A DNA stretch of 60,815 nt, filler included, from Jimgerdemannia flammicorona (GCA_003990765.1; 3 parts of 3 records of this genome joined end to end with filler, not necessarily neighbours in it), one strand, 5' to 3'; shown: positions 1 to 60,815, counted from the first letter of the whole stretch. A program made the numbers and translations. The notes: a model not told the origin generated them from the letters alone.

Positions 1-645
1 AAAAAAGAGAAGAAATATTATATTGAACTTTCAGTTGAATTATCTGGTAGATGGTGGGTACTTTGACTGTGAGGAGTATTATAGTGTAGAGTAGAAGAAG
101 GACTTTATATAGATGACTGAATATTAGATGAGTGAGTGTGAGGTTCTTGGAGACTTCTAAATAATAGTTGAGTCTCATCTGAGAGTAGTGAGGAGAGAGG
201 TTGGTGAGAAAGATCAGTGAGATGATTTGAGAGAGTGATTAATAGGTTATATTAATAATAAGTGACTTATAGTTAGGTAGATCTTAGTGGTATATAAAGC
301 TAGCTGGACACTGGTTGTATATATTTGAGAAGGAGAAGTAGATAGGTTTGAAGAAGTATTTGATAAGATAGAAAGGGTTGTTGGGAGAGGTTATGTCTGA
401 CTGGTGGGTAGAGTAGAGTTCCCAAGAGAGTTATTGTTATAGCTTTATAGAGGAGATTTGTAAGCTGAGTGAGAAGAGAACAGTAGTGACTGATATTCAG
501 ATGGTCTTTCTTTGTGAAGAGGTAGATGGTAGTTCCCAGAGAGAGAATGGTTGAGTGTGAGATTACTGTATTATATTAGAGATAGATGGGTTTGGTAATA
601 AAGGAATCTGAGAGACTGTTAAAAAAAAAAACAAAAACAAAAACA
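1..645 (+). mobile_element. Old, heavily mutated 3' end of an L1/Tx1-like LINE with poly(A) tail
   Basis: 63-160 aligns by eye with the LINE ORF2 3' region (ttgactgtgaggagtattatagtgtag vs ttcaactgtgaagagtgttataatgtag at ~16043; gagtgtgaggttctt vs gagtgtgaggtgctt). Ends in AATAAA...GACT followed by an A-rich tail at 621-645. Confidence 0.7.
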
Positions 646-659
646 ATAATAATAAGCAA

Positions 660-1600
660 TTTAGAAATAATCATAATCTTACTTCTGAAGAGTTATAGAA
701 TAGAATAAAGCCAGATATATTGCATCTATATATATTTAGATATAATATATATATTCTTAATAAGAGTAATACTAATTAATATAAGTTTGAGTCAAAAGCT
801 AGTAAGTACATATTTTTTAAATATTCTGACAAGATATATCAACTATAAGATCTATATAAATATTATACAGTAATCTCATATAATATACAGTTTACTGAAA
901 AAGAAAATCAGGAACCCTATGTAGATGTACTTATTAAAACCTCTATTTTAACATCTACTTCAACATCTACTTTAATATCTATATCTCAATTAGTATAAGT
1001 ATAACATCTGGTATCAATATTTTCAATAAAGTAAAATTATTTTCAATCACTATATATATCTAAGCCAGAGTTATCCAAGTTAAGAATAATAGAGATTAAG
1101 AATGATAAGATCAATATAATAATAAAGAATCTATTAAGGATAAGAAAAAGCCAAAGTATAAGTCTAGAAATAAGATTTATTCTAATTAAGAAAATTATTG
1201 AGATATACTAACAAACTCTAGATAGTAATATAAAGATCATATAAGCTATGCTGAGATATATATACAAATATATATTTATTATAACTTTTAGTGAGTTAAG
1301 TATATATAATAAAGTGATATATAACTTTCTCTAATAATAAGAAATAAAAGTAAGCCATAGATGAGAAGTATAATTCACTAATTAGAAATAGCATATAGGA
1401 TCTAGTACTTCTTTTGACCAATCAACAAACTATAGGATCATATTAGGTCTACAAAATTAAGCATAAGAGTGATAAAAGTATAGAATAATATAAAGCTCAT
1501 TTTGTAACTAAGAAGATATTTTTACTAGTATTTAAGCTTACTTTACTAAGAATACTTCTTATAATTAATATTATACACAACTTAGAAATCCATTAGATAG
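660..1600 (+). mobile_element. Ty1/Copia remnant (integrase C-terminus to RT start), left part, interrupted by Gypsy A
   Basis: Degenerate motifs KPD..HL, KFESKASKYIF, A.DEKYNSLIRN..(W)DLV, KAHFVTK and LRILL...HNLEIH* are recognisable Copia pol motifs. Confidence 0.75.
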
Positions 1601-3088
1601 TGTAACGGTGATTCCAGAATGATAACATCAGTATAGGAGACAGTCTTTCCTTGCAAGCCACCAGATCGGAGCACAAGAAGATCATATGGCATATGAGATG
1701 AGTAATGGTGACCAACTATAAGTCATTGTGACCACAGTACAAGTATCCTGAAGAATATAAAAGAAGGATCAAGGAACTGCAGTAGCAGTAACCAATAAGA
1801 ACCACCAATCCCAAAATAGCTCAAAGACTTACTATAAATGAAATGCCTGCTATCTGCCAAACCTCAAGGTCAAGGAATCACCAAGGCATCTCATCCAAGG
1901 AAAAGATGTTCCAAGACATTAGAAGAGCCATGAGGACCCACTCAAGAAGGACTCCTAGTATCAACCTGGGTACTGCAGATCCCTATCACTTTATCCTCTA
2001 TTGCCATGAAATGGAAACAAGGATCACTATTGCTACTGAATGCCTCCAAATGTGGCAGGAGTATGAAATAGGAAACCTCCTCTGCCAGGAGTTCCCACAG
2101 GCCAGCACTCAAGAGCTACAAGATGTCACTCTCATAGATATACATGAAATAAGGATAGCTAAGAAGATCCATCAGATCTTCAGGTATGCACCATGGTTGA
2201 TCCCCAACTTGGAGTATGTTAGAGTCTCAGATTTCAGAGATCTGTCATTCTACCATATCAATGCACTAGAAGCCAGGGTGGCTACAGAAGGCCAGTCCAC
2301 TATCACTCTCAATAGTGATGAAGTAGAAGACTTCTGGCACCCCATCCTCCAGGACAACTCAGACCAATTCTTACAAGAGTTGATATCAGTATTCCAAGGC
2401 CCAAGTATCCAGGTTAGACCTACCCAAGACCCCACATTTGTTCCCTATTTTGTGGAAGAGAACCTCATCAGATCTCCTTATTCCCACCACTGCCGAACAT
2501 GATGACATCATCAGTGATGACATCATCCTGCACTATCGAAGGATGCGAAAATGACGAATTTATAGACCTCATCTCCTTCAAAGATATCCTGAACTCTGAT
2601 AATGAGGATGAAGCCCCCATGGTCCTGAACATTCTACTCTAAATCTCTTATTATACTGGATAATGCCAGTACTGGCATTTTGATGTATGTAATACTAAAT
2701 TATACCAGCACCAGCATTCTGATATGACACTGAATTATACCAGCATCCTAAACCTATACAACCATTAGTGCCAACCCTGGAACTTAGTAGTTTGAGTTAT
2801 TGGAATTTATATTTAGCTTTATATCTTAGCAACTATTGAATTATATTTTGTATAAATATCCCTCTTATTTTCTTTGAAATAAATTCAGTTCTGGTTTCAC
2901 TTATACACACTTCCTTGCAAGCAATCTAAGAGATAAAAAGACAGTTAAAGATAAGAAGTTTGAGGACTATAAGATCTTGGAAAGGTACTCCAATAAGAAC
3001 TTGCTTATAACAAACTTGAGTTAGTCTAAGAGATATACCTTGAAGAGAATCTGATATATTTAAAGAACTCAGCAACCACTATGTGACA
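1601..3088 (+). repeat. 5' LTR of Gypsy A (1488 bp)
   Basis: TGTAAC...GTGACA; colinear with 16689-18222. TATAAAA 1756, TATAAATA 2851, AATAAA 2878, ~35-bp tandem repeats at ~2665-2745. Confidence 0.95.
1843..2642 (+). pseudogene. LTR-encoded accessory ORF (family A, 5' copy), frameshifted by a 14-nt deletion near 2469
   Basis: 219-aa ORF 1843-2502. Comparison with the 3' LTR shows loss of AGACTGGAGAGCTC; restoring it extends the frame to PMVLNILL* at 2642. Confidence 0.8.
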
Positions 3089-3091
3089 ACT

Positions 3092-3102
3092 TGGTGCCCA
3101 TT
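3092..3102 (+). promoter_or_regulatory. Primer-binding site of Gypsy A (TGGTGCCCATT)
   Basis: 3 nt after the LTR end. TGG start is complementary to tRNA CCA; related element E has TGGTACCCATTG at 42902-42891 (minus). Cognate tRNA not determined. Confidence 0.7.
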
Positions 3103-3182
3103 TGCTGGTAATTCAAGATGAATCTCTCACTTTCAAGCTGAAAAATGAACAACTCCCACAACAACTACCCTGACTACAAGAG

Positions 3183-5245
3183 TGTAAGCATACAACCTCC
3201 AAGCCACCAAAATTACACATCACCCTCTGAACAAGCCACTGAAATCACACGCAACCTCTGAACAAATCTGGAAATCACCTGCTCGATCATGAAGCTGAGT
3301 CAATATGAAGTCACAGCACACAAAGCTGAGTCAATACGAAGTTACAAAACACAAGATTTACACATATGGAATCTTACCAATCAGGACCAAATGCATACAT
3401 ACTGAGCACCGAGATGCATTGAATCAGAGAACCAAAACAAACAAACAACCATAACTTCCAAACACACAAACATGATAACTGAGATCTATACCCATATACG
3501 CGCTGACATTTAGAATGCCATTGTCAACTGAGCTACACCCTCTCTGCCCCTCATGAATATCCCTAGTCTAGTACTCCTCTAATTTGTGGAAGCCCGATGG
3601 AATACCCTGAACATGCTTAGCAAGGCCCACCAAATTGGACAAATCTCAAGCTACTACCAGATCGGCCACCTCCTGGAAGACATGGTCGAATACCACCATG
3701 ATACAGACATTACCCAGATGTCTCAACACCAGAAGCTCATTATCCGCAAATATTGAGAACTCTTCTATGAGTACAGTACCATTATTCCCTGCCTCTGAGT
3801 TACTACCAGCAAAATGGTTGCTACCCTGTCCTATGGCCAAATCGATGACATGATACAAGAACTCAATCAGAAGTACCTCGAGTACATCAAAACTACAGAC
3901 AAAACCTTCCCACACCCCAATGATCACATCCTGCAAATGCCCCAAGTTGGATATGCCATGAAGGACATCTATGATATAATCCACTTCGATGAAGATGAAG
4001 CAGAAGACAATGATCCCTCTGATGCCGACATGACCTCTAGCCAAGAATCTCTGCCAACCCTGATCACTCTGCCAACCTTGCCAATGAACTTACAACAGTT
4101 CATAACTGCATATGAGACTTATTGGGACAATGATCACTGGCACGAATACTAACCTGCATTCACTCCCGATTACTTCAACTACAATGAAGAGACCGGAGAA
4201 CACAATCTGTACCTCCAGACAACCCTTGAGATCAAACCAACTACTCCACCACCTGAGTATGAGCGACATGAACCACTGCCGCCAGCTTACTACAATCCTG
4301 CAACTCATAGTGCTGTAACCTATAGAAGGTACACAGACAGTGAATTCAATGAAAGCGAAGACAATATACCCATCCTTCGTCTACCAACACCTTATCCAGC
4401 CTACAAGACAGATGATGCTATTCTGTGGGACAGAGACAAAGTCCCAATGTATTACTACCTCAGCGAATAAGGAGAAGTAATCCATGAACCACTCTTCCTA
4501 GATGACTACTTCATCAGAGACAATATCATTGATAGTGATATCATCAAGAACTACCCAGACAGTACCTAAACCCATAAATAGCCTAGCAGTCATAGTATAG
4601 TTAGATTAGCATTGTATGACGTAACTGTGAACTGACTCAGCAGTCAGATGATCTCTTGATATATCAGATCACACTTGTACTACATGACTACATTCTGACT
4701 CAGCAAGGCACTTAGTGCTACATCCATATCTAGCATAGTCCAGATAGCTCCTCACTAGTATAAATACCCCCTCCCCCAGACCTCAGAATCTCAGACCCAA
4801 ACACACAAGAACATTCCTGAATACTTCCCCATAATACCCCTTTACACAACTACTCCTAGTATAGCAATATCATGAATAGCAAATAAACCTATTTAATAAC
4901 CCACAAACCACTCTTAAGTAAATCCACTCCCTGTTAGGTCCCACTCCTAACTCTATTACGAAATTTCCTAATTGGGTATTGTCTGCAGCGATACACTAAT
5001 TCAACTAAGCTGGTCTTAGTTTCTTGAACTTCCTGAAATATGGAAAATCCTGAATATCCAGAACTAGTCCGAAAAAGGACTTTGGTTAAGATGTCAACCT
5101 GATCTTGAAATCAATAAGCATAGAGGACGTACTCTATATGAAATTGATCTTGACCATAAGAAAATGGTCTTCCAGAATATCTAGAACTTCCAGAAAACCT
5201 TCCCAGAACTACGTGATGGTTACTCTAAAAAGCAACCCTCTCACA
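3183..5245 (+). mobile_element. Solo LTR (2063 bp) of chromovirus family B inserted in the Gypsy A leader
   Basis: TGTAAG...CTCACA flanked by 5-bp TSD AAGAG (3178-3182, 5246-5250). Homologous to the minus-strand LTR at 35958-38022. Related element E lacks this block between PBS and gag. Confidence 0.92.
3472..4569 (+). pseudogene. LTR-encoded accessory ORF (family B), ~365 codons
   Basis: One uninterrupted frame MITEIYTHIR...KNYPDST* with 7 internal stops, all explicable as single transitions from CGA/CAA/TGG, and no frameshift. Lies upstream of TATAAATA at 4759. Confidence 0.8.
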
Positions 5246-5276
5246 AAGAGTCACTCCTGCAAGAATTCAAGACAAG

Positions 5277-8200
5277 ATGGAAATGTATCCCTCCACATTC
5301 TATGGATATACTACTGAAGAGTCAATCCTGACCTTTATTGAAGACTTTGAACAATTCGCCACCATACAAGCCCTTGGTGTGAATACACAATTGGCCCTTC
5401 TACCAGTCAGCCTCAGAGGATCTGCCAGAGATAAGTTCAATGCAGCCATCATTGCTGATGCTGGTGCAGCCAAACTTGCCAACATGAAGGCCTTCCTCAG
5501 AACAACATATTATACTGAAAATATCAAGCAAGCTCTCAAGGATCAACTCAATACTATCTGCTAGAGACTTAGTGAAGATCCGAACTCATTCTATATCTGA
5601 ATCTGCCACCAGATTGTCTTGGCTGGCTTTAATGACCACCTCAAGGAACAAATAGCAGATTCAACCTTCCTCAAAGGAGTTCACTCTGAAATTGCCCTAG
5701 CAATCTGGTCTACCCCAGCTGCACTGACTCTTGATCAGAAAGTGGTCTTTGTATAGAGATATTGCACTGCCGGACACCCTGCCGAACACTCAATGGAGAA
5801 AATAACTGGCATCAAGATAGAGCCATCAAAACTAACTAGTATCTTATCTGCTACAGTTGTAAACAGACAACCAACCCCATCTACCCCCAAGACTGCCAAA
5901 GCTGATCCAGTGGAAGAACTTGCCAAGCAGTTTACTGAGATGACTGCACACCTTGGTGATGTTGTTAGAGAAGTCTGAAGCATCAACAGGAGACCAGTGC
6001 AGAGATTTGCAGCTACTATAGAAGAACACAATATTACATGCTTCAGATGTGGAGAAGAAGGCCACTATGAAAAGAATTGTATAACCGAAATGAGATGCAA
6101 AGCCCAACCAAGCTATGCTAGCAGAACCAGAGAACAAACCAATACAGTAGTCATCAAGGAGATTGGTGACACTGATGATGAAGAATACTACAAGGAGCTC
6201 GAATTCTACCCTGCTACTGAAGGTACCAGAACCTGGTCCAAGCTCTATGACAAGAAGAGCAACAGCAAGCCAGTTGGAAGACCAAAGAAGACCCCAGCTA
6301 TTACTATTCAAAGCAAGACCCAACCTGAGGAGATTGATCAAGATATAGAGTTAGATGAAGCTGCCTGCCAAATCATTGAAGGCACTACTCCAGTCTCAGG
6401 AGAAAGAGAAAGCAAGAAGGAACAGAAGCTGCACAAGACCAAGATCCACCAGTATGATATCTATAAGGACCTTAAGGAACAGAAGGTCAATGCTACCTTT
6501 GGACAGCTAGCTGAAGTCCCTGCCTTCAGACAGTAGTTGAGAGTAGGACTTGCAACTATTGCCAAGAATCAAGAGTATAAGATTGTAGAAGCTCACAATG
6601 TATAGGAAGAATCCAAGAACTCAGGTGAAGAATCTGAAGACCAGCACAAGACATCAGCCTATACCCCATGTCAAATTGAAGACTGTATCTTTGATGCTAT
6701 TATTGATACCAGTGCTGGAGGATGCCTCATGAGCAAGAAGGCAATTGACTGCCTAGGTTGGGACATTGAAGAGTCCACCAAGATGGTCTATGTCACAGCA
6801 GATGATATATGAGCTACCCCACTTGGTAAAATCTGAGAAGTCCCCATCAAGATAGAAGGAGCTACCATCCTAGTAGATACATATGATTGTTACAAGCACT
6901 ATCAACTATGACATCCTCATTGGCAACCAATAGCTTCACAAGACCAAGGCCATCTTCCCAGAAGATGCAGATCAACTATAGAGGAAGAAAGATATGAGTC
7001 TCTATGAATGTCCACAAAGGAGTCCTACCAGACATGGAGGAAGGAGATGAAGAAGACACAGAGGTCTTCATGTACTTGGTGAATAAGAATAAGAACAAGA
7101 CACCCAAGCTCATGGATGAGCAGTGGTACAACAAGATCATCAATGGCTATGCACCTCAAGGAAGATGCCTCCATGGTAATAGGATGTACTGCTCTGATAA
7201 CCTGAATGACTACTAGTCCTATATCAGTGAAGTCAGGAAAATCTGCCAACAGAAACATGAGCAAGAAGCCACCAAAGCAAAAAGGAAAGCTGAAGAAGAT
7301 GACCAGCCTCCAGAGCTTCAGGCTGACAGTGACAATGAGGAGGAACAAGAATCAGACATCACCCTCAAAATCAAGAAGTTTTACCCTGAAGCCAAGATCC
7401 CAGAATACAAGGCTGAAGGAGCCATAGGAATGGACCTTGCCAGCATTCAATATGCTACCCTTGAACCACAGACCACCACCCTACTTGGCACTGGAATTGG
7501 AGTCAAGCTGCCAGAAAACCACACCAGAATTATTAAGACCAGAAGCAGTCTGGCCAAAAGTGAAATCTCAGTTGAAGGAGAAGTAATTGACCCTGATTAC
7601 ACTGGCAAGATCTTCCTCATAGTCAGGAATCACAACCCCACCACCTCATTCAAAGTTAAGAAGTATGACAGGATTGACCAGATGCTGATCTATGAAATCA
7701 AGAAGCCCAAGATCATAGAAGCCATCAAACTCATCAAGAGCAAGAGAGAAGAACAAGACTTTGAATCTACTAGAAGAGGAACCTATGCCACCACCAAGAT
7801 TACTAAACTCGAGCACAAGAAAGACAAGGATCAGAACAAGCACACATATACTATTGGAGAAAACTTTCCCCTAGAGGAACAACTTCTCAAGATCCTGCAT
7901 CAGAATGAAGGAGTACTTGCTATAGACTTTAGAGATATCTACAATCAAGAACTCAAGTACTACTATGAAGTTGACACTGATGATACCAAGCCCATTTATC
8001 AGAAAGCCAGACCCATACCACCTGCCTACAGAGAATGGCTGTGAGCAGAACTCAAGGAAATGGAAGAAGCTGGAATCATCAAGCAAGCTATCAGCCCCTG
8101 GGCTTCACCCATTGTTCTTGTCTTGAAGAAAGGAAGCAAGCCTGGAGAGTTTGCACTAAGACTCTGCATTGACTACAGGAAGCTCAATACCATCACCAAG

Positions 8201-10531
8201 AAGGATAGGCAGCCCTTGCCGAATATTTAAGAGATCCTTACCACCCTTGAAAGTAAAGCTAAATACTACACCACCTTGGATCTGTTCTCAGGCTTTCATC
8301 AGATTGGTCTTACTCAAGATGCCAGTGAGAAATCAGCCTTCATCACACCTAATACTACCTATATCTACCTGCAAATACCATTCGGAATGTGCAATGCCCC
8401 AGTAAGTTTCCAGTGAATGATGAACAAAGTCTTCAGCAACAAGATTGGAAAATGGCTCTTTGTCTATGTTGATGATATAATCATCTTCAGCAATACTGTA
8501 TGGGAATATGTCAATCATATACAGCTAGTCCTCAAGAAGCTCAAGGAGCATAGCCTCTACATCAAGCCCAAGAAATGCAAGTTTGCAGCTCAAGAAATCA
8601 CCTACCTAGGACACCTCATCAACCAGACCAGAATTCATACAGACTCTATGAATATTGAGGCTATTGCAGCCTACCTGAGACCCAGAACAACCACAGAAGT
8701 CCATGCCTTCCTTGGACTGGCCAACTACTATAGAAGGTTCATCAAAGGATACTCCAATATTATAGCACCTATCTATGAGCTACTGAAGAAAGAGACCAAA
8801 TTCAAATGGACCAAGGAGTACTAAGAAACCTTCAATGAACTCAAGACTAGGTTGATCCAAGCACCTATCCTCAGAAGACCAGATTGGAACCTAGAATTCA
8901 TCCTGTAGACAGATGCAAGTACTATAGGACTTGGAGCAGTCCTAACTCAGAAGAAAGATGGACATGAATATGTCATCTCCTATGCAAGCCAAGGTACCTG
9001 TGGAGCAGAACAGAACTACAAGTCATATAAGCTTGAATGCTTAGCAGTAGTCAGGGCAGTAGACAAGTTCCACTACTACTTAGCTGGGAAATACTTCACT
9101 ATTCAAACAGACCATTCCACCCTTGCCTAGCTATTCCAAACTCTGAACCCCAAAGGAATATATGCCAGATAGATCTACAGGCTGCAAGAGTATGACTGTA
9201 CTGTTGAGCACCACTCAGGAAAGACCAACACCAATGCTGATGTACTCTCAAGGATACCCTGAAACACCCCCATCAAGACTATTCAACATGAATAAGGAGC
9301 TATACTATGGATTAATTAGCTACCTTGGGCAGTGGAAGATGCCCAACCACCTCAAACCTGGATAATCACTATCATCAATCTGACTTGAAAACAGTTTGAA
9401 CTAGGCAACACTACACTCAGAAAAGGAGGAAAGCTAGTAATACCTAAACATAAGAAGTATCAAGTAATGAAGGAAGTACATAAGCAAGGACACCTAGGAG
9501 GAACCAACATATATGATAAGGCAAGAAGAACCATGTGGTGGCCCAAGATAGAAGAAGACCTGCACCAATTTGTCAAAAGGTGTGATAAGTGCCACAAACA
9601 GAAACAAGATCAGCAAGATCAGGCATCCGGGTCATCAAGAATTGAGCCTATCTCCTTCCACCACATTGCGATGGATATCATTGGACTACTACCAGTAATA
9701 CATCAGGAAACTGCTATATTATAGTTATTATAGACCTCTTCACCAAATGAATAGAGGCAGGAGCATTACAAGAAGCCAATATCCTTACTATAGCTGACTT
9801 CGTATATCAAGAAATCATCTACTGCTATAAGACACTGAAGCAAATCACAACAGACCACAGCACAGAATTTGTCAATGGATTCCATGAGATAATGTATCTG
9901 AAATACAAGATCCAGCACATCAAGACCACCACATACTACCCTAAGGAAATGGACAGACAGAGAGAATCAACAAGACCCTCAAGAACATTCTAGCGAAGAA
10001 CTCAGAGACATATGAGAATTGGGATAACTATCTCCCAACCACCCTCTCTGTCCTATGAGACATATGGTCACAGAGCACAAACTTCACCCCAAGAGAGCTG
10101 CTCTTTGGAGAAGAAGATTCGGATGGAACCCCAGCCATAAATCTAGATCTAACTTAGAGATGGGTTGATGTAGAAATCAGAAGACTACACCAAATCAGGA
10201 AGAAGGCTGAAGATTATATCACCAAGTCACAAGCACTGACAAGGAAGAATGCAAAAAAGAATCACAAGGCCCTAGAACCCATCCGAATTGGAGAAAAAGT
10301 CCTACTGTATTGAAATATAGTAGAAGCCTCATAGTTGTGAAAACTGGAGCCCAAATGAGAAGGACCCTTCTATATGCAAGATATCAAGGGAACTACCTTC
10401 TGGCTTAGAAAAGTCTCAGGGACTATACTGTCTACTACAGTATATAGGAACAGACTCAAGAAGTACTATGAACTTATATAAGAGAAGCAAAATGTGATAA
10501 CCACCTGCAAGGTTCTAGTCTGTGAATTATA
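5277..10531 (+). pseudogene. gag-pol of Gypsy A (Gag, CCHC knuckle, protease, dUTPase, RT, RNase H, integrase), degraded
   Basis: CFRCGEEGHYEKNC ~6037; DAIIDTSAG ~6693; SPWASPIVLV, IDYRKLN, PFGMCNAP and YVDD ~8090-8475; TDASTIGLGAVL ~8910; HLGG...WWP...CDKC and WEGPF integrase motifs. Confidence 0.92.
7370..7780 (+). pseudogene. dUTPase domain within Gypsy A pol
   Basis: GMDL, TGIGVKLP, RSSLA, VIDPDYTGKI, DRIDQM and R..QDFEST are the five trimeric dUTPase motifs (degenerate). Confidence 0.88.
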
Positions 10532-10883
10532 ACAGTATGTCCTATAACCAGCAGGCTATCTGTTTGGACCATTCTCTAAGAGATATGACACTGGCAACTA
10601 CTCATCCATGAGACTTTTGAAGTCAGAGAAGTTCGAACCATCAACTGATTGGTCGATCAGAATCAGACCCTTGCTCTATATGAAGGGAGTGATCCTTCAC
10701 TATTATACCAAAATACAAAGAGAAGATGCCAGTCCATAAATACCACTTTTCGACCCTTGCTAGAGGTTATGGGATCACACCTTTCTCTGGTAACATTCAG
10801 GTTACACAATCTTTTGGCAATACTTTCGACACAGTTTCTGGAGACAAGCTACTAGTATCATAGCAACCAATGAGATTCCTGAG

Positions 10884-12893
10884 GTGCATACTGGGCAGGG
10901 TGGCCCTGGAGCATTTGAATGGCAGCAAGTGAGAAGAGGCCCTAACTTGGGGGGAAGCATGAGGGGCCTGCTGGCAGAGGGCCGCAGTGGAGGAGGGGGC
11001 GGAGCTGGTGTCCAAGGATCTGGCAGAGCAAGCTTTGCAGAGAAGGTGAAGGGGGGTCAGCAGGGAGCTGGACTGGAGAGCTGGCTGAGGGGGGGGAAGG
11101 CGCTGGTGAGGGCTACCAGGCAGCAACCTCTTGGGGGTACCTCTCTGGAGGGCCTTAGGGGTAGAGCTGGGGGGGTAGCAGCTGGGGCAGGGACTGCTGA
11201 TGGGGGTGTGATGGGCAATCTGAAAAAAAATCTAGATGGGACTGCTGATGGTGAGCCAAGCAGTGGGAAGGGCACAAGGCCTAGGGACCTGGTGGATGAT
11301 GTAACAGGACTGGCGGAGGCTCTGTTACTCAAGAAGTCGATCTCAGAATATGCTGTCACGATGTGTTTCTGGGGCTTGGCGGTGATGGCAAAAATGGTTC
11401 TGGGGCTGATTGTGAAGCAGATGAGTGGGGCAGCATTGGTTAAGTTCCTGAAGGGCCTAGAAGGGGTGGAGGTGGAATTTGAAGAGGCTGGGCCACTGGA
11501 GGAGGCTTTGAAGACTGGGATGAAAGTGGGTGAAGTTTGTGTACTGATGGTGAGATGCCTGTGGTGGGACTCAAGAGTAGTGCAACTTCTGATAAAAGGA
11601 GTTCCCACTGTTACTGCTGTAGAGACAAGGAAGAGAGTCGAGGAGATTATGGCAGAGTATGGGGAGGTAGTTGATATTGGGTTCAGAGTGTGGGAAGGAA
11701 CCTCCCTCTGGACAGGAGATGTTGACATCAGAATTTGGCTGGCTGGACAGGAGGCTACTGGGAAGGCTCGGGACTGGCCCTCAGTGATGATGTGGAGGGC
11801 TATCTTGTGCAAGGTGATGAGAGTAAAAGAGAGTGAGGAGGAGGAGGAGGATTTGCTGGAGGCACTGAAGGAGTTGAGTGGGGCAGTTGAGAGGAGGGCA
11901 AAAGCATGGAAAGCATTTGAGGCAGTGATGCATCTTGAGGTGATTGGAGGAAAGTGAGTCTGCATCAACAAGGAGGTGTGGGAGAGGTCCCAAGGGTGTA
12001 GAAGGCAGAGGGAATTGTTGGCAAAAATGGGGGTAGAGGCGACAAGGAAGGCAGGTGATAGAGCAACTACCAGAGGTGCTGAGGTGAGTGTCTGGGCTGC
12101 TAGTAGTGGAAGGAATGAGGAGGGGGGGCAGGTGGAGGCTGTAAAGGTGCCGAGCAAGAACCTGTATGAAGATGGCATACTGGAGGTTTGGGAGGAAATC
12201 TGGGAGGATTCACCTTCACCCTCCCCCCTTATCAGAAGGGGTCCAGTAGCAAGAGATAGGGTGGTGGAGGATGTGCCGATGCACGGTGCTCAGCAGGTGC
12301 ACTTTGGAGTCCCAAATGTAGAGAAGGGGGGATTGGTAGAGGTGGCTGGGGAAGAGGAATTGGTGGATGTCCTGGAGGAGGGATGGAATGAGTCAGCAAG
12401 TGTGGGGGCTGATACTACGATGTTGGATGGAGGGAGGCCAGCGACTCCAGGAGGGAAGGAGGTAGGAAACTTGCTCTGGGTATGCCGGATGATGAACAAC
12501 TTGGCAGCAGAAGAGCTGGGAGAAGTCGACCTTCGAGTGATGAGTGATGAGCATTGGGCAAGGATCCTGCAAGGCAATGGAGTGGAGGCAGCATTGAAGA
12601 CAGAGATTCTGGCAGTATGCTTGGAGGAGGAGGGGTATGAGGTAGATAAGGAGGGGGAAGCTGTGCTGGCAATTGTGGCGAGTGAGAGAGCTGCCCACTA
12701 TTGGACTAAGAGGCATGGGCTGCAGCTCTGGCAGGAGGCTTGTTTAGAGTACCATGAGGAGTTTGAGGAAAAGGAGGATGGGGAGATGGCTGAAATCCTG
12801 GCTGAATTGGAGGCTAAGAGGATCAAAGAAGCTGAAGCTACTGCTGAGCGCAACCTGGACAGGGCACAGGAGGAAGTGGACATGGAGCAGTAG
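10884..12893 (+). pseudogene. LINE ORF1 (RRM-like region plus acidic/coiled tail), one internal TGA at 11955
   Basis: ORFs 10884-11957 and 11976-12893 are in the same frame; VQLLIKGVP...IMAEYGEVVDI...TGDVDIRI resembles the L1/Tx1 ORF1 RRM. Start codon uncertain. Confidence 0.75.
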
Positions 12894-12924
12894 AGGATGC
12901 ATCTGAAACTATATAATTTCTCTT

Positions 12925-15900
12925 ATGAATAGTACAACCAACATTTTGTCTTTGAATGTGAATGGGTTATGGGGTACTTATCAACATAAGAACATTTTTA
13001 CTTGGCTAAAGAGATTGGAGGCTGATCTCTTCCTCTTGCAGGATATCAGGTGTGAGGATGACTTGGATAGACTGGAATGGATGAAGGAGTGGGGAGGTGA
13101 GGCAGTTTGGAAGGGCAAGGTTGGAATTCTAGTGTGGAAGGGCAGAGGGGAGATACAGGATGTGCAGAGCTGGGGAGATAGATTGGTCTGGGGAGAGTGA
13201 ATACATGCAGGTTGGGAGCCAGTCATGGTGGGCTCCTGTTACTGCCCTGCAGTACAGGGCGAGTGGGTGAACTGGGTGATGGGCCTACAGGAGAGTGTGA
13301 TTCTTGCAGAGGTTGGGGTAGATGTACTGGGTGGGGACTTCAATATGGTCCGAGATATATTGAGGGATAGAACTAATGGAGGATGAGGTGCTGTGGGGCA
13401 GAGTGGAGGACTGGCAGCATGGGAGGAAGTGGAAAGACTTAGTGCTCTAGTAGATGCGGATAGGGAATGTTGGGGGAATAGGAAGGTGTACACACACTGG
13501 GCTGGGGGCCTGGGGACAAGGATTGATTGGATTCTGACAGCCAGCTACTGGGGCCTGGATGTTTGGAAGTCGCTGGAGGTGGAATGGTGTCCTTGGTCAG
13601 ATCATTGGGGGCTTTTGGGGCAGGGACATTTTGGGGGGAGTGGGGATGGGCCTGGACATTGGCATCTCAATTCCTCTCTACTAGATGATAAGATTCAGTG
13701 GGGTAAATGGGCTGAAGTCATTCAAATACAGGTGGAGTGCTGGAGGCAGGAAGGTGTCACAGTCGATATTTGGTAGATGAGGATGAAGGAGATGGCCAGG
13801 GCCTTCTGGAGTGAGGCTGGTATGGAGGAGGGGAGACAGAGGAGGCAGCGGGTGTGGTGGGCATCTCATAGACTATCTAGACTCTTAGAGGACTGGGCAA
13901 GACTGGCAACATTGGAGGGAGAGGAGGACTGGCATTCGATAAGGTTACAAATGGAGGTGGTTGAACTATAACAGGTGCTGCAGAATGAGGAGGAGGCTAG
14001 GGTCTAGGGTCTGGCAGCACGGCTTCGTTGGCAGGGGCTAGAGGAAGGAGAGCAGTCCTCGAAGTTCCTTACAAGGGCCCTTTAGGCGAGAAGAATGCAG
14101 CAAAGGTGGGAAGGGGTGCTTAATGCTGATGGGTCATTGGTGCATGGGGTACAAGACATTCTTGGCTCGTTAAAGGAGCATTGGAGTGGATTGTGGAGTG
14201 AGGAGGAGGGTGGGGCAGGTGCTGAGGACATTGATTGAGCCTTGGAGGATTGGTACCCTACCTGAGCAGCTGGGTTAGATGACTTGGTACTGCCAGTGCT
14301 AGAGGAGGAGATCCACTAGGTTCTTGTCATGACAACCTTGGGTACAGCACCTGGAGAGGATGGTCTGCCCTGGGACTTCTGGAAAAGGATGGTGAGAGTC
14401 CCTGGAATAGTGGGAGAGATGAGGGCACTGTATAATTGGATTCTACAGATTTATAAGAACAAAGGAAGCCAAGAGGACTGGAAGAACTGGAGGCTGATTA
14501 TGCTACTGGATATGGACAGAAAGTTGGTTACCAAAGTGGTGGTCGCAAGATTGCAAAAGGTACCCCCAGCAAGTCTTGGGTGAGGAGCAGTGGGGCTTTG
14601 TTGGAGGCCGGCTCATCAGAGATGGTACAGCATGGGTACATGGTATTATTGAAGGGGCGCGAGCCAGTGGACTGGATGGGCGTCTGGTCTTTTTGGACCA
14701 GGAGAAGACCTATAACTGAGTGTGACTGGTCTGGTTAGTAAAAGTTTTGGATAGGATTGGGGTCCCGCAACAGTTCAGGACTGCTATTGTCAGTCTACTG
14801 GAAGGAAGTAGGACAGCACTCATGTGTAATGGACATAGAGGGGTAGCATTTTCCCTGGGTAGGGGGGTGCCCCAGGGGGACCCACTGTCCCCCATTTTGT
14901 ATGCTTTGTCTCTGGAGCCCTTCATGGACAGAATAAGGTGGAAGATAGTAGGGCTCTCTATCTTTGGCATTGGGTGGAAAGTAGGGGCATTTGCAGATAA
15001 TATGGTGGTCAGTCTGGGATCAGTTGCAGATGTTGAGGAGCTCAAAGAGACAGTGGAGTGGTATGAGGCGAACTCTAGGGCTAGGCTTAATTGGTATAAG
15101 TGTGAAACAATGGTGTTAGGCAATAGTCTAGTAGGCGGAGAGATTATTGGTATGATTGTCCCTGCTGGTGAGGTAGTTTGGTACTTGGGTATCTATCTGT
15201 CAGTATATGGATTGGTTCTGCCCAGATTTTGGTGGGAGCAGCAGGTTGGCATTTGGGAGGAGGCCCTGAGAAGTTGGGGGGACCATCAATTGTCTCTGGC
15301 AGGCCGTGTTTCAATTCTGAATGTCTATTGGCTACCAAAGGTGTGGTATCTGGCATACCATCTGGACTTCTCAGCTTGGGTGGTGAAGTGATTGATGAAG
15401 CTGGCCAAGGGGTGGATCTGGGCTGAAAGGCAGAGTTAGATCAACTGGAAGGTCTTGTCCTTACCAGTGGCAAGTGGGGGACTTGGGCTGGTTGACTTTC
15501 CTAAGAGGCTGTACTGCTTGAGAGCTTGGTGGTTGAAGAGAGCAGTGGAGTTGAGAGGGGGTGGTTGGATTCCCCTACTGCAGAAAGTCTGGGAGATGAG
15601 GTCCTCTCCGAGAGGTTTGACAGGTGATCTCCTAGCACTTGTGGGCCTTCAGAACTTTGGGCAATTATGGTACAAAGGCTTCTGGTGGGGAGTGGCAGAG
15701 GGAGCACACTGCATTGGGATTAGGTGGCAGGGAAATGAAGGAGAGGAGACTTGGGACTGGGCAATGTGGAGATGGGACTGAGTGTTACTAGGTGGTGTTC
15801 CCTTACTTGAGTTTGACATTGGTGATGGGATCGAATGCTAACAGGGACCAGGCCAGGATCTGTGGCCTAGTAGTTGGCAGGGTGTAGGAATTGGTGAGGA

Positions 15901-16537
15901 GTGGAACTGGTATAGCATATGAGCCTGGAGTGCCAAGGTGAGGAGGTAGTTGCCACTGAAGTACTGGGTGGTCTGGTGGCATGTGCTGAGGCAAAATGTC
16001 ATGCTCAACTTCTGCTCTGGTCACCTTATCAAGGGGGGCTGCTTCAACTGTGAAGAGTGTTATAATGTAGGGCAGGATGGGGGATATATACAGATGCCTG
16101 AACATTGGCTAGGAGAGTGTGAGGTGCTTAGTTCCTTTTGGCAGAACATTGGGGATCATCTGGGAGTAGTGCGCAGGAGAGCTGATGTACAGGGGTGATG
16201 GGAGGACTTAAGGGGTAGACTGGAGGGGGGGGTGGAGAAGGAATGGCTGACATTAGGGTGGACTTTGGCCATTTGGGTGGGGCTGGCCAGTCACTGGCTA
16301 TTTGTATTTGAGGATGGGAGGAAACTTGGCTCCGAGGTCAGACTGATGAGGTGGCATAGCCTTATGGAAGACACCTTGACAGGCTGGTGGCTGAGTTGGA
16401 GGCTGAAAGGGGGTTGAAGGCATCATTTGGTAGAACAAATCTGTAGGCAGAGTGGGGGGAGGGTTGGGGTTGTGGGTGTGAAAGTGGTTTTTGTTCATGT
16501 GAATAGGCAGAGTGGTACTCCTATAGGGATCAGGTAG
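12925..16537 (+). pseudogene. LINE ORF2 (APE endonuclease plus RT), degraded
   Basis: ILSLNVNGL, GGDFN, TRIDWIL, WSDH (APE); PGEDGLP, NWRLIMLL, FLDQEK, GVPQGDPLSP, FADN (RT); GGLGLVD downstream. Confidence 0.92.
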
Positions 16538-16688
16538 TGAGAGGGTAAACTGTAAAATTATTAATAGATGGAAATAAATTGCAGAGTCCAAGTGACTATA
16601 AAAAAAAAGAGGTTATGGGATCAGCAAATTTTTCAGGACTAGACCAATGAATAAGGATACTCAAGAAGATCCTTATTCAGGAGAAAGA

Positions 16689-18222
16689 TATAATGGTGCT
16701 TTCAGAATGATGACATCAGCACAGGAGACAGTCTTTCCTTGCAAGCCACCACATTAGAGTACAAGAAGATCATACAGCATATAAGATGAGTAACAGTGAC
16801 CAACTGTGAGTTATTGTGACCACAGTACAAGCATCCTGAAGAATATAAAAGAAGGATCAAGGAACTATAGTAGCAGCAACCAACAAGAACCACCAATCCC
16901 AAAATAGCTCAAAGACTTACCATAAATAAAATGCCTGCTGCCTGCCAAACCTCAAAGTCAAGGAATTTCCAAGGTATCTCAGTCAAGGAAAGAATATTCC
17001 AAGACATCAGAAGAGCCATGAGGACTCACTCAAGAAGGACTTCTAGTGGCAATCTGGATACTGCAGATCCCTATCACTTTATCCTCTACTGTCATGAAAT
17101 GGAAACAAGGATCACCATTGCTACTGAATGCCTCCAAATGTAGCAGGAGTACGAAATAGGAAACCTCCTCTGCTGGGAGTTCCTACAGGCCAGCACTCAA
17201 GAGCCACAAGATGCCACTCCTATGGATATATGTGAAACAAGGATAGCTAAGAAGATCCATCAGATCTTCAGACATGCACCATGGTTGATCCCCAACTTGG
17301 AGTATGTTAGAGTCTCAGATTTCAGAGATCTGTCATTCTGCCATATCAATGTACTAGAAGCCAGGATGACTACAGAAGCCCAGTCCACTATCACCCTCAA
17401 TAGTAATGAAGTAGAAGACTTCTGGCACCCCATCCTCCAGGACAACCCAGACCAATTCCTACAAGGGTTGATCTCAGTATTTCAAGGCCCAAGTATCCGG
17501 ATTAAACCTCCCCAAGACCCCACATTTGTTCCCTATTTTGTAGAAGAGAACCTCATAGACTGGAGAGCTCCAGATCTCCTTGTTCCCACCACCACTGAAT
17601 GTGATGACATCATCAGTGATGACATCATTCCATGCAACATCAAAGTATGCGAAAATGATGAATTCGTGGACCTCATCTCCTTCGAAGATATCCTGACCTC
17701 TGATGATGAGAATGAAGCCCCCATGGTCCTGAACATTCTACTCTAAATCCCTTGTTATACTGGATAATACCAGCACTGGCATTTTGAGGTGACACAGAAT
17801 TGTTTCAGTATCGGCATTTTGATATAACACTAAATTATACCAGCACTGGCATTCTGATGTGACACCAAATTATACCAGCATCCTGAACCTGTATAACCAT
17901 CAGTACTAACCCTAGAACTTAGTAGTTTTAGTTATTGGAATTATATTTAGCTTTATATCTTAGTAACCATTGAATTATATTTTATATAAATACCCCTCTT
18001 ATTTCCTCTGAAATAAAGTCAGTTCTGGTTTCACTTACACACACTTCCTTGCAAGCAATCTAAGAGATAACAAGACAGTTAAAGATAAGAAGTTTGAGGA
18101 CTATAAGACCTTGAGAAGGCACTCCAATAAGAACTTGCTTATAACAATCTTGAGTTAGTCTAAGAGAGATACCTTAAAGAGAATCTGGTGTATTTGAAAG
18201 ACTCAGTAACCACTATATGACA
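16689..18222 (+). repeat. 3' LTR of Gypsy A (1534 bp)
   Basis: Direct repeat of 1601-3088 with one extra ~35-bp repeat unit and without the 14-nt deletion. Confidence 0.95.
16931..17746 (+). pseudogene. LTR-encoded accessory ORF (family A, 3' copy), 271 codons with a single TGG>TAG stop at 17141
   Basis: ORFs 16931-17143 and 17222-17746 are in one frame; the 5' copy has TGG at the stop position. Confidence 0.85.
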
Positions 18223-18520
18223 ATAGATATAAAGATGACTTTTCTCAATGGTAATATGGATACAGAGCTATCATTTATCAGATATAAATATGTGAGCAGA
18301 ATGATGACCTTATATATAAACTATGTATATAAAGAATAATACAGCATCAAGCAAGCAGTCTATTTGTGGAATAAAATATCAATAAATATCTCTTTAATAA
18401 TAGCTTTATATGCTGTAAAGCAGATAATTGCATATATATTCATACTATGTCAATAGAGTGATATTTATAGATATATGGGTGAATGACATAATCATTATTG
18501 TAATGAAAAGCAAGCTTAAT
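18223..18520 (+). mobile_element. Ty1/Copia RT remnant, right part
   Basis: Removing Gypsy A and one ATAG gives the contiguous frame H-N-L-E-I-H-*-I-D-I-K-M-T-F-L-N-G-N-M-D-T-E-L (Copia IHQMDVKTAFLNG); later IKQAVYLWN and IWVNDIII (YVDD region). Confidence 0.85.
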
Positions 18521-19066
18521 AGGGCACAGTGGCATCTTCAGTTCCCCTCCCTTTTCCAGGTAAATGAACTACCGACGACAGGCTGAATTTGATAAGGTTC
18601 TTTCCAAGGAGAACCGACCGAAGATCGGAGGTAGTTTTTTGGTGTGTATCCTTATGTTAACGACATGCATTTGTAGGGAAATGTCTACTGTAACTGATGT
18701 CATTAATGGATGTACATTGCGGGGCTGTCGTGAAAAGATATAGGGTTGTTAATCACAACCAAACGAAGTCAGAACATATCGAATAGGAGGGTATGATGGC
18801 GAAGGGGAAACGGTTAGAGGTTACAAAGGAGAGGGTGTAGTCGATTATTTTTGAAATCGGATTATTTTTAATTAGAATAAAGGCCCCCCCCCCCAAACCA
18901 ACCTACCAACTGATGTCCCTAACCCAATATCCCAGATACAACTGATAGGTTGGGTGGTTGCAACCTGTCCTGTTGAAAAGGTTGAAAACATCTATCGTAA
19001 TTATTTTATTTAGCGTAATGGGTAATATTTCGATTTACAAGTCAGGAAAACGTAATCGATAAGACT

Positions 19067-19843
19067 CTATAGTTTACTGGGCACGGCTTGAATCCATAAA
19101 CGACCTTTTGCACCTACAATCCCATCTTGCCTCTTCAGCACAAAATTATAAACCGCATTCGTCACATCATACCAAACCCACACACATACTTCCTCCTGAC
19201 TCTTAACCTCCCTTTCGAAAAGAAACTCTGCACAAGCAACATCACTATCATCATGTCGAAACACGCCAGCGAGCCTTCCACGAGTGATGGCATCATGCCA
19301 GTAGTCCATGTACCGCGAATGTGTCATGTGTCCGAGCGCATCGCAATCAGTGTAGCGAACACGTTGCATATAGCGGAACGCGGTCTCGGGGATTGCAGCG
19401 GACATCAGCGGTCGTGCATCGGTTCGGCTTGTGAAAGACGGAAGCACACGGACGGATTCCGGAGTGCGAACGGGTCTGATTTCCCCAATTCCGGCGATAA
19501 AGACGACGATGGTCGTGGCGGTCGCCAGCGGGATCTTCTTACGTTCGCCTTTGTTCAGATCCTCTTCGAGGATGACCTGCTGTTCGAAGGTTAAACTGGT
19601 TCTCCCGAGCTTTGTGATGCGTGTCTCAATCGTGTATGCGATTGTCGCCGTGGGCACCCATATGGTATGGAGTTGTAGTTCAACGGCGCGGATGACCCAC
19701 AGCAGCAATAGATTGTTGGGGACGGGGAACCGGATGAAGTAGCGATCACGGGCGTGGCTGAGGAGTGAAAGTAGGGATTGATGGTACGAGGCTGCGGTTG
19801 ATATTTCAATCCATCTGAACGCGGAACGAAAGGTGTATGACAT
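19067..19843 (-). CDS. Double hot-dog acyl-CoA thioesterase (4HBT-like) with C-terminal PTS1 (SKL)
   Basis: Intact 258-aa ORF with CpG retained; ETRITKLGRTSLTFEQ and RVRYTDCDALGHMTHSRY thioesterase motifs; ends AVPSKL*. Confidence 0.85.
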   Translation of the reverse strand: MSYTFRSAFRWIEISTAASYHQSLLSLLSHARDRYFIRFPVPNNLLLLWVIRAVELQLHTIWVPTATIAYTIETRITKLGRTSLTFEQQVILEEDLNKGERKKIPLATATTIVVFIAGIGEIRPVRTPESVRVLPSFTSRTDARPLMSAAIPETAFRYMQRVRYTDCDALGHMTHSRYMDYWHDAITRGRLAGVFRHDDSDVACAEFLFEREVKSQEEVCVWVWYDVTNAVYNFVLKRQDGIVGAKGRLWIQAVPSKL

Positions 19844-20212
19844 TTAGGAAGTGGCGTCGTTTGGATAAACAACCTTCGGCTTGGCTGTTATAGGTATTCA
19901 CGTGATGAGAGACGTATCCTGTCCCACGTGACTTGTTAAATATCACATAATATTTCTGGGCGCTAGGATGTAAATTGAGATTAAAACCAATATTATTAAA
20001 ATTTATTCTGAAATATAATTACATGCTAAATTTTTTTAATATAGTAGTATTATTATTATTTTTAAAAAAAATACCTAATTTAATTTAAAAATCAATTTTA
20101 AATTTAATAATATTTATTAATCAATACAAAAAATTTCCATTTTATTTAGCATTTGAAATTTTGAATTAATTTATCTTAATTCACTACTTTTTTTTTTTTC
20201 TTTTAAAAAAAA

Positions 20213-20312
20213 NNNNNNNNNNNNNNNNNNNNNNNNNNNNNNNNNNNNNNNNNNNNTTAATTAATTAANNNNNNNNNNNNNNNNNNNNNNNNNNNNNNNN
20301 NNNNNNNNNNNN
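20213..20312. other. Assembly gap with artificial TTAATTAATTAA spacer
   Basis: 44 N + TTAATTAATTAA + 44 N. Confidence 0.98.
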
Positions 20313-20797
20313 AAAATCAACCAAGCCCTCCAGATTACCTCATTTATCTATGATAAATATTGAAAGAGATATCTAATAAGTAAGGAAATCAAACAGTGGA
20401 ATGAGGAATTTGTCAAGTAAAGATACTGTGATTGTGGAAAGATCTTTATTTATTACTAGTACAAGTATCAAAAGTGTCTATCTCAGTTATAATATCTATA
20501 AGAGCTGAGTCAAGAGAAAGATATTATTTTACAAGAATCTCAAATTTACTGGACTTGTCAAAAATATAAAAAAATCAACTATGAAAGAGACTACAAAGCC
20601 AAGAACAAGACATCTGAGATCTATAATTAGAAATTCTTGCCATCATTTATTAATATTGCTGGCCACACTAGGGCAAATAAGGAGTTAACCTCACCTTCAC
20701 CTTGATGAAAGCCTTAGATCTACTTGGAAGAACTGGATTCAACTATATAAGAAACCCAAAGATGGATGTATATTGGCCATTCTTTAAGCCAGAATAT
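20313..20797 (+). mobile_element. Gypsy D, left fragment (pol region upstream of dUTPase), interrupted by element C
   Basis: Shares TSD ATAT with 31179-31182, and the sequence resumes into a dUTPase at ~31250. Confidence 0.6.
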
Positions 20798-22254
20798 TGT
20801 AACAAACCAAAACATACAATCTGAATTATGACTTAGCCAGATGATGTGAACAATTAGTATACTTAACCAGATGATGTGGGCTTACAGCATAACATGACTT
20901 CTAGTATATCATAGTTACTCATACCTATCACACTTATAATTAGTCAGACATATCAGAAAGGATCTGTTTAACCATACAGACTCTGTATACTATACAGGTC
21001 TTGTACACTATACAGACTCTGTATACCTGCCATAAGTAGTAAACCTATTGTTAGCTACATAGTAACCAGATGGTAACCACAATATATAAATTACCCCAGA
21101 GACAAGAGTGAATAAACCTCAGTCTAAATTGAAGTGCAAACCAAAGAAGCCTCTAAAGATTGAGCATTGGTCTCCTTATTTCCACTCTAGTCTACTTTCT
21201 GATACAAAGCTTGAAGATTTTGCCACCAAGTTCAAGTGAAGAACTTTGCCACCTTTGGAATTATTGGAATGCTTGCCTGACTAAGCCTGAAGAACCCACT
21301 GCTTAAGAAATAAGCTGTGCTATTGGTATACTTGCCAGACTAAGCCTGAAGAATCTACCACTTAAGGAATAAGCCATGCTATTGGTATGCCTACCAGACT
21401 AAGTCTGAAGAATCTGAGTTTGCTGCTAAAAGTTCTAAGAAGAACTTCACTGTCATTTTCAAGAAGTCCACTGATTCCAGAGAATACATGTCATCTGCCG
21501 TTTTTAAGTTATTTGTCACATCCCCAGAAAGCTGCCTTGCTCAAGCCAGTTTTTGATGCAACTTTGCAGTGATCCATTCACACAAACAAAGTCAGTCTTT
21601 GACACAACTTTGCCGAGAGACCCTTTTCAAGAAAGCTGCTAGTACATTTCCCAGCCACCAATTCAGAAAGAATCCACACCATAGTATTCCCAGTTGAAGC
21701 TGCTGATTCAGAAGAATCTGCACCACCCAAATATTATTCCCAGAAGAGCCTGATTCACAATATCCAAGTTGTTTGTTCCCAGTGAGCCTGGTATAGAAGA
21801 ACTCACCACCAGTATAATTTCCAGTAAGAAGAATCCATGACATTCAGGAATCTGGCTGATTTAGGAGAATCTGTACCAAATTGAGTTATCCGCCAGATTG
21901 CCAGATCACACTGCATAAGGAATCTGCTCATACTACACAGAGATCATCATGCAGAAATCACATACTTTTGGAGATCATTGTACTATACATGAAATTCTAC
22001 CAATTCCCAGATTAACCCAAAAAGGAAACCCATTTACACAAATTACCACTACACCCAGAGAACCATCCCAATCAGGAAATCGACATACAAATCGCTCACA
22101 GACATCCAGTTTTGACTATTATACCACTAAACACCAAGGACCTCAGGAATCTTAGAACATTTTGTTACTTTTTGACAAAGTAACAGGAGGCTCAAGCCAA
22201 ACTACATTAACCCCCAATCTTGTAATTTGCCTCCATTGAGCCAGGCATGTTATA
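20798..22254 (+). repeat. 5' LTR of Gypsy C (1457 bp)
   Basis: TGTAAC...GTTATA; colinear with 29817-31178; contains ~3 copies of a ~59-bp unit (21262-21415) versus 1 in the 3' LTR. Confidence 0.95.
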
Positions 22255-22256
22255 TT

Positions 22257-22273
22257 TGGGGGCTCAACTGGGA
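22257..22273 (+). promoter_or_regulatory. tRNA-Pro primer-binding site
   Basis: TGGGGGCTCAACTGGGA, 2 nt after the LTR, resembles the canonical Pro PBS TGGGGGCTCGTCCGGGA. Confidence 0.85.
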
Positions 22274-22812
22274 AGATTTCAAAATTGAGATGACTTTTCA
22301 GCTCATAAGAACCCACAGTCAAACTGGATACATTTGATATAACACAAATCTCTACCACTACAGGAGAACCAGTTATCACCAGTATCTGGACAGGAAGAGA
22401 AGTAATCACATCAAGACTTACCAACTACCCAACATCAGAAGGATCCCAACCAGAACCAGAAGGCAGTACAGCCCAAAATCTACAACCAGATCAACTAGAC
22501 AATACAGGCAGCCCTGTGGGAACCTTTTAAGAACTTGTACAAGAACTAGAAGATCTTACCACACAAGCCTGAGATCTTACAGCCAGATACCCCATACCAG
22601 TCCCATCAATCTCATCAATAGAACTCTTACCACAATCTCTTGTGGAATTGGAAGTAGCTCCTACAAGAATACCTCGGCTTATTTCACTTTGTCCAAGGAC
22701 CAGAACACCACCCTCAGGATACCCAAGCACCCCCATCTCCAGTGATAGCTCTGAAAGTGAATCAGAATCAGAATCAGAACCAGAACCAGAATTAGAAGAA
22801 AGTGATGATGAA

Positions 22813-25800
22813 ATGGCCACCTTATTGCCAACCTTTGCAGGATATCCAGAAGAAGACCCCAGAGAATTCCTTGAAGGAATTGAAGGAATTGCAGCCCTGA
22901 GGAATCTCTCTGATGAAAGAAAAATTGCCATCTACAAGGCTCAGCTCAGAGAATCAGCCAGAGGAATTTTCCATCAAACAGCAGACAACCCAGATTCAGA
23001 ACTAGCAAGACAGATATAAGCAGCAATGTCATATGAGCTAGAATATGTGGCCATGGTCCACTGGTTCATTGAAAAGTATGCAGAAAATGAAACCTGCTAC
23101 AAGGCTCAGAAATCCATCATGGGGATGAAGATGAATCTTGGAGAATCACCTAGAGCTTTCTTCACAAGAATCCAGAAGAGAATGCATGCTGCTGGGTTCA
23201 ATGCCACCAACCAGGACATTGTAGGTCCAATGATCTTCATGAATGGAAATCCCCCAAACATTGCCCAGCATGTCCACACCCTAGGCATCAGAAAGTCTGA
23301 AGAGCAAGTAGATGTAGCCCAAGGATTCTTTGATGTCAGACAAGGAACTACCTGGAGTAATTATGACAAGAAAGAAGATAAAGAAGACATCCTGGTCAAA
23401 GCCCCACAAGGACTCCTTCAAGGACAAGAAAGATCTGAAGAAAGAAGGCCAGCCAAGAAAGAAAAGAAGGACAGAAGTGAAATCCAAGACCTCAGCTCCA
23501 AGTTGGACCAATTGGTTGGACAGATTGAAAAACTCACTATATGCGAGAATCAGAGCCACCAAGACAACAAAAGATACCCACCACAGAGAAGCCAAGGTTA
23601 TCCACCAAGAGATAACTGGAATTACCTATAAGAGGAAAGAAGATACTCTGTCCGAGACAGAGCCCAAGTCCAATGCTTCCATTGAGGATAATTCAGACAC
23701 TATGCTACTAAATGTGACAATAAAAGAAGTGACTGAAGGGACTCAGAATCATCAAACCAAAGGAATGACACTCAGTACAAAAAGACTGAAACTCATCCTG
23801 TTGAAGATTTTAAGGAAGCAAGCAACAGTGAAGACTACAGTGATCTAGACTTATATCTTACCAAGGTTACTACTCAAAAAACAGTCTATCTAGCAGAGAA
23901 ATGAAAGAGACCTATAGGAAGGCCATCCGGGAGCATCAGCAGAAGAATCATCCAAGAAGAAGACAAAGAACATAAAGAGGAGCAGGTAGAAATACCTCCC
24001 CAAACCCCCTCACCTTTTGTTCCTGAGACAAATGAGTTGCTACCAGAGGATGAAGAAATGGAACAAGAGGAACTGGAACCTGCTGCTTCAAAGCCCAAGA
24101 AGAAGTACACCCTGAAGATCATACCTAGAGACATCTACAATGAAGCCTGGCAGAAGATTCAAGAGGCCAAGATGGAAGTCCCTCTCCTGCAGTTCCTGCA
24201 ACTAACACTAGCTGGAGTCTAAAACAAATTGCTGAGAACCACCAGGTCTAGCCCTGGCCAAGTTCCAATCCTACAGCAAGAACCAGTTCCCATCTCTGTC
24301 CAAGCGGCTGAAAGATATGTCAGTACCTACCTACATGGAGATATGGGAGGACAAAAGGTGAAGATCCTCACAGACACAGGAGCAGCTGTCTGTGTCATTG
24401 CCAAATAGTTCCTGGACACCCTCCACTGGCCCATTGATGGACCATCCAATCTCAGCATCATAGTAGCAGATGGAGCCCGAACCCAACCCCTTGGAGAAGT
24501 ATGAAATATCACCATCTCCCTTGGACACATTCAGTTCTCCATCCCAAAAGCTGTTGTCACTGAAGCTGTCACCTATGATATGATTCTTGGCACCAACTGG
24601 ATGAAGGAAATGAATGCAGTCATTGTATTGGGCAACAAGTGTTCAAGTTCGACTACCAAGGTAAGAAGTACAGAGTTAAGGTGACCAGTTATGAGCAATC
24701 AAAAAGGAAGAAGAAGGTCACTATTCAGGAGGAATATGCTGGCAGTGAAGAATCTACTATGGAAGAAGAGGAAGAATCTGAAGATAGAAATGATCCCAGA
24801 CTCAATCCCAGAATTAATCTGGTAGATGACAGACCAGAAGACAATGTGTGGGCAAAAAACACTATCCCCATTACCATTGAAGCCATTGCAGGAGAAATCA
24901 AAGGATGCTCTATATGCCTCAAGAGACACAAGTGTCCTGAGCATTCCTCCAAGATCATGGGAACAAGGAAATCGCCTGGCACAGCCTGCCCAGAGTGCAG
25001 AAAGAGGAAGAAGAAATGCAGACATATTCCAGAAACCCCTGCAACCAAAGCTGCCGAAGAACAAGCAATTTGGGGTCAAGAATCATCTGAGGAAGAAGAA
25101 ACTTCTGACCAAGAAGTTTCTGAACAAGAAGCACCTGAAGAAGAAGAGGTCCCTGAACTCATTCTCTGGGATGATCTTTGGTGGACACTACATGATGACA
25201 ATGACCCTTGGAATACAAAAGAAGGACCCAGTATAATTGCCATTATCCCCAAGAAAGAAACTCACCAAGAAAAGGCTTTTTGGCTAGGAAGATGTCTACA
25301 TCAAATGGTCTTCCACTCACTCTGAGACTACTGCTATCAGTGCTATCTACTAGACCAACAGAAGAGACAGAGACCCCAGAGACCAGAGCCTCCAAATACA
25401 ATTACACAGTCAACTACCTTCCAAGAAGTTACTACCAAGTTGCAAAGCTGATTCAGAGGACAAGGTCTTTTCATCTGAACAGAAGTATATCCCTTATCTA
25501 CTCTTTCACCAACTTATGACCAAGATGGGTACTGATTCCCTAGAAAATAAGAGATAAATAACCAAGAATATCATTTTCAAGCAATGGAATATTGCAATCA
25601 TGGGAGACATCCTGACTGCCAAGACTGCAGACATCAGAAGATTCACCTCAGTCATGATGTTGCAATCCATACTTTGAAGAGAGGAGATAATAGAAGCCAG
25701 ATCTGAAAATGCCAGACCAAGAAGTCAGAAAGAAGAATCCTTAAGATCTACAATTTAGGAGAAGATATCCTAGCTCTCATCAGACATGCAACCTGCCAAG

Positions 25801-28800
25801 AATGGGCAGAAGATGCCACCAACTTCATGGAAGCCCTAGACCCTACAGGAAGAGGAATCAACTATCTCCAAGACTCCTCTACTGGAGCCAGATGGCCACA
25901 CCTCAACCTTAGAACTTGGAGGCTCTCTGCTAGTGGAGCTTCAGCCTTAGGAAAGCCTGAAATCAGCAAGGATATTGTCCAGTATGCCCTGCTGCATCCC
26001 AAGGCCAAACCCCCGACCAAAGCCCACCCAGAGGACATAGGATATGATCTTCACAGTCTGGAGAATGAATCTATCAAGCCTGGAAAAACCTTCATGATCA
26101 GAACTGGATTAGCAATACAACCACCCCAAGGAGCTTACATCCAATTGACCTCAAGGTCTGGACTTGCCAGATAAGGAATAACTGTAGAAGGAGGAACTAT
26201 TGACCCAGGATATACAGGCGAAATCAAGGTTATCTTACACAATAGCAGTGCAGAATGGCACTGAATCATTAGAGGACAGAAGATTGCCCAAGCAGTCTTC
26301 ATGAAGGTCAAGACCCCACAATTACAAGAAGTCTCTGAATTGACTGAAGGGACAAGACAAGCCAAAGGATTTGGAAGCTCAGACAAAAAGGAAGTATATC
26401 TCCTTCAAGTCAGCCACCTCAAGAGGAATGTTCCCCTGCAAGTATACCACCAACCAGGTAAGCTACACAAGAATCTCATCCTGGAGCCTGGAGAACAAAC
26501 TACCTTCAAAATCTTTGCACCACCCAACCCCAGAAACATTTTCTTCAAACCCAAGGAAGATATCCCACACCTGGACATAGAGGGACATACATTCTTTGAC
26601 AAGATGAATCCAGTACACTCCCGAGCAACCAACCAAAGTTGGGAGACCATCATCTTGCCAAAAAGAACCATTATAGGACATCTGGTGCCTTTTCTCAACT
26701 GAACTCATAGGGAAGTTTATGAACTAAACCTATTGGGAAACAGCAAAAGGTCTCAGAAGAAAGGAAAGGCCCCTCTGTGACCCAGGAGACAGTGAAGCCT
26801 TCCACCAATATTGGAGAAGAATTGACACCTCAACAACAGCAACAACTACTAGAATTTCTCAACAAATATCAAGATATCTTCACCACTGATTATGGCAACC
26901 TGTCATACAACCCATCATATCACCACAGCATAAATTCAGGAAATGCAATACCCATCTGGCAGAAACTCTATAGAATACCCCATCACTTGAAAACATTCAA
27001 AAAGGAGCACATTTAAGAACTCTTAGACAATGGAGTCATCCGACCCTCTACTAGCCCCTGGGCCAGCCCTATACTTATTACAACCAAAGAAAGGAGGATG
27101 GAGACTTTGTGTGGATTACAGGAAACTCAATTCAGTCACTGAAAAGGATACCTATCCTTTGCCCAAATTGATGACCTTCTGGATCAGTTACAAGATGCCA
27201 GATACTTTAGCAGTATGGACCTCTTTGCAGAATTTCATGAGATTTCCATAGACCCTAAGGACATTCAAAAAACAGCCTTCCTTGCTCTAGAAAAACTGTT
27301 TGAGTACCTTCAAATACCCTTTGGACTTTCCAATGCACCCCCCACCTTCCAGAGGATGATGAATTCAGTCTATGCCCCCTTGATCCACTACTGCCTGATT
27401 GCATTCATGGACAATTCCAACATCTATTCAGTAAATTTTGAAGAACACCTGCACCACCTAGAGGAATTCTTCAAACTCACCCACAAGAACTACTTGAGAT
27501 TAAATGCAAAGAAATGCTACTTTGGGAAACAGAAACTTGAATTCCTTAGATTCATAGTTTCAAAAGAAGGAACCCATACAGACCCAAAGAAAACCAAGAA
27601 GATCAACAATTGGCCAGTACCCAAGACCCTGAAGGAAATACTATCATTCCTGATGCTAGTATCCTACTATAGAAGGTTTATCGAGAACTTTGCCCAAATT
27701 GCTGCCCCAATCCAAATCCTTCTCAAAAAAGGAGTACCATTCAAATGGACAGAATCATAAGAAAAAGTCTTCAAAGAACTCAAGAACTGCATAACTACAG
27801 TACCAGTCCTTGTATGCCCCAATCTACAGAAGCCATTCATCTTGTATACAGATGCTTCTAAAGATGGCCTCAGAGCAGTTCTAGTTCAAGAAGGACCCAA
27901 TCAACAGCATCATGTAATAGTTTATGCAAGCAGAGCTACCAATCAGCAGCAGAAGAACTATGGTAGCACCAAACTGGAATATCTTGCAGTTATATGGGTG
28001 GTTACTCTGTTCAAGCATTACCTCATTGGAAAAAGGTTCACCCTGATCACAGACCATGCAGCTCTCAAATAGCTATTCAACCACAAGGAACTCACTGGAA
28101 TCCTAGCCTGCTTGATTCTTATCCTTCAGGATTACAAAATCACCATCATCCACAAAGCAGGGAAAGCTCACAACAATATTGATATACTTTTCTGCCAGCC
28201 CCAATGAACCAGAAGAAGGGTGTTCCAAGGAACTACACTCTAAAGGAAGCTCCTCAGACCATCAAGGCACAAGAGATCTTATCTGAAAAGAACATCAGAA
28301 AGCCCACCAAGGACAGGCAAATGTAGAAGAGAAGCTGCGAACAACACACCAACATTGGCCCAAACTTAGAACATAAGTCTGGGACATACTCAAGAAATGT
28401 GACATCTGGCAGAAGTACCAAGGAAGGAAGAACTATCATGCACCACTGCAACCAATCACACCACCAGACAACATCTTTCAGAGATGGGGAATAGATGTAA
28501 TTGGACCTCTACCAGTTATACTAAGAAGAAACAAATATATCCTTATATTTGTAGAACATCTGACCAAGTGGCCAAAGGCTTTTCTAATGGAAATTGCAGA
28601 TGCTCTAACCATTGTAGGTCTTCTCCATGGATCACACTCAGATATGAATCCACAGAAGAACTCATCTCTGAGTGAGGCACAGAATTCATCAACAATATAA
28701 TTACAAGTTATACCTGAATTCACAAGATCCACCTCAAACAGACCACATCATATTACTCTCAGACCAATGGCATAACAGAAAGAATGAACCAGACCATCAA

Positions 28801-29269
28801 GAAAGAACTTACCTGAGTCAATCCTACTAATCAGGACCTCTACTTACCCAAGATCCTATGGGAAATTCAGAACACCCCTGCTACCTCCACCAGACAAAAG
28901 CCATTCGAAATGATGTTTGCCAAGAAGAACAGAATTTCTGACCATGAGAATCTTGGAGATCTCCTCAAGAAGGTAGAACAGTTATGTAATCAAGCCTGAG
29001 GTCAGATTATCAAAGCCCAAAAAAGACAAAAGAAGTATTATAATCAGAAACAGAAGGATCAGGTGATCAAGATTGGAGATCAAGTACTAGTTTGGAGAAG
29101 CATGATTGAAACAAATTTTGCCACCAAATTGGAACCTAAATGGGAAGGACCTTATCTTGTACATAACATCAGAGGAACTAGCATCTATTTAAGAAACATG
29201 GATGGATGAACCCTGAGAACACCAGTATACATCAATCATCTCAAACTATATCTTCCCTCTACACTATGA
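22813..29269 (+). pseudogene. gag-pol of Gypsy C, degraded
   Basis: PTFAGYPEEDPREFL (Gag); LTDTGAAV ~24367 (PR); GYDL, RSGLA, IDPGYTGEI, IAQ and GFGSS (dUTPase ~25975-26385); [11 protein letters not shown] and PFGLSNAP (RT); YTDASKDGL (RH); TNG..ERMN and WEGPY (INT). Confidence 0.92.
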
Positions 29270-29777
29270 GCCAAAGGGTTGATCAGTACCTCCAGACATT
29301 GGTCCTCAGCTCCTTCTAGGCCCTACCAGTTCCTCTACCCTAATTCAGCCAAGCTAATGGAAACTCCCTTCAGAAGATTCATGTTTACCAAGAAAATCTC
29401 ACCCTGACCAGATGCCTACTACAAGTCCACCAACTGCAGGTCTATTATGCAATTGGTGAACAATTGCAGAACCTTCCAGCCCCAGAGCAGACCTACATCA
29501 GGAACACCACAGGTCTGACCAGAAGAGACACTACTGCTGCAGACAACTGTATACCATTTACAAATGAAATGTCACAGCCCTGACACAGGCACAGTTCTCC
29601 CTGAATGACATTCAAGAAATGAACCCTATTACCTATTTGAGCCTCATCAATTCTGTCAAAATTCTATTCCCTTAAGAAGAAGAGTCTATAGAATAGAGTG
29701 ACCCTGGTACAGACAATGAAGATGATGGAACAGGTATAGATGCAGAAGCAGCTTATACTTATTGGGGTAATGACTGA
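29266..29777 (+). pseudogene. Accessory ORF between integrase and 3' LTR of Gypsy C (~170 codons)
   Basis: ATG overlaps the integrase TGA (ATGA). MSQRVDQYLQ...QVYYAIGEQL...RRDTTA/ARQLYTIY...YWGND* needs one 1-nt frameshift at ~29540; stops are transition-type. Confidence 0.7.
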
Positions 29778-29816
29778 AGAACAGCCTGGGACAGACTATC
29801 CTTCAGTTGGGGCTGA

Positions 29817-31178
29817 TGTAACAAACCAAAACATACCACCCGAATTATAACTTAGCCAGATGATGTGAACAATTAGCATACTTAACCAGATGATATAGAC
29901 TTACAGCATGACATGACTTTCAGTATATCATAGTTACTCATGCCTGCCATACTTATAATTAGCCAGACATACCAGAAAGGGTCTGTTTACCCATACTGAC
30001 TCTGTACACTGTACAGATCCTATACACCATACAGACTCTATATACATACCTGCTATAAGTAGTTAGCCACATAGCAACCAGATAGTAATCACAATGTATA
30101 AATTACCCCAGAGACAAGAGTGAATAAACCTCAGTCCAAATGGAAGTACAAATCAAAGAAGCCTCTAAAGATTGAGCATTGGTCACCTTATTCCCACTCC
30201 AGTCTACTTTCCAATACAAAGCTTGAAGATTTTGCCACCAAGTTTGAGTGAAGAACTTTGCCACCTTTGGAATTATTGGTATGCTTGCCAGACTAAGTCT
30301 GAAGAATCCAAGTTTGCTGCCAAAAGTTCTAGGAAGAACTTTGCTACCATTTTCAAGAAGTCTGCTGATTCTGGAGAATCTGCATCATTCACCATTTTCA
30401 AGTTATTCACTATATCCCCAGAAAGTCACCTTGCTCAAGCCAGTTTCTGACATAACTTCACAGTGATCCATTCACACAAATGAAGCCAGTCTCTGATGAA
30501 ACTTTGCCAAGAGTTCCTTTCCAGAAAGCCACCAGCACATTTCCCAGCCACTGATTTAAGAAGAATCTGTACCATAGTATTCCCAATTGAAGCTGCTGAT
30601 TCAGAAGAATCTGCACCACCTGAATATTATTCCCAGAAGAGCCTGATTCATGATATCTGAGTTGTTTATTCCTAGTGAGCCCAGTATAGAAGAACTCACC
30701 ACCAGTATAATTCCCAGTAAGAAGAATCTGTGATATTCAAGAACCCAGCCAATTTAGGAGAATCTGTACCAAATTGAGTTATCTGTCAGATTGCCAGATT
30801 GCACCACATAAGGAATCCACTCATGCTACATCAGATTGTCATGCAGAGATCATTGCGCTATACATTGATTATTATGCAGAAATTACATACTTTTGGAGAT
30901 CATCACACTACACATAAAATTCTACCAATTCCCAGATTAACCCAAGAAAGAAACCCATTCATACAAATCATCACTATACTCAGTGAACTATCTCAATCAG
31001 GAAATCAACATACAAATCACTCACAGATATCCAGTTTTGACTATTATACCACTAAATACCAAGGACCTCAGAAATCTTAGAACATTTTATTGCTTTTTGA
31101 CAAAGTAACTAGGGGCTCAAGCCAAACTACATCAACCCCCAATCTTGTAATTTGCTCCATTGAGCCAGGTACATTACA
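29817..31178 (+). repeat. 3' LTR of Gypsy C (1362 bp)
   Basis: TGTAAC...ATTACA, direct repeat of 20798-22254. Confidence 0.95.
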
Positions 31179-31443
31179 ATATATAGAGTTCTTACTTATA
31201 GTGGCTATCACTAAAGCTACATTTCTCAAGGCTCAGCCAATTATCCAAGTCAAGCTGCTGCCTTCTTGGGCACAGCCCTCTCTTGTACAAACAGAAGGAT
31301 CAGTAAGATATGACCCCTGTCTCTTCTACCAGGCAATGATCTGCCCCAGGACTACTAGGACCTTTGACCTTCAAATTATACTTACTATATCACTTAGACA
31401 TTATGGATAACTAATAATGAGATCATCTTTAGTAACCAAAGGA

Positions 31444-31933
31444 TAGTGTTCCCAATGAATTGAATTGAATCGAATTGGACCCAAATTAAATTCAATTCGA
31501 AAACTTCGAATCAAATTGAGACCCAATTCGATTCAAATCAATTTGAATTGAGGTCCAATTCGATTTGAGGTCCAATTTGAACTCTATTTTTAGAAATTAA
31601 ATAGCTCGATGAATACACATCCAAATTCAATGATCCGTAGCTTGCGAGATTCCTATTATATAGGGGAATCTAAAATGCTAAAGATCATTAAATTTGGACA
31701 TGTATTCGTCGAGTTATTACATTTCTAAAAATAGGTTTCAAATCAGACCCTCAATTTTATTTGAATTCGATTCAATTCAAACTCAATTTGATTTGAATTC
31801 GATTCAATTCAAACTCAATTTGAATTGAAAAATCCCCAATTTGATTTGATTTGAATGACCCTCAATTTGATTTAATTTGAATGACCCTCAATTTGATTTG
31901 ATTTGAATTGATTCAATTTGTTTGGGAGCACTA
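31444..31933. mobile_element. Non-autonomous hAT-type MITE (490 bp) inserted in the Gypsy D dUTPase
   Basis: TIRs TAGTGTTCCCAA / TTGGGAGCACTA; 8-bp TSD CCAAAGGA (31436-31443) / TCAAAGAA (31934-31941); subterminal GAATT/TTCGA-type short repeats. Confidence 0.85.
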
Positions 31934-34900
31934 TCAAAGAAATTACAGTAGAAGATAGAATCATTGATCATGACTATTGAGGTTTACTGAAGGTCATTAT
32001 TCATAACAATAGTAGGAGCTACTGAACCTTCAACCCTTGGAGGCTATCTGTCAAATTCTGTTCATCAAGACATTACAGCCTACCATTCCAGAGGTGAATC
32101 AACTAGATAGCACTAAGTGAGAACAAGGAGGTTTTGGAAGCACTAACAGGACTTCTTAACTACCACTCATTGCAGTCTACTTAGTAATAGTAGTTTAGTT
32201 CCACTAAATGAGACTACATATCTACTGCTCTATTTGAGCAAAAAAAGATATCCTCCTTTAATGATATCAACAAAGAAGCCTTAATATATATCTACCTACC
32301 TATAGATACAAATAATCTGATATTTGAACCATCAATAGAACTCTAAAAGAAGTATTATCTCCTCCTGGCTGAAGAATAAATCCTTAATTAAATATCATCA
32401 GTCCATATTCCAATTTGAAACCTAAGATTTAAAGTAGTAATAATTTCTAAAGAAACAGTAATGGGATATTTCAAACTACTAATAAACTTCTATGAGGAAG
32501 AAGTTTTGAATTTTTGGGAAATAGCAAGCTCTCTCTGGTAAAACTGATCATACTAGGAGTGAAGACTCAGCAATCAAAGCTATCAATATTGAGACAACTC
32601 TAACCAAGGATTAGTAATATCAGATACAGAAGTTGATAGAAGAATATAAAGATATATTTACTATCACATATAATAACTTTCCACTATATAAATATGGATA
32701 ATATGCTATATATACAGAAGATGTAAAACCAATCTAACAGTATCCTTACCAAACACTCTATAGATGAAATACTATAAAATAGAGTTATCAGACCCACATT
32801 AAGTCTCTGGGCTTCACCAGCAATCATAGTACCAAAGAAAGAAGGATGGGGACTAGTTGTAGACTTTAGAAAACTCAACAAGATTACTACAGAAGATGTC
32901 TATCCACTGATAAGAATTGATGACCTTCTCAATGTCTTTGATAAAGCCAAGTATATGACTACTACTGATCAGTTTCAAGGATTCCATATAATATCTATTA
33001 TCAAGAATGATATCTACAAGACAGCCTTCTTTATCAGATAAGGACAGTATGAATACCTCTGAATGCCATTTGAACTCTGCAATGCATCATCCTCATTCTA
33101 GTAAATGATGAATTATATCTACCAGACCTTATTGGAAGAAATGTGCTAGAGTATATAGATGATAAAATTATCTACTTTGAGATATATTAACAATACCTAT
33201 GAGACCTCTATAAAGTATTTGATACTATCTAAAATTCAGAACTCCAACTCAATATTAAGAAGTACTTCTTTGGAATACACTAAGTTAAATATCTGAGAAA
33301 TATGGTTTCAGCTCAAGAAATCCATATTGACTCATATAAGATAAAGAAAGTCAAGAATTATCCAACCCCTATCTCTATACTAAAAGGCCTATCTTTTCTC
33401 ATATTATCATCTTACTATTAGTGATTCATCACAAGATTTTCAGACAAGGCAGCTCCACTACATGATATTTCTAAAAAAGATCAACTATTTTACTAGAAGA
33501 AAGAATAGCAGAAGTCATTTGACCTTCTCAAGAAGGCCCTTACTGAAGCTTCTATTTTAGTGTGATCAGATTTTGACAAACCATTCATCTTGGCAACCAA
33601 TGTCTCTGCCCTTGGACTTGGATTAATCCTATCTCAGCTAGATGACCAGAAGAAAGAGCATATCATTAAGTAGGCTAGTAAGGCCACCAATGAGATATAA
33701 GCAAACTATGGAGCTACTAAGCTGGAATGTCTTGCAGTAGTATGAGCTATCGACCACTTTAGATACTACTTCTTAAAAAAGAGATTTATCCTTATCACTA
33801 ATCACCAAGCTCTACAATATTTGTTCAACAAACCAGAGCCCTCAGGAATCTTAATCAGATAGATCATGTCTCTGTAAGAATACTAGTTTACTATTATCTA
33901 TAAGAAAGGTGTCAAGAATTCTAATATTGATACTCTGTTAAGGATCCCAAGAACTCAACAAAAAGAAAAAGAGCCAGTACAAGAGAAGGCTACTTCTTAC
34001 TTATCTAAATAAACTAAGAACTGCACCTCACCCTCACCTAGAGCCTGTATTACAGGAGCTTCAAAAATAGAATTCAGCCAGCTCACAAGCTGTTTATTCA
34101 AGAAATTTCAAAAGGCAATAGTGAACTTTGGAGAGTAGAGAGTGATCAATATATCTGAGTTCCAAAAGAAAATGAAATACTAAAGATACTTATAACTAGC
34201 CATGATCAGAATATATACTGAGGAATTGGGGCAACTATTATAAGTATCAAGAAGAGATACTAATGCCCCAAAATGAGAAAACAATTTTCAATATATATTT
34301 AACAATATGATATCTATCAAAGATACTAATAGAAACCAACTATAAAGTACTATTAATACTAATCACAGTACTAGCTAGAGTCTTTCAAAGTCTATAAATA
34401 GACATTATTGATCCTTTATCAGTAATTAGTCAAGAAAGACACTATATCCTCACCATTGAAGATTATCTGACAAACTGGTCTAAAGTCTTTACCATTTTGA
34501 TTACTGATGCTCAGACAATCATTGAGATCTTATATGATAAAATTTTCAGCTGCCATAGTATCTCCAAGGAAGTCATCACTGACCAAGACTGTGAATTTAT
34601 CAACAAAGTCATGAAGACCTTTTAAGATCAAACTGTATCTATCAATAGCCTATTATCTATAAGTAAATAGACTTATTAAACAAATAAACTAGACTATCAA
34701 GCAAGGCCTCAGCAAAACTAGAGTTCAATTAAATGGGGAAATTTATCTTTCAGCAATTCTATTCAGTATCTGTACTTCAAAAGCAACCACTATCCAACAG
34801 ACCTCTTTCTATTTAGTATATAGCTAAGAAGCACAAGACTTTACTGAACCAATCTAGCTAAATTTCACAAAGCAAGTTACTGAAGAAATCACCCAGTTAT

Positions 34901-35803
34901 ACAATGTATGCCAATAAGTATGAGAATTTATTGCTAATATATAAGAATAATAAAAGAAACTATAAATGAAAAGCTGACTTTGAACCCCTGCTTAATGAAC
35001 AACAAGTCTTAGTATACTATACTATTATAATAGATAACTAGAGTGCCAAACTTGAACAAAATTGAGAAGAACTCTATCTAATATATTAAAGATTTATAAA
35101 CTACACTTACTAACTCAAGACCCTGGATAGAGTTATTCTCAAGACCAAGATATATTGCAACTATATAAGATCTTATTACTTAGTAGAAGAAAAATGCATT
35201 TAAACAACTCTATTCACTCTAGCTATGTTATCTCTATTAAAGAATGACAGATACTTTATCTGAAACTCAAAAAGCCAACAATGTTAGAACTATTCTCAAG
35301 TTTATCTATATAATAGATATTGCTATTAGAAATTGCCTCAGATTATAAAAATTACTATTTCTAATAGATTCAACCCCCCAGCCATAACAATGAGAGCCCT
35401 TGTCCTAGACAAGAATAACCAGTCCTCACAAATATACCAATAGTCTAAAAAAAAAGAACTAAGACCTACTATTCTTGTATAACTACTACTATCAAGGATT
35501 GCTCTAATTTTGGAAAGAGTGGATGTAATGACATCTTCAAAACCAGTGAAATCAGAATTCAGAAGACTGTCTTTACTTTATAAGCTACTAGTTATAAATT
35601 ATAACTCAATTATAACTCATTTTAATCATAAGATGATCTGCATCTGAACTCTAATGACTCAGGATGACTTTAGCAGTATACTACTACTAGTCAGATAACT
35701 CTACTCTCTGGACTAAAGCAGAAGATCATCAAGATATAAAAGAATCATTAAGAGAAAAAGTGCAAAACATCAACCACAAATAAGAGACTTACTACAAAAT
35801 AAA

Positions 35804-35963
35804 ATATCTGCTATCTACTGAACAGTAATGTCAAGGAGCCATATTAGTTCAAGAACAAATATTCACTAATCTCAAGAGGGCAATAAGGCTGTATATAAGG
35901 ACTCCTAGTCTGAAGCTCTATATAAGAGACCCCTATTACTATATTCTTAACTACCAACTGGAA
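35804..35963 (+). pseudogene. 5' part of the LTR-encoded accessory ORF in the Gypsy D LTR
   Basis: (ATA)SAIY*TVMSRSH/VQEQIFTNLKRAIRLYIRTPSLKLYIRDPYYYILNYQLE aligns with family A MPAICQTSRSRNH..VKERIFQDIRRAMRTHSRRTPSINLGTADPYHFILYCHEME. Truncated at the chromovirus LTR. Confidence 0.75.
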
Positions 35964-36619
35964 GGGTTTCTGGAAGTTTTAAATACTCTGGAAGACTGTT
36001 TCCTTTAAGGTCAAGATAAATTTCATATGGAGTATATTCTCTATACTTATTGATTTCAAGATTAGATTGATGTCTCAATTAAAGTCTTTTTTTGACCTAG
36101 TTCTGGATGTTCAGGAGTTTCTATATTTCAGAAAGTTTAAGAAACTAAGACTAGCTTAGTTGAATTGGCATATTGCTGCAGACAATATCCATTAGAAAAT
36201 TTTATAATTTAGTTAGAAGTGGGATCTAATGGGGTATAGATTTACTTAAGAGTGATTTGGGGGTTATGAAATAGGTTTTTTTACTATTTATGATATTACT
36301 ATACTAGGAGTAGTGTATGAAAAGATATTGTGGAGAAGTGTTTAGGAATCTGGGCTATCTTGTGTGTTCAAGTCTGTTTGAGTCTATTTAAGTCTAAGTT
36401 TCTGAGGTCTGGTGGAGTGAGTATTTATACTAATGAGAGGCTATCTGGACTATACTAAATATGGAAGTAGCACTTAGTGCTTTGCTGAGTTAGAATATAG
36501 TTATGTAATATAAGTGTGAACTAATATATCAAGAGACTGTCTGACTTCTGAGTCTGTATGCAGTTATATTATACAAGACTAATCTAACTATACTAATAAC
36601 TGCTAAGCTATCTATAGAT

Positions 36620-37693
36620 TTAGATACTATCTGGATATTCTACAATGAGGTCACCATTGATGATATCATCTCTAATGAAGTAGTCATCTAAGAAGAGTAG
36701 TTCTTGAATTATATCTCTTTATTTATTTATATAATAGTATGTTGGAACTATATCACTATCCTATAGAATAGTGTCATTTGTCTCATATGCTGAGTAGGGT
36801 ATCAGTTGGTGAAGGAGGGGTATATTATCTTTACTTTCATTGAATTTGCTATTTGTATACCTTCTATAGATAATGATACAATTAGTTGCAGAGTTGTAGT
36901 AGTCTGGCAGCTATGGTTCATTTCATTTATACTCAGAAGGTGGAGTTGTCAGTTCAATTTTGAGGGTTGTCTGGAGGTATAGGTTGTGTTCTCTAGACTC
37001 TTTATTGTAATTGAAGTAATTGGGTGTGAATGTAGATTGGTACTCATACTAGTGGTCATTATTCTAATAGATCTCATAGGTGATTATAAACTATTGTAAG
37101 GTCATTGATAAGGTCAGCAGAGCAATTAGGGCTAGCGGGGATTCTTGGCCAGAGATCATATTGGTATAAGAGAGATCAAACTAGATTATTTTGTAGATTT
37201 CCTTTATAGCATATCTAACTTGGGGCAATGGTAGAATATAGTTATTGAGATAGGAGGAAGATCTATCTGTGGTTTGAATATACTCAATATACTTGTGGTT
37301 AAGTTCTTATATCATACTATCAATTTGGCTATAAGATAGAGTGGTAACAATTTTAGTAGTAGTAACTCAGAGGTAGAAAATAAAGGTACTGTACTTATAA
37401 AAGAGTTCTCAGTATTTGCAAGTGATGAGATTCTAGTGTTGAGACATCTGGGTAACATCTGTATTATAGTGGCATTTAACCATATCTTCTAGAAGGCAGC
37501 TGATATGGTAGTAGCTTGAGATTTGTCCAATTTGGTAAACTTTGCTAAGCATGTTCAATGTATTCCATTGGACCTTTATGAAGTAGAGAGATATCAGGCT
37601 ATAGATATTTATAAGAGGTAGGAGAGGTGTGGCCTGGTTGATAATGGTATTCCAAATATCAGTGTGGATATAGTTGTAGATCTCAGTAGTCAT
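36620..37693 (-). pseudogene. Second copy of the family B LTR-encoded ORF
   Basis: MTTEIYNYIHTDIWNTIINQATPLLPL...QIGQISSYYHISCLLEDMV matches 3472-4569 and supplies W and Q where the other copy has stops. Confidence 0.75.
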
Positions 37694-39963
37694 AGTTGTG
37701 TGTATATTCAAGAGTTGTGGTTGTTTGTTTTGATTTGTTATAATTCTTTATTTAGATATACAGTATTTTTAATATATATACTTTTGGTTCTGTTTGATAA
37801 GATTCTGTTTATATAAATCTTGTATTCTGTAACTTTGAGTTGACTCAGCTTTGTGCTCTATGACCTTGATTTTACTCAGCTTCATGATCTTATATGTGAT
37901 TTCCAGATTTGTTCTAAGGGTGATATATGATTTCCAGATTTGTTCTAAGGGTGATATATGATTTCCAGATTTGTTCTGAGAGTGATATTAGATTTCAGTG
38001 GCTTAGAGGTTATATGCTTATAACTCTCCCCTTCTTAGCTTTTGATATTCTCATTGAGGCTTTTATTTTTGGTTTAGTATTGTTATATCATTTAGATGGT
38101 CAAAAGTCTAGTAATATTCTTTTTTTCTCAGAAAGTAGCATACTTATAATACAATTACCTAATATATTGAATTCATATATAAAAGAGTCATGTGTCCAAT
38201 GCTATATGCCAGAAGTAATTCTGATATCATTCACTGCTAGAGAATTTTCTCTAAGAAATCTTCTTAAATATCTATGCCTCATTTTCCACCAGCAGTATGT
38301 AGAGAATAGGCTGGGTTTCAGTTTTGCTATTTTTCTAGAGAGTTAGTGTTTTTGTTGTTCTTGACTTACTGAGTTCTTAATTTCATATATAATAATTATA
38401 AGAGTACTTTTAACAATGTTCAAGAGAGTAATATATAGTATAGGACTGATAGTATTGGAGTGTTTGGATTTAGTTGTTCAAGGAATCATATTCCTGAACT
38501 AAGTCTGTAGCATTTTGGAGATTGGTTTTGGGTTCCCATATTGTATTATAGATTGGATAACCTTTTTATTTAACAAGATATTTGGGATAGTTCTTGTGAC
38601 CATATTTGTTGAGGATTTGTTCAACTTCATATTCTTCCTAGTCATTAATAATAATAGGTGTAGGTGGTTTTTGCAGTTCAGTTTAGGAATAGTACATCAT
38701 CAATTTCATTATATCACTTGAGATATGAATATTGAAGACTGAGTGAATCTTAATAGTATCTGGTAGTGCCAATTTTTAGGAAGTTGGAGAGATTGGGCAA
38801 TGACTTTGAATGGTCTAATAGATTTGCTATTTAGCTTTATAGAGGGTCTGTGCTTGAGGTTGTCAACTCAGTATCCTCTGATATCTAGTAGGACTTTTTC
38901 TCTGATATCAAAAGTCTCTTCTTAATAGTGCCTATTAATATACTGCAATTATTGTTCCTAGGCTTGAGATAAATTCTCAATTGCAATCTGGCTTAAGTTG
39001 CCCATTTAAAGTAGAAATTCTTCAATAGTTTTGATAGTAGAGAGTTCATCAGTAGTTCTGATAAGTATTAGAGGGGTGTTTGGGTTTTGTCATATATTGG
39101 TAAAGAATGGAGTCATTCCAAGAGAGACTTGTTTGCTATTGTTGTAGACAAACTCAACTGTAGTAAGGTGCTCATGCTAATTATCTTGTCTATAGGAAAC
39201 ATAGTTCCTTAGTATTTGTTCTAGAGTTTGATTCATTCTTTCAGTTTGGCTGTTAGTTTTGGGCTGAAAAACTGTAGATAGTACAAGTTTTATTCCAAGG
39301 TGTACATGTAGAGCTTTTCAAAAATGGCTGGTGAATTTCAGATCTCAGTTACTAATAATAATCTTGAAAAGACTATGATAGTATAAGATGTTATCAAGTA
39401 AGAGTATAGCTATGTCTGATACTATTATAGTAGTAGTAGTTGGTACAAAGTGGGCTTTTTACTAAGATAGTCTATGAAGACAACAATTGTATTTTTCCCA
39501 TTCTTGGTTTAGAGTAGTTATATAATGAAGCCTATAGAGATTTGTTCCCAATTGGTAGATGTTACTGAAATAGGGAAGAGTAAGTTAGGTTTTGCTAGTG
39601 TTGAGAACTTGTTATATTGACAGGTATCATAGGAAGTAATATAGGTCTTTAGCTGATCTACCATATAGGTTTAATGAAAGTTTTAGGAAATAACTTTATA
39701 GTATTTATCAAATTCTAAATAGCCAACTGTAGGAGAATTATATCATTTGAATTAGATAGTCCTTCAGAGGTCTTAATTATTAGGAATGTATAATCTATCC
39801 TTATAATAGATAGTATTGTCCTTTAATTAATATTGTTGATATTAGAAATAGTTGTCAATATCATCACTGTTTTGGATTTCTTGAAGTACTTGAGCTTCTT
39901 TATTATTGGTATATGTAATGATAATTTAATCCATAATAGAGTTGATAACCAAGGTGAGAGTTT

Positions 39964-39983
39964 GACTAAAAAAAAAAATAAAA
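39964..39983 (+). mobile_element. Minimal LINE-mediated insertion (GACT plus poly(A))
   Basis: Flanked by a 17-bp TSD AACCAAGGTGAGAGTTT (39947-39963) / AACCAAAGTGAGAGTTT (39984-40000). Confidence 0.8.
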
Positions 39984-40515
39984 AACCAAAGTGAGAGTTT
40001 ATATAACTTCTTCAATTGGTGGTCTGGAAATTATATTAGTAACAATATTCTCCTTACCAGAGTGATACTGGTTTTCATAGTCAAAACTAGTAAGGACTTC
40101 ATCCATCTGGCTTGCTTTTAGAAAAGGGTAGTCTGGGTATTGATATTGACTAATGATTTGTAATCTATCAATATAGTAAAGTGTACTCTATTGAGGTATA
40201 GTGACCATTTGATCAGAGTGTCTATGATGGCTAATATTTCCTTCTTGTGGATTATATATGTAGTTGATTTCAGCATCATTGAACTTGAGAGAGTGATAGG
40301 CCACCAAGTGTCTATCTTGTATGAGTACTGCTCTAAGAGCTAGATCAGAGAAATTAGTAGTAACTTCATATAGTAGGGTAAAGTTTGCTACTTAAAGTAC
40401 TGGAGTGGTTATCAAGGTATCTTTCGGTACTTGAAAGGCTATATCTTGTTCAGTTCCCTAATTTATAAGATTGTTAAAGTCTTTTTCTTACATTGTATTT
40501 TTTTTTTTTTTTTTT

Positions 40516-40615
40516 NNNNNNNNNNNNNNNNNNNNNNNNNNNNNNNNNNNNNNNNNNNNTTAATTAATTAANNNNNNNNNNNNNNNNNNNNNNNNNNNNN
40601 NNNNNNNNNNNNNNN
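40516..40615. other. Assembly gap with artificial TTAATTAATTAA spacer
   Basis: 44 N + TTAATTAATTAA + 44 N. Confidence 0.98.
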
Positions 40616-41827
40616 TTTTTTTTAACAGACTCAATGTCCTGTAGATTTTTATTAGAAGAGAACCTAGACTATATAGGCCAAAACCCTCCCCCACCACTCA
40701 TCAAGCACTGCCCCTCCATTAACTTAGACTAGCTATTGTCCAGCAGCTTAACTATGCCAGGCACAGTAGGGCCTATAGTGGCCCATACCTCATTCTGTAC
40801 ACTATGCTCTCCCTACCACCAGGGAAAATCCAACCATATGCCAATGACTAAAAGCACATGCCCAAGAACCCAATATATGTATAAGATCACACCTGAGCTA
40901 AATAGAATAGCCCCTGCCACTCCAAAGAGAATGATAGGTAAAGAAAAACTCTCATCAAAGTACAACATAGTGGGTAGGGCCTGGTTCTTCCAGTCAAGGT
41001 AAGTAAAGGACTTATATGTGAGGTAGGAGAAGACCCCCAATATCCCACTACTCAAGCCTGCGGGCCTTGATTACATTGCCATATCAGCTCCCAGTTCTAG
41101 TTGAGTGTAGCTAAGACATCTGAAATGGGTAGTCTCAGGCCCCCCAACCCCCCCTGATGACCAAGGCCTAATCTGCCAACTCACCAAAAGAAGCCAAGTG
41201 TGACATCTACCACCTAACCATGCTGCATCAATCAAAAGACCCCACTGAAGCAACACCTGCCCCAGTCTTGATGACCACCCCCAGCCTAGCACTCTACTGG
41301 TTCACCATTATTACCCTTCCTCTTATCTGTGATGGCCATCTCCCTTCCCATTCTGACAACACCCAAAAAGCAGTCACCTATATCAGAACTGTGCTTGCTG
41401 GGAAGCTTGCCAAAGCCAGAGGGCTCTATCACAGGTACCGAGGACCTATAGGTAATCTATACTGAGCACTTGATGCCCAAGGTCAGCTGACTTCCTATGT
41501 AGCCTGAGATATACTGAGACAATACCTTGTTGGTGACAGTAAAAGAAAGAAGGCACTGCACCAAAACAGATGCACTCCAGATATAGCTGAAGATACCAGA
41601 AACTGTAAAAAAGTGGAGAAAGCACCAATCTGACACCAATAAAGGGGCAACTCATTACCATTGTCTCTCTCTTTTTTTTTTTTTATAGTATCACCATTGT
41701 CTCTCTCCCACTGCCCTACAATAGGTATAGCAAACCAACCTGAGATAGAGGGGGTAATAATTGTGGAAAGTGGACTTGAAAGATTGCCCACCAAATCATT
41801 GTAACTAGTAAAGTAGCAGAGAAAGGT
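40616..41827 (-). mobile_element. ~1.2-kb non-autonomous poly(A) retroelement, copy 1
   Basis: Reverse complement of 43914-45096 along its full length; poly(T) at 40616; abuts the gag of element E. Confidence 0.85.
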
Positions 41828-43300
41828 CCCTTGTAGAGTTCTTTATAAATATTTTTCTTAGTAGTCTATATAGAGTAGATCTCTTATTCTTCTTTATCAG
41901 ATTCTCTAATTTCTTTAAAGGTATTGATATTGATCTATTCTCTATTCTGAGTAGTATTGCTTGACTGTATCTTATACTTAGTTTCACTCATATATTTGTA
42001 TGAGTAGTGGCCTTCTTCTCCATAAGTATAACAGATATCTCTCTTCTTATCTGAGATAGCTACAAACTTCTGAACTAAATGGTTAATTTTCTTTACTATA
42101 TCTCTCAAGTGAGTAGTCATTTCAGCAAACTTCTTAGCTAGTTTCTCTATAGGGTTACTGTTTCTTTACTACTCAGTAGCTCTTAGTTGAGATGTGTTTT
42201 GATTGATAACTTAGTGAAAATTATACTGATTGTCTTAAGTACTTCAATTCTAACTCCAGTAGCTCTTTTCATTATATAGTCTTATAGATGTCTAGTTATT
42301 TAGTATCACTAAGCATAGATGATATTTTGTACTAAATTTAGAACTACTAATAATAAGCAGATAACCATAGCTATCTCTGAGTAGACTTTCTTTATAAAGG
42401 TTATCTTAGCTACTTGATCTCAGATAGTAGCATCATAATCTGCAAAAATTATCTAATATTGAATTCTGATATAGAATGTGTTTGAATTCTCACTCATTCC
42501 TTAGTATATTATATTGAGCTAATTCTTTAGAGCTTACTTAATCTTGTTTATATAGTAGATGACTCTAAGCCAGGCCTTCTGTACTGTCAGCATAGTATCA
42601 TCATCATTTTTCACATAGATTATAGCTGTAAATACTGCTCTTACTAAATCTTAGAGACTAAAGAGTATGAGAGCTACTTACTACCTTACTGTCAGAGTTC
42701 TTATGGTAGTATATTACTTAAAATCATCAATAAAGGTAATAATTAATTCATCCAAAGTATATTTATGGAATATTGATGGTCTTATATCTATCTTGTTTAG
42801 ATGTCTTGATTTGATTTATATAGTTATTTAGATAGTAGTAGTTATTTATTATTTAGCTTAAAAGTGAGGAATTCATCTTGAATTATCAGCCAATGGGTAC
42901 CAAGTTGTAACATAGCAGATATGTAACTGTGGAAGTATATCAGATTTCTCTATCTTGAAAACTTGATCTTTTTTGACTCTGCAGAGTCCTTAGAATATAG
43001 GTGTGGGTGAGTTCAAAGTATATCTACCTGCAGACTTACTAGTTCTCTTGCTTTCTCTTTGCTTTGAACTATTTTGTTCTGAGGTTTATTTACTCTAGAT
43101 ACTGAGGATATTTATATAAGTTTGCTAGCTATAAGATGACTAAGTTATAACTATATTTCCTATAAGTCACTTTTCATAAGTATTAATCTTTAACATTAAG
43201 ATTTAATATCTGTAAAATCTCAACATTTGTGAAAACATTAATATTTGTCAAAACTTTAATATTTGTAAAATGACTGCTATTCATAAGGCTATACTACATT
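41828..43300 (-). mobile_element. Gypsy E (family A-related): LTR end, PBS and gag, very degraded
   Basis: Minus strand TGTTACA|ACTTGGTACCCATTGGCTGATAATTCAAGATGAAT matches the Gypsy A LTR/PBS junction; gag RPSIFHKYTLDE..ITFIDDF and knuckle CYTYGEEGHYSYKY. Distal LTR boundary uncertain. Confidence 0.8.
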
Positions 43301-43913
43301 TGGAATTCAGATTCAGATATCATAATTATATATTTATTCTCTTGATTTATATTACTAATTCAGATCAACTATCATAATAAATAATCTCAGTATTTAGAGT
43401 AAATAAATCTCAGATTAAAATGGTTTAAAAGTAAAAAACTAGATAGTTTATGAGCAAATATATATATCTTTCAAACTCACTCTTATATCTCTATAACTGA
43501 CTCTGAGAAGTTAAGAAGATCAAAAATTCAAAATAAAGAAATATAAAATAAATTTAAATATTATATCTTTATATTTAATATAATTAAACATTACCAGAAA
43601 TATAAATATTATTATTAATAATATTATTAGTAATACATATTAGCCATATTGAACTTCTTCACTAATATTTAATAATGTTTGTCAGATTCATTCATATTCA
43701 ATAATATATATATATCAATATTTGGCTATATTTGACATTGGTGACTATATTTGTAGTACCCAATTGAGAGTATAGGATAGAGAAATAGAACAATCGATTC
43801 ATATGAGGTGAACATTGGTGACAGGTGTTGAGGATATATATCAACTCTCAATATAGTAGATGTGTTATGATGAAAGTAAATAATGATACTGAGAAGAAAA
43901 GGACCAAGTCAGC

Positions 43914-45096
43914 TCCTTTCTCCACTATCTTACTGGTCACAAGGTTTGGTAGACAATCTTCCAAGTCCCCTTTCCCCTAATATTACCCCCTCTACCTCAG
44001 GTTGGTTTGCTGTGCCTGCAGGGGCATGGTGGGAGGAGGGTGATGGTGATGAGTTGCTCCTTTGTCAGTGTCGGATCAGTGCTTCCTCTACTTTTTCATG
44101 GATTCTGGTACCTTCGGCTGCATCTGGGGTGTACCTGTTTTGGTGCAGTGCCTTCTTCCTTTTGCTGTTGCCAACAAGGAGTTGTCTCAGTGTATCTCGG
44201 GCTATGTAGGGAGTCGGCCAACCTTGAGTGTCAAGTGCTCAGTGTAGATTACCTGCAAGTCCTCAGTGTCTGTGGTGGGGCCCTCTGGCTTTGGCAAGCT
44301 TCCTGGTGAGCACGGTTCTGGCATAGGTGACTGTTTTTCAGGTGATGTCGGGATGAGAGGGGAGATGGCTGTTACAGATAGGAGGAAGGGCAATTACAGT
44401 AAACCAGTAGGGTGCCAGGCTGGGGGTGGTCGTCAGGGCTGAGGCAGGTGCTGCTTCAGTGGGGCCTTTTAATTGATGCAGTGTGGTTAGGTGGTAGGTG
44501 TCACTTTCGGCTTCTTTTGGTGATTCATGGGATTGGGCCCCAGTTGTCAGGGGGGGGTTGGGGGGCCCGAGGCTACCTATTTCAGGCATCTTGACTGCAC
44601 TCAACTGGAACTGGGAGCTGATATGGCAACGTGATCAAGGCCTGCAGGCTTGAGTAGTGGGGTATTGGGGGTCTCCTCTCACCTCATGTGTAAGTCCTCT
44701 ACTCACCTCGACTGAGAGAACCAGGCCCTACCCACTATATTGTACTTTGATAAGGGTTTTTTCTTTGCCTGTTATTCTCTTTGGGGTGGCAGGGGCTATT
44801 CTATTTGGCTCAGACATGACCTTGTACATACGTTGGGTTCTCGGACATGTACTTTTGGTCATTGGCATATGGCTGGGTTTCCCCTGGTGGTAGGGAGAGC
44901 ATGGTGTGCAGAATGAGATGTGGGCTACTTTGCCCTGCTGCGCCTGGCATGGTCGAGCTGCTGGACAATAGCTAGCCTAGGTTAATAGGGGGCAATGCTT
45001 GATGGGTGGTGGGGGAGGGTTTTGGCCTATATAGTCTGGGTTCCCTTCCAATAAAAATCCGCGGGACATAGAGTCCGTAAAACAAAACAAAAAAAG
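43914..45096 (+). mobile_element. ~1.2-kb non-autonomous poly(A) retroelement, copy 2
   Basis: AATAAA and A-rich tail at 45050-45096; degenerate 16-bp TSD AAAGGACCAAGTCAGC (43898-43913) / AAAGAACCAAGTTAAC (45097-45112). Confidence 0.85.
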
Positions 45097-45940
45097 AAAG
45101 AACCAAGTTAACGCGATAGCAGCTAGCTCGCTTTGAAAGCTCGGAGAGCACGCACACCCTGTACTCCATCCAACACAGCGTATCTGCTGAAGACGTACCC
45201 AACACCAGAACCTATTTCCCATTCACATTGCTAATTGCCACTCTTCAAAGCAAATTTATTCATTTCTTCCACAAACCACTCGTCAACCGCATTCCCGATA
45301 GGCAACAACGAAATGTGAAGAGATTATGAGAACCATTTTGAGAAGTGGACGACGGGGCAAAAGGCAAAAGTGGAGGGGGGAGGGGAAGTATAGCAAAAAC
45401 CAAGCAAACAGATTCATCGTCGCCACAGACCAAAGAAAATAGAACCGAGCAAGAAAGGTGATGAAAATGAAACTGCAGTACATGCATAAAGCAAATTGAA
45501 TGCACGAGCGTCACAGCTCAACAAGTTAGACAGTGGAGGTGATAAAAGCCAGAGAGAAAAAAAGGATTGAAGTATGCCACAAACCCTCTCGCCAAATACA
45601 CCAAATACACGAAGAAAAAAAAAAAAGAAGCATGTACACGAGGACCAGCCATGAGCCATATTCAAAAGAGAGCGTGGTAAACTTAGTGGAAGCAACTATA
45701 AAAAGAAGAGAAAATGCGTCGGGTAGGCTGTGAACAAACGCGCGCGAAATGTTGTGGAAAAGGTGGGTGGAGGATAGAAGGGGAAAAAAGGACCTCCCAA
45801 ATGTCATTGAAGAGAAGAGGACCAGCGTTCATTGTAAACAGCAATATTAACTCAAGGTTGCGGAGATTTTGAGAACGATGAAGGATATTTGATCTCCTTT
45901 CAGTTCTACTGTCGCCGCCGCCCGCCGCCATTAACGACGC

Positions 45941-48194
45941 TCACTTCAAATCAACAATATAGGACCATCTGCCTTCCAACAGCCCCTTCGCCGTATCTTC
46001 GAGCAAGATCTCCCGCCTCGACGCGACATACACAGTCTTGTCCAAAACGTTCTGCCTCAGCTCAGCGACCTTCTCGCGCTCGATGGGCTTCTCGAGCAGT
46101 TCCGACAGCTGCTCCGTCGCCATTTCGAGGTCCTTTTGGTTGTCCTCAAAAATCTCCGTCATGTTGTTCTTCTGCAGATAAAATGCGAACGCGTACGTCC
46201 ACTTGAGAGTCATGCGGCACTGGCAGAGCGTATCCACCGCCTTCCGAAGGAACTGCACCTCGATCCACGACAGCTCCGAGGTCGCTTGCATGTCCTCCAT
46301 CTTCTTTTCGGTGCGGGAGTAGAGGTCACGATCAAGTTTCATCGACTGTTCGTGGTTCGCGTAACGGTTGTAGTACTGGCGGAGAGAAGCAGACGGTAAT
46401 TAGTTGGTGAGTTTAGTATCTTGCAAATTTTAAATTACTTTTTGTTTCTTCCTTAAGACCCGAGACAGTTTAAACCCGAGACAGAAAACCTATACATACA
46501 TGCAAATACCGTTCCAATGACTGCCTTGACTTTGCTTGTTCACCCCTCGCATCCGATGATGACTTCTCATCAAACCTGTTACAGTTATACCAGCTTGTCC
46601 CATGCTCCTGCCACGGTCCCATACACACCCAGCAGACTGTAGGCGCATAGGAAAAGGTGAAGTGCGATTAGAGGTTATAGAGGTTAACGTTTGTTGATGA
46701 TAAAAACAAGCATCATAACCGGGATAACCCCTCAAATTAAACCGCAACTTACATTCGTATTTGCACTTGCGGCATGTCATGTGGTTACATCCTCCGTTCT
46801 TCTCGATCGTCGAATGACACTTGGGGCATTCTTTCGTATGCGCTGAAATCCAGTTCGCTGTCTCCGAGTCGTCCTCGCACTTTTTGATCCACTTTTTGAC
46901 GAGCGCGCAGACGGCCGGCTGATGCTCCCCCAAGCCGCACCCGAAGCAGAAACGATGTTGGCACTGGCATACAACAGAGGGAACAATTGTCTGGAGGGAA
47001 GAGGCGGGGACGTGGCACTCAATAGCGAACTCGCAGTTAGGCGCGGGGCACCAGCGGAGGTAGTCGTTATCGTCCACGTAGGTGCGGTTTAGTAATGAAC
47101 GGTACCTATTGGTGCGATGCATGATTAGATACGTTTTCGGAGCGCCCGTGTTTTTCGTGGTCTTTTTGGGTAAGAGATTTCCAAATCCAATCAAGTCCCC
47201 GTGAAAAATCGATTCGATATTCCGAAAAGCGGAAAAACAGGATATAGTGACTCACTTGGCATGAGTTTCCTTATCCATGGCCGTCTTCACCGTCTCCTCG
47301 TCCACGATAACGTTACATCCATCCTGGGGGCACTGAATCCGCCTCGACTCACCTTCCTCCCTAATTTTCTGTGACAGGTAGTGCCGATAGCAGTTCCCGC
47401 AGAAGCGATGGCGGCAGGATAGGGACAGGGTTTGGAGATCGGCGTCGTCATCGCAGCAAATATCGCACATGAACCCGGGAAACTTGGCCGCAGGCTCCCA
47501 GTGCGGGACGAGCGAGTTGTTGGTGATGATGCCAGCCTTGAGCATCACTTTGTCGGGATCGTCCATGTACCGCTCGATAAGCCGCTCCTTGTTCCATCGG
47601 AAGTGGCGCAGTAGCGTGGCGCTGTGCTCTTGGCGGATGCCCAGAATACTAGAGACCTGCGAGACCTCCTTCTGTTGGCTGGCAACGATGTTGGCGACGG
47701 AGTGGACGGAGAACTCGACCTCGTAGGTGCGTTTGCGATTTTTGTCGGCAACGACGCCTTCGAAACCAAGATCTTCGTTATCTTCTTCCATGAACGGATC
47801 GTCGTCATCTGTTGCCGACCAGAGATTAGGCAATGCAATGTTGTGAGAAGAAAGAAATCATGGTTTGGTAATATAAAACGTGCACATTCTGACTGATCAC
47901 GGAACGCCACGAGGTGTTTGGGATTATCCATAAATGGAGTGCAACTTGTCGTTTGACCTACCAGAGTGCATGGATGTACTATCGTACTCATCCTCTGGTT
48001 CGCTGTCCTCGTCCATTGTGTCTTCAACTTGGTCCTGTGGGTAGTAAGGCACAAGAAAAATGTGTGTGGAAGGTGGTCAGCCCAGATGTGTATGGGTTGC
48101 AATGGCCAACGTGGCAAACGCAGGCTGGACAAGGGTGGACAATGTAACAAGGGCAACCTACTATATAACCGTCGGATTCTGCGTCGGAGGCCAT
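45941..48194 (-). CDS. ARI1: Ariadne-family RBR E3 ubiquitin ligase (ARIH1/Hel1-like), multi-exon
   Basis: Acidic N-terminus (exons 48194-48162, 48034-47962), LLRHFRWNKERL, RING1 CDICC...CRHRFC, IBR RWCPAPNC, RING2 TKECPKCHSTIEKNGGCNHMTC, Ariadne domain CRMTLKWTYAFAFY; GT-AG introns. Confidence 0.95.
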
Positions 48195-49020
48195 GTTTCT
48201 AGGAGTGATGGTTAAGGGGCTGTAGGTTGTTGGTGTATAGACAGGTGGGCAGCAGCAAGAGAAGAGAAGAAAGAATCGGGGGGTTGGAGTGACTGCAATG
48301 TTATTAGTTATCGTGGGCTGCTATGTCATCATTTCCGGAAACAATCATCATGACTGGTCACGTGGCCATCCGAGCACATACTCCTTGGTGCTGCGCCGTG
48401 ACTCATCGTAGCCATTATAGCCGCACGCCACCGACTGCGCTTCTTGACACCGGCTTTCTCTCCATTGCGGCTGCGCCCACTCCAACTTTTATCAATAATC
48501 GAGCACAGCAGCCAAATGCTGAGGGGCGCTATGCCATACTGGTCTCTTATTGACGTATTTGCAGACTAGAAAAGCATACCTGCACGGTCTCCATTGCCAC
48601 TGGACCCGATGGCTGGTTCGGCCCCTGCTGTTGCCCAACAGCATTGTAATCCCAGCAGAAAAGCCAGTTCTCGCACACAATATCTATACCCTCGCGATCT
48701 TGTCATCTACTGGCCGAAAATCGTGTGGAACCTCACATGATCGGGATGACCATTGCCTGACTTTCGCTGTAATGAGGACATTCTCAGCAGTGTGAAGCGT
48801 GTTTGATTTCGATCATGGGACCTGAACTTTTAACCCCCCGGGAAAATTCTTCGACTGCATAAACCATGTGCTATTTCTTGGCAATCTTCAAATAATTATA
48901 ACAATTGCAATGTACAAGAGCCCCGTAACTCACCTAACTGGAGTACTGGAGTGCATGTTTCTTTCCGCCGTAAGACACCTCCAAGACAACATCTCGCAAT
49001 CTCCGCATCTAACTCCGCAT

Positions 49021-49818
49021 TCACTCCGCCCCCATCTCGACCCCGCACAAATCGTCGAACTCGGCCACGCGTTCCTCGTCCAAGCTAGGTTGATTAAGCC
49101 AGACGCTTAACATGACCATCGCCTCCTCGCGCCCAGGGACGGCCGCAAGACCCGAGGTGGAAGAGAGCGCACGCTTCGTGATCAGCTCAGCGGTGTACGT
49201 GAGGTGAATGGCGTGGGCGTTCGTGACTGGATTAATATTTGTTGTAAGAACGATGACGATGATTTCAACAATCGAACATCAAAATGAGTAGTCCTGTACA
49301 CCGTACCAAAACGCGACAGCGGACAAGTTTGGAATAGCGGTCGCCCTTCTACGAAGTCATTCCCAAATGTTTCCCGCGCGCGATCGGCCAGCGTGTCGAG
49401 CTGTGACATGAGGTTCTCCATCTTGACATGCTGTGCTGCCTTGATAATTAAGGGCAATTGGCACTCATAAACAGCGACATCCGCGTGCGCAATGAGATAC
49501 AGATTGATAACCATTCATAACGAACCACAGGAAAAAACCTCATACCATCTTATTAACAACGCCCACCAAACTCCCCGCCAACTCGGCGACTTTCAACGCC
49601 ATCTTCTGCTCGTACCGCTCGCGTAGGTCTCGGAATGCGTCGAGCGATGGGTGCCAGTGGCTCGGGTGGTCAACGTACCTCTGTTGCAGGCGGGCATTGA
49701 CCAGGGAGTTTGCGATGGCGAAGGAGTCGCTATTCAGGTCGGCCCAGGTGCGGCGGGCGCGGCTGAGGTCGTCGAGGAGGGAACGGGTTTTACGCTGGAT
49801 GGAGCCGAGTTGGGACAT
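49021..49818 (-). CDS. CINP / C1orf109 (AIRIM)-like protein, 3 exons
   Basis: W..LNSDSFAIANSLVN...PSLDAFRDLRERY, PLFQTCPLSRF, YTAELITKR...LSVWLNQP...EMGAE* resemble my recollection of the CINP/C1orf109 family; introns after KM|gt and F|gt. Confidence 0.65.
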
Positions 49819-50064
49819 TGGAAATGACGGATGAGTTCAGATCGCTTGGACTGAAGGCGAAATTTCAGGAGAGCGTCACGTTGTGACGTCATTTAAGCTG
49901 CGTTCTGTACTTTGCAGTCGCGTCGCGTCGAGCATTCTCACTTGCGCATGAACGTTTCCAGCACCCGTGTATTACTACACTCCAAAACAATTGCGGCACC
50001 ACTTTCCCTGATCGTTACTTTATTCCCCCTAACCCCCCCCCCCACCGCATCGTCCACCATGTCC

Positions 50065-50661
50065 ATGTACGGCGACGAAGCCTACAAGCTCGCCAAAGAA
50101 GCCAAGCGCACGACAGACATCCTCCCGCCCTACAACGATGAACTAGTCCGCTCCGTAAGCCGCGAAATCCGCGCACTATCTGCCGAGTCCGACGCGATGC
50201 TCACCTCTCTCCGCGCGCGCGGTGCGACGTACGCAGACGACCCAGGTGCAGCATGCGCGGTGCTTGTGCAACAGCTGGCTGCCAAGCGGGACAAACGGTG
50301 TCTGTTTGCGTACCACCGGCAGCGGCTCGAGCGGGTCAAAGAGCTAGTGTGGGAGGCGGGACCGGCCGGAGTCCAGCGCGAGGTGAAGAGGTGCGCCAGC
50401 GCCACTGAGTTGGAGTTCTTTGATTGTTACAAGGAGAAGGTTGTCGGGGCGTACAAGCACTTGTTTACCGAGGTGGATTTACTGGGCGGGGGCTTGGATC
50501 CGCCTAAGGATTTGTTCATTGAGGTAAGGGTCGTGAAGGATTGTGGGGAAATTCAAACCGAGTATGGCGTGTTAAATTTGAGTAAAGGAAGTCAGTTTTT
50601 CGTGAGGAGGACGGACGTGGAGACCTTGATAAAGCAGGGGTTCTTGAGGCATGTGTCATAA
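50065..50661 (+). CDS. PSF1: GINS complex subunit Psf1
   Basis: MYGDEAYKLAKEAKR...LPPYN..LVR...RDKRCLFAYHRQRL...LDPPKDLFIEVRVVKDCGEIQTEYG...VETLIKQGFL; alternative ATG at 50059. Confidence 0.95.
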   Translation: MYGDEAYKLAKEAKRTTDILPPYNDELVRSVSREIRALSAESDAMLTSLRARGATYADDPGAACAVLVQQLAAKRDKRCLFAYHRQRLERVKELVWEAGPAGVQREVKRCASATELEFFDCYKEKVVGAYKHLFTEVDLLGGGLDPPKDLFIEVRVVKDCGEIQTEYGVLNLSKGSQFFVRRTDVETLIKQGFLRHVS

Positions 50662-50942
50662 AAGTGTAAGCGTGCCATAAGTGACTTGTACGATCATGCT
50701 GAGGGTCATACACATGCTACAGGCGTTGGACGATTCGGACATTTTGTACAATACAAAGATAGGATATTTTATGAGGCACTGTATCATTGCTTTGGGTGAT
50801 GGCCATGAGGATAACATTCAACAATGCACCTTACATAAAACAGATGTGAGCTGCTAAAGAAAATGATGCGAGGGGCCCAGTAACAAAATATCATAGGTCT
50901 TGTGCATCTCGCAACAAATCAACCACAAATCAAAATGTCTAA

Positions 50943-53380
50943 TCACCATGCTCTCATTCCCCTCGGCTGGCGATATTTCTGGGAAGATGAAAAGAGACGA
51001 GAGAGTCAGACGTATCATGATGGAAAAGGGGAACGCGGTCTGCATTCTCACAAAGAAATATGGACAGCAACGGCTAAACCAATAAGTGTACGTACCATTC
51101 TCCCCCTCCCCTTATACTTCACCGCCGACTTTTCGTCCTCACTATCTTCATCCTTTGATGCCTTCCCTTTTCCCTTCCCATTCCCATCTTTCTTCTCCTG
51201 CATCCTCTCCGGCGAGAACCCTCGATCCCTCTCCCACTCCGGCTTCTCTATAGTTGGATCATCCACATCCTGATACCTCTCCCCCTTTACCTTCTCCCGA
51301 TCCTTCCCCTTGCCCTCGTTCGTATTCGCATAGTACGACATCGCCCGCGGGAAGTCGTCCCAGTCCTGGTCCTGGCTCTTGTCTTTGCTACGGCTCCCGC
51401 TGCGGCTCCTGCTACGGCTGTGAGTTGGACTATGCGGTGGGATCACGTTCGGACTGCGGTGGTTGGCGTCGTCACGATCGTCGTCGCGGTTACTGTCATG
51501 TCGTGGCGTCCGGGACCGACGCTCCGATCGTCCCTGTGCTATGGGCGAACGGTTCCTACGTTTGATGTCTTCGTCGCTGCCGCGATCGTCGCTCCCGCGC
51601 CGCTTGTCATCGCTTCCGTGCCGTTTGTTGTCGTCCCTATGGCCACGGTCGTCGCTCCCACGCTGTTTGTTGTTGTCCCTATGACCATGGTCGTCGCTCC
51701 CGCGCCGTTTATCGTCATCGCCACGTCGTTTGTCGTCGCTCCCGCGTCGCGATGTTTCGACGGCCTTGCCCTTTCCCTTTCGATCTACCTTGGCATGATC
51801 GGGGCTCCCGGCCCGCTCAGATCGCTCCCTGCTCCTACTCCTACTCCTGCTGCGCCTCTTCTCTTCTTTTTCCTCCCTCTTTGAGTGATGGTGCTTCCTC
51901 TCCCTCTTGTCCTTCTTGTGCTCCTTGTGTTCCTTCTTGTGCTCCTTGTGCTCCTTTTTGTGCTCCTTCTTGTGCTTCTTTTTCTTGTCCTTCTTCTCCT
52001 TTCTATGCTTCTTGCGGTGCCGCTCCTCTGACTCCGAGCCGGATTCCGACCGTGAGGCCGACAGCGAGCGCGTCCGTTGGCGCTTTTTGTTCTTGCTCTT
52101 CGATCGTTCATCTTCGGAGTCCGAGTCGCTGCCGGAAGGGGAGGCCGCCTTCGACCCGGCGGGTTTCTTATCTTTGGTCTTGACTTAAATGAAGTAAAGG
52201 ACCGGAAGTACATCGTTGGTACACAATGACCGATTTGTAAGACACAAGCAACCACCAGCATGTCCTCTCTCCTACACCTTTGTAGCAAACACCCAGAAAG
52301 AACCTGCGAACCGTGCAAACTCACCTTTGACGTTCTCGGGTAGCCTAAGCTCCAGTTCCCCGCAATTCGCGATCATGACGGTGTTGAGCGGTCGATCACG
52401 CTCGTCGACGACTTGGTTCTCGACCGTCTCGACGACCTCGTAGCCAGTCACGACACGACCGAACACGACGTGCTTGCCGTCCAGGTGCGGGGTCGGACGC
52501 GTGGTGATGAAGAACTGTGACGAACTCGTGTTTGGACCGCGGTTGGCCATGGAGAGGAGGCCCTGCGTATCGTGCTTGCGCTTGAGTGATTCGTCTGGTG
52601 AGCACGAGATGGGGAAATGGAGGAGGAACATGAATGGCTGGGGGCTTAGTTCGTCGGTCGTTTGGAGATGATGTGTAGGAGAGGACTGTCGTTGCTTGAC
52701 GTAGAAATAACGTTGATTCCCTTATAAGTTAAGGAGGCTTGGCCTACCGGAAAAAGTCGCGCCATAAATACTCTCCCCACCCGACCCATTCCGTCGTGTA
52801 AAGTCTCCACCTTGGATCATAAAACCTTTAATGACCCTGGTCAATCGAGACATATTATGGAAAATTAGGATGGTCGGAGTTGGTAGGATACTTCTCTCAA
52901 TATCCCAGGTACCAATGTCAAGATCTGTGAATTTTAACACACAAGGACATCTCCCTATATCCATTTAATGGTGCTTTTTTGCAAGGCGTCCCTACCTGTG
53001 AAAGATGGAGCCTCGGTAGTGCAGCGGCATACTGCTCACTTTTCCGATGCCCAGTTCACCTTAACGCGGTGGAATCAATACACGCGGTTTAAGGAAAAGG
53101 TTTGCAGGCACGAGGTCCTTTGATCGTGCACACGTCCTACAATACCTGTGCACAGTGCTCGAAAATTCTCGGCCGTCCGCGGCACCTCATCCTTGAACAG
53201 CTCCATGATGATACGACCAACTTCATAAAAGGGAAGTTGAAGCAAATAGGACACCAAACGTAATGAGTGACGCTGTCCGCAGGACACAAGTCAATAAAAC
53301 ACCCAAAACTTTACACACTCACTTCTAGTGCCGTCGATATCAACATCAAAGAACACGCGCGGGTTTATGTTCACGACCAT
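50943..53380 (-). CDS. Cyclophilin with RS/charged C-terminal domain (PPIG/Moca-like), multi-exon
   Basis: [80 protein letters not shown]; long K/R/D/S tail ending [19 protein letters not shown]. Confidence 0.92.
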
Positions 53381-53551
53381 ATCTCAGTATTCTTTGAACA
53401 AGGGACAAGGGATAATATATACGCGTCGTGCGATTGTGGCCTTTTTTGTTTACTGTTGTGACGTTTCCGTGTCACGTGCCTTTTACGCAGTCACGAACGC
53501 CTAGTTTTGTTGTTTTTGTTGAACCTTTCACGCCCACAATCGAAAAGCATC

Positions 53552-54060
53552 ATGACTATGGCTGAAAAGACCCCAAACATCCCCGCCTCCTCTATTGAGC
53601 CAGGTCTTGGGAGGCCAGAGGTGCCCAGGTAACCCATAATTATAGTCTTATTCAACCAAAGGAACAACCGGAACGAAACGGCGAACGTCTTTGGAGTCAC
53701 GCTGTATATGTGACCTCCAGCTTACCCACTTCATAGACTCATTTTGTTTTTTCCCATATCTTTCTCCGCAGCAACGTGGTCGCCAAGCTCCTCCTTTTCA
53801 CCTTTGCCATGGTCACTTTGCCGTTGACAACATACTACCAGACCGTTGATCGCGTCTTCAACGGTATGTCTACTCCCCACATTCGGTTCGCCTAGCCTCT
53901 CCGACAATCTGAACATGTTCCCCTCATCTCTCGCACCCCAGGTAACAACACCTACGCCGCCGCTGCCGCCGCTGCTGCCGCGAACGTCATCGCTTTCACG
54001 TACATCATCGCCGCAGTGTTGGAGGATCGGGCTGACTTGCAGATAAAGAAGAAGGCGTAG
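53552..54060 (+). CDS. VMA21: V-ATPase assembly factor Vma21, 3 exons (53552-53628, 53772-53863, 53942-54060)
   Basis: Spliced translation ...SNVVAKLLLFTFAMVTLPLTTYY...GNNTYAAAAAAAAANVIAFTYIIAAVLED...KKKA*: two TM segments plus a C-terminal KKxx signal; not in the ORF track. Confidence 0.9.
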
Positions 54061-54633
54061 TGATGGGATACCTAGTGGGAGGAGAGGTTCGGGTATGATT
54101 TGTGGGGATGTGGAATACGTGAAAATATTGCGGTTGTTTGGGAAGAGGAGGTGTAAGAGAATACGACAACTTGTATGTAAATACTTTGAAAATTTCAAAG
54201 AGGCTTATTAAATTTGTATGCACACATGGTTTTACTTCTTTTTTTTTTTTTTTGGGTATCCTGATTGCGCGTCATTCAGTGGAGCTGTATCCAATGACAT
54301 GACACAAATATATGGGCAGACGCCCATTGACGACCCATTGACGAATATGATAACTATATGCTGCGTCGTGCATGCAAAAGGACGGATTATAATAGTATAT
54401 CGAGTAATAGTTACATGCCTTTCACAAATACACACACAAGGAAGGATTTATTGACATCGGACAATCTTGGTAGATTCATTCGCACGCCCGCCATCCCAAC
54501 GATTACAAAGGCGACAGCAAGAGAAAGTAGATATACATTTCCATTTGACAGTTCTCGACAGACCGGGCACATCCCCACGCCTCTTCCTGTATACAGCCAT
54601 GCTCGGATATTGTCGTCTAAACTACTGGCGTGG

Positions 54634-54840
54634 ACTAAACTGAACCTCCGCGTCCGCCACCTAGAAACGATCGCCACAACGACCGCGTCCACCGCGATCG
54701 CCGCCACCCCGGAAGCCGCCACCGCCGTCGCGACCGCCACCGCGTCCGCCGCTCAGAAACGATCACCACGACCGCGTCCACCGCGATCCCCACGCCCGAA
54801 ACCGCCGCCGCCATCGCGATCGCCACCGCGTCCGCCGCGG
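54634..54840 (-). repeat. Tandem duplication of the SmD3 RGG-tail/stop segment
   Basis: GCGGCGGACGCGGTGGCG...GATCGTTTCTGA is repeated as GCGGCGGACGCGGTGGCG...GATCGTTTCTAG, plus a partial third unit. Confidence 0.85.
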
Positions 54841-55536
54841 AAGCCGCCACGACCACCTCGTCCTCCTCTTGCTGTGTGATTGGAAGAAACATAATTGATG
54901 AGAAGCCGTCATAAAACGGTATAAGCGAGGATCTCATTCCCAGGTGAAGAGGGATGTCAAAATATCATGCAAGGTCCCCAACATTCCAAAAATGAACTGC
55001 GACGAAATATATCAACAACCAAAAAATAAAAACAATCAAACCTTGAGCTCTTGCCACTGTAGCCTTCCCTCTCCCCAACCCGATCCCCCTCCCCTTCATC
55101 GCACCCGGCCCGACCTTCTTGAACATGGGCGCGTTCTTAAGCATGTCCGGCACAATGAAAAACCGTACGTGCGAACCGCGGATGTAGACCTGATCGAGCT
55201 GCGAGACGCGCCCATCGCGAGCCGTCACTGTAATATCCTTGAGCTGGATGTTCATGTTGTCCTCGGCTACACAGAGTCAGAGGGAGGCAGACATTTTAAA
55301 TGAGAGAATTGGCATTTGTAGAAGCTGACGTCAGATAAGCTCGCGACCTTCTGTTACGGACATATTTACATCGCAAGTGCTACATTCATTCCATAAAAGG
55401 CGATTAAACCTAGTGCTATTTCGCGATATATACCTTCGAATAGCTTTCCGCGGTAAACCTGGCCGGTCTTCAGTTCGAGGGTGATGATGTGGCCCTGGGC
55501 CTCGTGGAGCAGTTTAATCGGTACACCTATGGACAT
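54753..55536 (-). CDS. SMD3: Small nuclear ribonucleoprotein Sm D3, 3 exons
   Basis: [16 protein letters not shown]...[16 protein letters not shown]...[22 protein letters not shown]...|ARGGRGG...RGDRF*. Confidence 0.95.
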
Positions 55537-58500
55537 GATGTGTATTACGTGGACTATGAAATGGTAGAGTCGTTCGAGTTGCGTGAGTTGATGGTGGATA
55601 GGATCGGAGGTTGCGTGAAAGTTCAGGAAGCAGACGCGACGTTTACCAAAGGGAGGTTCATTTTCGCCACCGACGCTGAAACACTGAAAATCAAAACAAC
55701 CGTGACGTCCATGTATGGTCACGTGTCGACATCATAGATATACAACTGAAGAGCACCAGGTGACTGTCGCGTGTAAAGAGTAGAAACAAGAGCATATCCG
55801 TGTCCGTTTTTTGACCGTCATTCTCACACCCCCTTCATTTCAAAATCAACCGGACCCGACTCAACAGCATGATCAACGATGTCGTTACCGTCAAACAATT
55901 CTGTTCAACCTACACATCCTATCTGGGGAACAAGACGAGGGAATGCCGCCGCGGTAAGGTCGATCGGCTAAGTGGTAAAGTGTTGGGTCGTTGCATTTGT
56001 TAAAAGGTTGTTGCATTATCGACTTGTCTTTTTGGTGGAACGCAGTGAATTTTTTTTTTTTTTTTGAGCGCTACAATTTCGGAACTATACATTTCGTGAC
56101 ATACTATCTGCATTTTCAGTAGATGAAAGTCATTGCGTTGATCCACATGACTGTATTATGTGAGAACCATAGCGTAAAATAGTTTCTGCATCGTGAACCA
56201 TAAGATACTGATAATACAGATATCGAACCTTCCTAACGGTTTCTCCATTCACACTGTCAACTAACCTTTCTCCCGAGCTGCTTTATCGAAGAATAAACGG
56301 CCAGGAGCAAGTGGGAAATGATCATTTTGAATAAGGTAGTGATGTTGAGTAAAATATACTATATACTATCTCCAGAGGCAATATATACATCCGCGACATT
56401 GCCAGGGTTCCCTTTGCATCAATGGCCGTTCTTCGTTCTTCGTTCCAGCTCCACTAGTTTTAGGAAGCCCTTGACGATGTACTGCAAGGGAACATATAAC
56501 ACTGTTAGTTTCAGCGTATTTTCTTCTTCCAGATTCTGCGTGTCGCCAATCTCTTATTCCCGACACGTAGCTCAACAAAATCTATTCCCTGTTCCGTCTT
56601 TCGCCCAATCTCTATTCCGCCCCATTTGCTGCATCCTACTTCCTACACTCTCGTTTCTGTCTTGGCTCTCACTTGGCTCTCCACCTGTTTAAGCTCACAT
56701 TAACAATGGACATCGGATTACAGGATGCCAATCTTATATTGGCTTCTTTCTCTCCTCGACTGGCAAAATGAAGCCGAAGTCAAGAGGCAACAGCAGCGAG
56801 CGTGTATCAATGGATGTAGGTACATCCACATAGAGGAGCTATCGTATTTTATCAAACAATATGCCCAATTCACCACCGCACTTCCTGCCGAACATCGAAA
56901 GCGTTATCACCCCGCACGGTTTTCCCGTGGGCCCGCCCATTATCTGTGCCTTACCACACACCGTCGACGGAGCAAGCGTCATCGTCAGCACCCGCGCGAA
57001 AACGGAAGCGTTGAACGTCAGGGATACGGCGGTGGATAGGGTGATCAAATTTTTCTAGATAGGAGGGTCCGGAACACTCGTACAAAATAAACATTAACTC
57101 ATTTATATTAGATCATTCGATAGTAATCAAAAATTGTATTTCTGCAATAAGAGAAGGAGGTTCCCTACTTATTAATTAGATGAATAGTAGATTATAGTTA
57201 AACGAAGGGCTTTGTTCTCGAGCTGCCACCTCGGTCACGGTGAGATACATCTCTCGTGGGATCCTTCTTTGTGGAAAGTTCCAAATTTCGCACGAAAGTA
57301 GACCCGCATGCCCAGGCACCCTCTCCAGCAGCATTCGTGGAGAGGATTGTTTAAACTCCAAGGGTTCACCTTGGACTCGTCATAGCCTGATCCTAATAGG
57401 CCGCTATTCAAGTGTATTGCATCGGACTAGATGAGACCATCGCTACATTCAAACATTCGTGGGTTGCGCCATCCTCGTCGTTTATTGTGTTGGGGAATAG
57501 ATAGTATAACGTAGACAACATCCTCCCTCTGTGTTTCTTTCCATAACAAGTATTCAAACACGGACGAAATCTAACCATTTTCATATGAAAGATACGAAAG
57601 CATATTACGAACAAAAAAAGGAAATTTGATAATTGACGGAGATTTCTTCCTCTACTTTTCTCTCTCATTAAAGCGTTAAAATTGGCCGAAGAACCGTTGG
57701 CCGCACTGTCGCTTTCTCTCTCTCCAAGTTTTGGGGAAACAGCCTTCGTTGGATGTCAGAGTAAGTGCCTGTGCGATAAATGGTAAATAGCCACCGCTTT
57801 AAGAACCACGGGGTGATCTGCGTACAAGGTGAGGGAGGGGAAATAATAGAGCAATAGGAATTTTTTTATTTCGAAGGTTATGGATAACAATTTGGTTGAG
57901 AGGTAGTCCTCTCAGATTGAAACCAATCGCGATGTTCGTGGCGCGGAGGTTCCGGAATTTGCACCGATCAATTAAAGAAAAATTGAATTGGTGCCGAGAA
58001 CGGGCCGCATGGTTAATAATCATCAACCCAAAAACACAATCTTTAGCTTATGATTTGATTGACAGGAGCGGAACCTCAAGAAAGGCTGCGTAACACCGAA
58101 GAAATCGTCCCGAGAACTCAGTATTGGCGGTGTTTTTCTATATGGTATCATGGGTGGCGCGGAGACGCGGGGACGCGGGGACTCGGGGATTAGGGGATTA
58201 GGGACGCGATTCGCGGTCGTAATTGTGAATGGAAAACGGGTGAACGTCACATAAAGACAAAACGAAAAGCTTGGGGATGTGACCCTTGAAACGGGGACCA
58301 TTCGCGTGGTCATTTTAAACTGTCTCCTCCATACCAATGATCATGAGTACACTTGGATACATTTTCTCTGCAAGTCTGCAAGCTTTTGGGATTTCCATGT
58401 GATTTCTCGATTCAGAGTTGTTGAGGGACGGGCGATTAGGGCTAAGGGGTCTAGCGATTGGTAACTCGGGTGCGATCTCGATGCCGGAGGTCGAACGCCG

Positions 58501-58612
58501 GTTACACGCGACAAAGTTTTGTAACGAGGAGGGTATATGAACCCAAGAATATCCTCCCGCAAAAAATATTCAAAACAACATAGCGATTAACCCAACACAA
58601 AATAACTGCACC

Positions 58613-60815
58613 ATGAATCAAACCGAGTTGCTATCCGAGTCGACAGGCACACTCACCAATGTCAACGGCAACGCCATCGTCGGGAAAACGGAATACGACA
58701 GCGAAGTGATCTCGAAGACAGACGAGGAGAAGGCCGTAGGAGGTGGCGAGGACCTTCCGAGGATTCAGCTCAGCGCCACCAGCACGATCATGCTTTTCAT
58801 CGGTCTCGTTCTCGCTGTGTTTCTGGGCAGCTTGGACGGAACCATCGTGAGCACGTGTCTGCCTGGTAAGTGAATTTATTTCGGGCTCAAGATCCCGAAC
58901 ACCCCGAACACAGCCTTGATAGGTATATACATTAATATGTACTGACATGAACCCACGTATGTAGTTATTGCCAGTCAGTTCAACGCTTTCGACTCCATCA
59001 CATGGGTATGTTTCATGATGCACGTACTTGTCCCCAATTGTCAGTCCAGTGTGTAAGCATTTTATAAAATTCCTACTTAATCATTATTCTGATACATCCA
59101 GGTCGCTGTCAGTTATCTTCTCACCTTCAACGCTCTGCAACCTCTTTATGGAAAATTTTCTGATATCTTCGGTCGCAAGTGTACGTGTCACATTCAGCAG
59201 ACCTTACTCATCTTTCGTTTCTGATTTGCTGCTCCCAAATAGGTCATAACCAACTGTCTCCGTTTCATTTCAACCACACAGATACCATGCTTTTCGCCAT
59301 TTTCGCCTTCCTTATCGGTTCTGCAGGTTGTGGCGCCGCCACTGGCACCATGATGCTGATCGGATTCCGCGCCCTGGCTGGTGTGGGTGGTGCTGGCCTG
59401 TTTGGTCTCACGTTCATCATCATCGCCGACATCTTCCCCCTCGAGGAGCGTCCCCGTTACCAGGCCATCGTCGGGTCGGCGTTCGCGTTCAGCTCCGTGT
59501 TCGGCCCTCTGTTGGGTGGCGGTGAGTGTCGGAAGCCAAGAATGGGAGTAATGAGTTGTTAGTGTTTGGACGATGGGGTAACATTCCTAACAGATTTTTG
59601 TTCCAACCTTTGCTTGGGATTCAGTCTTCACTGAAAAGGTGTCCTGGCGCTGGGGTAAATTCAATTTCCCTACAAATATCCTCATTTTTGATCTACCACA
59701 CAGTTCCAATCCTCATCACTGTCACCTTTACCTTTCACCTAGCCTTCTATATCAATCTGCCGATTGGTGCCGTCACCATTGTCGCCATTGTCATGTTCCT
59801 CAACCTTCCTTACGACCGCTCTTCCTTGGGTGAAAAGCTCAAGCGCGTTGACTTTTTGGGTACCATCGTTCTCGTTGGCGCAATCGTGTGCATCTTGCTT
59901 CCCACGGTATGTCTATACTTCCATGTTGAGTCACACATTCTTTTTTCAGTACCAATTTCCGACTTAACGTATCCATTCTTCCTTCTCTATTCTCAGACCT
60001 GGGGTGGCGTCACCTACCCATGGAGTGACCCGATCGTGATCTCGCTCTACGTCGTCGCCGTCGTTCTTATTGCCTTGTTCGGCATAGTCGAGTGGAAGTT
60101 TGCGCGTGAGCCCCTGATGCCCCTTCGCATGTTCACAAACCGGACCATCGTCGCCGTGATTTTGACCCAGTTCTTCTCGGGCATGGCGTTCTTCGGGTAT
60201 ATCTTCTACATGCCCATTTTCTTCCAGGTACAGTTCATATTCTTTTTAATTTCTATTTTGAATCCTGTGTCAAATTTCGATCCCACCGACACTCTCTTTT
60301 CTACCATCTCTTAGGTCGTCCGCGGAAACACACCCACGACCGCCGGTCTCCAGCTCCTTCCCATGATGCTCGGTCTCGTTGTCATTGGCAACATTGCCGG
60401 CAACTTCATGAATATGATCCAAAAGCGGATGCCCAACATCGCTGCCCATGTCCTCTATATCTACGTCGGCAACTGTCTCTTCCTCGTCGGCGCCGGCCTC
60501 ACCTCCACCTTGGACGAGAACACCTCCACAGGCGTCACTGTAGTATATCTACTCCTCGTCGGCATTGGCCTCGGCCTCACCCTGCAGATGAACCTGTACG
60601 CCGCTCAGAGCGCCGCCGACCCGCAGGACATGGCCATCGCCACCTCTACGGCATCCTTCTTCCAATCCATCGGTGGTTCAATCGGTATCGCTATCTTCGG
60701 CGCACTGGAGCAAAACTCCCTGTCGACGAACCTGAGCAAGATCCCCCCCAGTGTCGTGGTATGTGTTGGCCCTCTGCATTCCTCTAACTCCTTCCCTTCC
60801 CCCCCCCTCCTTCTC
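58613..60815 (+). CDS. MFS drug:H+ antiporter (DHA2/14-TMS-like), multi-exon, runs off the window
   Basis: LAVFLGSLDGTIVST.LP, QPLYGKFSDIFGRK, GFRALAGVGGAG, FGPLLGG, FYINLPIG, VDFLG, WGGVTYPW, EPLMPLRMF. Confidence 0.92.

Follow-up and report, generated by a model that had tools for sequence, protein, structure and literature searches.

Retroviruses are known to carry genes in or overlapping U3, such as sag of MMTV, nef of lentiviruses and bel/bet of foamy viruses. Extra ORFs upstream of gag are known from the Ogre elements of legumes (ORF1) and from walleye dermal sarcoma virus (orfC). These last two lie between the 5′ LTR and gag, outside the LTR and thus without a duplicate at the 3′ end, unlike the ORFs described here. 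Among LTR retrotransposons, the extra ORFs of bdelloid rotifers are common to unrelated retroelements (Rodriguez, Kenefick and Arkhipova 2017, PMC5408684), and in that account the ORF3s are said to be expressed via spliced messages. For fungal Gypsy elements, an "additional ORF with unknown function" and dUTPase domains have been described (Novikova et al. 2010, PMC2864245), and brtn is reported as an extra antisense gene of the Boty-like Gypsy elements of Botrytis cinerea (Zhao et al. 2011, as cited in PMC8365987).

In the window (the whole stretch of DNA analyzed, 60,815 nucleotides, filler included), long sense ORFs are found inside the LTRs of different Gypsy lineages, as an earlier note on this DNA had described, and repeat pairs, flanks, polypurine tracts and empty-site contigs bear this out (Table 1). 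These ORFs rather probably represent an undescribed family of sense protein genes wholly inside Ty3/Gypsy LTRs, with the ATG ~210-240 nt from the LTR 5′ end, the members being A (two copies), a fragment in element D and B (two copies), with A and B sharing a helical N-terminal domain. Like sag, they are sense coding ORFs inside the LTR, accessory and dispensable for reverse transcription itself, and this location implies duplication at both provirus ends. However, they have no sequence similarity to genes of the sag type (no Pfam family for the pieces or for seven family members), they sit in a Ty3/Gypsy retrotransposon, probably a fungal one, and the ORF would apparently have its own TATA box instead of depending on a spliced mRNA. 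The bdelloid elements also show one type of accessory ORF, as a module, in different LTR-retrotransposon lineages, most with a dUTPase, whereas the ORF3s described there lie between pol and the 3′ LTR, not embedded in the LTR, and show folds that can be identified as enzymatic or envelope-like (GDSL, DEDDy, env), unlike the ORFs here (PMC5408684). Among the fungal elements, PosPlaTy3-5 of Postia placenta has its dUTPase between protease and RT, as here, and the extra ORFs of that survey are compared with the present ones by description only (PMC2864245). Also compared by description only, brtn is likewise an accessory gene without assigned function in a fungal Gypsy element, but it is antisense and is described in the citing text without LTR placement, whereas the present ORFs run in the sense direction within the LTR (PMC8365987).

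Table 1. Elements, LTRs and ORFs located in the window
Feature	Position	Strand	Basis or remark
5′ LTR of element A (LTR_A, 1487 bp)	1603..3089	+	repeat pair, TGTAAC start, TGACA end, ATAG adjoining
ORF A, 5′ LTR copy	1843..2639	+	A-family HMM, database relatives
PBS-like TGGTGCCC / TGGTGCCCATTTGCTGG of element A	3092..3109	+	2 nt 3′ of LTR, read directly
LTR_B, solo LTR of chromovirus, 2063 bp	3183..5245	+	TG..CA, nested in element A leader
ORF B (~390 codons, several transition-type stops)	3391..4572	+	intact relatives, A-HMM match 3442-3864
gag (CCHC) and pol of element A: dUTPase, RT, RNaseH, integrase	5278..10470	+	Pfam
G-rich non-LTR retrotransposon, nested between element A pol and 3′ LTR	10750..16560 (limits approximate)	+	
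3′ LTR of element A	16691..18223	+	polypurine tract AGGAGAAAGA in front; contains second ORF A copy
ORF A, 3′ LTR copy	16931-17743	+	single frame with stops; A-family HMM 389.5 bits
Element C: LTRs 20798-22245 and 29817-31169, gag, protease, dUTPase, RT, RNaseH	20798..31169	+	Pfam dUTPase 2.8e-25
"ORF C" of the earlier note, between element C pol and 3′ LTR	29323..29816	+	
Element D, 5′-truncated: dUTPase fragment, RT, RNaseH, integrase, start of 3′ LTR	31170..35958	+	
A-like ORF N-terminus in element D LTR	~35800-35993	+	tblastn and A-family HMM
LTR_B′, chromovirus 3′ LTR	35960..37991	-	polypurine tract AAGAAGGGGAGAG in front; cut ~42 nt before end
ORF B′	37735-36623	-	inside LTR_B′; 59.5% identical to ORF B, many stops
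Partial chromovirus pol: RNaseH, integrase zinc finger, chromodomain	37992..40515	-	Pfam; runs into N stretch

Element A is a dUTPase-bearing Ty3/Gypsy element that carries ORF A (~270 aa) within a 1.49-kb LTR. Its two LTR copies are 88% identical, both with a TG start, a CA end and 4-bp ATAG flanks, and Pfam recognises dUTPase (1.5e-19), RVT_1 (7.3e-31), RT_RNaseH_2 (7.5e-31), Integrase_H2C2 (2.2e-13), rve (4.9e-4) and zf-CCHC (0.001), the protease being recognised by eye only. No match to the Pfam Chromo family is found in elements A, C or D. In the 5′ LTR copy of ORF A the ATG lies 241 nt into LTR_A and the frame is open up to 2502, the C-terminal end shifting to another frame (2532-2639); the A-family HMM gives 335.0 bits for this copy, and 16.3 bits more for the frame-shifted tail. 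Intact relatives of ORF A are present in public data (P0001-P0005 and P0007-P0009, the last three from a search of 1.84 billion representatives that gave five clusters at E≤0.001), and a further one is a 291-codon ORF on contig L001. Between A and L001, differences at codon positions 1/2/3 amount to 128/96/159 in 261 codons (p 4e-4), whereas between the two LTR_A copies, which decayed after insertion, they amount to 17/24/21 (p 0.55).

The chromovirus carries ORF B (~390 aa) within a 2.06-kb LTR. The copy nested in element A is flanked on either side by the 5-bp AAGAG (3178-3182 and 5246-5250), and the empty-site joint 3177->5246 is present in four contigs of public run X1 and in one of X3, with six letters that fit both sides. 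LTR_B is 75% identical to its minus-strand copy LTR_B′, upstream of which the chromovirus pol shows RT_RNaseH (2.3e-10) and Chromo (1.5e-7, at ~38485-38631 on the minus strand), and this chromodomain at the integrase C-terminus identifies the host of ORF B as a chromovirus. The candidate ATG of ORF B (3391) is 209 nt into LTR_B and the N-terminal domain spans ~3457-3867, so that the ORF is sense, wholly within the LTR and with its ATG in the range of ~200-250 nt from the LTR start. Its intact relatives are P0010 (80% identical over the N-terminal 128 aa) and P0006 (65% over the C-terminal 247 aa), and B and B′ differ at 93/53/136 codon positions 1/2/3 in 370 codons (p 1e-8). Judging from the intact relatives in public data and from codon-position differences in the order 3>1>2, ORFs A and B are real genes. 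The three peptides on which the earlier note was built are indeed located at 2062 (A, with a second copy at 17150), 3652 (B) and 29443 (C), and its host anatomy also stands: A in a dUTPase-type LTR without chromodomain, B in a chromovirus LTR and C between pol and the 3′ LTR, with ATAG versus AAGAG flanks.

With respect to transcription, promoter and poly(A) assignments use consensus hexamers only. In LTR_A, LTR_D and L001, TATAAAAG precedes the ATG by ~80 nt, a conserved AGACTTAC block lies immediately 5′ of the ATG, and no TATAAA was found upstream of the ATG of LTR_B. In the 5′ LTR_A, TATAAA is present at 1756 and 2851 and AATAAA at 2878. A second TATAAA located 187-212 nt past the stop and then AATAAA are shared by both LTR_A copies and LTR_B; the TATAAATA block is kept between B and B′, and where B has AATAAA, B′ has AAAAAA. 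This arrangement of TATA and poly(A) signals suggests a self-contained gene within U3. Because the ORF would lie in U3, preceded by a TATA box of its own and followed by the main TATA/AATAAA pair of the LTR, every LTR, even a solo one, would act as a small transcription unit with an mRNA of ~1.1-1.5 kb. The product may serve the element family in trans, our best guess being a regulator or adaptor in which a helical domain does the targeting and an acidic tail acts as the effector.

It seems unlikely that the ORF is instead the first cistron of the genomic RNA, that is, a long leader ORF ahead of gag and not a separate U3 gene. In this case, the upstream TATA box would be the only promoter, which places the ORF in R/U5, and Ogre ORF1 and orfC would be the right analogy. 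The conservation of TATAAAAG before the ATG in LTR_A, LTR_D and L001 would fit such an arrangement, as would L001, where no second TATAAA occurs in the 284 nt after the stop. Nonetheless, it needs an R+U5 of ~1300 nt and translation of gag behind an 800-nt ORF, and it leaves aside the second TATAAA and AATAAA past the stop in LTR_A and LTR_B, within a block kept between B and B′. This second pair leaves 240-490 nt for R+U5, which is the usual size for LTR elements.

Starting from the preferred reading of a gene within U3, a broader proposal, which we consider quite improbable, would be that in several fungal Ty3/Gypsy lineages, both chromoviruses and dUTPase-bearing elements, each LTR carries a complete small gene made up of a dedicated TATA box, a reading frame of 270-390 codons and the poly(A) signal of the LTR. 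A helical-plus-acidic protein would then be made from every LTR, thousands of solo LTRs included, and would act in trans for the element family, perhaps by activating the LTR or by counteracting silencing by the host. If true, the regulatory genes of retroviruses would have a counterpart in retrotransposons, with a protein family without known relatives, and LTRs would be more than regulatory repeats.

A and B most likely share one N-terminal domain, predicted to be helical and followed by acidic stretches. The domain comprises ~125 residues with the invariant pattern Y-x-I-x3-L ... I-[PA]-x-L ... L-S, and the acidic stretches C-terminal to it are poorly ordered, with D-[LI]-I-x-F-like motifs. 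An HMM of the A family, made of eight A-type database proteins without window sequence, was compared with the six-frame translation of the window. The LTR_A copies rank first, followed by ORF B (3442-3864; 6.3 bits, i-E 0.0018, HMM positions 6-145) and by the element D fragment (6.1 bits), all the rest being at or below -2.2 bits. None of 60 six-frame sets shuffled locally, with composition kept in 60-residue blocks, reached 6.3 bits (maximum -0.8), and the reversed set gave -4.4. Against the N-terminal 157 aa of ORF B the same HMM scores 17.1 bits (0/1000 shuffles as high), and over their N-terminal ~125 aa both ORF B and P0010 appear to match the family profile; with 80% identity between them, B and P0010 represent a single lineage, not two. 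Moreover, the best window matches of P0010 after B and B′ are both ORF A copies, with weak single-sequence E-values in this reciprocal direction (0.13-0.25), and MAFFT places P0010 in the same register with six invariant columns.

The claim that one domain is shared by A, B and C most likely holds for A and B, whose similarity is above chance, and is not supported for C, which is at chance level window-wide. The HMM-HMM comparison that the earlier note had proposed gives mixed results. With hhalign, the A family gives P 4.3e-4 (score 31.2; 150 shuffles ≤19.4) against B alone and P 4.5e-4 over 117 columns against P0010, with best HH probabilities of 33-34% only, whereas no significance is reached with the 3-row B alignment (P 0.26, probability 0.2%) and C gives P 0.012-0.067, its real score being reached by 1/100 shuffles.

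The full earlier claim, with C as a decayed member of the family that sits just outside the LTR because the polypurine tract lies 3′ of the ORF in that lineage, appears doubtful. When the two frames of C are joined, Smith-Waterman scores are matched by 1/1000 shuffles for B-C and 15/1000 for A-C, the A HMM gives 5.4 bits (1/2000 shuffles) and an A+B HMM 11.8 bits (0/2000, maximum 8.2), the nominal p values of ≤5e-4 for these two HMM scores including no correction for the choice of place and frameshift. Also, without joining, 6/1000 shuffles match P0010 with C1 and 60/1000 match P0006 with C2 (default gap costs), C1 is the first match after the true family members in the window-wide profile search, and B and C share short colinear blocks (the YY.IG block, IQE[LM]N..YL, an acidic run and TYW[DG]ND). 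However, the unjoined C reaches only -2.5 bits (i-E 1.4) window-wide and -1.4 bits (i-E 0.72) in a second such search, where 40 shuffled sets have top scores of up to 4.8; BLASTP gives E 0.25-0.61, and C is absent from the best 12 tblastn matches of P0010 and of P0006. The frameshift point was picked by eye, and a second copy or intact relative of C was not found. ORF C occupies one frame at 29323-29541 and, after a frame change near 29541, the integrase-tail frame at 29541-29816, ending where the 3′ LTR of element C begins (29817), which leaves it outside the LTR. In this region stops are about equally frequent in the three frames (8, 8 and 9 in 188-189 codons) and the longest open run has 79 codons, so no frame stands out. 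ORF C is therefore not supported as a family member, given its chance-level score window-wide, the chosen frameshift, the lack of a frame more open than the others and the half that lies in the pol frame. It most likely stands outside the family and is probably decayed spacer or pol-tail sequence.

That A and B are unrelated LTR-embedded genes, similar by chance or by the shared composition of A-rich, transition-decayed DNA, is rather improbable: the non-significant hhalign result with the B alignment, Smith-Waterman (P0002 against B matched by 222/1000 shuffles), BLASTP (A-B, E 0.065 only), the decayed B′ without signal (-1.0 bits with the A HMM, reached by 301/1000 shuffles), the B-family HMM, which does not find A, and an identity of just 16-23% would agree with it, but no locally shuffled set comes within 7 bits of the real match, the decay-free P0010 aligns identically at 15.8 bits (0/3000 shuffles as high, maximum 11.2), HMMER, hhalign and MAFFT agree on the register over ~120 columns with one small gap, and the ATGs have similar positions within the LTRs (241 versus 209 nt).

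Searches for known domains in the family gave little. At E≤1, no Pfam family matches A, B or either of the two C pieces, and among seven A-type members a single noise match occurs in one of them (ATG5_HBR, E 0.13); the resemblance to DUF1016-N/DUF3102 that had been proposed is therefore not supported. PDB sequences give nothing for the family at E≤10, Foldseek gives nothing at E≤0.001 (best TM 0.31, from a low-confidence model) and the A-family HMM has no match in the gag and pol regions of the window. A match to a known Gag, Env or other retroelement protein was thus looked for in Pfam, PDB, Foldseek and with the A HMM, all with negative results. The helical domain with acidic stretches that the earlier note envisaged most likely applies to A and B. 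The AlphaFold models are all-helical over residues 18-149, with low confidence (mean pLDDT 49 and 60).

The element D fragment lies downstream of the D integrase, after TATAAAAG and the conserved pre-ATG block. It is 42% identical to residues 18-66 of P0002 (tblastn, E 3.5e-5) and scores 6.1 and 10.1 bits in two profile searches (i-E 2e-4). By this profile match and by its apparent LTR location, it would be a family member. Element D, a further dUTPase-type family with an A-like ORF in its LTR, was absent from the earlier list. Identity in RNaseH is ~32% between A and the chromovirus, and identity in pol is 37-43% between A and D; in the ORF domain the values are 16-23% (A-B) and 42% (A-D). 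These ORF domain identities would fit vertical co-divergence with pol as well as the exchange of a module between lineages that had been proposed.

Finally, the non-LTR retrotransposon nested in element A has a GC skew of up to +0.47 and an RVT_1 match (1.2e-11) at 14726-15391, and an endonuclease-like stretch is recognised in it by eye. A copy related to the LTR end, PBS and leader of element A is present on the minus strand at 42915-42840.

The ORFs embedded in the LTRs of two Gypsy elements, ORF A (about 270 aa, in the LTR_A copies of element A) and ORF B (about 390 aa, in the chromovirus LTR_B), represent a real and apparently undescribed gene family. To judge from sequence comparison, this LTR-embedded family is probably common to two or more deep Gypsy lineages of the window, namely the dUTPase type (elements A and D) and the chromovirus (B). 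Retrotransposon LTRs are usually taken as non-coding and are thrown out by repeat maskers and gene callers, so that a conserved protein family encoded in them would be nearly invisible in annotations. On a sober reading, a gene family at a fixed place in long LTRs is of use in annotating fungal genomes rich in transposable elements; moreover, one accessory domain in chromoviruses and dUTPase-type elements bears on the modularity of LTR elements, and the family could help to show how fungal retrotransposons cope with silencing by the host or promote their own transcription.

Coordinates of the retrotransposon features and layout of the ORF-bearing LTRs
Feature	Position	Strand	Remarks
Element A LTRs	1603-3089 and 16691-18223		88% identical to each other
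PBS-like TGGTGCCC of element A	2 nt past 5' LTR
ORF A	ATG 1843, up to 2639; second copy 16931-17743		236 codons open, tail in another frame
LTR_A upstream TATAAA	154 nt into LTR
LTR_A ATG	241 nt into LTR
LTR_A ORF stop	1037 nt into LTR
LTR_A second TATAAA	1249 nt into LTR
LTR_A AATAAA	1276 nt into LTR
LTR_A end	1487 nt
LTR_B unit	3183-5245		TG start, CA end, AAGAG both sides
LTR_B layout (2063 nt)	ATG 209, stop 1390, TATAAA 1577, AATAAA 1700
ORF B	3391-4572		several stops
LTR_B', second copy of LTR_B unit	35960-37991	minus	75% identical to 3183-5245
G-rich non-LTR retrotransposon	10750-16560		nested just before element A 3' LTR; RVT_1 at 14726-15391
Element C	LTRs 20798-22245 and 29817-31169		second dUTPase-type family
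Element D	31170-35958		5'-truncated; third dUTPase-type family, fourth element overall

Retrotransposons lie nested within this range, and the element anatomy proposed in the earlier note holds. Both LTR_A copies start with TG, end with CA and have ATAG flanks; a polypurine tract lies ahead of the 3' LTR, and the interior of element A codes for a gag of the CCHC type and for a pol comprising dUTPase, RT, RNaseH and integrase. A chromodomain was not found there. The nested non-LTR element has an extreme strand bias, with a GC content of about 0.5 and a GC skew of up to +0.47 on its sense strand, and the LTR elements around it are A-rich with negative GC skew. A relative of its tail lies at the window start (53-197, 70% identical to 16034-16181). 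A further A-like fragment, on the minus strand at 42915-41830, is made up of an LTR end with PBS and leader (85.5% identical to 3079-3154) and the decayed start of a gag, with no LTR_B nested in it, its own LTR being too diverged for blastn.

The 2-kb stretch past the element A PBS is a separate insertion and not the leader of A. Contigs joining 3177 straight to 5246 are present in two public runs (four in X1, one in X3), with six letters fitting both sides, a joint that the search output marks as 'between: not known'. LTR_B' is preceded by the polypurine tract AAGAAGGGGAGAG and by a pol with RNaseH, an integrase zinc finger and a chromodomain (Pfam E 1.5e-7). Hence, from the AAGAG flanks, the empty-site joint and this second copy behind a chromodomain pol, ORF B resides in a chromovirus LTR, which is a solo LTR in one copy and a 3' LTR in the other, and on the same three observations the reading of ORF B as an ORF in the leader of element A is rejected. 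The soil-metagenome contigs spanning 3177/5246 hold the empty-site form of the A leader, without the nested chromovirus solo LTR, so element A has widespread relatives in public soil datasets.

The RT-RNaseH region of element A is 36.6% identical to that of C and 37-43% identical to that of D. The chromovirus RT is unreadable because its pol is cut by the gap at 40516-40615, and its RNaseH is 32% identical to that of A over 59 residues. That gap and the one at 20213-20312 look alike, each having 12 bases between two runs of 44 N. A dUTPase domain is present in all three Gypsy families that lack a chromodomain, between protease and RT in C (26000-26380), just upstream of RT in A (7390-7770) and, as a fragment only, upstream of RT in D (31290-31450); PMC2864245 describes a Postia placenta element with its dUTPase between protease and RT.

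Regarding the ORFs themselves, intact relatives of ORF A occur in public protein sets (P0001-P0005, 75-87% identical), and searching 1.84 billion representatives exhaustively with HMMER gave five clusters at E<=0.001, the more distant P0007-P0009 among them. A metagenome contig scan with the A alignment found a single locus, L001, with an intact 291-codon relative, and none of the 562 pattern stretches matched when the B alignment was used instead was a relative. For ORF B, two intact partial relatives are available, P0006 (C-terminal 247 aa, 65% identity) and P0010 (N-terminal 128 aa, 80% identity). Differences at the three codon positions number 93/53/136 in 370 codons between B and its more decayed copy B' (p 1e-8) and 128/96/159 in 261 codons between A and L001 (p 4e-4), and 17/24/21 between the two LTR_A copies, whose divergence postdates insertion (p 0.55). 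This pattern of differences between relatives indicates coding under constraint, and on these comparisons ORF A and ORF B are real genes. Two public runs of uncertain type, guessed to be RNA but maybe DNA, have contigs covering ORF A and portions of LTR_B; their contig depth cannot rank genes.

The earlier note had proposed that ORFs A, B and a third ORF, C, share one helical domain exchanged between Gypsy lineages. For A and B, profile and shuffle tests favor a common domain. An HMM built from eight database A-type proteins and no window sequence was run against the six-frame translation of the whole window, and its best match after the LTR_A copies was the N terminus of B (3442-3864, HMM positions 6-145, 6.3 bits, i-E 0.0018), followed by a fragment in element D (6.1 bits), all else scoring -2.2 bits or less. 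In 60 six-frame sets shuffled within blocks of 60 residues, the score never rose to 6.3 bits (maximum -0.8), and the reversed set gave -4.4. Scored alone, the first 157 residues of B reached 17.1 bits (0/1000 shuffles), and the independent, intact P0010, which forms one lineage with B, reached 15.8 bits (none of 3000 shuffles, maximum 11.2). With hhalign, the A family matched B alone at P 4.3e-4 (score 31.2; maximum of 150 shuffles, 19.4) and P0010 at P 4.5e-4, the HH probabilities being no higher than 33-34%. MAFFT places P0010 in the same register as the A-type proteins, with invariant Y, I, L, I, L and S columns, and reciprocally the best window matches of P0010 after B and B' are both ORF A copies. 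However, hhalign of the A family against a three-row B alignment was non-significant (P 0.26), and B' gave no signal with the A-family HMM (-1.0 bits, reached by 301 of 1000 shuffles); by eye, B' departs from B in the alignment at several motif positions. Likewise, BLASTP between A and B gave E 0.065, the Smith-Waterman score of P0002 against B was reached by 222/1000 shuffles, and a B-family HMM of three close rows found neither A nor C. Altogether, we consider it likely that A and B are truly homologous, with one common domain.

The third member fared differently. ORF C (29323-29816, between pol and the 3' LTR of element C) scores above most shuffles when its two frames are joined (Smith-Waterman, B-C 1/1000 and A-C 15/1000; A-family HMM, 5.4 bits, 1/2000; A+B HMM, 11.8 bits, 0/2000), in tests for which place and frameshift were picked by eye among some 120,000 translated residues. 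For the unjoined pieces, P0010 with the first and P0006 with the second gave scores reached by 6/1000 and 60/1000 shuffles. Window-wide, unjoined C is at chance (-2.5 and -1.4 bits, i-E 1.4 and 0.72; top scores of shuffled sets up to 4.8). Its hhalign P values were 0.012-0.067, with one of 100 shuffles at the real score, BLASTP gave E 0.25-0.61, and C is absent among the best 12 tblastn rows of both P0010 and P0006. Moreover, no frame of 29250-29816 is more open than the others (8, 8 and 9 stops), the second half of C lies in the integrase frame, and neither a second copy nor an intact relative was found. C is thus not supported as the third member; since it has colinear short blocks in common with B, a small chance of membership is retained.

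On the profile and protein matches, the third family having the ORF is D, not C. The plus strand at 35847-35993 is matched by residues 18-66 of P0002 (42% identity, E 3.5e-5), and the profile scores of this fragment are 6.1 and 10.1 bits. It lies downstream of the D integrase, behind TATAAAAG and a pre-ATG block also present in LTR_A, and is cut off where the truncated end of the chromovirus LTR adjoins. In LTR_C, one frame has fewer stops than the others in both the 3' copy (16 versus 25 and 28, the open runs being 100 and 93 codons long) and the 5' copy (21 versus 27 and 29); it gave no profile match and may be what is left of an unrelated ORF in the LTR. The 5' copy also contains a 59-nt tandem duplication (21262-21415).

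In LTR_A, TATAAAAG lies about 80 nt ahead of the ATG, as it also does in LTR_D and in L001 (43% protein identity), and the AGACTTAC block just ahead of the ATG is conserved. Upstream of its ATG, LTR_B lacks a TATAAA; the TATAAATA block is kept in both B and B', and AATAAA is not kept. In the simplest reading, the genomic RNA would be driven by the second TATA box, which would leave 240-490 nt for R and U5, the usual size for these regions. A reading of the ORF as first cistron of the genomic RNA seems rather improbable. As a small gene inside U3, it would have its own promoter, end at the LTR poly(A) signal and be expressed alike from 5' LTRs, 3' LTRs and solo LTRs. Were every LTR to yield the protein, solo LTRs would be expressed genes and no longer inert scars.

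The N-terminal domain is all-helical in AlphaFold2 models of low confidence (mean pLDDT 49.2 with a 7-row and 60.1 with a 9-row alignment), too weak for a comparison of the A and B folds, and the protein beyond it is acidic and poorly ordered, with D-L-I-x-F motifs and a P-x-x-L-N-F ending in the A type and an I-I-x-F-D stretch in the B type. The predicted architecture suggests a putative targeting domain with a putative effector tail. No match was found for the ORF pieces or proteins in Pfam or among PDB sequences, and the supposed loose resemblance to DUF1016/DUF3102 fails with the lack of a Pfam family match. Foldseek against the PDB with the low-confidence model returned nothing at E<=0.001, and two Atlas look-ups gave no usable lead (best feature score 0.83; Atlas model pLDDT 0.35 and 0.39).

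By position, the closest analogy is MMTV sag, a retroviral gene within U3. By theme, the closest are the accessory ORFs common to unrelated LTR elements of bdelloid rotifers, as described in PMC5408684, although those sit before the LTR. Among fungi, PMC2864245 describes Gypsy elements with an unexplained 'add. ORF', and PMC8365987 cites the Boty antisense gene brtn. A literature search of limited coverage, which drew on the text of PMC2864245 for the 'add. ORF', found no sense ORF inside a Gypsy LTR.

Elsewhere in the window, an inverted repeat of about 1.2 kb (40616-41826 and 43915-45087, 80% identical) has its right arm in GC-rich sequence and gave no Pfam family in three minus-strand frames. 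A thioesterase-like ORF (19067-19843, minus) lies between elements A and C. Finally, compact host genes with long exons, which together with the record of this element type in basidiomycetes point to a fungus as the probable host, occupy 46490-47857 (minus), 49897-50661 and 60315-60815, comprising an ARIH1-like RBR ubiquitin ligase (UBA_ARI1, RING, IBR), the GINS subunit PSF1 and an MFS transporter fragment.
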